A stretch of 64,000 nucleotides of DNA from positions 399,652,001-399,716,000 of the forward strand of contig OZ024741.1 of assembly GCA_964016885.1 (NCBI GenBank), written 5' to 3'. Origin of the DNA: Eledone cirrhosa. Its lineage: Eukaryota. The first letter of the stretch is position 1, and each line of letters opens with the position of its first letter. The position numbers and the translations under genes are program-made. A model generated the notes under the pieces. That model was not told the DNA's origin and made no database searches. It worked only from the letters and a program-made list of their open reading frames with translations. Of the stretch, positions 1-64,000 are shown one piece after another.

Positions 1-3000
1 GTGACGGTATATATAATATAGGGACAGATAACAGCTCCAATGACGGTATATATAATATAGGGACAGATAACAGCTCCAATGACGGTATATATAATATAGG
101 GACAGATAACAGCTCCAGTGACAGTATATATAATATAGGGACCGATAACAGCTCCAGTGACGGTATATATAATATAGGGACATATAACAACTCCAGTGAC
201 GGTGTATATTATAAAGGGACATATAACAGCTCCAGTATGGGTACATATAATAGAGAGAAAGATAACAGCTCCAGTAGGGGTATATATAATATAGGTAGAG
301 GTAACAGCTCCAGTGAGGGTATATATAATATAGGGACAGATAACAGCTCCAGTGACTGTATATATAATATAGGGACAGATAACACCTCCAGTGACGGTAT
401 ATATAACATAGTGACAGATAACAACTCTAGTGACGGTATATATAATATAGGGACAGATAACAGCTCCAGTAGGGGTATATATAATATAGGGACAGATAAC
501 AGCTCCAGTAGTGGTATATATAATATAGGGACAGGTAACAGCTCCAGCAGGGGTATATATAATATAGGGACAGATAACAGCTCAATTGACAGTATATATA
601 ATATAGCAACAGATAACAGCTCCAGTGACGGTATATATAATATAGGGAGAGATAACAGCTCCAATGACGGTATATATAATATAGGGACAGATAACAGCTC
701 CAGGAGGGGTATATATAATATAGGGACCGATAACAGCTCCACTGACGGTATATATAATATAGAGACAGAAACCAGCTCCAGTAGGGTATACATAAAATAG
801 GGACAGATAACAGTTCCAGTAGGAGTATATATTATATAGGGACAGATAACTGCTCCATGACGGTATATATAATATAGGGACAGATAACAGCTCCAGTGAC
901 GGTATATATAATATAGGGACAGATAAAAGCTCCAGTGAAGGTTTATATAATATAGACACCGATAACAGCTCCAGTAGGGGTATATATTATATAGGGACAG
1001 AATAAATCTCCAGTGACGGCATATATAATATAGAGACAGATAACAGCTCCAGTGACGGTATACATAATATAGGGACAGATAACAACTCCAGTGACGGTAT
1101 ATATAATATAGGGAGAGATAACAGCTCCAGCAACGATTTATATAATATAGAGACAGATAACAGCTCCAGTGACGGTATATATACTATAGAGACATATAAC
1201 AGCTCCATTGACGGTGTATATTATAAAGGGACAGATAACAGCTCCAGTAGGGGTATATATAATAGAGAGACAGATAACAGCTCCATTAGGGGTATATATA
1301 ATATAGGGACAGATAACAGCTCCAGTGACGGTATATATAATATAGGGACAGATAACAGCTCCAATGACGGTATATTTAATATAGAGACGGATAAAAACTC
1401 CAGTAGGGGTATGTATAATATAGGGACAGATAACAGCTCCAGTAGGGGTATATATAATATAGGGACGGATAACAGCTCCATTGACGGTATATATAATATA
1501 GGGACAGATAATAGCTCCACTGACGGTATATATAATATAGGGAAAGATAACAGCTCCAGTGGCGGTATATATAATATAGTGACCGATAACAGCTCCAGTG
1601 ACCGTATATATAATATAGGGACAGATAACAGCTCCATTAATATAGAGACGGATAAAAGCTTCATTAGGGATATATATAAAATAGGGACATATAACAGCTC
1701 CAGTAGGGGTATATATAATATAGGGACAGATAATAGCTCCAGCAGGGGTATATATAATATAGGGACAGATAACAGCACCAGTAGGGGTATATATAATATA
1801 GGGACAGATAACATTTCCAATGACGGTATATATAATATAGGGACAGATAAAAGCTCCATTAGGGGTATATATAATATTGGGACAGATAACAGCTCCAGCG
1901 GGGGTATATATAATATAGGGGCAGATAACAGCTCCAGTGACGGTATATATAATAAGGGACAGATAATAGCTCCACTGACGGTATATATAATATAGGGAAA
2001 GATAACAGCTCCAGTGGCGGTATATATAATATAGTGACCGATAACAGCTCCAGTGACCGTATATATAATATAGGGACAGATAACAGCTCCATTGACGGTA
2101 TATATAATATAGGGACAGATGACACCTCCAGTGACGGTATATATAATATACTGACAGATAACAGCTCCAGTAGGGGTATATATAATATACGGAGGATAAC
2201 AGCTCCATTGACGGTATATATGATATAGGGACAGATAAAAGCTTCAGTAGGGTTATATATAATATAGGTACAGATAACACCTCCAGCGGGGGTATATATA
2301 ATATAGGGACAGATAGCAGCTCCAATGACGGTATATATAATATAGGGACAGATAACAGCTCCAGTAGGGGTATATATAATACAGGGACAGATAACAGCTC
2401 CAGTAGTGGTTTATATAACATAAGGACAGGTAACAGTTCCAGTGACTGTATATATAATATAGAGACAGATAACAGCTCCAGTAGGGGTATATATAATATT
2501 GGGACAGATAACTGCTCCAGTGACGGTATATATAATATAGGGGCAGATAACAGCTCCAGTGACGGTATATATAATATAGAGACAGATAAGGCTCCAGTAG
2601 GGTATATATAAAATAAGGACAGATAACAGCTCCAGTAGGGGTATATATTATATAGGGATAGATAAAAGCTCCAGTGACGGTATATATAATATAGGGACAG
2701 ATAACAGCTCCAGTGAGTGTATATATAATATAGAGACAGATAACAGCTCCAGTGACGGTATATATACTATAGAGACATATAAAAGCTCCATTAGGCGTAT
2801 ATATAATATAGGGAGATATAACAGCTCCAGTAGGGGTATATAAAATATAGGGACAGATAACAGCTCCAGTGACGGTATATATAATATAGGGAAAGATAGC
2901 AGCTCCAGTAGGGGTATATATAATATAGGGACTGATAACAGTTCCAGTGACGGTATATATGATATAGGGACAGATAACAGCTCGTGTAACGGTATATATA

Positions 3001-6000
3001 ATATAGGGATAGATAACAGCCCCATATGGCTTTATATCATATAGGGACGGATAACAGCTCCAGTATGGGTATATATAATATAGGGACAGATAACAGCTCC
3101 GGTGACGGTATATATAATATAGAGACAGATAGCAGCTCCAGTGACGGTATATATACTATCGAGACACATAACAGCTCCAGTAGTGGTATATATAATATAG
3201 GGACAGATAACAGCTCCAATAGGGATATATATAATATAGGGACAGATATCAACTCCAGTGACGGAATATATAATATAGGGACATATAACAGCTCCAGTGA
3301 CGGTATATATAATATAGGGACAGATAACAGCTCCAATGAAGGTATATATATTATAGGGACAGATAATACCTCCAGTGCCGGTATATATAATATAGGGCCA
3401 GATAACTGCTCCAGTGACGGTATATATAATATAGGGACAGATAACAGCTCCACTGACGGTATATATAATATAGGGACAGATAACAGCCCCATAGGGGTAT
3501 ATATAATAGAGGTCAGATTAGAGCTCCAGTAGGAGTATATATAATATAGGGATAGATAACAGCTCCATAGGGGTGTATATAATATAGGGACAGATAACAG
3601 CTCGAGTGGCGTTACATATAATATAGGGACAGATAACAGCTCTATTAGGGGTATATATAATATAGGGACAGATAATAGCTCCTGTAGGGGTATATATAAT
3701 ATATGGACAGATAACAGCTCCAGCGACGGTATATATAATATACAGACAGATAACAGCTCCAGTAGGGGTATATATAAGATAGGGACAGATAATACCTCCA
3801 GTGCCGGTATATATAATATAGGGCCAGATAACTGCTCCAGTGACGGTATATATAATATAGGGACAGATAACAGCTCCACTGACGGTATATATAATATAGG
3901 GACAGATAATAGCTCCAGTAGGCGTATATATAATATAGGGACAGATAACAGCTCCAGTGACGGTATATTTAATATAGGGACGGATAAAAGCTCCAGTAGG
4001 GGTATATATAATATAGGGACAGATAACAGCTCCAGTAACGATTTATATAATATAGAGACAGATAACAGCTCCAGTGACGGTATATATAATATAGGGACAG
4101 GTAACAGCTCCACTGACGGTGTATATTATAAAGGGACAGATAACAATTTCAGTAGGGGTATATATAATAGAGAGACAGATAACAACTCCAGTATGGGTAT
4201 ATATAATATAGGGACAGATAACAGCTCCAGTGACGGTATATTTAATATAGGAATGGATAAAAGCTCCAGTAGGGGTATATATAATATAGGGACAGATAAC
4301 AGCTCCAGTAGGGGTATATATAATATAGGGACAGATAACAGCTCCAGTGAAGGTATATATAATATAGGGACAGATAACAGCTCCAGTAGGGGTATATATA
4401 ATACAGGGACAGATAACAGCTCCAGTAGTGGTATATATAATATAGGGACAGGTAACAGCTCAAGCAGGGGTATATATAATATAGGGACAGATAACAGCTC
4501 AAGTGACAGTATATATAATATAGCAACAGATACCAGCTCCAGTGACGGTATATATAATATAGGGACAGATAACAGCTCCAATGACAGTATATATAATATA
4601 GGGACAGATAACAGCTCCAGGAGGGGTATATATAATATAGGGACCGATAACAGCTCCACTGACGGTATATATAATATAGAGACAGATAACAGCTCCAGTA
4701 GGGTATACATAAAATAGGGACAGATAACAGTTCCAGTAGGAGTATGTATTATATAGGGACAGATAAAAGCTCCAGTGACGGCATATATAATATAGAGACC
4801 GATAACAGCTCCAGTGACGGTATATATAATATAGGGACCGATAACAGCTCCAGTGACGTTATATATAATATAGGGACATGTAACAACTCCAGTGACGGTG
4901 TATATTATAAAGGGACAGATAACAGCTCCAGTATGGGTATATATAATAGAGAGACAGATAACAACTCCAGTAGGGGTATATATAATATAGGGACAGATAA
5001 CAGCTCCACTGACGGTATATATAATATAGGGACAGATAACAGCTCCAGTGGCGGTATATATAATATAGTGACCGATAACAGCTCCAGTGACCGTATATAT
5101 AATATAGGCACAGATAAAAGCTCCAGTGGCGGTATATATAATATAGGGACCGATAACAGCTCCAAAGACCGTATATATAATATAGGGATAGATAAAAGCT
5201 CCAGTAGGGGTATATATAATATAGGGACAGATAAGATCTCCAATGACGGTATATATAAAATAGGGACAGATAACAGCTCCAGTAGGAGTATATATAATAT
5301 AGGGACAGATAACAGCTCAAGTGACGGTATATATAATATAGCAACAGATAACAGCTCCAGTGACGGTATATATAATATAGGGACAGATAACAGCTCCAAT
5401 GACTCTATATATAATATAGGGACAGATAACAGCTCCAGGAGGGGTATATATAATATAGGGACCGATAACAGCTCCAGTGACGGTATATATAATATAGAGA
5501 CCGATAACAGCTCCAGTAGGGTATATATAAAATAGGGACAGATAACAGTTCCAGTAGGGGTATATATTATATAGGTACAGATAAAAGCTCCAGTGACGGC
5601 ATATATAATATACAGATAGATAACAGCTCCAGTGACGGTATTTATAATATAGGGACAGATAACAGCTCCAATGACGGTATATATAATATAGGGACAGTTA
5701 CCAGCTCCAGTGACAGTATATATAATATAGGGACCGATAACAGCTCCAGTGACGGTATATATAATATAGGGACATGTAACAACTCCAGTGACGGTGTATA
5801 TTATAAAGGGACAGATAACAGCTCCAGTATGGGTATTTATAATAGAGAGACAGATAACAACTCCAGTAGGGGTATATATAATATAGGGACAGATAACAGC
5901 TCCAGTGGCGGTATATATAATATAGTGACCGATAACAGCTCCAGTGACCGTATATATAATATAGGGACAGATAAAAGCTCCAGTGGCGGTATATATAATA

Positions 6001-8740
6001 TAGGGACGGATAGCAGCTCCAATGACAGTATATATAATATAGGGACAGATAAAAGCTCCAGTAGGGGTATATATAATATAGGGACAGATAACAGCTCCAG
6101 TGACGGTATGTATAATATAGGGACAGATAACAGCTCCAGTAGGAGTATATATAATATAGGGACAGATAACAGCTCCAGTAGTGGTATATATAATATGGGC
6201 ACAGATAACAGCTCCAGTGACGGTATATATAATATAGAGACAGATAATAGCTCCAGTAGGCGTATATATAATATAGGGACAGATAACAGCTCCAGTGACG
6301 GTATATTTAATATGGGGACGGATAAAAGCTCCAGTAGGGGTATACATAATATAGGGACAGATAACAGCTCCAGTTACGATTTATATAATATAGAGACAGA
6401 TAACAGCTCCAGTGACGGTATATATAATATAGGGACAGGTAACAGCTCCACTGACGGTGTATATTATAAAGGGACAGATAACAATTTCAGTAGGGGTATA
6501 TATAATAGAGAGACAGATAACAACTCCAGTATGGGTATATATAATATAGGGACAGATAACAGCTCCAGTGACGGTATATATAATATAGGGACAGATAACA
6601 GCTCCAGTGACGGTATATTTAATATAGGGATGGATAAAAGCTCCAGTAGGGGTATATATAATATAGGGACAGATAACAGCTCCAGTAGGGGTATATATAA
6701 TATAGGGAGAGGTAACAGCTCCAGTGACGGTATATATAATATAGGGACAGATAAAAGCTCCAGTAGGGGTATATATAATATAGGGACAGATAACAGCTCC
6801 AGCGGGGGTATATATAATATAGGGACAGATAACAGCTCCAGTGACGGTATATATAATATAGGGACAGATAACAGCTCCAGTGACGGTATATATAATATAG
6901 GGACAGATAACAGCTTTAGTGACGGTATATATAATATAGGGACAGATAGCAGCTCCAGTGACGGTATATATAATATAGGGACAGATAACAGCTCTAGTAG
7001 GGGTATATATAATACAGGGACAGATAACAGCTCCAGTAGTGGTATATATAATATAGGGACAGATAACAGCTCCAGCAGGGGTATATATAATATAGGGACA
7101 GATAACAGCTCAAGTGACGGTATATATAATATAGCAACAGATAACAGCTCCAGTAACGGTATATATAATATAGGGACAGATAACAGCTCCAATGACGGTA
7201 TATATAATATAGGGACAGATAACAGCTCCAGGAGGGGTATATATAATATAGGGACCGATAACAGCTCCAGTGACGGTATATATAATATAGAGACAGATAA
7301 CAGCTCTAGTACGGTATATATTATATAGGGACAGATAAAAGCTCCAGTGACGGCATATATATTATAGAGACAGATAACAGCTCCAGTGACGGTATATATA
7401 ATATAGGGACAGAGAACAGCTCCAATGACGGTATATATAATATAGGGACAGATAACAGCTCCAGTGGCGGTATATATAATATAGGAACCGATAACATCTC
7501 CAGTGACCGTATATATATTATAGGGACAGATAAAAGCTCCAGTGGCGGTATATATATTATAGGGACCGATAACAGCTCCAATGACCGTATATATAATATA
7601 GGGACAGATAAAAGCTCCAGTAGGGGTATATATAATATAGGGACAGATAACATCTCCAGTGACGGTATATATAAAATAGGGACAGAGAACAGCTCCAGTA
7701 GGAGTATATATAATATAGGGACAGATAACAGCTCCAATAGGGGTATATATAATATAGGGACAGATAACATCTCCAGTAGGGGTATATATAATATGGGGAC
7801 AGATAACAGCTCCAGTGACGGTATATATAATATAGGGACAGATAACAGCTCCAGTAGGGGTATATATAATATGGGGACAGATAACAGCTCCAGTAGTGGT
7901 ATATATAATATTAGGACACATAACAGCTCCAATGACGGTATATATAATATAGGGACAGATAACAGCTCCAGTGACGGTATATATAATATAGGGACAGATA
8001 ACAGCTCCAGTAACGGTATATATAATATAGGGAGAGATAACATCTCCAGTAGGGGTATATATATAATATAGGGACAGATAACAGCTCCAGTGACGGTATA
8101 TATAATAGAGGGACAGATAACACCTCCAGTGACCGTATATATAATATAGGAACAGATAACAGTTCCAGTAGAAGTATATATAATATAGGGACAGATAACA
8201 GCTCCAGTGACGGTATATATAATATAGGGACGTATAACAGCTCCATTAGGAGTATATATAATATAGGGACAGATAACAGCTCCAATAGGAGTATATGTAA
8301 TATAGGGACAGATAACAGCTCCAATAGGGGTATATATAATACAGGGACAGATAACAGCTCCAATGACGGTATATATAATATAGGGACAGATAACAGCTCC
8401 AATGACGGTATATATAATATAGGGACAGATAACAGCTCCAGTAACGGTATATATAATATAGGGACAGATAACAGCTCCAGTAGGGGTATATATAATATAG
8501 GGACAGATAACAGCTCGAGTGACGGTATATATAATAGAGGGACAGATAACACCTCCAGTGACGGTATATATAATATAGGAACAGATAACAGCTCTAGTAG
8601 AAGTATATATAATATAGGGACAGATAACAGCTCCAGTAGGGGTATATATAATAGAGAGACAGATAACAACTCCAGTAGGGGTATATATAATATAGGGACA
8701 GCTCACAGCTCTAGTGACAGTATATATAATATAGGGACCA
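1..8740. repeat. 39-bp satellite (gggacagataacagctccagtgacggtatatataatata), >220 copies, runs off the left edge
   Basis: Period 39; explains all 13-aa-periodic ORFs in this region. Confidence 0.97.
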
Positions 8741-8968
8741 ACACTGTTAAAAACATAGAATAAAGAGCTTTTATTTCTCCGTGGAATTGTAAGAGGCGCA
8801 TCCTTCTCCAGGTGTGGACCCAGACAATTAACTCTAGAAAGAGGGGAATTATTGACTCTAGTACTTTATTTATCGACCACGATTGTATAATTGGCAAAGT
8901 CCACATATGAGAGATTACAACTCAGAGCACAGTGAGTCGGAACAAACAAAACAGTTATCAATTTGCCC

Positions 8969-8972
<4 letters not shown>

Positions 8973-9042
<70 letters not shown>
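8973..9042. repeat. (TA)n microsatellite
   Basis: Seen directly. Confidence 0.95.
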
Positions 9043-9046
<4 letters not shown>

Positions 9047-9077
9047 TAAAATGGCGACCTGTGTGGTTGTAATTAAG

Positions 9078-9625
9078 TATAATGAAAATAAAAGCTACGG
9101 GCGAAAGAGGGTAATATTCATCGTCATTTGTCTGCTAGGAATCATAGGTATTTCTTCGCCTTAGAGACAAGATACCTCATCCTAGGGCGAACAATAACTA
9201 AAATAAATTATTGGGATAAAAAAAGGGGGAGAGAGAGAAAAAAATGTAAACAGACACGAAGGGGGAAGCAACGTAAAGAGAAGAAAAATATCAAGTCAAC
9301 AACTCATTTCGAACACAAGTTCTGTCGAGTTTGACGAGAGAAAAAGATACATCTTCACTGTAGCCGTGTGAGAGAGAGAAGAGACTGCTTACAGTGGTGG
9401 ACGAGGGAGGAAGTGGGCTAGAGGAGAGAGGGTGACTTTGCGTTGCTTCACCCTTCGTGTCTGTTTACATGTTTTTCTCCCTCTCCCCCCTTTTTTTATC
9501 CTAATAACTTATTTTAGTTAGGCTGAGGTATCTTGTCTCTAACGCGGAGAAATACCTATGATTCCTAGCAGACAACTGACGATGGATATTGCCCTCTTTC
9601 TCCCGTAGCTTTTATTTTCATTATA
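9078..9625. mobile_element. Foldback/MITE-like element with ~200-bp imperfect inverted arms between TA tracts
   Basis: tataatgaaaataaaagctacggg... (9078-9277) is the reverse complement of ...cccgtagcttttattttcattata (9437-9625). Confidence 0.7.
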
Positions 9626-10014
9626 TATATATATATATAAATTAATAAAAACAATGAATAAAAACAAAGAAACAGTTCCTTATATTAAAAAATTCATCAT
9701 TTTACGATCGTTTCTAGGATATATATGTGTGTGTTGGTATGTATATCATATAGATCTATGTAAAAATTTTACAAACTATCAGAGGGAATATACATACCTA
9801 CACATATATATGCTGTCTTCAGAAATAATCCTGTTTCTTTGTTTTTATTCATTGTTTTTATTAATTTATCTTGACTCTGTTTTCCTGTGATTTTCATCTA
9901 AAAAATTTTTTGAATACATCGCTTTTCATGATATTTGGATTACATTGAGTTCTTCATACGGATTAGACACTACCGTATATTTTGGTAGATTTATCTCTCT
10001 TTCTCTCTCTCTCA

Positions 10015-10021
<7 letters not shown>

Positions 10022-10077
<56 letters not shown>
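10022..10077. repeat. (TA)n microsatellite preceded by a CT-rich tract
   Basis: Seen directly. Confidence 0.95.
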
Positions 10078-10079
<2 letters not shown>

Positions 10080-10089
10080 AACGAGTAGG

Positions 10090-10188
10090 ACCGCGACGGC
10101 TGAGATCAAGCCGTTTCGACGGCTAATTCTGGACTAAATGAAAAAATTTTTTATCCTGGTATATGAATAGCCGAGCTTCTCAAGGGGT
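10090..10188 (-). ncRNA. Candidate type I hammerhead ribozyme (U3-A8 core variant)
   Basis: ACCCC-UUGAGAA-G..CGGCUA[loop]UAGCCG.C-GAAA-CGGCU[UGAUCUC]AGCCG-UC^-GCGGU. Confidence 0.6.
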
Positions 10189-11245
10189 AATTCCATATAT
10201 GGTAAAAGTGATTGTCACAAGGATTGGTCAAAAGTTTGTTGTTGAGACACATAATTCTATCATGGCAATTTGTGGGAGGAAGGGGTAGCTGAACCTGCCA
10301 GTAGAAGAAAGAGGGAGAGGGAGTGGAGGAAACCCAGTCGTGCGTTGATAGTGCAAACTACAGCAGGATCCTAAGGGCAGGAGGTCAAGCAAGTATACTA
10401 GGGAGGGGGAGGGGGAGGCAGTTGAAACAATAAGTAAATCAATATGGAGTAAATATATAGAAGAATACCAAGAATGTTAAAAATATAATAAAACAATTTC
10501 TGGTTACTATTCCCTAACCACAATCATCAAGTCTCTCACTGGTACTGCTAAACTATAGAAAAGTTTACTAGGTGGGACGGAATTGTAGTGGTACAATTTT
10601 ATGAGTTAGTAGTAATCAACCGAGTATATCTTACAGTGACAGGTCAACAAGTGGGGGGCCAAAATACTAAAGAAACTACCACGAAATAATAATTCAGAGA
10701 CCCGAAACTAATACGAAATAATTGTTTCTACTTTAGGCACAAGGCCAGCAACCACCCAGTGCAAAACATAAACTAATACGAAATAATAATTCAGAATCCC
10801 GAAAATGAATACTAATACTATCTCTAAGGGTGCCGCTACGATACAAAAATTCTAGTACAAACTAAATAAATGCTCGTACGAAGTATATGAAAAATTTGAT
10901 ACGGAAAATTAATTCAGAATCCCCCCCCCCCCCAAAAAAAAAAAATAATAAATACTGATATACGAGAAACTAAAGCAGAGATACCACTAAGAAATGTAGA
11001 AAGCACGGAAATGGGGCAGCCATCGGATAAGAAAGCAAGTATCTGGGGTCTATCACCTCTGCTATAAAAAGCGGAGTCGGCCAATTCTATCATAGAATAG
11101 GGGATGGGGGTGGGGGTACTGGGGCTATCGTAGCGGCACCCTTAGAGATAGTATTAGTATTCATTTTCGGGATTCTGAATTATTATTTCGTATTAGTTTA
11201 TGTTTTGCACTGGATATCTGGGGTCTATCACCTCTGCTATAAAAA

Positions 11246-11911
11246 GAGAGAGAGAGATGGGGGAGCGAGGGGAGAGAATTGGACCCCACGACTGACTACT
11301 ATACAACTAAGTTCCCCCAGAGAGAGAGAGATGGGGGAGCGAGGAGAGAGAATTGGACCCCACGACTGACTACTATACAACTAAGTTCCCCCAGAGAGAG
11401 AGAGATGGGGGAGCGAGGGGAGAGAATTAGACCCCACGACTGACTACTATACAACTAAGTTCCCCCAGAGAGAGAGAGATGGGGGTGAGAGGGGAGAGAA
11501 TTAGACCCCACTACTGACTACTATACAACTAAGTTCCCCCAGAGAGAGAGAGATGGGGGAGCGAGGGGAGATAATTGGTCCCCACTACTGACTACTATAC
11601 AACTAAGTTCCCCCAGAGAGAGAGAGATGGGGGAGCGAGGAGAGAGAATTGGACCCCACTACTGACTACTATACAACTAAGTTCCCCCAGAGAGAGAGCG
11701 ATGGGGGAGCGAGGGGAGATAATTGGTCCCCACTACTGACTACTATACAACTAAGTTCCCCCAGAGAGAGAGAGATGGGGGAGCGAGGGGAGATAATTGG
11801 TCCCCACTACTGACTACTATACAACTAAGTTCCCCCAGAGAGAGAGAGATGGGGGAGCGAGGGGAGATAATTGGTCCCCAATACTGACTACTATACAACT
11901 AAGTTCCCCCA
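11246..11911. repeat. 74-bp minisatellite, 9 copies
   Basis: Unit gagagagagagatgggggagcgaggggagagaattggaccccacgactgactactatacaactaagttccccca; period 74. Confidence 0.93.
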
Positions 11912-11981
11912 GTTAGAATATACAGCAAACCTCCCAATTTTACATATCAAAGTTAGCTTGGTGCAAGTAATTGGAATTTAA

Positions 11982-12201
11982 CCCTTTAGCATTTAAACGG
12001 GCCATATCCAGCCAGAACTCTTTCACCTCTTCCTGTTCAAACTGGCCGTATCTGGCTGCTCATACTGATGTTAAGGTATTGTACTCAAAATAAATAACAT
12101 CAAAATCTCATAGATTCGATATTATAAGAGATAATTATGTAAGATAAACTTTTACCGTGAAAATATAATAGTAACTATAGAGTAATGTAAATGCTAAAGG
12201 G
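11982..12201 (+). mobile_element. piggyBac-type MITE (~220 bp)
   Basis: TTAA|CCCTTTAGCATTTA ... TAAATGCTAAAGGG|TTAA: TTAA target-site duplication and CCCT terminal inverted repeats. Confidence 0.85.
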
Positions 12202-12517
12202 TTAAAAGTTATACATACAAGTATTAAATTTGAAAATGTTAACCCTCCTAAAACCAAAGAGCCTAGCTGAGGGCACAAATAATTTGCTACGGCTGTCACT
12301 GGTGGAAGCTCCGACTACAGGAGCCAGGGGCAATTGACTTCTTTAAATCCAGCCCTGACCCCATTGCTGGACTGGTAATTTATTGACATCAAAACGATAG
12401 ATGGCAGAGTTGATCTTGGTTGGATTTCAACTCCGAGTAGAGAGAGACGGTACAAACACCACAAAACATTCTATACAACGTTCCAACAACTCTGCCAATT
12501 ACAAACAATATTACACA

Positions 12518-12543
12518 TGTGTGTGTGTGTGTGCGCACGCGCA

Positions 12544-12594
<51 letters not shown>

Positions 12595-12604
12595 ACACAC
12601 ACAC
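12518..12604. repeat. (TG)n-(CG)-(CA)n compound microsatellite
   Basis: Seen directly. Confidence 0.9.
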
Positions 12605-12660
12605 CATAAATTTGAAAACAATTGATTAATAACAATATAAACAGGAATAGAATGCATATA

Positions 12661-12666
12661 TTTATT
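12661..12666 (-). promoter_or_regulatory. Candidate polyadenylation signal AATAAA
   Basis: tttatt on the + strand, ~83 nt past the stop codon. Confidence 0.55.
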
Positions 12667-12748
12667 TTCAATTTACTTAAATTAAGGTGTTACATATAAA
12701 ATTTTCCTTTAGAAATACATAAATTCATCTGTAAAATATATGTTCAAA

Positions 12749-12852
12749 TTATTGTGGTATTGCCCTCATCGTCGTAGATTCAACTCCAGAGCAAACGTTA
12801 CAGGCGCAGGAAACAATTCGGCTAAAGTTGTGTCTGTGAGTTTTTCTATTTT
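12749..12852 (-). CDS. Mucin terminal exon L: cystine knot part 2 and stop
   Basis: tttcttatag|AAAAT...; ENRKTHRHNFSRIVSCACNVCSGVESTTMRAIPQ*. Supplies CxC and brings the knot to 11 Cys. Confidence 0.85.
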
Positions 12853-13148
12853 CTATAAGAAATAAAAGCAACAAAATAGGAATAAAGAAAAATAATTGAT
12901 TTCTCCGAAGTCCCCGACTATGGACCCCCTTGATAATGAATGGTAAATCCGAAATATTTAGGGACTAATAAATTGCTACGGTAATTTTCAGTCATTCTTT
13001 TCCTTTTTTTATTTTCCTTCTTTTCCCACTTTTTCCTTTCTATCTCATCTCTCTCAATCTCTATGTAAGTGAGATGCAGACCTTGGGCATACAGAACAGG
13101 TTCTGGTTTGGTTTTTACAGATGGATGCCCTTCCTAACACCCACCATA

Positions 13149-13890
13149 TTTACAGTGTGTGCTGGGTGCTTTTTTTGTCGTGATACTTACACGACCACTT
13201 TACAGTGTGTGCTGGGTGCTTTTTTGTCATGATACTTTCACGACCACTTTATAGTGTGGGCTGGGTACTTTTTGTCAGGACACCTACACAACCACTTTAC
13301 AGTGTGTGCTGGGTGCTTTTTGTCATGATACTTTCACGACCACTTTACAGTGTGGGCTGGGTACTTTTTGTCATGACACCTACACGACCACTTTACAGTG
13401 TGGGCTGGGTGATTTTAGTCGAGACACCTACATAACCACTTTACAGTGTGGGCTGCGTGCTTTTTGTCGTGACACCTACACGACTACTTTACAGTGTGGG
13501 CTGGGTGCTTTTTGTCGGGACACCTACATAACCACTTAACAATGTGGGCTGGGTACTTTTTGCCGTGGCACCAAGATGATCACTTTACCGTGTGTGCTGG
13601 AGATATTTGTTGTGACATCTACACGACCACTTTACAGTGTGGACTGGGTACTTTTTGCTGTGTCTCCTAAAAGAGAACTTTACAATGTGGGCTGGGTACT
13701 TTTTATTATGACACCTACATGACCACTTTAGGGTGTGGGCTTGGCCCTTTTTGTCGAGACACCAACATGACAAATTTACTGTGTGGGCAGAGCCCTTTTT
13801 ACCGTGACACCTACATGACCAGTTTACAGTGTGGGCAGAGTCCTTTTTACCATGATGCCTACACGACCAGTTTACAGTGTGGGCTGGGCA
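13149..13890. repeat. 48-bp minisatellite (~15 copies) derived from the RTE/SINE 3' segment
   Basis: Unit ctttacagtgtgggctgggtactttttgtcatgacacctacacgacca. It follows ggatgcccttcctaacac, the same context as the RTE-A 3' UTR. Confidence 0.85.
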
Positions 13891-13930
13891 GACTGTTATA
13901 TTATATATAAAATTAAATAACTCTACATAC

Positions 13931-14137
13931 CACACATCACCATCACAGAATCTTGTTTAACTTCAGCCGGAGCGCAGCAACGACATACACTCTGTATGTT
14001 ACCATCTTCCCTTGTGCGAGCATAAGAGTTACATGATCCACGACATTCCATAACTTTAACTGGATGAACTGCTTCACATCCCATAACTTTTAGTGTAATA
14101 TTTACTGCAAATGGTGAGCACTGGTCTTTTGGAGCTT
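13931..14137 (-). CDS. Mucin exon K: C-terminal cystine knot, part 1
   Basis: tcttctcttgtag|AAGCT ... TGTG|gtatgt; 207 nt; contains CxGxC (CRGSC) and CRCC motifs. Confidence 0.9.
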
Positions 14138-14439
14138 CTACAAGAGAAGAAGAGCACAATTTTATAAGATAATAAACATTAAATATATCGATTTTTAAAC
14201 CAAAATGTATTTAAAAGAAAAATAATTTTTATTTTTCGCTCTAACATAGAGGATACGTAAATGCATTCGTGAGTTTTATATCAAATAATAATATTTGATT
14301 CGTTTGCAAGCTAACACCTCGCCTATGTTTTATAGATGACCATCACCATCCTCTCTGTCACCGCTAAAACAAAAGGATGGTAATGGTCATCTATAAAAGC
14401 ATAGCCTAATGAATCGAATATTATTATTATTCGATATAA

Positions 14440-14655
14440 GGACGGTGGATTGACAGGATCGGTAGAGGGTCGGACGCCATGCTTGGCAGCATAGAATTAC
14501 AGCCCTTTACGTTCTGAGTTCAAATCCCACCGAGGTTAGCTTTGCCTTTCATTCTTACGGGGTCGATAAAATAATGCACCACTAATACACTGGGGTAATT
14601 TACTCGACTATTCCGTCACCCAAAACTGCTGGCCTTGTGCCTCTAGTAGAAATCA
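14440..14655 (+). mobile_element. tRNA-derived SINE family A
   Basis: A-box-like ggtggattg(a/g)cag..tcggtag, B box gagttcaaatccc, central gcctttcat.cttacggggtcgataaa; TSD attattattc(g/a)atataa. Other copies or fragments near 12370, 16290, 17225, 19200, 29810, 31370, 35990, 43200, 43650, 57165, 60130 and 63279. Confidence 0.8.
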
Positions 14656-14744
14656 TTATTATTCAATATAAAAACTCATTAATACTTATATTTTTTCAAT
14701 TAATATAATAAATAGAAAAGAAAGTGACGAGTTGGCAGTGTTTT

Positions 14745-15080
14745 CATCATCATCATCATTTCATTTTATGTCCACTTTTCCCTGCTTGCAAGGGTGGGAC
14801 GGGAACTGATTCTGGCTTGATTTCTACAGCTGAATGCCCTTCCTAACACCAACCTCATTTACAGTGAGTGCTGGGTGCTTTTTTGCCGTGGCACCTCCAC
14901 GACCACTTTGCAGTGGAATGATAGGGACCCCAGTCCCTATCATCTCATTTCTACAGCTGAGTAAACTGGAGCAATGTGAAATAAAGTGTCTTGCTCAAGG
15001 AAACAACACATCACCCGGTCTGAGGATTGAACTCACAACCTTTCGATTGCAAGGCCAATGCTCTAACCATTAAGCCATGT
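14745..15080 (-). mobile_element. tRNA/CORE-like SINE family B with RTE-C-type tail
   Basis: Head tggcttaatggttagagc...gagttcaatcctc; CORE-like ccttgagcaagacacttta; tail cccgtcccacccttgcaagcagggaaaag...(atg)n. Confidence 0.8.
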
Positions 15081-15145
15081 TATATAGAATGATTTTTGGT
15101 ATGTTATTCTACTTTCTACACACTGTGTTCAAATCATGCTAAGGT

Positions 15146-15610
15146 CAATCATCATCATCATCATCACCGTTTTACGTCCGTTCTTCCATGCTAGCATGGA
15201 TTAGACGGGTTGTCCTGTTGTGAGCAATGTCTGGTCGGCTGACCATGCCTTGCTCATACAGGAACTGATCATGGCTTGATTCCTACAGCTGGATGCCCTT
15301 CCTAACACCAACCTCATTTACAGTGAGTGCTGGGTGCTTTTTTCCGTGGTGCCTACACGTCCACTTTACAGTGTGGGCTGGGTTCTTTTTTTCCGTGGCA
15401 CCTCCACGACCACCTTGCAGTGGGAGGGTGTGGGGGCATATTGTCTATATGCTTCAGCTTGTACCCATGGGAGGTCGGGTACTCTGTATTACTGCATGAC
15501 GCCAGAGGTCACGGTCGTGTGTCATCGCCTTTGAGAGGTGTAATTGGGTAAGGTCGGCTTTTATCACCTCATCCCAGGTCTTCTTGGGTCTCCCCACTCC
15601 GCAGTTTCCA
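15146..15610 (-). mobile_element. 5'-truncated RTE-A LINE 3' end
   Basis: Near-identical to the reverse complement of 22250-22710; (gat)n tail. Confidence 0.85.
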
Positions 15611-16723
15611 TTGTCGTCAATGTCTTGACAAATTCTTCAACATCCCAACTCCTATATATTTCAGTACTAAGTTTTTTCATATAAAAAAAAATCCATATGA
15701 AAAATAAAAGAGGAAAAATACACATGGGAGGAAACCCACACACTCAATCACATATCACAAGAGGGGCTGGGTTTTCCCTTTAATATTTTTTTAGGGAAGC
15801 CAATATATTATCAACATTGCTGTGGGTGGTAACAAGGTCAAGACTTGCATTACATGGTTCATTGGTAAGGCGAGCCAACAACAATAACAAGAACTTCATT
15901 TTCAGTGGCTCAGCTCCCACAAAACTCTTGAATTCCATGCACTAAAGAAAATAATTTGCTGATAGTCCCGGATATTTTAGAATTGTATTCTGTTTGGCTA
16001 CACATGTGATAACTCTCACCATTACTGCAGCATTCAGGATGAGAGAAGGAGCAAAAGAGTTGCTAACTGTGGCATCCCAAGTCAGACATCTATCTTCTTC
16101 TTCTGAGCCCATAACTCCCAAGGTAGTCGTAGGGGCACTATGTTTACATATGGGTTTTCTAGGGGTTTTTTTTTAAACCTGGCGGAGCCCATCTCCTATT
16201 CAAGTCTGAATACAGCAGATTTCTTCCAGAGAAAGATAGAAAGTGAGAGAATGGAAGTGAGAAAGAGATATAGAGGAAGATTTGACTCCAGTACTTAACT
16301 GGTACTTTTTTTATCAACCTTAAATAGATGAAAGGCAAAATTGATCTTGGTAGGATTTGAACTCAGAGAACAGAGAGCCAGAACAAATACCACAAAGTAT
16401 TCTATCTGACGTTCTAATGACTCTGCCAATTAAACACCTCATTTACCTCTTACCCAGTGGCAAAAGGTAAAACAATCTATCCTTTACCTGTCATCCCTGG
16501 ACAGCTCAGCAGGTTTTAAAAGTGAAAGGATATTAACTTGAACCAAGTCCCACCTGATGATTAGTTCCAGTTTGGTATGACAAGCAAAGGAACCTGCGTT
16601 CCTACAATCCATGCAAGACCCATGCTAAGTTAATATACATCTTAATCAGCTACCGAATAAATTATATAGTTTGGTAGCTTACCTGTGTGTGGGATAGAAC
16701 ATACCATGAACACCTATGCTAAG

Positions 16724-17586
16724 TCTATATATAAAGTTGTAGTCCTGTCTGTTTGTTTGTTTGTTCACGAACTACTCCTATGGTTTTGGAGATCGACCCC
16801 ATAACCATTTATATTCTGAAACTACATTGCCCAGGGTACTTGGATAAGTATATTTCATTTTAATCAAAGCGCTCCTCGGGGGCACAAAACCCCTGCTGAA
16901 AATGTTTTCCCTTCGATTTATATGAAATTTAAACCTCAGGTAAATGACAAGATATGATGCCTATTTACAAATTTCAGTAAATTTCAATAATATTAAGATA
17001 CCCTAATGGGGGTTAAACCACCTATTAGGGTTCCCTGGAGGCACAAGCCCCTGCTGAAAATGTTTTCCCTTCGATTTATATGAAATTTAAACCAAAGGTA
17101 AATGACAAGATATGATGCCTATTTACAAAGGTTTTGAATTGATATTTTGAAAAAAAATTATTTACTAGAAACAAAATAAAAATAAGATTTAATGATGTAA
17201 TTTTCATTTGATATATTACAAAAAATAATTGTTTCTACTTTTAGCACAAGGCCAGCAATTATCCCAGTGTATTAGTGGTACTTTATTTTATCGACCCCGT
17301 AAGTATGAAAGGCAAAGTTAACCTCAGTGGGATTTGAACTCAGTCCGTAAAGGGACGTAATTGTGCTGCAAAGCATGGCGTCCGACCCTCTACCGATACT
17401 GCCAATCCACCGCCCTTATATTACAAAAAATTATGTTTTCCAATTTTCATGCATTACATTTTACATTGAGTAATATTGAAATGCAGAATTTTTCTCCATA
17501 AATTATATCACTGATTTAAAATCAATCATCATTTTCTTGCAAAAAAAAATGTGTGAAACACAGCAAGGCGCGGGTAATTCAGTTAG
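16724..17586 (+). mobile_element. Non-autonomous Helitron-like element with a nested SINE-A (17225-17417) and an internal ~90-bp duplication
   Basis: Starts TCTATATATAAA followed by (gttt)n. Ends cacagcaaggcgcgggtaattcagTTAG|T (degenerate hairpin and CTAG). SINE TSD atattacaaaaaa. Confidence 0.55.
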
Positions 17587-17594
17587 TATATATA

Positions 17595-17911
17595 TAAGGT
17601 GGTATCAAAAGGTTCCTGACTAGTTCTGTAGTACACCAACAGATGGCAACTCACAGTTGTGCATGCAATGGGAGTTAGCAATGACCTTCATGCACCAGTG
17701 TGCCGAGTAACATCCAGAGCGAATTGCAGAATGTCCTCGACTCACAGAAAACTACTTCCAGACTAGATTCCAAAAGTGAGAGAAACACTGAGACCGGTGT
17801 ATTGCTGTGCAAGGTGACTATTTCAAAGGAGAGGAGGATATCAAAACATTGCTAAATATATTAGTTTGTTTTTAAACATAACTAGTCTGGGAAGTTATTG
17901 ATACCACCTCG
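17595..17911 (+). mobile_element. Mariner-type internally deleted element
   Basis: TA|taaggtggtatcaaaaggttcctgactagtt ... aactagtctgggaagttattgataccacctcg|TA. An internal remnant translates DRCIAVQGDYFKG, resembling a mariner transposase C-terminus. Confidence 0.75.
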
Positions 17912-17958
17912 TACTTCTTAGTTAACTACTGGATAAATTATATAGTTTGGGGGCTTAC

Positions 17959-18207
17959 CTGTAGAAGGTGGGACAGTAGTTTGAGTGGAAGTAGACTGAG
18001 GAGATGTAACAGTTGTTGCATTACTGGTTACTGTTGTTTCTGTAGATGATGGTACCATAGATGATGACACTGCAGTTGTTGTCATGCTCTCTGATGTCAT
18101 CTGAGAAGGACTATATGTAGTTGTTGTACCAGTTTGTTGGCTTGTTAATCTCGATGTAGAAATATGAGATGTCCCAGATATTGTTGTAGACTTAGATGTT
18201 GTCTTAG
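17959..18207 (-). CDS. Mucin exon J: Ser/Thr-rich exon
   Basis: catatttcag|CTAAG ... ACAG|gtaagc; 249 nt, phase 1-1; AKTTSKSTTISG...QTTVPPST. Confidence 0.85.
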
Positions 18208-18372
18208 CTGAAATATGAAATATAATAACAAATTGTATTTTTGACCTCATTCAAACTTTTGGGTGTGAAATCAATAATCTATTGAACCACTGATAACTTA
18301 GTTATCAGCGTTTATTGAGCTACAATTTTCTTTTACTATTGTTGTCAACAACTGGCATGTAGGACCACATAA

Positions 18373-18592
18373 CCCTTTAGCATTTACATTATTCTATATT
18401 TACTATTGTATTTTTGTGGTAAAGGCTTTACTTCACATAATTATCTCACATAATATTGAATCTACGAGGTTTTGATGTTATTTATTTTGAGAAAAATACC
18501 TTAACATTAGTATGAGTGGCTCGTTATGGTTGGTTGAACAGAAAGGGGTGAGAGAATTCTGGCCGGATAACGCTGGTTTAAATGCTAAAGGG
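18373..18592 (-). mobile_element. piggyBac-type MITE copy
   Basis: Same TIRs; ATAA/TTAA flanks. Confidence 0.8.
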
Positions 18593-20107
18593 TTAAAATG
18601 TGTATTTGAATGTTTTCCTCGGAAAATTATGTGAACCTAACTTAGCTTAAGTTAGGGGTTCCCAGCCTTTTTACTATTAAGTACCCTTTTTTTTTTAAAC
18701 TTACAACCCCCCACCCCCACCCCCCATCCACCCCCAGATTGTTATACAGCGAGAACAATTGAAAGTGAGAAATGTTTTATAATGGATACAAAATAGTGTG
18801 TACATGTAAAGTACGCTTGAAATGTTGAACATGGCTCACAGCCCCTAGCCTGCTAGTTTTGTAGAACCCAGTTGGGGTACCACTGGCCTTGATCATTAAC
18901 TGGTTTCTATAACAGGAATAATTTTATTTGCATAAGTCAACAAAGTATCATGCTAAATATTAAAGAATTATAAGAGATATACTATCATCAGTACTATGAT
19001 GTCAACAGTCAGTAGCTCAGTCTGCTTGGCTGTAAATACTCACCACTGTTCCTTCAGTATTTTAAAATCTATACATTTCATAGATTTTTCTATTATAAAC
19101 TCTTATAATAAACAAAGATTACCAGGTAACCAACTTTTTCATTGCCTTCATCTTACCGTCCATTTTGTATTGTTTAGTCTTATTACATATATCACTTTCC
19201 AGTGGCAATATTGGTAGAGGATCAGACACCATGCTTTGCAGTTCAAATCCCGCTAAGGTTAACTTTATGGGGTCGATAACATAAAGTACCAGTAATACAC
19301 TGGGATAATTGCTGGCCTTGTACCAAAACTAGAAACAATTATATAATATATACAATGCTTCAAGCAAACTACAAGATTTAATTAAACTCTTATGTTTTTA
19401 ATAGAAGGTTCTATATATTGACTTTTAACATCCTGTACCACATGAAACTGCATGAATAAGACATTCTAGAAAAATACAAAACTACTATGACTGCATCACA
19501 TTAAATTGCTAAATATGAGAAGGGCACCCAGTAGTCATGACCTGGATGCAGTCAGGACCTTGCTGAGTATTAGAAGTTAAGGGCTGAAACACTTGCTTGA
19601 GTGGGGGAAAGGTTTTTTTTATCCCTAAAGATCTTGTGATATCCAACTCTCCTGAAAGTTTTTTACCACTAAAGTTTAATGTCAACTTTCACAAAGATCT
19701 GTCTGTTAGTAAAGATACTATAAACATTTGAATTAACAAACCTACTTTAAAATATTTTCTACTAAATCACTACAGAGGTTTAAGAGTTACAGACTTCTAT
19801 ACTTTCAATAGAATATTTATAAGTGATGTAAACTACTTAATAAACAGTTTTAAAGGTTCACATATAACATATGGTTAGCCTATGAAGGGGTGATGCTAGA
19901 GCTGTGAAATCTTGCATGCATTAATTTAAACTCTTCTTGTTGATAACTGCATTGTTTCTTTCTAGGGACTATGGGACTATTTTGAAAAATAAACCACATT
20001 TGGTCATCCCATGAGAGAATCTTAGTCAGCTGACCCTTGTATTAGTTATAACTGCCTTACCTGTATCTTGATCAGTCAACCCTCGTATTAGCTAATATAT
20101 GTCTTAC

Positions 20108-20191
20108 CTGTGATTAATGTGCTTCCTGACAATGTTGTTGGGGCTGGAGATGATTTCTTTTCACCTGTTGGAGACGTTGTTTTAACAGTAC
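20108..20191 (-). CDS. Mucin exon I: short PTS exon
   Basis: ttttttttttccag|GTACT ... ACAG|gtaaga; 84 nt, phase 1-1; GTVKTTSPTGEKKSSPAPTTLSGSTLIT. Confidence 0.78.
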
Positions 20192-20559
20192 CTGGAAAAA
20201 AAAAACACCATGGAAAGAAGCATTAAACCTATTTAATCTGAACTGAACTTTCATGGGGACATGTACAAACACAAACTGTTGTGTGTATCCCAGTTTTAAG
20301 AATAGGTACACTCTACCCCTGTATGTCTTAAAAGGCAACTAAAAGGGTTGGTATCAGGAAAGGCATCCGGCTGAAAAACATTGTCTCCACATAATCTGTC
20401 CAATCTATGGCAGCCTGGAAAAGTGTAGGTAATGACAATGATGATGGAATATATTCTACACACTTATTAGAAGAGAACAGCTCACTTCGATCACAAATGA
20501 CCATGGTATTGCATCTAGAAAATACTCCTCTGAGACACAAACTTCAGCAAGGTGTGTTT

Positions 20560-20842
20560 GTGGAAGATCAGCAGTCGCCTATGCATGCCAGTCTCTCCTT
20601 GTCATACTACTGATGTTGTTCCAAGAGAAAGGTAATGGTCAATACAGCTTGGCACCAGTGACAGTCACAAGTCACTGGTGAGAATGACCAGTCACAACTC
20701 ATTTCTACAACTGAGTGAACTGAAGCAACTTGCAATAAAGTGGTTTTCTCAAGAACACAACACACTGCCTGGTCCGGAATTCAAACTCACAACCTTATGA
20801 TTGTGAGCTCAGCACTCTAGCCACTAAGCTACGTCCCTTCAC
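20560..20842 (-). mobile_element. Degenerate CORE-like SINE (family B-related)
   Basis: ctcatttctacaactgagtgaactg...ctcaagaacacaacacactgcctggtccggaattcaaactc. Confidence 0.6.
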
Positions 20843-21463
20843 ACACTTATATAAACCTAATTATTATAGATTAGTCAAAGGATCAAGGACAGCTTGGTAG
20901 AAGAAACTGAGCATAATCCGAAAGCTTTCAAAGTGGTGTTTCTGCAAAAGGTTTGCAAGTGATATATTGTGGTGTTAACTAAGGGGTTTATTAATTTTAC
21001 AACACTACAACCATTATAATCCATTTAACAGGCTCCCTCATAGTTTTATCTCTGAATTTGACTCAGAAGAGCTGGTATGATCCCTTATTGTTATCAATTA
21101 AGGCTTCGGGCTGGTCATTTGTGAAATGTGTATTACACATTATTGTGAATATTTTAATTGAAACTTTGATCTCTTTTTCTTAATATTATGCCAATAACAA
21201 ACATATAGTAATGTTAATACACACTTTTAACACTGAATATGCAGTTCATATAAAAGAAAAGAGTATGAAAAAGAAATGGGTGCCAGCTATAGTAATATAT
21301 TATTACTCACCAACAAGCACAATATGTATATATATATATGTATATATGTGTATATATATGTAAATGAGACTTTAAAATATGTAAGGCATTCACTTGTATT
21401 TAATTGATTCTGAGGAGTTATTTTTACAGGAATGAATATATTCTTGCTAGTCTAATGAAACCT

Positions 21464-22711
21464 TTATAGCTGAATCTATGGTAGAACTAGAGAATAAATT
21501 CCAAACCTGGAAGCAGGGACTAGAGAGAAAGGGCCTCAAAGTCAACATGACAAAGACTAAGGTCCTTATAAGTAGACGAGAAAACAGAACCCAGATCCCC
21601 TCAGGGAAATGGCCTTGCTCAGTATGTAGGAAAGGTGTAGGTAGGAACTCCATTCTTTGCCCCAAATGCAAACAATGGGTACACAAGAGATGTAGCGGGA
21701 TCTCAGGAAGCTTAATTAAGAATGTAGGATTCACATGCAGCAGCTGTGCTGAAACAGCAAGCAAACAGCCACAGGAAACAAGTACCACCAATCTCTGGGA
21801 GGGCCCTGTAGAAACAGTAGACAGCTTCTGCTACCTAGGTGACCGAATTAGCAATGGAGGTGGGTGCTCAGAAAGTACAATAACTAGGGTAAGAACGGGA
21901 TGGAAGAAGTTTAGGGAACTACTACCACTGCTAGCTGCAAAAGGCTTCTCCCTCAGAATGAAAGGCAGACTGTATGATGCGTGTATCCGAACAGCGATGT
22001 TGCATGGTAGTGAGACCTGGGCGCTGAAGGTGGAAGACTTACGTAGATTAGAGAGAAACGAAGCCTGCATGCTCCGATGGATGTGTAACAGTAATATACG
22101 TGAACGACAAAGCATAAATGAATTAAGAGAGAGACTGAGCATAAGAGGAATCAAATGCTGCGTGCAGGAGAGGCGGTTACGCTGGTATGGACATGTGATG
22201 CGTATGAAGGATGACAGCTGCATAAAAAGGTGCAGAGCACTAGAAGTTGATGGAAACCGCGGAGTGGGGAGACCCAAGATGACTTGGGATGAGGTGATAA
22301 AAGCCGACCTTACCCAACTACACCTCTCAAAGTCAATGACACACGACCGTGACTTCTGGCGTCACGCAGTAATACAGGGTACCCGACCTCCCATGGGTAC
22401 ATGCTGAAGCATATAAACAATATGCCCCCCCACCCCCACCGCAAGGTGGTCGTGGAGGTGCCACGGCAAAAAAGCACCCAGCCCACACTGTAAAGTGGAC
22501 GTGTAGGCGCCACGAAAAAGCACCCAGCACTCACTGTAAATGAGGTTGGTGTTAGGAAGGGCATCCAGCTGTAGAAATCAAGCCAGATCAGTTCCTGTAT
22601 GAGCAAGGCATGGTCAGCCGACCAGACACTGCCCACAACAGGACAACCCGTCTAACCCATGCTAGCGTGGAAGAACGGACGTAAAACGGTGATGATGATG
22701 ATGATGATGAT
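21464..22711 (+). mobile_element. RTE-clade LINE 'RTE-A', 5'-truncated; ORF 21478..22407 covers RT end, PHD-like finger and C-terminus; ~300-bp 3' UTR; (gat)n tail
   Basis: Motifs GLKVNMTKTKV, FCYLGD, LHGSETW, RRLRWYGHVMR, GRPKMTW. Confidence 0.92.
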
Positions 22712-23069
22712 AAATCTATTGAATGCTTTAATAATAGTAATGCTTATTTAATTTTTCATTTATATATATATATGCATGTATGTATGTATGTATGCATACC
22801 AGGATTTAAATTACATTAAATCATTTGATTGTTGAACATTTCGATTATCTAAAATATTTCATATATATATATATATGTGTGTGTGTGTGTACATGTGGCT
22901 TTCCCAGGGCTTATCTCTAGCTCCTTTGTAATTATATAAAGTATCTCCCTGCAATCTTCTGACAAAGTTATGTACCCCCTATTGTAACTCTAGTATAGAG
23001 TTATGGCAGGGAATTATGCATCATTTTACCCCAGTGCAAATGATGGGGAAACATTTCATTTTTACCTCC

Positions 23070-24035
23070 ATAAAACTAAAGGCATTCACCTGCATAAACA
23101 TACAGGCATTCACCTGCATAAATATACAGACATTCGCCTGCATAAATATACAGGCATTCGCCTGCATAAATATACAGGCATTCACCTGCATAAACATACA
23201 GGCATTCACCTGCATAAACATACAGGTATTCAGCTGCATAAACATACAGGCATTCGCCTGCATAAATATACAGGCATTCACCTGCATAAACATACAGGCA
23301 TTCACCTGCATAAACATACAGGTATTCAGCTGCATAAACATACAAGCATTCACCTGCATAAACATACAGGCATTCACCTGCATAAACATACAACCATTCA
23401 CCTGTATAAAACTAAAGACATATGCCTGTATAAAACTAAAGACATATGCCTGTATAAAACTAAAGACATATGCCTATATAAAACTAAAGACATATGCCTG
23501 TATAAAACTAAAGACATATGCCTGTATAAAACTAAAGACATTCACCTGCATAAAACTAAAGACATTCACCTGTATAAAACTAAAGACATATGCCTGTATA
23601 AAACTAAAGACATATGCCTGTTTAAACTAAAGACATTCACCTGTATAAAACTAAAGACATTCACCTGTATAAAACTAAAGACATTCACCTGCATAAAACT
23701 AAAGACATATGCCTGTATAAAACTAAAGACATATACCTGCATAAAACTAAAGACATATGCCTGTATAAAACTAAAGACATTCACCTGCATAAAACTAAAG
23801 ACATATGCCTGTATAAAACTAAAGACATATACCTGCATAAAACTAAAGACATATGCCTGTATAAAACTAAAGACATATGCCTGTATAAAACTAAAGACAT
23901 ATGCCTGTATAAAACTAAAGACATATGCCTGTATAAAACTAAAGACATATGCCTGTATAAAACTAAAGACATATGCCTGTATAAAACTAAAGACATATAC
24001 CTGCATAAAACTAAAGACATATACCTGTATAAAAT
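23070..24035. repeat. 24-bp minisatellite (~40 copies, two subtype zones) abutting the donor of exon H
   Basis: taaaactaaagacatatgcctgta / taaacatacaggcattcacctgca. Confidence 0.93.
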
Positions 24036-24047
24036 ATTGATAAATAC

Positions 24048-27000
24048 CTGATGTGGTTGGATATGGAGTGGCAACAGTAGAAGTAGAGGAAACTGGAGTT
24101 GCAGAGGACGGTGTTGATGATGGTGCAATTGATGCTGTTGTTGTAGGAGGTGTTGTTGTTGATGGAGCAGCTGTTTCAACTGATGATGGTGGAGCAGCTG
24201 TCGTCTTTTCAGCTTGTGTTGTTGTAACTGTTGCTGCAGTTGTTGACAATGATGATGCTATTGTTGTAGCTGATGGGAGTACAATAGTTGTAGCAGTAAC
24301 AGTAGGAGTACCTGTTGGTGCAGCAGTCGTTATTGCTGATGTTGATGTAATTGCAGTTGTTGTTACTGATGGCACAGTTGTTGTTGGTGCTGATGTGGTT
24401 TCTGCTGTTGTTTGTGCTGGTGGTGCAGTTGTTGTAGTTGGTGCAGTTGTTGTTGTTACTGGTGGTGTGACTGATCTTGTTACTGCTGATGATGCAGCTG
24501 TTGTTGATGGTGCAGCTGTTGTTGATGGTGCGGCTGTTGTTTCTGCAGCTGTTGTTTGTGGTGATGGTGCAGCTGTTGTTGATGGTGCGGCTGTTGTTTC
24601 TGCAGATGTTGCAGCTGTTGTTTGTGGTGATGGTGCAACTGTTGTTGATGGTGCGGCTGTTGTTTCTGCAGATGTTGCAGCTGTTGTTTGTGGTGATGGT
24701 GCAGCTGTTGTTGTTGTTACTGGAGGTGTCACTGATGTTGTTACTGCTGATGGTGGAGCTGTTGTTGATGGTGCAGCTGTTGTTTCTGCAGATTGTGGTG
24801 ATGGTGCAACAGTTGTTGTTACTGGTGGTGTGACTGATGTTGTTACTGTTGATGGTGCAGCTGATGTTGTTGTTGATAGTACACCTGTTGTTTTTACTGG
24901 TGGTGTCACTGATGTTGTTACTGCTGATGGTGCAGCTGTTGTTTCTGCTGGTGTTGCAGCTGTTGTCTGTGCAGTTGTTGATGGTGCAGCTGTTGTTATA
25001 GCAGATATTGCAGCTGTTTGTGTTGATGGTGCAGTTGTTGTTGATGGTGCAGCTGTTGTTGATGGTGGGGCTGTTGTTTCTGCAGGTGTTGCAGCTGTTG
25101 TTTGTGCTGACAGTGCAGTTGTTGTTGATAGTGCAGCTGTTGTTGTTGTTGTTACTGGTGGTACTGCTGATGTTGTTGATGGTGCAGCTGGTGTTGTTGT
25201 TGATAGTGTAGCTGTTGTTGTTTCTGCTGTTGGTGCAGCTGTTGTTACAGCAGATGTTGCTGTTGGTGTAGCTGTTGTTGATGGTACAGCTGTTGTTGTT
25301 GTTACTGGTGGAGCAACTGATGTTGTTAATGGTGATGGTGCAGCTGATGTTGTTGATAGTGCACCTGTTGTCGTTGATAGTGAAGCTGTTGTTGTTTCTG
25401 CTGTTGGTGCAATAGTTGTTGCAGAGTGTGCCCCTGTTGAAGCTGTTGTAGTGACAGTTGGTGCAACAGTTGTTTCTGCTGGGGTTTCAGCTGTTGTCTG
25501 TGCTGATGGTGCAGTTGTTGTTGATGTTACTGGTGGTGCGACTGATGTTGTTACTGTAGTTGTTGCTGTTGGTGAGGTAGTAATCGGGGTTACTGGTGTT
25601 GCAGCTGGTGTTGTTGATGGTGCAGCTGATGTTGTTGTTGATAGTTCAGCTGTTGTTGTTGTTGTTTCTGTAGGTGAAACAGTTGTCTTAGTAGGAACAG
25701 TAGTTTTTGTTGTTGGTGCAGCTGTGACTGTTGGTACTGAGGTACTTTCTCCAGTTGGTTTACCAGTTGTTGGTACAGCTGTGGCTGTTGTTTTAGGGGT
25801 ACTTTCTACAGTTGGTTGACCAGTTGTTGGTACAGATGTCACTGTTGTTTTAGGGGTACTTTCTCCAGTTGGTTGACCAGTTGTTGGTACAGCTGTGGCT
25901 GTTAATTTAGGGGTACTTTCTACAGTTGGTTGACCAGTTGTTGGTACAGCTGTGGCTGTTGATTTAGGGGTACTTTCTACAGTTGGTTGACCAGTTGTTG
26001 GTACAGATGTCACTGTTGTTTTAGGGGTACTTTCTACAGTTGGTTGACCAGTTGTTGGTACAGCTGTGGCTGTTGGTTTTAAGGTACTTTCTACAGTTGG
26101 TTGACCAGTTGTTGGTACAGCTGTGGCTGTTGGTTTAGGTGTACTTTCTACAGTTGGTTGACCAGTTGTTGGTACAGCTGTGGCTGTTGTTTTAGGGGTA
26201 CTTTCTACAGTTGGTTTACCAGTTGTTGGTACAGATGTCACTGTTGTTTTAGGGGTACTTTCTACAGTTGGTTTACCAGTTGTTGGTACAGCTGTGGCTG
26301 TTGATTTAGGGGTACTTTCTACAGTTGGTTGACCAGTTGTTGGTGAAGATGTCACTGTTGTTTTAGGGGTACTTTCTACAGTTGGTTGACCAGTTGTTGG
26401 TACAGCTGTGACTGTTGTTTTAGAGGTACTTTCTACAGTTGGTTGACCAGTTGTTGGTACAGCTGTTGCTGTTGGTACTGAGGTACTTTCTACAGTTGGT
26501 TGACCAGTTGTTGGTACAGCTGTGGCTGTTGTTTTAGGGGTACTTTCTACAGTTGGTTGAACAGTTGTTGGTACAGCTGTGGCTGTTGGTACTGAGGTAC
26601 TTTCTACAGTTGGTTGACCAGTTGTTGGTACAGCTGTGGCTGTTGGTACTGAGGTACTTTCTACAGTTGGTTGACCAGTTGTTGGTACAGCTGTGGCTGT
26701 TGTTTTAGGGGTACTTTCTCCAGTTGGTTGACCAGTTGTTGGTACAGCTGTGGCTGTTGTTTTAGGGGTACTTTCTACAGTTGGTTGAACAGTTGTTGGT
26801 ACAGCTGTGACTGTTGTTTTAGGGGTACTTTCTACAGTTGGTTGACCAGTTGTTGGTACAGCTGTGGCTGTTGGTTTTGAGGTACTTTCTACAGTTGGTT
26901 GACCAGTTGTTGGTACAGCTGTGGCTGTTGTTTTAGGGGTACTTTCTCCAGTTGGTTTACCAGTTGTTGGTACAGATGTCACTGTTGTTTTAGGGGTACT

Positions 27001-28394
27001 TTCTACAGTTGGTTGACCAGTTGTTGGTACAGCTGCGACTGTTGTTTTAGGGGTACTTTCTACAGTTGGTTTGCCAGTTGTTGGTACAGCTGTGGCTGTT
27101 GATTTAGGGGTACTTTCTACAGTTGGTTGACCAGTTGTTGGTGAAGATGTCACTGTTGTTTTAGGGGTACTTTCTACAGTTGGTTGACCAGTTGTTGGTG
27201 AAGATGTCACTGTTGTTTTAGGGGTACTTTCTACAGTTGGTTGACCAGTTGTTGGTACAGCTGTGACTGTTGTTTTAGAGGTACTTTCTACAGTTGGTTG
27301 ACCAGTTGTTGGTACAGCTGTGGCTGTTGGTTTAGGTGTACTTTCTACAGTTGGTTGACCAGTTGTTGGTACAGCTGTGGCTGTTGTTTTAGGGGTACTT
27401 TCTACAGTTGGTTGACCAGTTGTTGGTACAGCTGTGGCTGTTGGTTTAGGTGTACTTTCTACAGTTGGTTGACCAGTTGTTGGTACAGCTGTGGCTGTTG
27501 TTTTAGGGGTACTTTCTAAAGTTGGTTGACCAGTTGTTGGTACAGCTGTGACTGTTGTTTTAGGGGTACTTTCTACAGTTGGTTGACCAGTTGTTGGTAC
27601 AGCTGTGGCTGTTGTTTTAGGTGTACTTTCTACAGTTGGTTGACCAGTTGTTGGTACAGCTGTGGCTGTTGTTTTAGGGGTACTTTCTACAGTTGGTTGA
27701 CCAGTTGTTGGTACAGCTGTGGCTGTTGTTTTAGGTGTACTTTCTACAGTTGGTTGACCAGTTGTTGGTACAGCTGTGGCTGTTGTTTTAGGTGTACTTT
27801 CTACAGTTGGTTGACCAGTTGTTGGTACAGCTGTGGCTGTTGTTTTAGGGGTACTTTCTACAGTTGGTTGACTAGTTGTTGGTACAGCTGTGGCTGTTGG
27901 TTTTGTGGTACTTTTAACTGTAGAAGTTGTTGTTACTGGTGGTACTGCTGATGTTGTTACTACTGATGGTGCAGCTGTTGTTGTTGTTACTGGTACAGCT
28001 GTTGTTTCAGCAGGTGTTGCAGCTGTTGTTTGTGCTGACAGTGCAGTTGCTGTTGATGGTGCAGCTGTTGTTGAAGGTGCAGTTGTTGTTTTGGGTGTAC
28101 TTTCTATAGTTGGTTGACCAGTTGTTGTTACAGCTGTTGCTGTTGTTTTAGGGGTACTTTCTACAGTTGGTTGACCAGTTGTTGGTATCATTGTTACAGT
28201 AGATGCCTCTGTTGTTGCTGCAGTTGTTGTTGGAGTACCTGTTGTTGGTGCAGCAGTTGTTGGTGCTAGCGTCGTTGTTGCAGTTGTTGGTGCTAACGTC
28301 GTTGTTGCAGTTGTTGTTACTGCTGATGGTGCAGCTGTTGTTGTTGTTGGTAGCACAACTGTTGTTACTTCCCTGGTCACTGCTGTAGTTGAAA
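24048..28394 (-). CDS. Mucin exon H: giant PTS (O-glycosylation) exon, 4347 nt
   Basis: Lies inside ORF 23566..28482. Acceptor tattttgatag|TTTCA, donor TCAG|gtattt; phase 1-1. Thr/Ala/Pro/Ser/Val-rich and Cys-free. Confidence 0.9.
25720..27910 (-). repeat. Coding VNTR, 57-bp / 19-aa unit (TATAVPTTGQPTVESTPKT), ~38 copies, plus 2 near 28090-28190
   Basis: Direct periodicity in DNA and translation. Confidence 0.92.
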
Positions 28395-28434
28395 CTATCA
28401 AAATACAAATAGTCATGTGATAAATATATTTCAA

Positions 28435-28765
28435 GACTTCGAAATACAATAGAGTCACTACTTCTCCAAATTGAGACATCACAGCTCCGACACTATGGAC
28501 ATGTGATTAGAATGTCTCAGGAAAAAATCGCTGGACAAATTTTATGGGCAAAACTAACCGGCAAGAGACCCAGGGGTAGACCCCGAGCAAGATGGTAGGT
28601 TAACGTCCATGGGTTTGGCTGGATCAACCATCCCTAACTGTCAGATTCCCACTTGGGGATCCAGCTGGATCAGTTAGGGATGGTTGCTTCTGACAGGATC
28701 CCCTGGAAAAAGTATTTGAGGACTCTACCCACATGACCTTCTCAGGAAGAAGAAGAAGGAGGTGG
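28435..28765 (+). mobile_element. 3' fragment of a further RTE-like LINE with (gaa)n tail; relatives at 34130-34440 (-) and 59705-59922 (+)
   Basis: Translates SQLRHYGHVIRMSQEKIAGQILWAKLTGKRPRGRPRARW. Confidence 0.75.
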
Positions 28766-29812
28766 AGGATAAAAAAAAGACAAACAACCACAAAATCACA
28801 ACAACAAGGAAACTATTGAATATATATCAGAATGTAGTTTGTTTGAAGCCTTGTCTATAGTATAAAATATTTCTAATGTCAAGTGATGTTGGCATTAAAG
28901 AAATCCTTACATCAGATTTATCATCAATATTTACCATTTTTTAAAGACTAAAGGTATATGTTATAGAGAACAGATAGAGTGAAATTCACAGGGTATAAAA
29001 AAAATTGTTGTAATGAAAAATTCTTTATAACGAGATCGACCAAAACACATCGAGCATGTGGCTGGGGATTGAAAAAAAAATTTGTTACAATGGTATTCCT
29101 TATAACGGAATTTTACCTGTATAAAACTGTTTACATAAATCTATGTTAGAATTACTGAGAAATATTTCTTCTAAAGTGACATTAATAGCAACATTTCTAT
29201 ATTTCACTCTCTGGAATATGTACAAGATGATTTTGGGAGGGCACTTGGTTGTGCCAGAGCATTAGCTTCGCCATCACCCGAGGCAATGCTGTGAGTGTGC
29301 TGGCTTGCCTCAAGAATCATTAGAGAGGTTTCCCGGTACTCCTCGTGACATTGCTGTCTTTTGCTCTGGTGTTGGCTCAGTTGTTCACCCCTTCCTTTGC
29401 ATTTTATTTAATATTGTAACATTCCAATTTGACTTGGACAAATTTACAAAGGAGTTTGCAGCATTTTCAAGCATTGACAAAGATGACAGTTGATGAAAAT
29501 ATGGCTGTAGAAATATTTCCAACAATATAAATGATGATGATGAAAAGAATATATAATGAGGGAAGAAAATATTATGGAAAATTAATTTTGTGAGAACCAG
29601 ATTAATTGTGAAATAGGTTTGGAAAGTATTGATAATGTAGAAAATGATATGTTTAAAAAGGCCAGTCCATCATAGGATTAAATTCCCAGCTATTGCTGGT
29701 ACTTATTTTCAGTTGAATTTACTGCAGATCTGCCAACATCTAAAAACTCTAACTCAAAGTACCATGAAACTAAGTACCCCAAATCAGACAACATGGGGAG
29801 ATTCTACATAAT

Positions 29813-29998
29813 TGTTTCTACTTTTTTGCACAAGGCCAGCAATTATCTCAGTGTATTACTGGTACTTTATTTTATCGACCCCGTAAGGATGAAAGGCAAA
29901 GTTAATCTCGGCAGGATTTGAACTCAGACCATAAAGGGACGTAACTCTTTGCGGCAAAGCATAGCGTCCGACCCTCTACTGATACTGCCAATCCACCG
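29813..29998 (-). mobile_element. SINE family A copy
   Basis: Family match; 8-bp TSD tacataat. Confidence 0.8.
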
Positions 29999-30317
29999 TA
30001 CATAATGAAAGCTATACCCATTTTCACAAGAGAAGATATCTCTCACCCACCCCAAACTGGGTAGGAGATCTCCCCATCGGACAGGGAGAGTTGACAGCTC
30101 TGTTACTGGTGCAACATGAGATGACGTATTTTGCACAAGAACACAACACACAACCCAGTCAAGGAATCAAATCTATGATATTATGATCATAAGCCCAACA
30201 TCCTTACCACTATGCACCTCCACAATATCAAAGCAGCAAATATAGATATAAGTAGAAATGTCCATTAGTGATACATGTAAGGAAGCATCTATAAACAGAT
30301 AATTCTATAAGCCTTAC

Positions 30318-30764
30318 CTTCTGTCAGATTAAAACAAGCTTTCACTTGCAGCCAGACTAGATAGTCTTCTGGTTTATTTACTCCTACAACACGGGGAGAT
30401 TCCAATATAACTTTCACAGCCGTTGCTTTTGGATAGCTGTTCAGTATAAGTGGTGCAGAAATGTTGGTGCCTCCCATTATTTTATGGAATTTCAAAGAGC
30501 CAGGTATTTGCACAAGAACTGTAACTCTTTCTACTGAGCCCAAGAAAACAACCTCAAGAAGTTCAACACCTTCAGGTTTATCAGTGAGTTTTATAGTGAC
30601 ACTCGGTTTGGGTTCTGAAGAAGATTTTGGTACTGGAACCCTCCATCCAGATAAGCTTGGTCTTATACTTGAAACAGGAGAATCTGGTGTGTCAGGACTT
30701 GATGATATGAAGGAATCAGGGATGATACTTATGTCATTCATACCTTCTCTGACCTCACAAGGTG
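30318..30764 (-). CDS. Mucin exon G: 149-aa discoidin-like module, copy 3
   Basis: ctcttttcag|CACC ... GAAG|gtaagg; 447 nt, phase 1-1. Confidence 0.9.
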
Positions 30765-30872
30765 CTGAAAAGAGAAATTATATATATTGTGTTATCCCAG
30801 CAGTACAAAAGTTGTTAAAACAGCAGATTAACTCCTCTGAATCAACAGCCATCCACCCCAACTATGGGTTAA

Positions 30873-31080
30873 CCGTTTAGCATTTACATTACTCTATATT
30901 TACTATTGTATTTTATTGGTAGAGACTTTACCTCATATAATATCAAATCTATGAGATTTTGATATTACTTATTTTGAGAACAATACCTTAACGTCAGTAT
31001 GAGCATCTGGTTACAGCCAGTTTGAGAAGAAAGTGGTGAGAGAATTCTGGCCGGATACGGCTGGATTAAATGTTAAAGGG
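30873..31080 (-). mobile_element. piggyBac-type MITE copy
   Basis: TTAA flanks; slightly decayed TIRs. Confidence 0.8.
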
Positions 31081-32510
31081 TTAAATAGCCTTACCAACTC
31101 TCAATTGTTAAAGTGGCTACACTCCTGAAGATATGACCAACCCAAACTGGTGGAGGTCAACCAGGGAGGAAGAAGGCCCTGGATTTGGCATGTTATGAAA
31201 TGTATGTATCATCCTTATAATAAAAGTTTTATATCGAATGACACATGTATTTGATAGACCAAATAGTATATATTTGAGGTGTTATTTATATAATGTACAA
31301 AATCATTTCGTTTAAATAACATCTTGTCATATAGATTAGTATATATTTTATTATCCCATTGCTAGCAAGGCGGAGAATTGACAGAGTCATTAGGACATCA
31401 GATAGAATGCTTTGCAGTATTTGTTTCAGCTTTCTGCATTCAATTTAAATCTCGCCAAGGTCAACTTTGCCTTTCATCCATTTGAGGTCGATAAAAAATG
31501 TACCAGTCAAGTACTGGGTTGATTCTTCCTCTATTATCTCTTCCTCACTTCCTTTCTCTGACTTTCTATACTTCTCTGGAAGAAATCTACTTTAATCAGA
31601 CCCGGAGAAAGGGTGGGCTTTGCCAGGTTTTAAAAAAGGCTCTACAAAATGCCATATGTCAATATGTCAATGAAACCTCTGTACCATACCATAACATTGC
31701 TAGGAACAAAAAATTGAGTTGTTTATTTTAAAATTTCATGAAATTTTTAAACTATTTTTTTTATTGGAATTCATCCAGTTCATAATGGTTTCTAGCAACT
31801 AATTGACAATCACTTGAATTCAAACATTTAAAAGACATACATGTTGTTTCAAAAACTTAGATATCATTTCAGATGTTAAAAGATTTGTCGATCAACTTTC
31901 GTCAAATCAGACCGAGGAAACAATGTTTCCGTTGGTCTTTCCAATTGCTAATACTAACTATCGGTCGCAACTCCAGGTAGAAGGAGCAATGTGAAATAAA
32001 GTGTCTTGCTCAAGGACATAACACATCGCCTGGTCCAGTAATCGAACCGACAACCTGATGTTTGCGAATCCAGTTCTCTAATCAATCAGCCACATGCCTT
32101 CACAGATGTAAATATCCCCGAAATTACAAAGTCTAGGTCGAGACTAAGCAGGATTAATGTTGAACAACAAGATTTGTTCCTCAAAATTTATCAACTTAAA
32201 CCTTGTGGTTTGGGGCTGATTGTCATGAATTTATGGTTGTTTTGTTTGTTGTATTTTCTTCTTTCTTTTTCTTTTCCTCTCACTTTGATCTTATATTTTT
32301 GTGTATTATATTTGTGAGGTGTTTCTAGCAATAATTAATTGCATTTATTATATGTGTTTATATTTTGTATTTATATTTTCATTCTGTAAGAATTATAAAC
32401 CATTTGTAATGTTATAATAATTAAAAAAATTACATTATAACACTAATTTACAATATACAGTGGCAGTTTCTGGGATATTTACATCTCAAATGATATCTAT
32501 TTTTCTTTAA

Positions 32511-32735
32511 CCCTTTAGCATTTACATTACTCTATATTTACTATCGTATTTTCGCAGTAAAGGCTTTATGTCACAATTATCTGATATAATATCAAAGGTA
32601 CAAGATTTTGAGGATGTTTTTTTTTATTTTGAGAACAATATCATAATATTGATATATGCGACCAGTTATGGTCGGTTTGAACAGGAAGAAGTGAGAGAAT
32701 TCTGGCTGGATACAGCCAGTTTAAATGCTAAAGGG
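32511..32735 (-). mobile_element. piggyBac-type MITE copy
   Basis: TTAA|CCCTTTAGC...GCTAAAGGG|TTAA. Confidence 0.85.
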
Positions 32736-32739
32736 TTAA

Positions 32740-33406
32740 CCCTTTAGCATTTAAACTGGTCATATTTGGCCACTACAGCTGTAGTGGAGTCTGTGCTGCT
32801 GTACGTGTCTGAGACTTGGACACTGACCAAGAAACTCACTCAGATGGTGGATGGGTGCTACACGAGAATGCTGAGGATGGCTCTGAACATTAATCAGTAT
32901 ACACTGAGGATGAAAAACTTAGAGCTGTACGGGAGCCTCCCAAAAGTCAGCTCAAAAGTAACACAGAGGAGACTGAGGTTAGTTGGACATGCTCATCGAC
33001 ATCCAGAGTTAACACTGCACTCAGTGTTCCTGTGGGAGCCCCTACATGGACACACTGGAAGAGGAAGACCAAGGTTGACGTATGTTGATGCCCTAAGGAC
33101 AGACACTGGTCTCTTGGAGATGCAGGACATGGCAGCGATAATGAGGGACAGAGACCGTTGGAGAGAACTCGTTCATGGATCTCGGGAATTTTACACGCCC
33201 TAGAGATATCTGGCCAGAATTCTCTCACCTCTTTCTTTTCAAACTGGCTGTATTTGGCTGCTCATACTGATGTTAAGGTATTGTTCTCAAAATAAATAAC
33301 ATCAAAATCTTGTAGATTCGATATTATGTCAGATAATTATGTAAGATAAAGTGTTTTCCACAAAAATACGATAATATATATATAGAGTAATGTAAATGCT
33401 AAAGGG
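32740..33406 (+). mobile_element. piggyBac-type MITE interrupted by a LINE 3' fragment (32773-33205)
   Basis: Shares the TTAA at 32736-32739 with the neighbouring copy. The insert encodes ESVLLYVSETW...RRLRLVGH...GRGRP (RTE-like C-terminus); TSD atat(t/c)tggcca. Confidence 0.85.
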
Positions 33407-33431
33407 TTAAATACCCTGTATTTCTATTTAC

Positions 33432-33527
33432 CTGAGGTCGTTACCGGTTTAGTTACAACACTTGTACCCACAGGTGTTGTTGTTACAGCAGTTTCAAATG
33501 GAGTTGTTATAATTGGTGTTGTAGTTG
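33432..33527 (-). CDS. Mucin exon F: PTS linker, paralogous to exon C
   Basis: ttatcacatcag|CAACT ... TCAG|gtaaat; 96 nt, phase 1-1; ATTTPIITTPFETAVTTTPVGTSVVTKPVTTS. Confidence 0.75.
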
Positions 33528-33784
33528 CTGATGTGATAACAGTGAAGAATAATAATACATGATTAGTATAGTAATTAAATCATATTTTGTTATCAGAAAT
33601 ATGCAGTGAATTGAACAGGACATGGATATGGGATAAATAACTTATGTCTGACATTCTTCCTCAGTTTGATAGACAGAGGTAAGTGTGAAGAAGGGTGAAA
33701 ATTATAAGGAATATTAGGGGAGTGGTAAATGGAAAGTGGATTCTGTCCTACAAAATATCTGGACCATTGGTTATTAGAACATCT

Positions 33785-34115
33785 GACTGATAAAATGACA
33801 AGTCAGTCAATCATATTGGTGGCCTCCCCACAGCCCCGGTGGACAGAATGGAGAAGGCGTTTCCCTGGAGGATGGCAAGGGAGATGCGCTGGTAAAGCCA
33901 TTCCAGCTCACGAGGCTCACACCTGCGGCTGGTCAGCTCAGTACCGATGGTGGTGTGTAGAGAGGTAGCTCTAGGGCCGAGAACACAAGAAGTCTCCACT
34001 GCCAAGAGTACAACCACAAACCTGTTGGAGAGCGACCGGTATTTGAAGAGTTTGGCCTCCTCAGCCCGATGTGCAGCAGAACCTGGGTTAGTCACAGACT
34101 GCACCAGGTTGCAGC
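33785..34115 (-). mobile_element. CRE-like (restriction-like endonuclease clade) non-LTR 3' fragment; degenerate relatives at 34596-34770 (+) and 34990-35170 (-)
   Basis: AEEAKLFKYRSL..RF...AVETS..LGP...WLYQRISLAILQGNAFSIL resembles CRE-clade C-termini (from recall). Confidence 0.6.
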
Positions 34116-35239
34116 TAAAGCATTTGTGAACAATTCTCTTCTCTTCATCTTCTTTGTCCACTTATTCCTGAGAGGGTTGTGGGAACAGAGTCCTGAAACA
34201 CCCCTTCCAACAGGTCCTCTCAGAAGTAACCATCTCCAACTGATCCGGCTGGATACCCAAGCAGGACCAGCAAGCTCATGAATGTTATCCAACCATATTA
34301 CTCAGGATCTACCCCTGGGTCTCCTGCCAGTTGGTTTTGCTAGTAAAATCTGTCCAGCAATTCTTTCCTGAGACATTCTACGCACATGCTTATAGTATCA
34401 GAGCTGTAGTGGCTCCCCCTGGAGTGACTCTCTGATTCCCAAGCTATGCACTTTATTGAATAATGTTACTCCAGAGACCCTTCAGAGGAACCCCATTATG
34501 ATATTGTTTATCATAAAACAAAAACAACTTTGAAAAATTGTTTTTTTTTTTAGTTTAACTTTTGTTATATTTTACAAAGCTGTTTATACAAAAACATGGA
34601 GACCTCTGGCATTCTTGGCCACCATACCACATCCCTACACACTGCTACCGGGCCGGAGATGGCTACATGCAGGTGTGAGTCCCGCAAGGTGAAGTGGCTG
34701 TTTCAGCATGTCTCCCTGACTGTCCTCGAGGGTAATATATTCTCCCTCCTATCGACCGGGACCCAGAGGTGTAGGGCAAGTTAATAGGTGATGGAGGATA
34801 CTTGTTCAGACGTTACTTCAACAACTAAAATATAATTACACAAGGGAGATAACTACATTGTCAAAAATGAAGTTAAATACACTATTAAAGGGAAGAAAAA
34901 GAAAGAAAGGAAATGAAAAGAAAAAAAAACGAATCAAGCAATGAAAGAGAGGGTGAGGGACAGACAATACACCTCAGTCTGAGTGGTGCTTTGGTTGTAC
35001 CCTCCAGACAAAATAGCAAAGGTGTTACTGAAGAGAATGGCCAAAGCCACCCACTGCAACAGCCACCCCATCTCACAAGGCACCCTCCTCAAGCAGGCCA
35101 CTGTCTTTTCAATGTTACAGAGGACATCAGTAGTATGGGGACCAAGGACACCAGAGGTCTTGACCTGGTGCAAAGGAGAAACGGTCAGTCAGGTCCCAGC
35201 ATTATTAATCAAGATAGTTCTTAAACATAATGTGAAATA

Positions 35240-35605
35240 TGTGTGTGTGACAGCTCACACCTTTGTGTGTGTATGTGACAGCTCACACCTGTGTGTGTGT
35301 GACAGCTCTCACCTATGTGTGTGTGTATGTGTGTGTGACAGCTCATACCTATGTGTGTGTGTGTGTATGTGTGACAGCTCACACCTATGTCTGCGTGTGT
35401 ATGTGTGTGTGTGACAGCTCACACCTGTGTGTGTGTGTGTGTGACAGCTCACCTTTGTGTGTGTGTGACAGCTCACACCCGTGGGTGTGTGTGTGTGTGT
35501 GACAGCTCTCATCTGTGTGTGTGTGTGTGTGTGTGTGTGAGACAGCTCATACCTATATGTGTGACAGCTCACACCTATGTGTGTGTGTGACAACTCACAC
35601 CTATG
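35240..35605. repeat. Variable-length (GT)n-gacagctcacacct minisatellite
   Basis: Seen directly. Confidence 0.9.
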
Positions 35606-35659
35606 CTGGTTTAGCTGGCCTCCTCCAAGGTATATTTTGTTGGGGGTGTCTTGGGTGAT

Positions 35660-35832
35660 TTAATGATAGAGACCCCAGTCCTATCATCTCATTTCTACAC
35701 GTGAGTAAACTGGAGCAACGAGAAATAAAGTGTCTTGCTCAAGGAAACAACACATCACCAGGTCTGAGAATTGAACTCACAACCTTTCGATTGCAAGCCC
35801 AATGCTCTAACCACTAAGCCATGTGCCTTCAC
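35660..35832 (-). mobile_element. SINE family B head and CORE
   Basis: Matches the reverse complement of 60579-60745. Confidence 0.8.
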
Positions 35833-36577
35833 AATGTGAGATATAGTTGGTCAAGATTGAACAACAGAACCTTCTAGCTACTTTACATCTTCCCTTGCTT
35901 TCTATTTTTTCTTTATCATTATTTTATGCTTATTTTGCTCCCATTGGCCTTTCCTATTTATATTTTAATTATTGTATTTCATTATTGTGGATTGGCAGTG
36001 TCAGTAGAGCGCCAGACATGCTTTGTAGCATAGAGTTACAATCTGAGTTCAAATCCTGCTGAGCCCTTTACAATCTGAGTTCAAATCCTGCTGAGGTTGA
36101 CTTTGCCTTTCATCCTTACAGGGTCGATAAAATAAAGTACCAGTAATACACTGAGGTAATTTACTAAGTACCATTAAAGCACTGGGGTTGATTCAATCGA
36201 TTTTCTCCTCCAAAAACATTGTTGTATTTGTTTCTAAACCAGAAACCATTATTTTTAATTCTTATCCCGCCGAGGTTAACTTTGCCTTTCATCCTTACGG
36301 GGTCTATGTAAAGTCTAAGTCTGTAATAAGCTAGGAGGCTCCTTGGGCTGGTGCTTATCCAAGGTTCCATGGCATGAAGTGACTGAGAGTATAAGACTAT
36401 CCCTTGGACAGGACCCCAGTCCACCGCAAGGTTAAAGTCTGTGTCAAGCCTGGAGGTTCATCCAGCTGGCGCTTATCCCAGTTTCTGTGGCCTGAAGCAA
36501 CTGAGGATATAAGACTCCCTGCTGGACAGGACATCAGTTAAACACATGGTAACCAGCCTATCTAACGACAGCAACAG

Positions 36578-37446
36578 TTGACTGATAAAATGACAAGTCA
36601 GTCAATCATATTGGTGGCCTCCCCACAGCCCCGGCAGACAGAATAGAGAAGGCGTTTCCCTGGAGGACGGCAAGGGAGATGCGCTGGAAAAGCCATTCCA
36701 ACTTGCAAGGTTCACACCTGCGGCTGGCCAGCTCAGCACCTATGGTGGTGAGTAGGGAGGTAGTCCTAGGGCCGAGGAGACCAGAAGTCTCCACTGCCAA
36801 GGGTACGACCGCAAACCTGTCGGAGAGCGACCGGTATTTGGAGAGTTTGGCCTCCTCAGCCCGACGTGCAGCAGAACCTGGGTTAGTCGCAGACTGCACC
36901 GGGTTGCAGCTGGGGAAAACACAGTGTTAAACCACCAGCTATTTCTACTGGTACTCATTTTCAGCTGAGTATACTGGAGCAATGTGAAATAAAGTGTTTT
37001 GCTATAGAACACAACACACAACCCAGTCCAGGAATTGAACCCACAATATTATGATCATAAGTGCAACACCCTAACCACTAGGCCACGTACCACCCAGTCC
37101 AGGAATCAAACCCACGACATTATGAACATAAGTCCAACACTCTTACCACTAGGCCACGTACCACCCAGTCCAGGAATCAAACCCACGACATTATGAACAT
37201 AAGTCCAACACCCTTACCACTAGGCCACGTACCACCCAGTCCAGGAATCAAACCCACGACATTATGAACATAAGTCCAACACCCTTACCACTAGGCCACG
37301 TACCACCCAGTCCAGGAATCAAACCCACGACATTATGAACATAAGTCCAACACCCTTACCACTAGGCCACGTACCACCCAGTCCAGGAATCAAACCCCTG
37401 ACATGATCGTAAGTCCAACACCCTTACCACTAGGCCATCTGCCTCC
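36578..37446 (-). mobile_element. Composite SINE-like element: six tandem 71-bp tRNA-like heads, CORE-like body and CRE-like 3' segment
   Basis: Heads at 37021-37446 (tggcctagtggtaagg...ggtttgattcc); CORE at 36950-37020; CRE-like frame at 36606-36899. Confidence 0.65.
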
Positions 37447-37608
37447 ATTTCTATATAAAATAAAATAAGTGAAATGCCTGCAACTAGCAGTAATAATGAT
37501 GTATTCCATTGTCAATCTCCTTAGAACAATCTTCACATGTTAATTAATGTTATTGAAATATTTAGTAACAAGGCAAATGTTCTGTTTAAGTGAATGTTTC
37601 AAACTTAC

Positions 37609-37650
37609 CACTTGTTACAGGACGAGTAGATGGAAGAACTGTAGCTGCAC
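37609..37650 (-). CDS. Mucin exon E: 42-nt PTS mini-exon
   Basis: tttcttcttttattag|GTGCA ... AGTG|gtaagt; phase 1-1; GAATVLPSTRPVTS. Confidence 0.7.
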
Positions 37651-37685
37651 CTAATAAAAGAAGAAATATTCCCTTTTATTTCACT

Positions 37686-38083
37686 TAACAGTCAGTAGGC
37701 ACCTCTTAACCAAATATACACCCCAATCCACTACCCCTACTCCATCCTCCCACTCCCACCAACACCACCCTCTGTCTGTAAATTTGGTACCACAACATCC
37801 AGTCCAAATAAATGAGATAATGAGATCGAGATCGTGTAGGTGTCACGACAAAAAAAAAAAACACACAGTCCACGCTGTAATGTGGCCGTGTAGGTAACAC
37901 GGCAAAAAGTTCCCAGTCCACACTGTAAATGTGGTTGGTGTTAGGAAGGGCATCCAGCTGTAGAAAACCTGGCAGATAGTCCTATACGAGCAAGACACGG
38001 TCACCCGACCAACCTTGCCTCAAATTGGGACAACTACCGTCTAACCCATGCTAGCGTGAAAGATAGACGTTAAACGATGATGA
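37686..38083 (+). mobile_element. RTE-B-related 3' UTR fragment
   Basis: Similar to 41563-42035. Confidence 0.75.
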
Positions 38084-38283
38084 ACATTGGACCACAGTCA
38101 AACATTCCTCACAAAGTCCCTCTACAATTCATGATTTTTCCATTACTCCTGGCAACTCTACCTTTCCCTATTAAGGTTTGTAACATATGAGAATTGATCG
38201 ATGAATGTTTGAATAGGTCTTCCTCTACCGTGTCTCCCGGCAGTTGGTTCCCACAATGTCATATATATATATGAATGATTTCA

Positions 38284-38334
38284 GGCTTCCTGATGATTTC
38301 TCCCAAATGAAACAGTTCTAGTCTTGTAGAAGTC
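38284..38334 (+). ncRNA. Minimal hammerhead-like motif within a TA-flanked ~150-bp element
   Basis: GGCUUC-CUGAUGA-[uuucucccaaau]-GAAA-CAG[uucuaguc]UUG-UA^-GAAGUC; stem II is weak. Confidence 0.4.
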
Positions 38335-38430
38335 TTTCTATATTAAATATTTATACTCAGCTTTGTATTGAGTACCTTACTTACTGTGGTTATCCCCGAT
38401 TGAACCCGGGATAAACTTATATATATATAT

Positions 38431-41400
38431 TATTGCTGGCGACCTAAATGGTCACGTTGGACAACATTGTGACGGCTATGATGAAATCCATGGAGGCTAT
38501 GGGTTTGGTACTAGAAATGAGGAAGGCTCCAGAATCCTGGAATTCTGTGACGCAAATAACCTAACTATCTGTAACATCATCATCATCATCATCATCAACG
38601 TTTAACGTCCGTGTTCCACGCTTGCATGGGTTTGGACGGGGGTAGTCCCACTTGAGGCAAGAGTGATTGTCTTGCTCGCATAGGACTGTCTGGCAGGTTT
38701 TCTACAGTTGGATGCCCTTCCTAACACCAACCACATTTACAGTGTGGGTCTGGGAGGTTTTTACCGTGTTGCCTACACGGCCACATTACAGCGTGGACTG
38801 TGTGTTTTTTTGTCGTGACACCTACACGATCTCATTTGTTTCGGCCCGGATGGCGCGGCACCAACATAACTTTACATAGGACGGGGTGGTGTGGATGGGG
38901 TGGGGGTGGTGGTGGTGGGACGGGGTGTATTTTGTTAGAGATGCCTACTGGCAAGGCGGGTCTTCTCTGTTACTGAGTACCGCCAAAGGTCTCGGTCCAG
39001 TGACATTGTCTTGGAGAGGTGTAAGTGTGTGAGGTCGGAGTTTATCAGCTCGTCCCAGGTTTTTCACTAACTTCAAAAAACGAGACAATCACTTGATCAC
39101 CTATAGATCCGGGGAACATACCAGCCAGGTAGATTATATCCTTACCAGAAGACGTGGCAGGGTGACTGTTGTAAACACTAAATCCCTCCCCCATGAAGAA
39201 TGCACCTCCCAACATAGACTGATAATTAGCAACCTCATAGTCAGGACGAGACGTACTCGACAGCAGAAGTGGACTATCCCCAGGAGAAAAATATGGAAGC
39301 TAAAGGACCCCACAGCCAGAAATAAATTTCAAAGCATATTACTTGACGCTTTCGACAGTAAGGAAGAGCAATTAGAGTCGTATAATATAGAGGAACAGTT
39401 GGAATTCCTGAGAGCAAACCTGCTGATGGCAGCAGACGAAGTCTGTGGCCGGAGCAGGCCTATAGGCAGGAGGAGAGTAACATGGTGGTGGAACAGTAAG
39501 GTGGAGGAGTCGATTAAGGCCAAAAAGCAGGCTTGGAAAGTATGGCTGGATGGGGGAAGTAGAGAAGACTATCAAGTGGCCAGGAGGGAAGCTAGGAGAC
39601 AAGTGTACTTCGCAAGAAGGGAAGCAGAGGAAAGAAAGTTCAAGCATGTTCTACAACGCGAGGACCAAAAACGTGAGGTGTTCAGGATTGCTAGGCAATG
39701 TGTCAAGGAAAACCGTGATATTGTTGGGGAGAAGTGTGTACTAAATGATGATGGCGTACTCGCCATCACTGACGCTGATAAGAAGGTCGCTTGGAAGTGT
39801 CACTACGAGAGGCTACTAAATGAGGAGAATAAATGGGAGAAGGATAGTCTCCCCCAGATCGATCCAATAGAGGGACCAGCAGTGTTAGTTGAAGGTAGTA
39901 TAATAAGTAAGGCAATCAAAGATATGAAGATGGGTAAGGCGGCTGGGCCTTCGGAAATAGTTGCTGAGATGCTGAAGGCCTCTGGAACGGTGGGACACAC
40001 CATGGTCACCCGGATAGTAAACCAAGTCATACAGAATGGGGTTGTTCCGAAGGACTGGCATAGCAGCATCATCATTAACTGTTACAAGGGTAAAGGAGAC
40101 GCCCTAGATAGGAGTAACTATAGAGGCATTAAATTAATCGACCAGGTCATGAAGGTCACGGAAAAAGTTAAAGTGCACCTAATCAGAGAGAGAATCGATC
40201 TAGATGAAATGCAGTTCGGGTTTGTGTCAGGCAAAAGTACCACAGACGCTCTTTTCATTGTACAACAACTACAGGAGAAGTACCTAGCTAAAAGTAAAGC
40301 CCTATACATAGCCTTTGTCGACTTGGAGAAAGCCTTCGACAGAGTCCCCCGTTCCATTATCTGGTGTGCTCTTAGAAAACTAGGTGTTGACGAATGGCTT
40401 GTGAGAGCTATACAAGCCATGTATAAAGAAACAGTGAGCAAGGTTAGAATTAACAACGAATATAGTGAAGAGTTTAGCGTAAAAGTTGGTGTCCATCAGG
40501 GCTCTGTTCTTAGCCCCCTACTATTTAGTATTGCCTTTCAGGCTATAACAGAGGAGTTCAAGACCGGCTTCCCATGGGAACTCCTATACGCAGATGATCT
40601 AACGCTCATAGCTGAATCAATGGCCGAGCTAGAGAAGAAATTCCAAACTTGGAAGCACGGCCTAGAATCAAAAGGCCTTAAAATTAACCTGGCTAAGACT
40701 AAAGTTCTAGTTTGTAGGAAAGAAAATAAGGCGCCGGTCCCTTCCGGGAAATGGCCATGCTCAGTGTGTAGGAAAGGCGTAGGTAGAAACTCCATTTTAT
40801 GTCCCAAATGCAAAGTATGGGTGCATAAAAGATGTAGTGGGATCACAGGTAAGCTAACTAAGAACACAGATTTTACATGTGGCCGGTGCTCTGGTGCAAT
40901 AAGTAGCAGCAAGTGCCCACAGAATACTAGCTCTTTCAATTGCGCAGAGGGTTCTATAGAAATAGTGGACAGCTTCCGTTACCTGGGGGACAAAATCAGC
41001 AGTGGGGGAGGGTGCTCTGAAAGTACAGTAGCTAGAGTCAGAACTGGATGGAAAAAGTTCAGAGAGCTTATACCACTATTAGCCGCTAAAGGGTTCTCCC
41101 TAAAAATGAAAGGCAGGTTGTATGATGCCTGCATACGAACAGCAATGTTGCATGGCAGTGAGACCTGGGCATTGTGTGCAGAGGATATACGCAGACTAGA
41201 GAGGAACGAAGCTTGCATGCTCCACTGGATGTGTAATAGTAATATACGTGAACGGCAAAGCATAAACGAACTAAAGAAAAAATTAGAAATAAGAGGGATC
41301 AGATGTTGTTTACTCGAGAGAAGGCTACGTTGGTATGGTCACGTGATGCGCATGAAAGACGACAGCTGTATAGCAAAGTGCAGGGCAATAAAGATAGATG

Positions 41401-42052
41401 GTAGCCACGGAGTAGGCAGACCCAGAAAAACCTGGGACAAGCTGATAAATTCCGACCTCACACACTTACACCTCTCCAAGACAATGTCACTGGACCGAGA
41501 CCTTTGGCGGTACTCAGTAATCGAGAAGACCCGCCTTACCTAAATACACAGTAAAACCTACTACAGTCAGTAGGCATCTCTAACAAAATACACCCCCGTT
41601 CCACCACCCCCACCCCATCCACACCGCCCCTTTCAATGTAAAGTTATGTTGGTGCCGCGCCATCGAGGCCGAAACAAATGAGATCGTGTAGGTGTCACGA
41701 CAAAAAAACACACAGTCCACGCTATAATGTGGCCGTGTAGGCAACACGGTAAAAACCTCCCAGCCCCACACTGTAAATGTGGTTGGTGTTAGGAAGGGCA
41801 TCCAGCTGTAGAAAACCCGCGAGACAGTCCACGCTGTAATGTGGTCGTGTAGGCAACACGGTAAAAACCTCCCAGCCCCACACTGTAAATGTGGTTGGTG
41901 TTAGGAAGGGCATCCAGCCGTACAAAACCCGCCAGACAGTCCTATGCGAGCAAGACAACCACTCTTGCCTCAAGTGGGAAAACTCCCGTCCAAACCCATG
42001 CAAGCGTGAAATATGGACGTTAAACGATGATGATGATGATGATGATGATGAT
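38431..42052 (+). mobile_element. RTE-clade LINE 'RTE-B', near full-length ORF (APE endonuclease C-half, RT, PHD-like finger), interrupted in the endonuclease
   Basis: 38431-38576 encodes IAGDLNGHVG...RNEEGSRILEFC...ICN and resumes at 39065 with TNFKK...SQVDYIL. RT motifs QFGF, FVDLEKAFD, GVHQGSVLSP, LLYADD. ORF runs to 41543; (gat)n tail. Confidence 0.95.
38577..39064 (-). mobile_element. Antisense 5'-truncated RTE-B-family copy nested in RTE-B
   Basis: Reverse complement of 41426-42050 with indel differences. Confidence 0.9.
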
Positions 42053-42086
42053 ATTCCTTCATTGTACTGTGTCGTTTGTCTTTTGC

Positions 42087-42117
<31 letters not shown>

Positions 42118-42217
42118 TATGTGTGTGTGTGTGTGTATGTGTGCGTGTATGTGTGTGTATATATATATACTGATGATCCAGTGGTGATCCACCAAACTTA
42201 AATGAATATATATATAT

Positions 42218-42515
42218 ATCATCATCATCATCATCATCATTTTACGTCCGCTTTTCCCTGCTTGCAAGGGTGGGACGGGTCCTATTCAGCACAGCATCTC
42301 TCCACTTGTCACGGTCCTTCGTCATCTCCTCCGTGAGCTTCAACGATCTGAAGTCTGCTCTCACCACCTCCGCTCATGTTTTTTGTGGTATTCCTCTACT
42401 ACATCTTCTTTCTACTGTGATTTTTTGGCACGTCTTTACCCAGCGGTCATCCTCCAAGCGCATCACATGTCCATACAATCTCAGTCTTCTCTCCTGCACA
42501 CCACAACTTATCCCT

Positions 42516-42517
<2 letters not shown>
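42218..42517 (-). mobile_element. Short RTE-C 3' fragment between TA tracts
   Basis: Matches 61177-61475. Confidence 0.85.
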
Positions 42518-42552
<35 letters not shown>

Positions 42553-42710
42553 AAACACAATGATGCTATTATATAGTATAATTGTTATAAGATATCTAAC
42601 ATACACATATAAGCAAACTTTTAACATTGAAGACCTTGTAACATTCAAAAGCCTATGAACATATTGAATATAATCAGTCTTTTAAAAATAGAAAATTTTC
42701 GAAGACTTAC

Positions 42711-43157
42711 CTACTGTCACATTAAAGCAAGCCTTTATCTGCAGCCAGACAAGATAATCTTCTGGTTTACTTCCATCTTCAATACTTCGAGATTCTAAAA
42801 TAACCTTTACAGCTGTTGCCTTTGGATAATTGTTCAGTATGAGGGATTCTGAAATGTTGGTACCTCCCACAGAGTTCTGGAACTCCTCAGAGCCAGGTAA
42901 TTGTACAAGAATTGTTACCTTACTAACACTACCCCACATGTCAACCTCAAGTAGTTCAACACCTTCAGGTTTATCAGTGAGTTTTATTGTGACACTTGGT
43001 TTGGGTTCTGAAGGGGATTTTGGAACTGGAACCCTCCATCCAACCAAGCCTGGTCTGATACTTGAAACAGGATAATCTGGTGTGTCAGGACTTGATGATA
43101 TGAAGGAATCAGGGATGATACTTATGTCATTCATACCTTCTCTGACCTCACAAGGTG
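42711..43157 (-). CDS. Mucin exon D: 149-aa discoidin-like module, copy 2
   Basis: ctcttttcag|CACC ... GTAG|gtaagt; 447 nt, phase 1-1; paralogous to exons B and G. Confidence 0.9.
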
Positions 43158-43570
43158 CTGAAAAGAGAAATTATATGAATTGTAATAATTTTTTTCTAAT
43201 TTTGGCACAAGGCCAGCAATTGGGGGGTGGGTGGGTGTAAAGTTGACTAAATTGACCCCAGTGCATTACTGGTACTTTATTTTATCAACTTCATAGGGAT
43301 GGAAAGCAAATCTAGCTCCCAGCAGGATTTGAACTCAGAATGGCAGACCACAGTAGACAATATAATAGAAAATAAAGTTTTCATTCTTTCTGTGCAGCCA
43401 GGTACCAAATAGTCCACAGCTTGGTACCAGTTGTTGGCCTCGTGGTTTGGGACCACTAGTCTATATATATATTCTATGTAACAACTAACTGAGATGAAAC
43501 ATTAACAGAAATCTAAAGACAAATACTTAAAAGACATATTTCTATTTAGCTGTATAAAGACAAACATTTG

Positions 43571-44772
43571 ATGATAATAATGAAAATTGTTGTGTACAGT
43601 GCTTGGGTGCACTACAACTCATCAAAGGTGCATGTATAGTACATAGAATAATTGTTTCTACCTTTGGCACCAGGCCAGCAATTTTCCCAGTGCATTACTG
43701 GTACTTTATTTTATCAACCCCGTAAGGATGAAAGGCAAAGTTAACCTCGGCGGGATTTGAACTCAGATCATAAAGGGACGTACGTAAATCTATGCTGCAA
43801 AGCATGGCGCCCGACTCTCTACCGATACTGCCAATCCACCACTGTCTAGTACATAGAATAATGAGCAAATGTCAGGGAAGTGAACAGTGTATGAGTCATG
43901 AAATACACACAGATACATGCGTGTGTATGGAAGGGGAATATCAGATGTAGTGTTGGTGAATTTCAGGAAGCATGGAAGTTTTGAAGGATGTAGTGTCTCG
44001 ACAGCTAACAACTGATGCAGGTAGTTGCTCCATGGAAGTTTTGAAGGATGTAGTGTCTCGACAGCTAACAACTGATGCTGGTAGTTGCTCCATGGAAGTT
44101 TTGAAGGATGCAGTGTCTCGACAGCTAACAACTGATGCAGGTAGTTGCTCCATGGAAGTTTTGAAGAATGTAGTGTCTCGACAGCTAACAACTGATGCTG
44201 GTAGTTGCTCCATGGAAGTTTTGAAGGATGCAGTGTCTCGACAGCTAACAACTGATGCTGGTAGTTGCTCCATGGAAGTTTTGAAGGATGCAGTGTCTCG
44301 ACAGCTAACAACTGATGCAGGTAGTTGCTCCATGGAAGTTTTGAAGGATGTAGTGTTTCGACAGCTAACAACTGATGCTGGTAGTTGCTCCATGCTTCAG
44401 CAACTCTGAGTGTGAAAAAATGTTTCCAAAAGTCATGGAAGCTGTACTGTTTTCTGATTTTGTAAGCATGTGTCTGGGTGTTAGACATATGGAACTTAAA
44501 AAGATGCTCAGGGTTGTTGTTGGAAAGATGGTTAATAATATAGTGAGTGTCTACTAAGATGGCTGCCAGATGTCAGAGCTTTAATGTATCCATGACCAGG
44601 GAATCAAGGCATTCAGAGTAAGGTAGATGCCTGATGGAGGGTATTTTTGTTTGGTTGCATGTCTCTGAACAATTTCCAGGAGACTAATATTTCGAGCAAG
44701 ATAAGAATTCTAGACAGGTGATGCAAATTCTAAGTGTGGACACACCATTGCTATATACAGCTTTAAAGATTT
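43571..44772 (-). mobile_element. Degenerate CR1-like LINE 3' end with a 7x60-bp internal array (43971-44390) and a nested SINE-A (43653-43846)
   Basis: Translates LKLYIAMVCPHLEFASPV*...LEIVQRHAT...FFTLRVAEAW..LPASVV...SFK. SINE TSD tagtacatagaataat (16 bp). Confidence 0.8.
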
Positions 44773-44777
44773 AAAAT

Positions 44778-45167
44778 CATCATCATCATCACCGTTTTAC
44801 GTCCGTTTTTCCATGCTAGCATGGGTTAGACGGGTTGTCCTGTTGTGGGCAGTGTCCAGTCGGTTGACCTTGTCTTGCTCATACGGGAACTGATTCTGGC
44901 TTGATTTCTACAGCTGGATGCCCTTCCTAACACCAACCTCATTTACAGTGAGTGCTGGGTGCTTTTTTTCCATCGCGCCTACACGTCCACTTTACAGTGA
45001 AATGATAGGGACCCCAGTCCCTATCATCTCATTTCTACAGCTGAGTAAACTGGAGCAATGTGAAATAAAGTGTCTTGCTCAAGGAAACAACACATCACCC
45101 GGTCCGAGTATTGAACTCACAACCTTTCAATTACAAGCCCAATGCTCTAACCACTAAGCCATGAGCC
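44778..45167 (-). mobile_element. SINE family B with RTE-A-type tail
   Basis: Same head and CORE as 14745 and 60579, but ends ...acaacaggacaacccgtctaacccatgctagc...ggacgtaaaacggtgatg. Confidence 0.82.
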
Positions 45168-45195
45168 ATCACTTAAAATACATGTTTTTATTTAC

Positions 45196-45327
45196 CTGTT
45201 GTAGGTGACGTTGTAGTAAATTCAGTTACAGAGGTTGGTGGAGCCCAAGTTGTTGATTGAGGTGTTGTTGTTACAACAGTTCCTGTGATAGAAGGAGTTG
45301 TAACAGTTGTAGGACTTACTGATGTCA
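45196..45327 (-). CDS. Mucin exon C: PTS linker
   Basis: ttttgttaatag|TGACA ... ACAG|gtaaat; 132 nt, phase 1-1; VTSVSPTTVTTPSITGTVVTTTPQSTTWAPPTSVTEFTTTSPTT. Not in the ORF track. Confidence 0.8.
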
Positions 45328-45429
45328 CTATTAACAAAAGAAAAAATATATAGAAATTATATGATTATTGTGTGTTGAAACAGATATTGTTATATTTGGG
45401 GAGGGGCATGTTGTTATAATATTGCTTAA

Positions 45430-48400
45430 CTAGCTGGACCCGTGAAAAAATTCAAGGATAATCCGCTCTCTCTAAATATATATCCCCCCCTTTCTCTCTA
45501 TATAAATCCATCCCTTTCTCTCTATATATATGTTAACACTCCTTTCTCTATATTATAACCCCCTCTCTCTATTATAAACCTCTCTCTCTATATTATAAAA
45601 CCCTCTCTTCAAATATAGTATAACCTCCTCTCTCTATAGTATAACCGCCTCTCTCTATATTATAACCCCCTTCTCTCTATATATAACAACCCATCCCCTT
45701 CCCTATGTTATAACCCCTCTCTCTACATATATTATAACCCCACCTCCTCTCTCTCCTTTCCAAACGTTGCTACGCTCTTTGATTTTCTTTCGCTGTAGAT
45801 TGTTTACCACCCCCTTTCCATTGTTTTAGCACGTCTCACGGACGTCATTCGAATTTTATTTATAATACTGAAAGTGTGACACACACGGTCTGACGTACGG
45901 TACGTGGGTATTAACCTTTACTGTAAGTGTGACACACACGGTCTGACGTACGGTACGTGAGTATTAACCTTTACTGTAAGTGTGACACACACGGTCTGAC
46001 GTACGGTACGTAGGTATTAACCTTTACTGAAAGTGTGACACAGACGGTCTGACGTACGGTACGTAGGTATTAACCTTTACTGAAAGTGTGACACACACGG
46101 TCTCCCGTACAGTAGGTAGGTATTAACCTTTACTGAAAGTGTGACACACGGTCTGACGTACGGTACGTAGGTATTAACCTTTACTGAAAGTGTGACACAC
46201 ACGGTCTGACGTACGGTACGTAGGTATTATCCTTTACTGAAAGTGTGACACACACGGTCTGACGTACGGTACGTAGCTATTAACCTTTACTGAAAGTGTG
46301 ACACAGACGGTCTGACATACAGTACGTAGGTATTAACCTTTACTGAAAGTGTGACACACACGGTCTGACGAACGGTACGTAGGTATTAACCTTTACTAAA
46401 AGTGTGACACAGACGGTCTGGCGTACGGTACGTAGGTATTAACCTTTACTGAAAGTGTGACACACACGGTCTGACGTATGGTACATAGGTATTAACCTTT
46501 ACTGAAAGTGTGACATACGGTCTGAAGTACGGTACGTAGGTATTATCCTTTACTGAAAGTGTGACACACACGGTCTGACGTATGGTACGTAGGTATTAAC
46601 CTTTACTGAAAGTGTGACACACACGGTCTGACGTATGGTACGGAGGTATTAACCTTTACTGAAAGTGTGACACACACGGTCTGACGTATGGTACGTAGGT
46701 ATTAACCTTTACTGAAAGTGTGACACACACGGTCTGACGTACAGTACGTAGGTATTAACCTTTACTGAAAGTGTGACACACACGGTCTGACGTACGGTAC
46801 GTAGGTATTAAGCTTTACAGAAAGTGTGACACACACGGTCTGACGTACAGTACGTAGGTATTAACCTTTACTGAAAGTGTGACACACACGGTCTGACGTA
46901 CGGTACGTAGGTATTAACCTTTACTGAAAGTGTGACACCCGGTCTGACGTACAGTACGTAGGTATTAACCTTTACTGAAAGTGTGACACACACGGTCTGA
47001 CGTATGGTACATAGGTATTAACCTTTACTGAAAGTGTGACACACACGGTCTGACGTACGGTACGTAGGTATTAACCTTTACTGAAAGTGTGACACACACG
47101 GTCTGACGTATGGTACATAGGTATTAACCTTTACTGAAAGTGTGACACACACGGTCTGACGTACAGTACGTAGGTATGAACCTTTACTGAAAGTGTGACA
47201 CACTGTCTGACGTACGGTACGTAGGTATTAACCTTTACTGAAAGTGTGACACACACTGTCTGACGTACGGTACGTAGGTATTAACCTTTACTGAAAGTGT
47301 GACACACACGGTCTGACGTACGGTACGTAGGTATTAACCTTTACTGAAAGTGTGACACACACGGTCTGACGTACGGTACGTAGGTATTAACCTTTACTGA
47401 AAGTGTGGCACACACGGTCTGACATACGGTACGTAGGTATTAACCTTTACTGAAAGTGTGACACACACGGTCTGACGTACGGTACGTAGGTATTAACCTT
47501 TACTGAAACTGTGATACATACGGTCTGACGTACGGTACGTAGGTATTAACCTTTACTGAAAGTGTGACACGCACGGTCTGACGTATGGTACGTAGGTATT
47601 AAACTTTACTGAAAGTGTGACACACACGGTCTGACGTACGGTACGTAGGTATTAACCTTTACTGAAAGTGTGACACACACGGTCTGACGTACAGTACGTA
47701 GGTATTAACCTTTACTGAAAGTGTGACACACACGGTCTGACGTACGGGACGTAGGTATTAACCTTTACTGAAAGTGTGACACACACGGTCTGACGTACAG
47801 TACGTAGGTATTAACCTTTACTGAAAGTGTGACACACGGTCTGACGTACAGTACGTAGGTATTAACCTTTACTGAAAGTGTGACACAGACGGTCTGACGT
47901 ACGGTACGTAGGTATTAACCTTTACTGAAAGTGTGACACACACGGTCTGACGTATGCTACGTAGGTATTAACCTTTATTGAAAGTGTGACACACACGGTC
48001 TGACGTATGGTACGTAGGTATTAACCTTTACTGAAAGTGTGACACACACGGTCTGGCGTACGGTACGTAGGTATTAACCTTTACTGAAAGTGTGACACAC
48101 ATTGTCTGACGTATGGTACATAGGTATTAACCTTTACTGAAAGTGTGACACACACGGTCTGACGTACGGTACGTAGGTTTTAACCTTTACTGAAAGTGTG
48201 ACACACACGGTCTGACGTACAGTACGTAGGTATTAATCTTTACTGAAAGTGTGACACACACGGTCTGACGTACAGTACGTCGGTATTAAGCATTACTGAA
48301 AGTGTGACACACACGGTCTGACGTACGGTACGTAGGTATTAACCTTTACTGAAAGTGTGACACATACGGTCTGACGTACGGTACGTAGGTATTAACCTTT

Positions 48401-51400
48401 ACTGAAAGTGTGGCACACACGGTCTGACGTATGGTACGTAGGTATTAAACTTTACTGAAAGTGTGACACACACGGTCTGACGTACGGTACGTAGGTATTA
48501 ACCTTTACTGAAAGTGTGACACACACGGTCTGACGTACAGTACGTAGGTATTAACCTTTACTGAAAGTGTGACACACACGGTCTGACGTACAGTACGTAG
48601 GTATGAACCTTTACTGAAAGTGTGACACACACGGTCTGACGTACGGTACGTAGGTATTAACCTTTACTGAAAGTGTGACACACACTGTCTGACGTACGGT
48701 ACGTAGGTATTAACCTTTACTGAAAGTGTGAAACACACGGTCTGACGTACGGTACGTAGGTATTAACCTTTACTGAAAGTGTGACACACACGGTCTGACG
48801 TACGGAACGTAGGTATTAACCTTTACTGAAAGTGTGACACACACGGTCTGACGTACAGTACGTAGGTATTAATCTTTACTGAAAGTGTGACACACACGGT
48901 CTGACGTACAGTACGTAGGTATTAACCTTTACTGAAAGTGTGACACAGACGGTCTGACGTACAGTACGTCGGTATTAAGCATTACTGAAAGTGTGACACA
49001 CACGGTCTGACGTACGGTACGTAGGTATTAACCTTTACTGAAACTGTGATACATACGGTCTGACGTACGGTACGTAGGTATTAACCTTTACTGAAAGTGT
49101 GGCACACACGGTCTGACGTATGGTACGTAGGTATTAAACTTTACTGAAAGTGTGACACACACGGTCTGACGTACGGTACGTAGGTATTAACCTTTACTGA
49201 AAGTGTGACACACACGGTCTGACGTACAGTACGTAGGTATTAACCTTTACTGAAAGTGTGACACACACGGTCTGACGTACGGTACATAGGTATTAACCTT
49301 TACTGAAAGTGTGACGCACACGGTCTGACGTATGCTACGTAGGTATTAACCTTTATTGAAAGTGTAACACACACGGTCTGACGTATGGTACGTAGGTATT
49401 AACCTTTACTGAAAGTGTGACACACACCGTCTGACGTATGGTACGTAGGTATTAAACTTTACTGAAAGTGTGACACACACGGTCTGACGTATGGTACATA
49501 GGTATTAACCTTTACTGAAACTGTGACACACACGGTCTGACGTATGGTACATAGGTATTAACCTTTACTGAAAGTTGACACACACGGTCTGACGTATGGT
49601 ACATAGGTATTAACCTTTACTGAAAGTGTGACACACACGGTCTGAGGTACGGTACGTAGGTATTAACCTTTACTGAAAGTGTGACACACACGGTCTGACG
49701 TACGGTACGTAGGTATTAATCTTTACTTAAAGTGTGACACACACGGTCTGACGTATGGTACGTAGGTATTAACCTTTACTGAAAGTGTGACACACACGGT
49801 CTGACGTATGGTACATAGGTATTAACCTTTACTGAAGATGTGACACACACGGTCTGACGTATGGTACGTAGGTATTAACCTTTGCTGAAAGTGTGACACA
49901 CACGGTCTGACGTATGGTACGTAGGTATTAACCTTTACTGAAAGTGTGACACACACGGTCTGACGTATGGTACGTAGGTATTAACCTTTACTGAAAGTGT
50001 GACACACACGGTCTGACGTATGGTACATAGGTATTAACCTTTAATGAAAGTGTGACACACACGGTCTGACGTATGGTACGTAGGTATTAACCTTTACTGA
50101 AAGTGTGACACACATGGTCTGACGTACGGTACATAGGTATTAACCTTTATTGAAAGTGTGACACACACGGTCTGACGTATGGTACGTAGGTATTAACCTT
50201 TACTGAAAGTGTGACACACACGGTCTGACGTATGGTACGTAGGTGTTAACCTTTACTGAAAGTGTGACACACACGGTCTGACGTATGGTACATAGGTATT
50301 AACCTTTACTGAAAGTGTGACACACACGGTCTGACGTACGTTACGTAGGTATTAATCTTTACTGAAAGTGTGAAACACGGTCTGACGTACAGTACGTAGG
50401 TATTAACCTTTACTGAAAGGGTGACACACACGGTCTGGCGTACGGTACGTAGGTATTAACCTTTACTGAAAGTGTGACACACACGGTCTGACGTACAGTA
50501 CGTAGGTATTAATCTTTACTTAAAGTGTGACACACACGGTTTGCCGTACGGTACGTAGGTATTAACCTTTACTGAAAGTGTGGCACACACGGTCTGACGT
50601 ATGGTACGTAGGTATTAAACTTTACTGAAAGTGTGACACACACGGTCTGACGTACGGTACGTAGGTATTAACCTTTACTGAAAGTGTGACACACACGGTC
50701 TCACGTACAGTACGTAGGTATTAACCTTTACTGAAAGTGTGACACACACGGTCTGACGTACGGTACGTAGGTATTAACCTTTATTGAAAGTGTGACACAC
50801 ACGGTCTGACGTACAGTACGTAGGTATTAACCTTTACTGAAAGTGTGACACACACGGTCTGGCGTACGGTACGTAGGTATTAACCTTTACTGAAAGTGTG
50901 ACACACATTGTCTGACGTATGGTACATAGGTATTAACCTTTACTGAAATTGTGACACACACGTTCTGACGTACGGTACGTAGGTATTAACCTTTACTGAA
51001 AGTGTGACACACACGGTCTGACGTATGGAACGTAGGTATTAACCTTTACTGAAAGTGTGACACACACGGTCTGACGTATGGTACATAGGTATTAACCTTT
51101 ACTGAAAGTGTGACACACACGGTCTGACGTACGGTACATAGGTATTAACCTTTACTGAAAGTGTGGCACACACGGTCTGACGTATGGTACGTAGGTATTA
51201 AACTTTACTGAAAGTGTGACACACACGGTCTGACGTACGGTACGTAGGTATTAACCTTTACTGAAAGTGTGACACACACGGTCTGACGTATGGTACGTAG
51301 GTATTAACCTTTACTGAAAGTGTGACACACACGGTCTGACGTATGGTACGTAGGTATTAACCATTACTGAAAGTGTGACACACACGGTCTGACGTACGGT

Positions 51401-54400
51401 ACGTAGGTATTAACCTTTACTGAAAGTGTGACACACACGGTCTGACGTATGGTACGTAGGTATTAACCTTTACTGAAAGTGTGACACACACGGTCTGACG
51501 TATGGTACGTAGGTATTAACCATTACTGAAAGTGTGACACACACGGTCTGACGTACGGTACGTAGGTATTAACCTTTACTGAAAGTGTGACACAGACGGT
51601 CTGACGTACGGTACGTAGGTATTAACCTTTACTGAAAGTGTGACACACACGGTCTGGCGTATGCTACGTAGGTATTAACCTTTATTGAAAGTGTGACACA
51701 CACGGTCTGACGTATGGTACGTAGGTATTAACCTTTACTGAAAGTGTGACACACACGGTCTGACGTACGGTACGTAGGTATTAACCTTTACTGAAAGTGT
51801 GACACACACGGTCTGACGTATGGTACGTAGGTATTAACCTTTACTGAAAGTGTGACACACACGGTCTGACGTATGGTACGTAGGTATTAACCATTACTGA
51901 AAGTGTGACACACACGGTCTGACGTACGGTACGTAGGTATTAACCTTTACTGAAAGTGTGACACAGACGGTCTGACGTACGGTACGTAGGTATTAACCTT
52001 TACTGAAAGTGTGACACACACGGTCTGGCGTATGCTACGTAGGTATTAACCTTTATTGAAAGTGTGACACACACGGTCTGACGTATGGTACGTAGGTATT
52101 AACCTTTACTGAAAGTGTGACACACACGGTCTGACGTACGGTACGTAGGTATTAACCTGTACTGAAAGTGTGACACACACGGTCTGGCGTATGGTACATA
52201 GGTATTAACCTTTACTGAAAGTGTGACACACACGGTCAGACGTACGGTACGTAGGTATTAACCTTTACTGAAAGTGTGACACATACGGTCTGACGTATGG
52301 TACGTAGGTATTAAACTTTACTGAAAGTGTGACACACACGGTCCGACGTATGGTACATAGGTATTAACCGTTACTGAAAGTGTGACACACACGGTCTGAC
52401 GTATGGTACATAGGTATTAACCTTTACTGAAAGTGTGACACACACGGTCTGACGTACGGTACGTAGGTATTAACCTTTACTGAAAGTGTGACACACACGG
52501 TCTGACGTATGGAACGTAGGTATTAACCTTTACTGAAAGTGTGACACACACGGTCTGACGTATGGTACATAGGTATTAACCTTTATTGAAAGTTTGACAC
52601 ACACGGTCTGACGTACGGTACATAGGTATTAACCTTTACTGAAAGTGTGACACACACGGTCTGACGTATGGTACGTAGGTATTAACCTTTACTGAAAGTT
52701 TGACACACACGGTCTGACGTACGGTACGTAGGTATTAACCTTTACTGAAAGTGTGACACACACGGTCTGACGTACAGTACGTAGGTATTAAACTTTACTG
52801 AAAGTGTGACACACACGGTCTGACGTATGGTACGTAGGTATTAACCTTTACTGAAAGTGTGACACACACGGTCTGACGTATGGTACATAGGTATTAACCT
52901 TTACTGAAAGTGTGACACACACGGTCTGACGTATGTTACGTAGGTATCAACCTTTACTGAAAGTGTGACACACACGGTCTGACATATGGTACGTAGGTAT
53001 TAACCTTTACTGAAAGTGTGACACACACGGTCTGGCGTATGGTACGTAGGTATTAACCTTTACTGAAAGCGTGACACACACGGTCTGAGGTATGGTACGT
53101 AGGTATTAACCTTTACTGAAAGTGTGACACACATGGTCTGACGTACGGTACATAGGTATTAACCTTTACTGAAAGTGTGACACACACGGCCTGACGTACA
53201 GTACGTAGGTATTAACCTTTACTGAAAGTGTGACACACGGTCTGACGTACAGTACGTAGGTATTAACCTTTACTGAAAGTGTGACACAGACGGTCTGACG
53301 TACGGTACGTAGGTATTAACCTTTACTGAAAGTGTGACACACACGGTCTGACGTATGCTACGTAGGTATTAACCTTTATTGAAAGTGTGACACACACGGT
53401 CTGACGTATGGTACGTAGGTATTAACCTTTACTGAAAGTGTGACACACACGGTCTGACGTACGGTACGTAGGTATTAACCTTTACTGAAAGTGTGACACA
53501 CACGGTCTGACGTATGGTACATAGGTATTAACCTTTACTGAAAGTGTGACACACACGGTCAGACGTACGGTACGTAGGTATTAACCTTTACTGAAAGTGT
53601 GACACACACGGTCTGACGTATGGTACGTAGGTATTAACATTTACTGAAAGTGTGACACACACGGTCTGACGTATGGTACATAGGTATTAACCGTTACTGA
53701 AAGTGTGACACACACGGTCTGACGTATGGTACATAGGTATTAACCTTTACTGAAAGTGTGACACACACGGTCTGACGTACGGTACGTAGGTATTAACCTT
53801 TACTGAAAGTGTGACACACACGGTCTGACGTATGGAACGTAGGTATTAACCTTTACTGAAAGTGTGACACACACGGTCTGACGTATGGTACATAGGTATT
53901 AACCTTTACTGAAAGTGTGACACACACGGTCTGACGTACGGTACATAGGTATTAACCTTTACTGAAAGTGTGACACACACGGTCTGACGTATGGTACGTA
54001 GGTATTAACCTTTACTGAAAGTGTGACACACACGGTGTGACGTATGGTACATAGGTATTAACCTTTACTGAAAGTGTGACACACACGGTCTGACGTACGG
54101 TACGTAGGTATTAACCTTTACTGAAAGTGTGACACACACGGTCTGACGTATGGTACGTAGGTATTAACCTTTACTGAAAGTGTGACACACACGGTCTGAC
54201 ACACGGTCTGACGTACGGTACGTAGGTATTAACCTTTACTGAAAGTGTGACACACACGGTCTGACGTATGGTACGTAGGTATTAACCTTTACTGAAAGTG
54301 TGACACACACGGTCTGACGTATGGTACGTAGGTATTAACCATTACTGAAAGTGTGACACACACGGTCTGACGTATGGTACGTAGGTATTAACCTTTACTG

Positions 54401-55785
54401 AAAGTGTGACACACACGGTCTGACGTATGGTACATAGGTATTAACCTTTACTGAAAGTGTGACACACACGGTCTGACGTATGTTACGTAGGTATCAACCT
54501 TTACTGAAAGTGTGACACACACGGTCTGACGTATGGTACGTAGGTATTAACCTTTACTGAAAGTGTGACACACACGGCCTGACGTATGGTACGTAGGTAT
54601 TAACCTTTACTGAAAGTGTGACACACACGGTCTGAGGTATGGTACGTAGGTATTAACCTTTACTGAAAGTGTGACACACATGGTCTGACGTACGGTACAT
54701 AGGTATTAACCTTTACTGAAAGTGTGACACACACTGTCTGACGTATGGTACGTAGGTATTAACCTTTACTGAAAGTGTGACACACACGGTCTGACGTATG
54801 GTACATAGGTATTAACCTTTACTGAAAGTGTGACACACACGGTCTGACGTACGGTACGTAGGTATTAACCTTTACTGAAAGTGTGACACACACGGTCTGA
54901 CGTATGGTACGTAGGTATTAACCTTTACTGAAAGTGTGATACACACGGTCTGACGTATGGTACATAGGTATTAACCTTTACTGAAAGTGTGACACACACG
55001 GTCTGACGTACGGTACGTAGGTATTAACCTTTACTGAAAGTGTGACACACACGGTCTGACGTATGGTACATAGGTATTAACCTTTACTGAAAGTGTGACA
55101 CACACGGTCTGACGTACGGTACGTAGGTATTAACCTTTACTGAAAGTGTGACACACACGGTCTGACGTATGGTACGTAGGTATTAACCTTTACTGAAAGT
55201 GTGATACACACGGTCTGACGTATGGTACATAGGTATTAACCTTTACTGAAAGTGTGACACACACGGTCTGACGTACGGTACGTAGGTATTAACCTTTACT
55301 GAAAGTGTGACACACACGGTCTGACGTATGGTACGTAGGTATTAACCTTTACTGAAAGTGTAACACACACGGTCTGACGTATGGTACATAGGTATTAACC
55401 TTTACTGAAAGTGTGACACACACGGTCTGACGTATGGTACGTAGGTATTAACCTTTACTGAAAGTGTGACACATACGGTCTGACGTATGGTACATAGGTA
55501 TTAACCTTTACTGAAAGTGTGACACACACGGTCTGACGTATGGTACGTAGGTATTAACCTTTACTGAAAGTGTGACACATACGGTCTGACGTATGGTACA
55601 TAGGTATTAACCTTTACTGAAAGTGTGACACACACGGTCTGACGTACGGTACGTAGGTATTAACCTTTACTGAAAGTGTGACACACACGGTCTGACGTAT
55701 GGTACGTAGGTATTAACCTTTACTGAATGTGTGACACACACAGTCTGACGTACGGTACATAAGTATTAACGTATTAATATATAGA
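45430..55785 (-). mobile_element. Non-autonomous Helitron-like element carrying a giant tandem array
   Basis: Minus strand reads A|TCTATATATTAATAC ... ATCCTTGAA-TTTT-TTCACGGGT-CCAG-CTAG|T: 5' TC, subterminal hairpin, 3' CTAG, AT target, no TSD. Confidence 0.7.
45866..55770. repeat. 53-bp satellite, ~187 copies (tactgaaagtgtgacacacacggtctgacgtacggtacgtaggtattaacctt)
   Basis: Period 53, highly homogeneous, no spacers. Confidence 0.97.
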
Positions 55786-55976
55786 TAGTTATATATTTAA
55801 TTGTGTCATCATAGCTTTATAGAATATTGGTCTCTTCACCATAAACATACAATTGTTGCTGAGCTAGCTAAGATGTCTCTAAGAGCTCACTCTGTCAGTT
55901 AGAAGCAACAGCCATACCTCCCTTAAATTGCATGTTACCATATTAAAACAACAAAGTATGACAAATTATAATTTAT

Positions 55977-56196
55977 CTCTTTAGCATTTAAACTTGCCAT
56001 ATCCAGCCAGAATTATCTTACTCTTTCTGTTCAAACAAGCCGTAATTTGCCGTTCATATTGACATTAAGGTATTGTTCTCAAAATAAATAACAATAAAAT
56101 TTCATAAATTTGATATTATGTATGATAATTATGTGAGGTAAAGCTTTTACCACAAAAATACAATAGTATATATAGAGTAATGTAAATGGTAAAGGA
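55977..56196 (+). mobile_element. Degenerate piggyBac-type MITE copy
   Basis: ctctttagcattta ... taaatggtaaagga|ttaa. Confidence 0.7.
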
Positions 56197-56497
56197 TTAA
56201 ACCTGGCAGAGCACATTTCGTATCCAAGTTTGAACACAGCCAATTTCTTCCAGAGAAGGTGTGAAAGAGTGCGAGAGAAGAAATGAAAAAGAGATATAGA
56301 AGAAGAATTGACCCCAGTATTAGACTGGTATTTTTTAGGTTTTATCAACGTTGAAAGATAAAGTTGGCCTCAGCAAAATTTGAATAGACAGAACACAGTG
56401 TCAAAACAAATACTACAAAGTATTCTATTCAACATTCTAATAACTCTACAAATTTGTCACCTGTTTGCTAGGGATACAAATATTCAATCAGTCTTAC

Positions 56498-56944
56498 CTG
56501 TTGTTAGATTAAAACATGCTTTCACTTGGAGCCAGACAAGATAATCTTCTGGTTTATTTTCTTCTACAATGCCTGGAGATTCTAAAATAACCTTTACAGC
56601 TGTTGCCTTTGGATAATTGTTCAGTATGAGGGATCCTGTAATGTTGGTACCTCCCACAGAGTTCTGGAACTCCTCAGAGCCAGGTAATTGTACAAGAATT
56701 GTTACCTTACTAATACTACCCCACATATCAACCTCAAGTAGTTCAACACCTTCAGGTTTATCAGTGAGTTTTATAGTGACACTTGGTTTGGGTTCTGAAG
56801 GAGATTTTGGAACTGGAACCCTCCATCCAACCAAGCCTGGTCTGATACTTGAAACAGGATAATCTGGTGTGTCAGGACTTGATGATATGAAGGAATCAGG
56901 GATGATACTTATGTCATTCATACCTTCTCTGACCTCACAAGGTG
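56498..56944 (-). CDS. Mucin exon B: 149-aa discoidin/F5-8C-like module, copy 1
   Basis: tttttcag|CACCTTGT ... ACAG|gtaaga; 447 nt, phase 1-1; APCEVREGMNDISIIPDSFISSS...WLQVKACFNLTT. Confidence 0.9.
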
Positions 56945-57920
56945 CTGAAAAACAATACATACATTTTATGTAATTACAGATTACACTTTAAAGAATATCA
57001 AGCATATTAATGTGGAGGGATGTAGCTTAGTGGTTAGGTTGTTCAGTTCACAATTGTAAGGTTGTGAGTTTGATTCCAGTCCACACCAAGTGACAGGTTG
57101 TCTCCTTGAGCAAAACACTTTATTTCACATTGCTCCAATGGTCTGATCTCTTTCTTCTGTATTAATTATTTCTACTTTTGGCACAAGGCCAGCAATTATC
57201 CCAGTGTATTACTGATACTTTATTTTATCGACCCCGTAAGGATAAAAGGTAAAGTTAACCTTGGCAGGATTTGAACTGAGACCATAAAGGGCCGTAACTC
57301 ATTGCTGCAAAGCATGGCGTTCGACCCTCTACTGATACTGCCAATTATTAATGATACCAAAAGCTATAGTAACAGAATAAAATTATCTGTTGTTGAGGCC
57401 ACCTCACATTTCTCTACACCAGGAGAAGGTGAAGCCATCCTCTTTACTGTCACATGTATACTTACAGGGTGAATGGAGCATACCCACCTTAAAGAGAGGA
57501 CTGGGGCTTATTTTTGTGGCATCAGCTCTAACATACAGGGTGGACTAGCTATTTTTATTGTGGTACCAGTACTACCTCATCAGAACAGGCTGAATCAGCA
57601 CTACCCCATTTCAAAACTAGAATACTTATAGGGTCTTTGGCCAGGCTGGAGTGGTAGTGATGGGTGTGTGAGTTCAAAATGAGAGGGGAAGGTAAGCTAC
57701 ATTACTAAAACTAATGGATGAATTAGTCACTCAACTAATAGTAATCTTAAAATTATACTTTGGCATGTCCCATCTTATAGCTAAAACCTTCCCAGCCATC
57801 ACTGTTAACGAACATTTTCATCTGATCCTCATATTTCAACTTTTCAGCTGATCATCATATTTTTTTTGTTTTGCACATTTTCTTATGTTTAAATCTGATA
57901 ACAAAAATCTTGTTACATAC

Positions 57921-58224
57921 CTATTGTTGTTGTAAACATTGTTGAGCTGACACCAGTGGTTCCAGACACTACTGCTGTAGTAATAGGTGTCTCAGTAGCC
58001 ATGGAGTGAGGAGATGTATAATATGTTGATGATATGGGAGTTGTTGTTGCTAGAGTTGTAGAGATGGTGACATTTGGGCAATATGGACAACATTTTCCTG
58101 GATCTGTTATCCATGTACTGTTGTCACATGAAAGAGTCTCACAAGAAATTACTTCTGTAGACAAGGAACGACCAGGAAGACATTCAATTCTTTTACATGG
58201 TCCATCATTCCAGACTTCTCCAAT
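57921..58224 (-). CDS. Mucin exon A: VWC domain (lacking first Cys) plus PTS start
   Basis: Acceptor ttctatttcag|ATT (phase 0), donor ATAG|gtatgt. Encodes IGEVWNDGPCKRIECLPGRSLSTEVISCETLSCDNSTWITDPGKCCPYCPNVTISTT...; 304 nt. Confidence 0.85.
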
Positions 58225-58253
58225 CTGAAATAGAATATAATTTGTTACTGCCA

Positions 58254-58938
58254 ACAAAATCAGAAAACAGCATAGCTCCCATGACTTTCGGAAACATTTT
58301 TTCACGCTCAGAGTTGCTGAAGCATGGAACCAACTACCTGCATCAGTTGTTAGCTGTCGAGACACTGCATCCTTTAAAACCTCCATGGAACAAACTACCT
58401 GCATCAATTATTAGCTGTCGAGACACTGCATCCTTTAAAATCTCCATGGAACCAACTACCTGCATCAGTTATTAGCTGTCGAGACACTGCATCCTTTAAA
58501 ATCTCCATGGAACCAACTACCTGCATCAGTTGTTAGCTGTCGAGACACTGCATCCTTTAAAATCTCCATGGAACCAACTACCTGCATCAGTTATAAGCTG
58601 TCGAGACACTGCATCCTTTAAAATCTCCATGGAACCAACTACCTGCATCAGTTATAAGCTGTCGAGACACTGCATCCTTTAAAACCTCCATGGAACAAAC
58701 TACCTGCATCAGTTGTTAGCTGTCGAGACACTGCATCCTTTAAAACCTCCATGCTTCCTGAGATTCGCCAACACTACACCTAATATTCCCCCTCCATACA
58801 CATACACACATGTATATCATGACTTATACACTATTCACTTCCCTGACATTTCTATATTATTCTATGTACTATACATGCACCTTTGATGAGTTGTAGTGCA
58901 CCTGAGCACTGTACACAATAATTTCATTATTATTATTA
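58254..58938 (+). mobile_element. CR1-like 3' fragment with a 7x61-bp internal array (58323-58749)
   Basis: Homologous to the reverse complement of 43571-44465; (att)n tail. Confidence 0.8.
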
Positions 58939-58964
58939 AATGTTTTTTGAATCGTACACAATGT

Positions 58965-59355
58965 TGTATATCCCCCAAAGCTGTTGACTCAGTCATGTGG
59001 ATACCCCTAATCCTGTGGTATATCCTCAAACCAGTTGATTGGATCACAGAGGTATTCCTAATCACATTGTATACCCCAAATTATTGATTGGATCAGCCTT
59101 AATCTTGAATATCTCTAAACTTATTGATTGGATTATGTAGGTAGCCCTAATCCCATGGTATATCTCCAAAGCTATTGATCAGGTGACATGGATATCCCTA
59201 ATCCATGGTATGTTCCCAAATCTATTGAGTGGGTGATGTGGGTAGCCCAGATCATGTTGTAGACCTCCAAAACTATTGAGTGGGTGACATGTGGGTAGCC
59301 CTAATCCATGGTATGTTCCCAAAACTATTGAGTGGGTCATCTGGGTAGCCCTAAA
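58965..59355. repeat. Degenerate ~50-bp tandem repeat
   Basis: Recurring ccctaatcc(c)atggtat...caaa.ctattga. Confidence 0.6.
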
Positions 59356-60578
59356 AGGCATTCATATTTATTCTATATTTAAGTACTAAAACGTATTTCT
59401 AGCATTCTTCAATAAAACAAATTTAGTGTTAAGAATATGTGGTTAAGAAGTTTGCTTCCCAACTACATGGTGTAATCTCTTCACATCCTGTCTTCTATCA
59501 TAACCATGGGTCAACGAAATTCTTGTTGGAATCATGATAAAAAGCGCCCAGTACACTGTAAATGTGGTTGGCATTAGGAAGGGCATTCAACTGTAGAAAC
59601 CAAGCTAAAATCAGTTCTGTGTTAGTGAAACATGGTATTTCGACCTGGATGTCTCTCAACAAGACAGCCTGTCCTAACCATGTTAGCATAGAAAATGGAC
59701 ATTCTCTGAATTGGGAGATCACAGCTCCGATACTATGAGTCCCAGGAGTAGACACTGAGCAAGAGGATTGAATAACATCCATGGGCTTGGCTGGTCTCAC
59801 TTGGGGATCCAGCGGGATCAGTTGGAGACAGTTGCTTCTGACAAGACCCACTGGAAGGAGTGTTTGAGGACTCTGCCCACATGACTCTGTCAAGAAGAAG
59901 AAGAAGAAGAAGAAGAAGAAGAAATGGTGTGATAACTGACCTCATAAAAATTGCCTGAATTTTTTGGATATTCACATTTATCGTTTGGTTCACATCGGCA
60001 ACAAATACCATCATCTAAATCTTCATTCACTAATAACCAATCCTGTGTAGATATCCAAGAAGGAAATAATTAGGATGATAAGGAAGTTGATAATGATTAT
60101 GATGATGATGATAATGATAATGATGATAATAATAATTGTTTCTACTTTTGGCACAAGGCCAGCAATTACCCAGTGCATTACTGGTACTTTATTTTATCGA
60201 CCCCTGTAAGGATGAAAGGCAAAGTTAACCTCGGTGGGATTTGAACTCAGATCATAAAGGGAGGTAACTCTATGCTTCAAAACATGGCGTCCAACCCTCT
60301 ATGATAATGTACATATTTCAGCTTTACAGAACAATGAACTCATAAGAAAGTTATAGTTAATAGAAGCAGTGTCAGACTGAATCCACTTCAACATTGATGA
60401 GACCACATATGTTCACACACACCTCACCACCACATACATACACACAGATATATATACATTTTAATTAGGTTTAATCTATGCATATAAAATATATATTGAT
60501 TATGTTACTCAACAAAGAGACCCCAATGAACATTATACTCAATGTATAATTAATAATTAATAATATATATATATATAT

Positions 60579-60916
60579 GGAGGCACATGGCTTAGTGGTT
60601 AGAGCATTGGGCTTGCAATCGAAAGGTTGTGAGTTCAATTCTCAGACCAGGTGATGTGTTGTTTCCTTGAGCAAGACACTTTATTTCACATTGCTCCAGT
60701 TTACTCAGCTGTAGAAATGAGATGATAGGGACTCGGGTCCCTATCATTCCACTGCAAAGTGGTCGTGGAGGTGCCACGGCAAAAAAGCACCCAGCACTCA
60801 CTGTAAATGAGGTTGGTGTTAGGAAGGGCATCCAGCTGTAGAAATCAAGCCAGAATCAGTTCCCGTCCCACCCTTGCAAGCAGGGAAAAGCGAATGTAAA
60901 ATGAAAAGATGATGAT
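60579..60916 (+). mobile_element. Full-length SINE family B with RTE-C-type tail
   Basis: ggaggcacatggcttagtggttagagc (A box), gagttcaattctc (B box), CORE-like segment, RTE-derived tail. Confidence 0.85.
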
Positions 60917-60926
60917 ATATATATTA

Positions 60927-61077
60927 ATTTATTAAAATAACAGATTAAAGTTTAAGCAAAGAATCGCTGCTTTCATCCTTAACGGGATCTTCTGAAGTTT
61001 CTGAAGTTTCAGAAGATCCCGTTAAGGGTGAAAGCAGCGATTCTTTGCTTAAACTTTAATCTGTTATTTTAATAAAT
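60927..61077. repeat. Near-perfect palindrome (70-bp arms) whose right arm folds as a hammerhead-like motif
   Basis: 60927-60996 versus 61008-61077, one mismatch. Confidence 0.9.
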
Positions 61078-61176
61078 ATTTGCTCTACGGTTCTTATATA
61101 TTTGATATATATTTATCCTTATCGCGCCCTCTTTGGATTTTAGTCTTCAAATTTATTATTATTACTATATATATAT

Positions 61177-62960
61177 CATCATCATCATCATCATCATTTT
61201 ACGTCCGCTTTTCCCTGCTTGCAAGGGTGGGACGGGTCTTATTCAGCACAGCATCTCTCCACTCGTCACGGTCCCTCGTCATCTCCACCGTGAGCTTCAA
61301 TGATCTGAGGTCTGTTCTCACCACCTCCGCCCATGTTTTTCGTGGTCTACCTCTACCACGTCTTCCTTCAACTGGCATTTCCTGGCACTTCTTCACCCAT
61401 CGGTCATCCTCCATGCGCATCACATGTCCATACCACCTCAGTCTCCTCTCCCGTACACTACATTCTATCCCTCTCAGACACAGTTTCTCTCTCAACACAT
61501 TTATGCTGGGTCGTTCACGCACATTTACACTGCACATCCAACGGAGCATGCTTGCCTCATTTCTCTCCAGCCGTCGCATATCTTCTGCGGTAGCTGCCCA
61601 TGTCTCACTACCATGCAGCATCGCGCTCCTCACACAGGCATCATACAACCGGCCTTTCGTACGCAGGGAGAAACCCTTCTTCGTCAACAGAGGAAGCAGC
61701 TCCCTAAACTTCTTCCAACCCGTCCTTATTCTAGATACTATGGCCTCGGAACACCCTCCTCCCATGCTAATCTGATCTCCTAGGTACCGGAAGCTATCCA
61801 CCACTTCTATAGCGCCCTCTCGCATTTGAAAAATGTGTCTATCAGTGCGACTTCTACTGTCTAATTTCCCTGTACATCTACTGCATACATATTTCTCCCT
61901 ACCTGTTAGTTTGCCTGCTATCCCGCTACATCTCTTGTGTACCCAGGACCTACATTGTGTGCATTTTATAGAATTTATGCCAGTTCCTTTTCTGCATATC
62001 GAACATGGCCATTTCCCTGACGGAATCAGGGTTTTGTCCTCTTTTCTACTCATCAACACTTTTGTCTTAGCTAGATTTACTCTCAGTCCTCTTGCTTCCA
62101 ACTGCTGTTTCCATAGCCGGAATTTATTCTCTAGCTCCTCTACTGATTCTGCCATAAGAGCCAGATCGTCAGCATAGAGAAGTTCCCATGGACAGCCAGT
62201 CTTAAACTCCTCTGTTATGGCTTGGAGGACTATAATGAACAAGAGCGGGCTGAGGACCGAACCCTGATGTACTCCTACTTGTATCTGGAATTCCTCACTA
62301 AACTCCATTCCTACCCTGACTTTACTGAGAGTACCTCTGTACAAAGTTTGCACTGTCCTTACAAGCCATTCCTCAACACCCAGCTTCCTTAGGGACCACC
62401 AGATGACAGATCGGGGTACCCTATCAAAGGCCTTCTCTAGGTCAACAAAGGCTAAGTATAGTGGCTTATTCTTCTCTAAGAACCTCTCTTGCATTTGTCT
62501 CACCAAGAAGAGGGCATCTGTTGTACTCTTCCCAGGCACAAAACCAAACTGCATCTCATCTAGTTTGACCCTTTCTCTAATTAGTTGTGCTAAAATCCTT
62601 TCTGCCACTTTCATAACCTGATCTATCAGTTTTATACCCCTATAATTGCTCCTCTCCAAAGCATCCCCTTTACCTTTGTAGCAATTTATGAGAATACTGC
62701 TGCACCAGTCTTTGGGTATGACACCACCATATATAGCCTGATTGATTATGCGTGCAACCAGTTTAGTGCCTACGTCCCCTGATGCCTTCAGCATCTCAGC
62801 AACTATTCCCGATGGTCCGGCCGCCTTACCATTTTTCATTTCCCTAATCGCCTCTTGGACCCTATATTCGTCAATCTCAATAGCTGGTCCCTCTGTCGGA
62901 TCTACCAAGGGTAATTTCTCTCTCTCCCATTCGTTCTCCACATTCATCAGTCTCTCATAT
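61177..62960 (-). mobile_element. RTE-clade LINE 'RTE-C', 5'-truncated, uninterrupted RT ORF 61199..62947
   Basis: QFGFVPGKSTTDA, FVDLEKAFD, LLYADD and a PHD-like finger. The stop codon is immediately followed by the (atg)n tail. Confidence 0.95.
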
Positions 62961-63665
62961 ATTCATTAGTTAAGCAAAACAAGACCACAAATTTCACAAG
63001 GAAGACATTATTTAAAGATTGTCAACATATTTGTAGTTTAATGTAAGGAATGTAAAGAATAATAATAATAATACTAATAATGTCCGTTTACAATTGTTTC
63101 GCTACTCCATATGATGTTTCTGGATCAAATGATTATAGTTCATTATTGATCTGGTTCAGTTGAAGATAATTAACTTAGGTAAAATTGGAGCATCGGTTAC
63201 TTCAAAAGGAATATAAATTAAGGTAAAAAAGATGGTTACATGAAAGTCAATTATCTTCAACTGAACCAGATCAATAATTGTTTCTACTTTAGGCACAAGG
63301 CCAGCAATTACCCAGTGCATTACTGGTACTTTATTTTATCGACCCCATAAGGATGAAAGGCAAAGTCAACCTCGGCGGGATTTGAACTCAGATCGTAAAG
63401 GGACGTAACTATGCTGGAAAGCATGGCATCCACCCTCCACCGATACTGCCAATCCACAACCAGATCAATAATGATCTACAATCATTTGATCCAGAAACAT
63501 CATATGGAGTAGCGAAACAATTGTAAACGGACATTATTAGTATTATTAGTATTATTATTATTATTCTTTACATTCCTTACATTAAACTACAACTATGTTG
63601 ACAATCTTTAAATAATGTCTTCCTTGTGAAATTTGTGGTCTTGTTTTGCTTAACTTAATGAATAT
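62959..63665. mobile_element. Foldback element with ~215-bp near-perfect inverted arms; SINE-A (63279-63457) inserted in the right arm
   Basis: 62959-63176 is the reverse complement of 63244-63665 once the SINE is removed; 15-bp TSD aaccagatcaataat. Confidence 0.85.
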
Positions 63666-64000
63666 TTCCAGCTCTGTGCACCTAACCTCTGCATGAACCC
63701 AGCCACCTAGCTGCCTTCCACTGCATATTGCACATTGAGCACATGCTTTTATACTTTTGGCTTCTAACTAATTCACCAATCTCTCCTCTCCTATCTCCAT
63801 CTCTCTCTTTAAGATTGGTTACTCTTGAACTGTGTGTGTGTATATACACACACACATATATATATATACACACATATATATATCAATCAAATATGTTCCC
63901 ACAAATGGAGCAGCTAGTTGTCGAGGTGCCACTCTAGATGTGCCACTGGTACAGTCAGTTGTTTGGGTGCCATTCTAGATGTGCCACTGGTGCAGCCAGT

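What the first reader, a model, noticed from the sequence alone, without database searches (positions are those of the whole stretch)
12749..58224. Invertebrate gel-forming mucin whose PTS region is punctuated by a triplicated, divergent 149-aa two-cysteine module
Seen: 12 exons give VWC-PTS-X-PTS-X-PTS-X-giant PTS-CTCK. X is always one 447-nt exon: C near the start, GMNDISIIPDSFISSS, a conserved W, alternating beta-strand patterns, C at the end, and N-glycan sequons. Known: F5/8 type C (discoidin) domains begin C..LGM.SG.IPD..ITASS and end L.GC; hemocytin and SCO-spondin contain them; MUC2/5AC/5B intersperse CysD domains in PTS; an 11-Cys CTCK dimerises vWF and mucins. Inference: X is a highly diverged discoidin-fold lectin or cross-linking module playing a CysD-like role. 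The knot follows PTS directly (MUC6-like), suggesting a poorly described molluscan mucus or egg-coat polymer.
Basis: partly seen in the sequence, partly recalled or inferred. Interest (0 to 1): 0.75.

Follow-up and report, generated by a model that had tools for sequence, protein, structure and literature searches.

The report
Octopus mucin studded with discoidin modules
This is the tail end of a giant mucin-type gene, likely from an octopus, whose long threonine-rich stretches are interrupted by a small repeated module that domain databases miss but that is predicted to fold like a discoidin and likely acts as a non-covalent sticker in mucus; similar proteins occur from flatworms to chitons, so it is a variant of a known invertebrate design.

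Summary
In detail: 12 minus-strand exons (12,749-58,224) read VWC-PTS-X-PTS-X-PTS-X-giant PTS-CTCK in one frame, with X a 447-nt, two-cysteine exon. X matches no Pfam family or PDB sequence. An alignment-based AlphaFold model (pLDDT 94) matches F5/8 type C (discoidin) domains, best neuropilin-1 (Z 15.2, rmsd 3.1 over 131 residues). The window is only the 3' end. Upstream exons over about 280 kb supply EGF repeats, three VWD-C8-TIL units (MUC2's dimer cysteine C1088 is kept), LDLa/VWC/TIL, three more X-like modules and two more giant PTS exons. There is no fourth VWD and no TSP1. The estimated size is over 7,600 aa. The order is colinear with a Macrostomum protein, and X also sits beside PTS in Argonauta, chiton and annelid proteins. 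Lang et al. 2016 already call F5_F8 characteristic of lophotrochozoan mucin-like proteins, so this is a variant of a known kind. What is new is a Pfam-invisible discoidin subfamily in the position of CysD. Splicing, tissue and ligand are untested: no RNA holder was listed.

The parts
59941..60042 (-).
   Evidence: tblastn with Argonauta P0001, 72% identity; splice sites phase 0-0
57921..58224 (-). VWC + short PTS exon
   Evidence: Pfam VWC E 1.2e-7; exon ends
56498..56944 (-). X1, 447-nt exon, predicted discoidin-fold module
   Evidence: 82% aa identity to X3; fold of X3
45196..45327 (-). PTS linker exon (132 nt)
42711..43157 (-). X2, 447-nt exon
   Evidence: 80% aa identity to X3
37609..37650 (-). 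Small 42-nt PTS exon, phase 1-1 (probable twelfth exon)
   Evidence: splice-site scan and sequence; no RNA support
33432..33527 (-). PTS linker exon (96 nt)
30318..30764 (-). X3, 447-nt exon; the copy that was modelled
   Evidence: AlphaFold pLDDT 94.2; Foldseek and VIA-align matches to F5/8C domains
24048..28394 (-). Giant PTS exon (4,347 nt, about 1,449 aa; 37% Thr, no Cys) with a 57-bp/19-aa repeat in 38.7 copies
20108..20191 (-). PTS exon (84 nt)
17959..18207 (-). PTS exon (249 nt)
13931..14137 (-). CTCK exon 1 (8 Cys)
   Evidence: Pfam DAN and Cys_knot; aligns with vWF CTCK, E 6e-4
12749..12852 (-). CTCK exon 2 (3 Cys) and stop codon; an AATAAA lies under 100 nt downstream

Best explanation
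These exons are the 3' end of a roughly 326-kb gene that likely encodes one giant secreted gel-forming mucin of an octopod, in which a repeated module predicted to have the discoidin (F5/8 type C) fold sits among the threonine-rich regions and likely serves as a non-covalent sticker. Shown in sequence: the domain order EGF repeats, three VWD-C8-TIL units, VWC/LDLa/TIL, X modules, three giant PTS exons, CTCK. Inferred from MUC2 and vWF: tail-to-tail disulfide dimers through CTCK and head-to-head linkage through the third D assembly, giving long polymers; O-glycosylation of PTS makes them hydrate. Inferred for X: its two cysteines pair within the domain, so it adds no covalent cross-links; a conserved loop region (residues 34-53) would bind another mucus component or glycan reversibly, the position CysD takes in MUC2/5. 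The symmetric phase 1-1 exon lets copies multiply, and they are partly homogenised within a species.
For: Single frame through the exons. Three VWD starts, three C8 and six TIL hits in order, no VWD between X and the knot. Colinear tblastn hits with Macrostomum PAA50248 from EGF to X, and with Argonauta P0001 across TIL-VWC-X. C8-3 aligns with MUC2 D3 at E 2e-14 and keeps G-G-D-C, the C1088 intersubunit cysteine of PMC6739602 (passages). CTCK dimer role: PMC10082768 (passages). Fold: pLDDT 94.2, pTM 0.89; Foldseek top rows DDR2, factor VIII C1/C2 and neuropilins, E about 1e-5; Z 15.2, rmsd 3.1, 131 aligned to neuropilin-1; Atlas model of the Dimorphilus copy TM 0.62-0.72 to F5/8C in 8 of 10 rows, a ninth at 0.58. 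Among 27 non-redundant X domains R34 is kept in 26, P53 in 25, C143 in 25, W40 in 21. pN/pS between copies is 0.36-0.39.
Against: No transcript evidence; co-splicing over 326 kb rests on phases and homologous gene models, which are themselves predictions. No signal-peptide exon was found (1 weak candidate of 51 tested). The TIL-3 exon aligns best with D1/D2-type TILs and shows no extra cysteine, so MUC2's second intersubunit cysteine (C1130) seems absent. A shared fold shows no function: non-lectin proteins (IFT25, PITH and DOC domains) score nearly as well. No His column and few aromatic columns are conserved in X, which gives no sign of a galactose site of the CBM32 type (site residues recalled). 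Some conserved positions (R34, W40) are probably structural (recalled from canonical discoidins).
Confidence: 0.62

Rival explanations
1. Same mucin and same fold, but X has lost ligand binding and is a compact, protease-resistant spacer that sets stiffness and spacing of the glycosylated chain.
For: No conserved His and few aromatic columns; no sequence match to Pfam F5_F8 in 27 of 27 alignment members; two N-glycan sequons per copy; copy number varies (4 to 7 in four named-source proteins).
Against: The stretch at residues 34-53 is conserved across mollusc, annelid and flatworm copies, and copies are under purifying selection; a pure spacer needs only a stable fold.
Confidence: 0.22
2. X is an outward-facing lectin or lipid-binding module that traps microbes or attaches to surfaces, making the protein a defence or adhesion protein (hemolectin-like or limpet pedal-mucus-like) and not mainly a gel scaffold.
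For: Discoidin I, CBM32 and factor V/VIII C domains are among the fold matches. A limpet VWD/C8/TIL/LDLa protein (P-vulgata_3) is expressed in pedal adhesive glands (PMC7333891, passages). Hemolectin carries F5_F8 domains (PMC4948705).
Against: More than 5,000 aa of PTS in three giant exons, and no trailing two VWD units as in hemolectin's 3+2 layout.
Confidence: 0.1
3. The upstream D-domain exons and the window's exons belong to two adjacent genes, or part of the array is an assembly duplication.
For: No RNA. The giant PTS exons at 24-28 kb and 79-86 kb are 84-91% alike over about 2.5-kb blocks. The crude exon chain has one phase break and misses known exons.
Against: Argonauta and Macrostomum models run across the same exons in the same order. 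X copies differ by 5-16% and their introns share little. Contigs from three public runs match the X3 exon region with no differences, though they may come from the assembled sample. Only one knot was seen, in the window.
Confidence: 0.06

Closest known systems
Lophotrochozoan F5_F8-containing gel-forming mucin-like proteins (Lang et al. 2016, PMC4948705; section 15 read whole, passages elsewhere, supplement part 20 as text only)
   Same: [quoted passage not shown]
   Different: The modules here are invisible to Pfam F5_F8; no CysD was detected; no further VWD units follow; X is repeated among very long PTS. No octopus occurs in the paper's searched supplement file. Fig. S4 is a picture, so its layouts could not be seen.
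Macrostomum lignano PAA50248 (hypothetical/VWFD-domain protein), Argonauta hians Ahia01_000590900, Liolophura 'mucin-2-like' XP_064614628, Dimorphilus DgyrCDS6479
   Same: X modules between Thr/Pro-rich linkers (4, 6 and 7 copies in the first three; one full and several partial in Dimorphilus). The Macrostomum protein is colinear from EGF through the three D units to X.
   Different: Database models only; no knot was detected in those scanned. The octopus gene adds three 4-7 kb PTS exons and shows the CTCK end.
Vertebrate MUC6/MUC19 and MUC2/5AC/5B
   Same: D1-D2-D3, PTS, CTCK; no D4, as in MUC6/MUC19 (PMC4948705 passage); C8-3 keeps the MUC2 C1088 motif; a compact domain punctuates PTS, as CysD does.
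   Different: The punctuating domain is a discoidin fold, not CysD; there are N-terminal EGFs, LDLa and many TIL/VWC modules; the C1130 equivalent seems absent.
SCO-spondin and insect hemolectin
   Same: Three D units with LDLa (SCO-spondin) or F5/8 domains (hemolectin), and a terminal knot in SCO-spondin.
   Different: 0 of 68 TSP1 matches in the genome fall in this locus; no 3+2 VWD layout; giant PTS.

Membership tests
Gel-forming mucin | Three N-terminal VWD-C8-TIL units | tested here: met
   7 VWD, 3 C8 and the matching TIL exon hits in order among 43 locus ORFs scanned; three VWD starts in the locus. Linkage to the window exons is inferred.
Gel-forming mucin | Long PTS domain | tested here: met
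   Three Cys-free open frames of about 1,450, 2,200 and 1,600 aa with 32-37% Thr.
Gel-forming mucin | C-terminal cystine knot | tested here: met
   11 Cys over two exons; aligns with vWF CTCK; Pfam DAN just over its cut-off, Cys_knot under its cut-off.
Gel-forming mucin | D3 intersubunit cysteines (MUC2 C1088 and C1130) | tested here: inconclusive
   C1088 equivalent kept; C1130 equivalent not seen in the TIL-3 exon.
Gel-forming mucin | Signal peptide | tested here: inconclusive
   A crude first-exon scan found no convincing candidate; the Macrostomum homologue begins with a hydrophobic stretch (by eye).
Gel-forming mucin | Expressed, O-glycosylated, forms polymeric gel | not testable with these tools
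   No RNA holder was listed.
F5/8 type C (discoidin) domain | Beta-sandwich fold closed by cysteines at both ends | tested here: met
   Predicted model only; Cys2 and Cys143.
F5/8 type C (discoidin) domain | Sequence match to Pfam PF00754 | tested here: not met
   0 of 27 alignment members; neither of 2 genome matches is in the locus; no PDB sequence hit at E 10. X is a structural, not a Pfam-level, member.
F5/8 type C (discoidin) domain | Ligand binding (glycan, lipid or protein) | not testable with these tools
   Only conservation was examined.
MUC2/5-type mucin | CysD (Mucin2_WxxW) within PTS | tested here: inconclusive
   No hit among the ORFs scanned; the genome search rang nowhere, controls included. 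X itself has a different predicted fold.
SCO-spondin | Numerous TSP1 repeats | tested here: not met
   0 of 68 genome TSP1 matches in the locus, while other VWD loci have several.
Hemolectin/hemocytin | 3+2 VWD structure | tested here: not met
   No VWD downstream of the third unit.

The most novel reading that the evidence does not exclude
X defines an unannotated, spiralian-wide discoidin subfamily that independently took over the job of vertebrate CysD: a reversible cross-linker repeated along the mucin PTS, whose copy number, tuned by exon duplication and conversion, sets the mesh and toughness of mollusc, annelid and flatworm mucus.
Probability: 0.25. Interest if true: 0.65.

Novelty: new variant of a known kind. 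Interest (0 to 1): 0.4.

Why it matters
Invertebrate mucus polymers are poorly annotated: octopus skin-mucus proteomics lists only labels such as mucin-19-like and SCO-spondin (PMC11431876, passages). This locus gives a near end-to-end layout of one such gene and shows that a domain missed by Pfam recurs in mucin-like proteins of cephalopods, a chiton, an annelid and a flatworm. It extends the F5_F8 statement of Lang et al. 2016 and supplies a small, single-exon, well-folded domain that can be expressed to ask what replaces CysD outside vertebrates. It does not overturn anything known.

Tried and rejected
Single-sequence AlphaFold of X3 gave pLDDT 37.8 and was not used. Pfam and PDB sequence searches with X found nothing relevant. 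RNA: no RNA holder listed; the three runs are contigs of one sample that cover introns, so they say nothing on splicing. Homodimer prediction for X returned 'no answer' (score 0.00, alignment not used), which is not evidence either way. The Atlas could not read the window's own X or P0004. Word-indexed homologue searches were shallow (1, 6 and 1 hits). A direct profile comparison of X with a canonical F5/8 sequence was not obtained, so X-to-discoidin homology rests on predicted structure. A complete upstream gene model was not obtained; the chain is crude and incomplete. The first (signal-peptide) exon was not found. A short repeat pattern search gave no match and was dropped. SCO-spondin and hemolectin orthology were rejected. 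An egg-coat role was neither supported nor excluded (search listing only). Literature searches listed no paper describing this module or gene; one search returned 0 papers. The library lacks most subscription journals.
Full report
Observation. On the minus strand, 11 exons between 12,749 and 58,224 join into a single frame of 2,287 codons. A 42-nt phase 1-1 PTS exon at 37,609-37,650 makes twelve. The order is VWC (Pfam E 1.2e-7), PTS, X, PTS, X, PTS, X, a 4,347-nt PTS exon, two short PTS exons and an 11-cysteine knot that aligns with vWF CTCK. Each X exon is 447 nt with two cysteines and two sequons.

The gene is much larger than the window. The window lies at G000:C2:399,652,001-399,716,000. 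I fetched 400 kb upstream; positions below continue the window's numbering. Of 43 locus ORFs chosen for a Pfam scan, the hits run 5' to 3' as follows: four EGF exons (332-320 kb); three VWD-C8-TIL units (312-266 kb); LDLa (193 kb); VWC (192 and 154 kb); TIL (170, 75 and 69 kb). Two further Cys-rich exons at 339 and 333.5 kb resemble the N-terminus of the Macrostomum homologue by eye. The X profile finds two more whole copies (121 and 110 kb) and a split one (211 kb, probably completed at 208.6 kb) among 4,901 minus-strand ORFs. Two more giant PTS frames lie at 94-99 and 79-86 kb and share the 19-aa repeat of the window's exon. A genome-wide VWD search gives three VWD starts here and none further downstream; none of 68 TSP1 matches falls in the locus. 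A crude exon chain sums to 5,303 aa upstream while missing most VWD and X exons; with the window's 2,301 aa the protein would exceed 7,600 aa, perhaps about 9,000 (my estimate). The signal-peptide exon was not found. That these exons form one transcript is inferred, not shown.

What X is. X has no Pfam or PDB sequence match. A full HMMER scan of 1.84 billion representatives gave 20 relatives at E up to 0.001. Of 20 proteins looked up (19 of these relatives and one), 3 have named clusters: Macrostomum lignano, Dimorphilus gyrociliatus and the chiton Liolophura ('mucin-2-like'). Argonauta hians gave the closest named hit, 65%, which points to an octopod source. With a 40-row alignment, AlphaFold reached pLDDT 94.2 and pTM 0.89, against 37.8 without. 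Foldseek's best rows are DDR2, factor VIII C domains and neuropilins. The exhaustive aligner gives Z 15.2, rmsd 3.1 over 131 residues to neuropilin-1, with discoidin I at 14.2 and CBM32 modules at 11-13. The Atlas's own model of the annelid copy also matches F5/8C in 9 of 10 rows.

Evolution of the module. X recurs beside Thr/Pro linkers: 6 copies in Argonauta, 7 in Liolophura, 4-5 in Macrostomum models. The Macrostomum protein is colinear with this locus from EGF through all three D units to X, so the layout is old and not an octopus invention. Within the window pN/pS is 0.36-0.39; the first 100 nt of the three exons differ at 0-1 sites, other 50-nt bins at up to 18, and flanking introns share little. 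The five complete Argonauta copies are almost identical to one another. This pattern suggests patchy conversion among copies (inference).

How it likely works. Gel-forming mucins dimerise tail to tail through the knot (PMC10082768, passages) and head to head through D3 cysteines C1088 and C1130 (PMC6739602, passages). Here C8-3 keeps the G-G-D-C motif of C1088, whereas TIL-3 looks like a D1/D2-type TIL without the extra cysteine; polymerisation is likely but may use one bond. PTS would be O-glycosylated (established for mucins, untested here). X has only the two fold-closing cysteines, so any cross-linking must be non-covalent. Conservation among 27 non-redundant copies concentrates at residues 7-19, 34-53, 75-77 and the C-terminal strand, with no His column. 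I therefore favour a sticker role through the 34-53 region over a classical galactose lectin, with an inert spacer as the main rival. No test here shows a ligand.

Comparison with what is known. Lang et al. 2016 state that F5_F8 is characteristic of lophotrochozoan mucin-like proteins and that CysD is inserted near it (section 15 read whole); their supplement file has no octopus and its Fig. S4 layouts are pictures I could not see. The gene meets the sequence criteria for a gel-forming mucin, lacks D4 like MUC6/MUC19, and fails the SCO-spondin (TSP1) and hemolectin (3+2 VWD) tests. A limpet VWD/C8/TIL/LDLa protein in pedal mucus (PMC7333891, passages) and SCO-spondin/mucin-19-like entries in octopus skin mucus (PMC11431876, passages) show such proteins are secreted in molluscs but cannot be tied to this gene. 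PMC10475054 and PMC5543218 were seen as passages only and added nothing specific. Seven literature searches listed no description of this module. Earlier notes of this scan describe similar octopus discoidin-mucins, two in this genome; they are unchecked leads, and my X searches did not hit those loci, so they are a different subfamily or too diverged.

Verdict. Real, correctly described, and correctly guessed as a discoidin fold in a gel-forming mucin. It is a new variant of a known lophotrochozoan kind, of moderate interest (0.40). The open and testable point is what the Pfam-invisible module binds.

Noticed in passing
window 1-8738: 39-bp satellite, about 225 copies, downstream of the gene; it gives long stop-free frames that are not evidence of coding.
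   Followed up: no
window 45866-55770: 53-bp satellite, about 187 copies at 94% match, filling most of the intron between X1 and the next PTS exon.
   Followed up: no
window 39033-41540 (+) and 61202-62962 (-): Long ORFs that look like LINE reverse transcriptases (label from my recall); similar copies recur in upstream introns.
   Followed up: no
L008:5152-L009:1931 and L008:19996 region, i.e. G000:C2:399731152-399737931 and 399745996-399751002: Two more giant PTS exons carry the same 19-aa repeat as window 24048-28394, although TIL/VWC and X exons lie between them: the repeat arrays appear homogenised across separate exons.
   Followed up: partly
L018:4545-5009 and L018:843-1115: Two exons whose pattern and position suggest a further, even more degenerate discoidin-like module; not hit by Pfam or by the X profile.
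   Followed up: partly
G000:C2:401497681-401499881 (+) and C2:396707649 (-): Other VWD genes lie within 2-3 Mb on the same chromosome; TSP1 matches at C2:401.84-401.87 Mb (+) may belong to the first.
   Followed up: no
G000:C2:167389385-167494551 and C4:319994026-320901495: Tandem, near-identical VWD exon pairs spaced tens to hundreds of kb apart, suggesting a repeated-VWD protein or gene array.
   Followed up: no
L039 region, G000:C2:400047888-400049180 (-): A 431-codon open frame about 57 kb upstream of the most 5' mucin exon found; unassigned.
   Followed up: no
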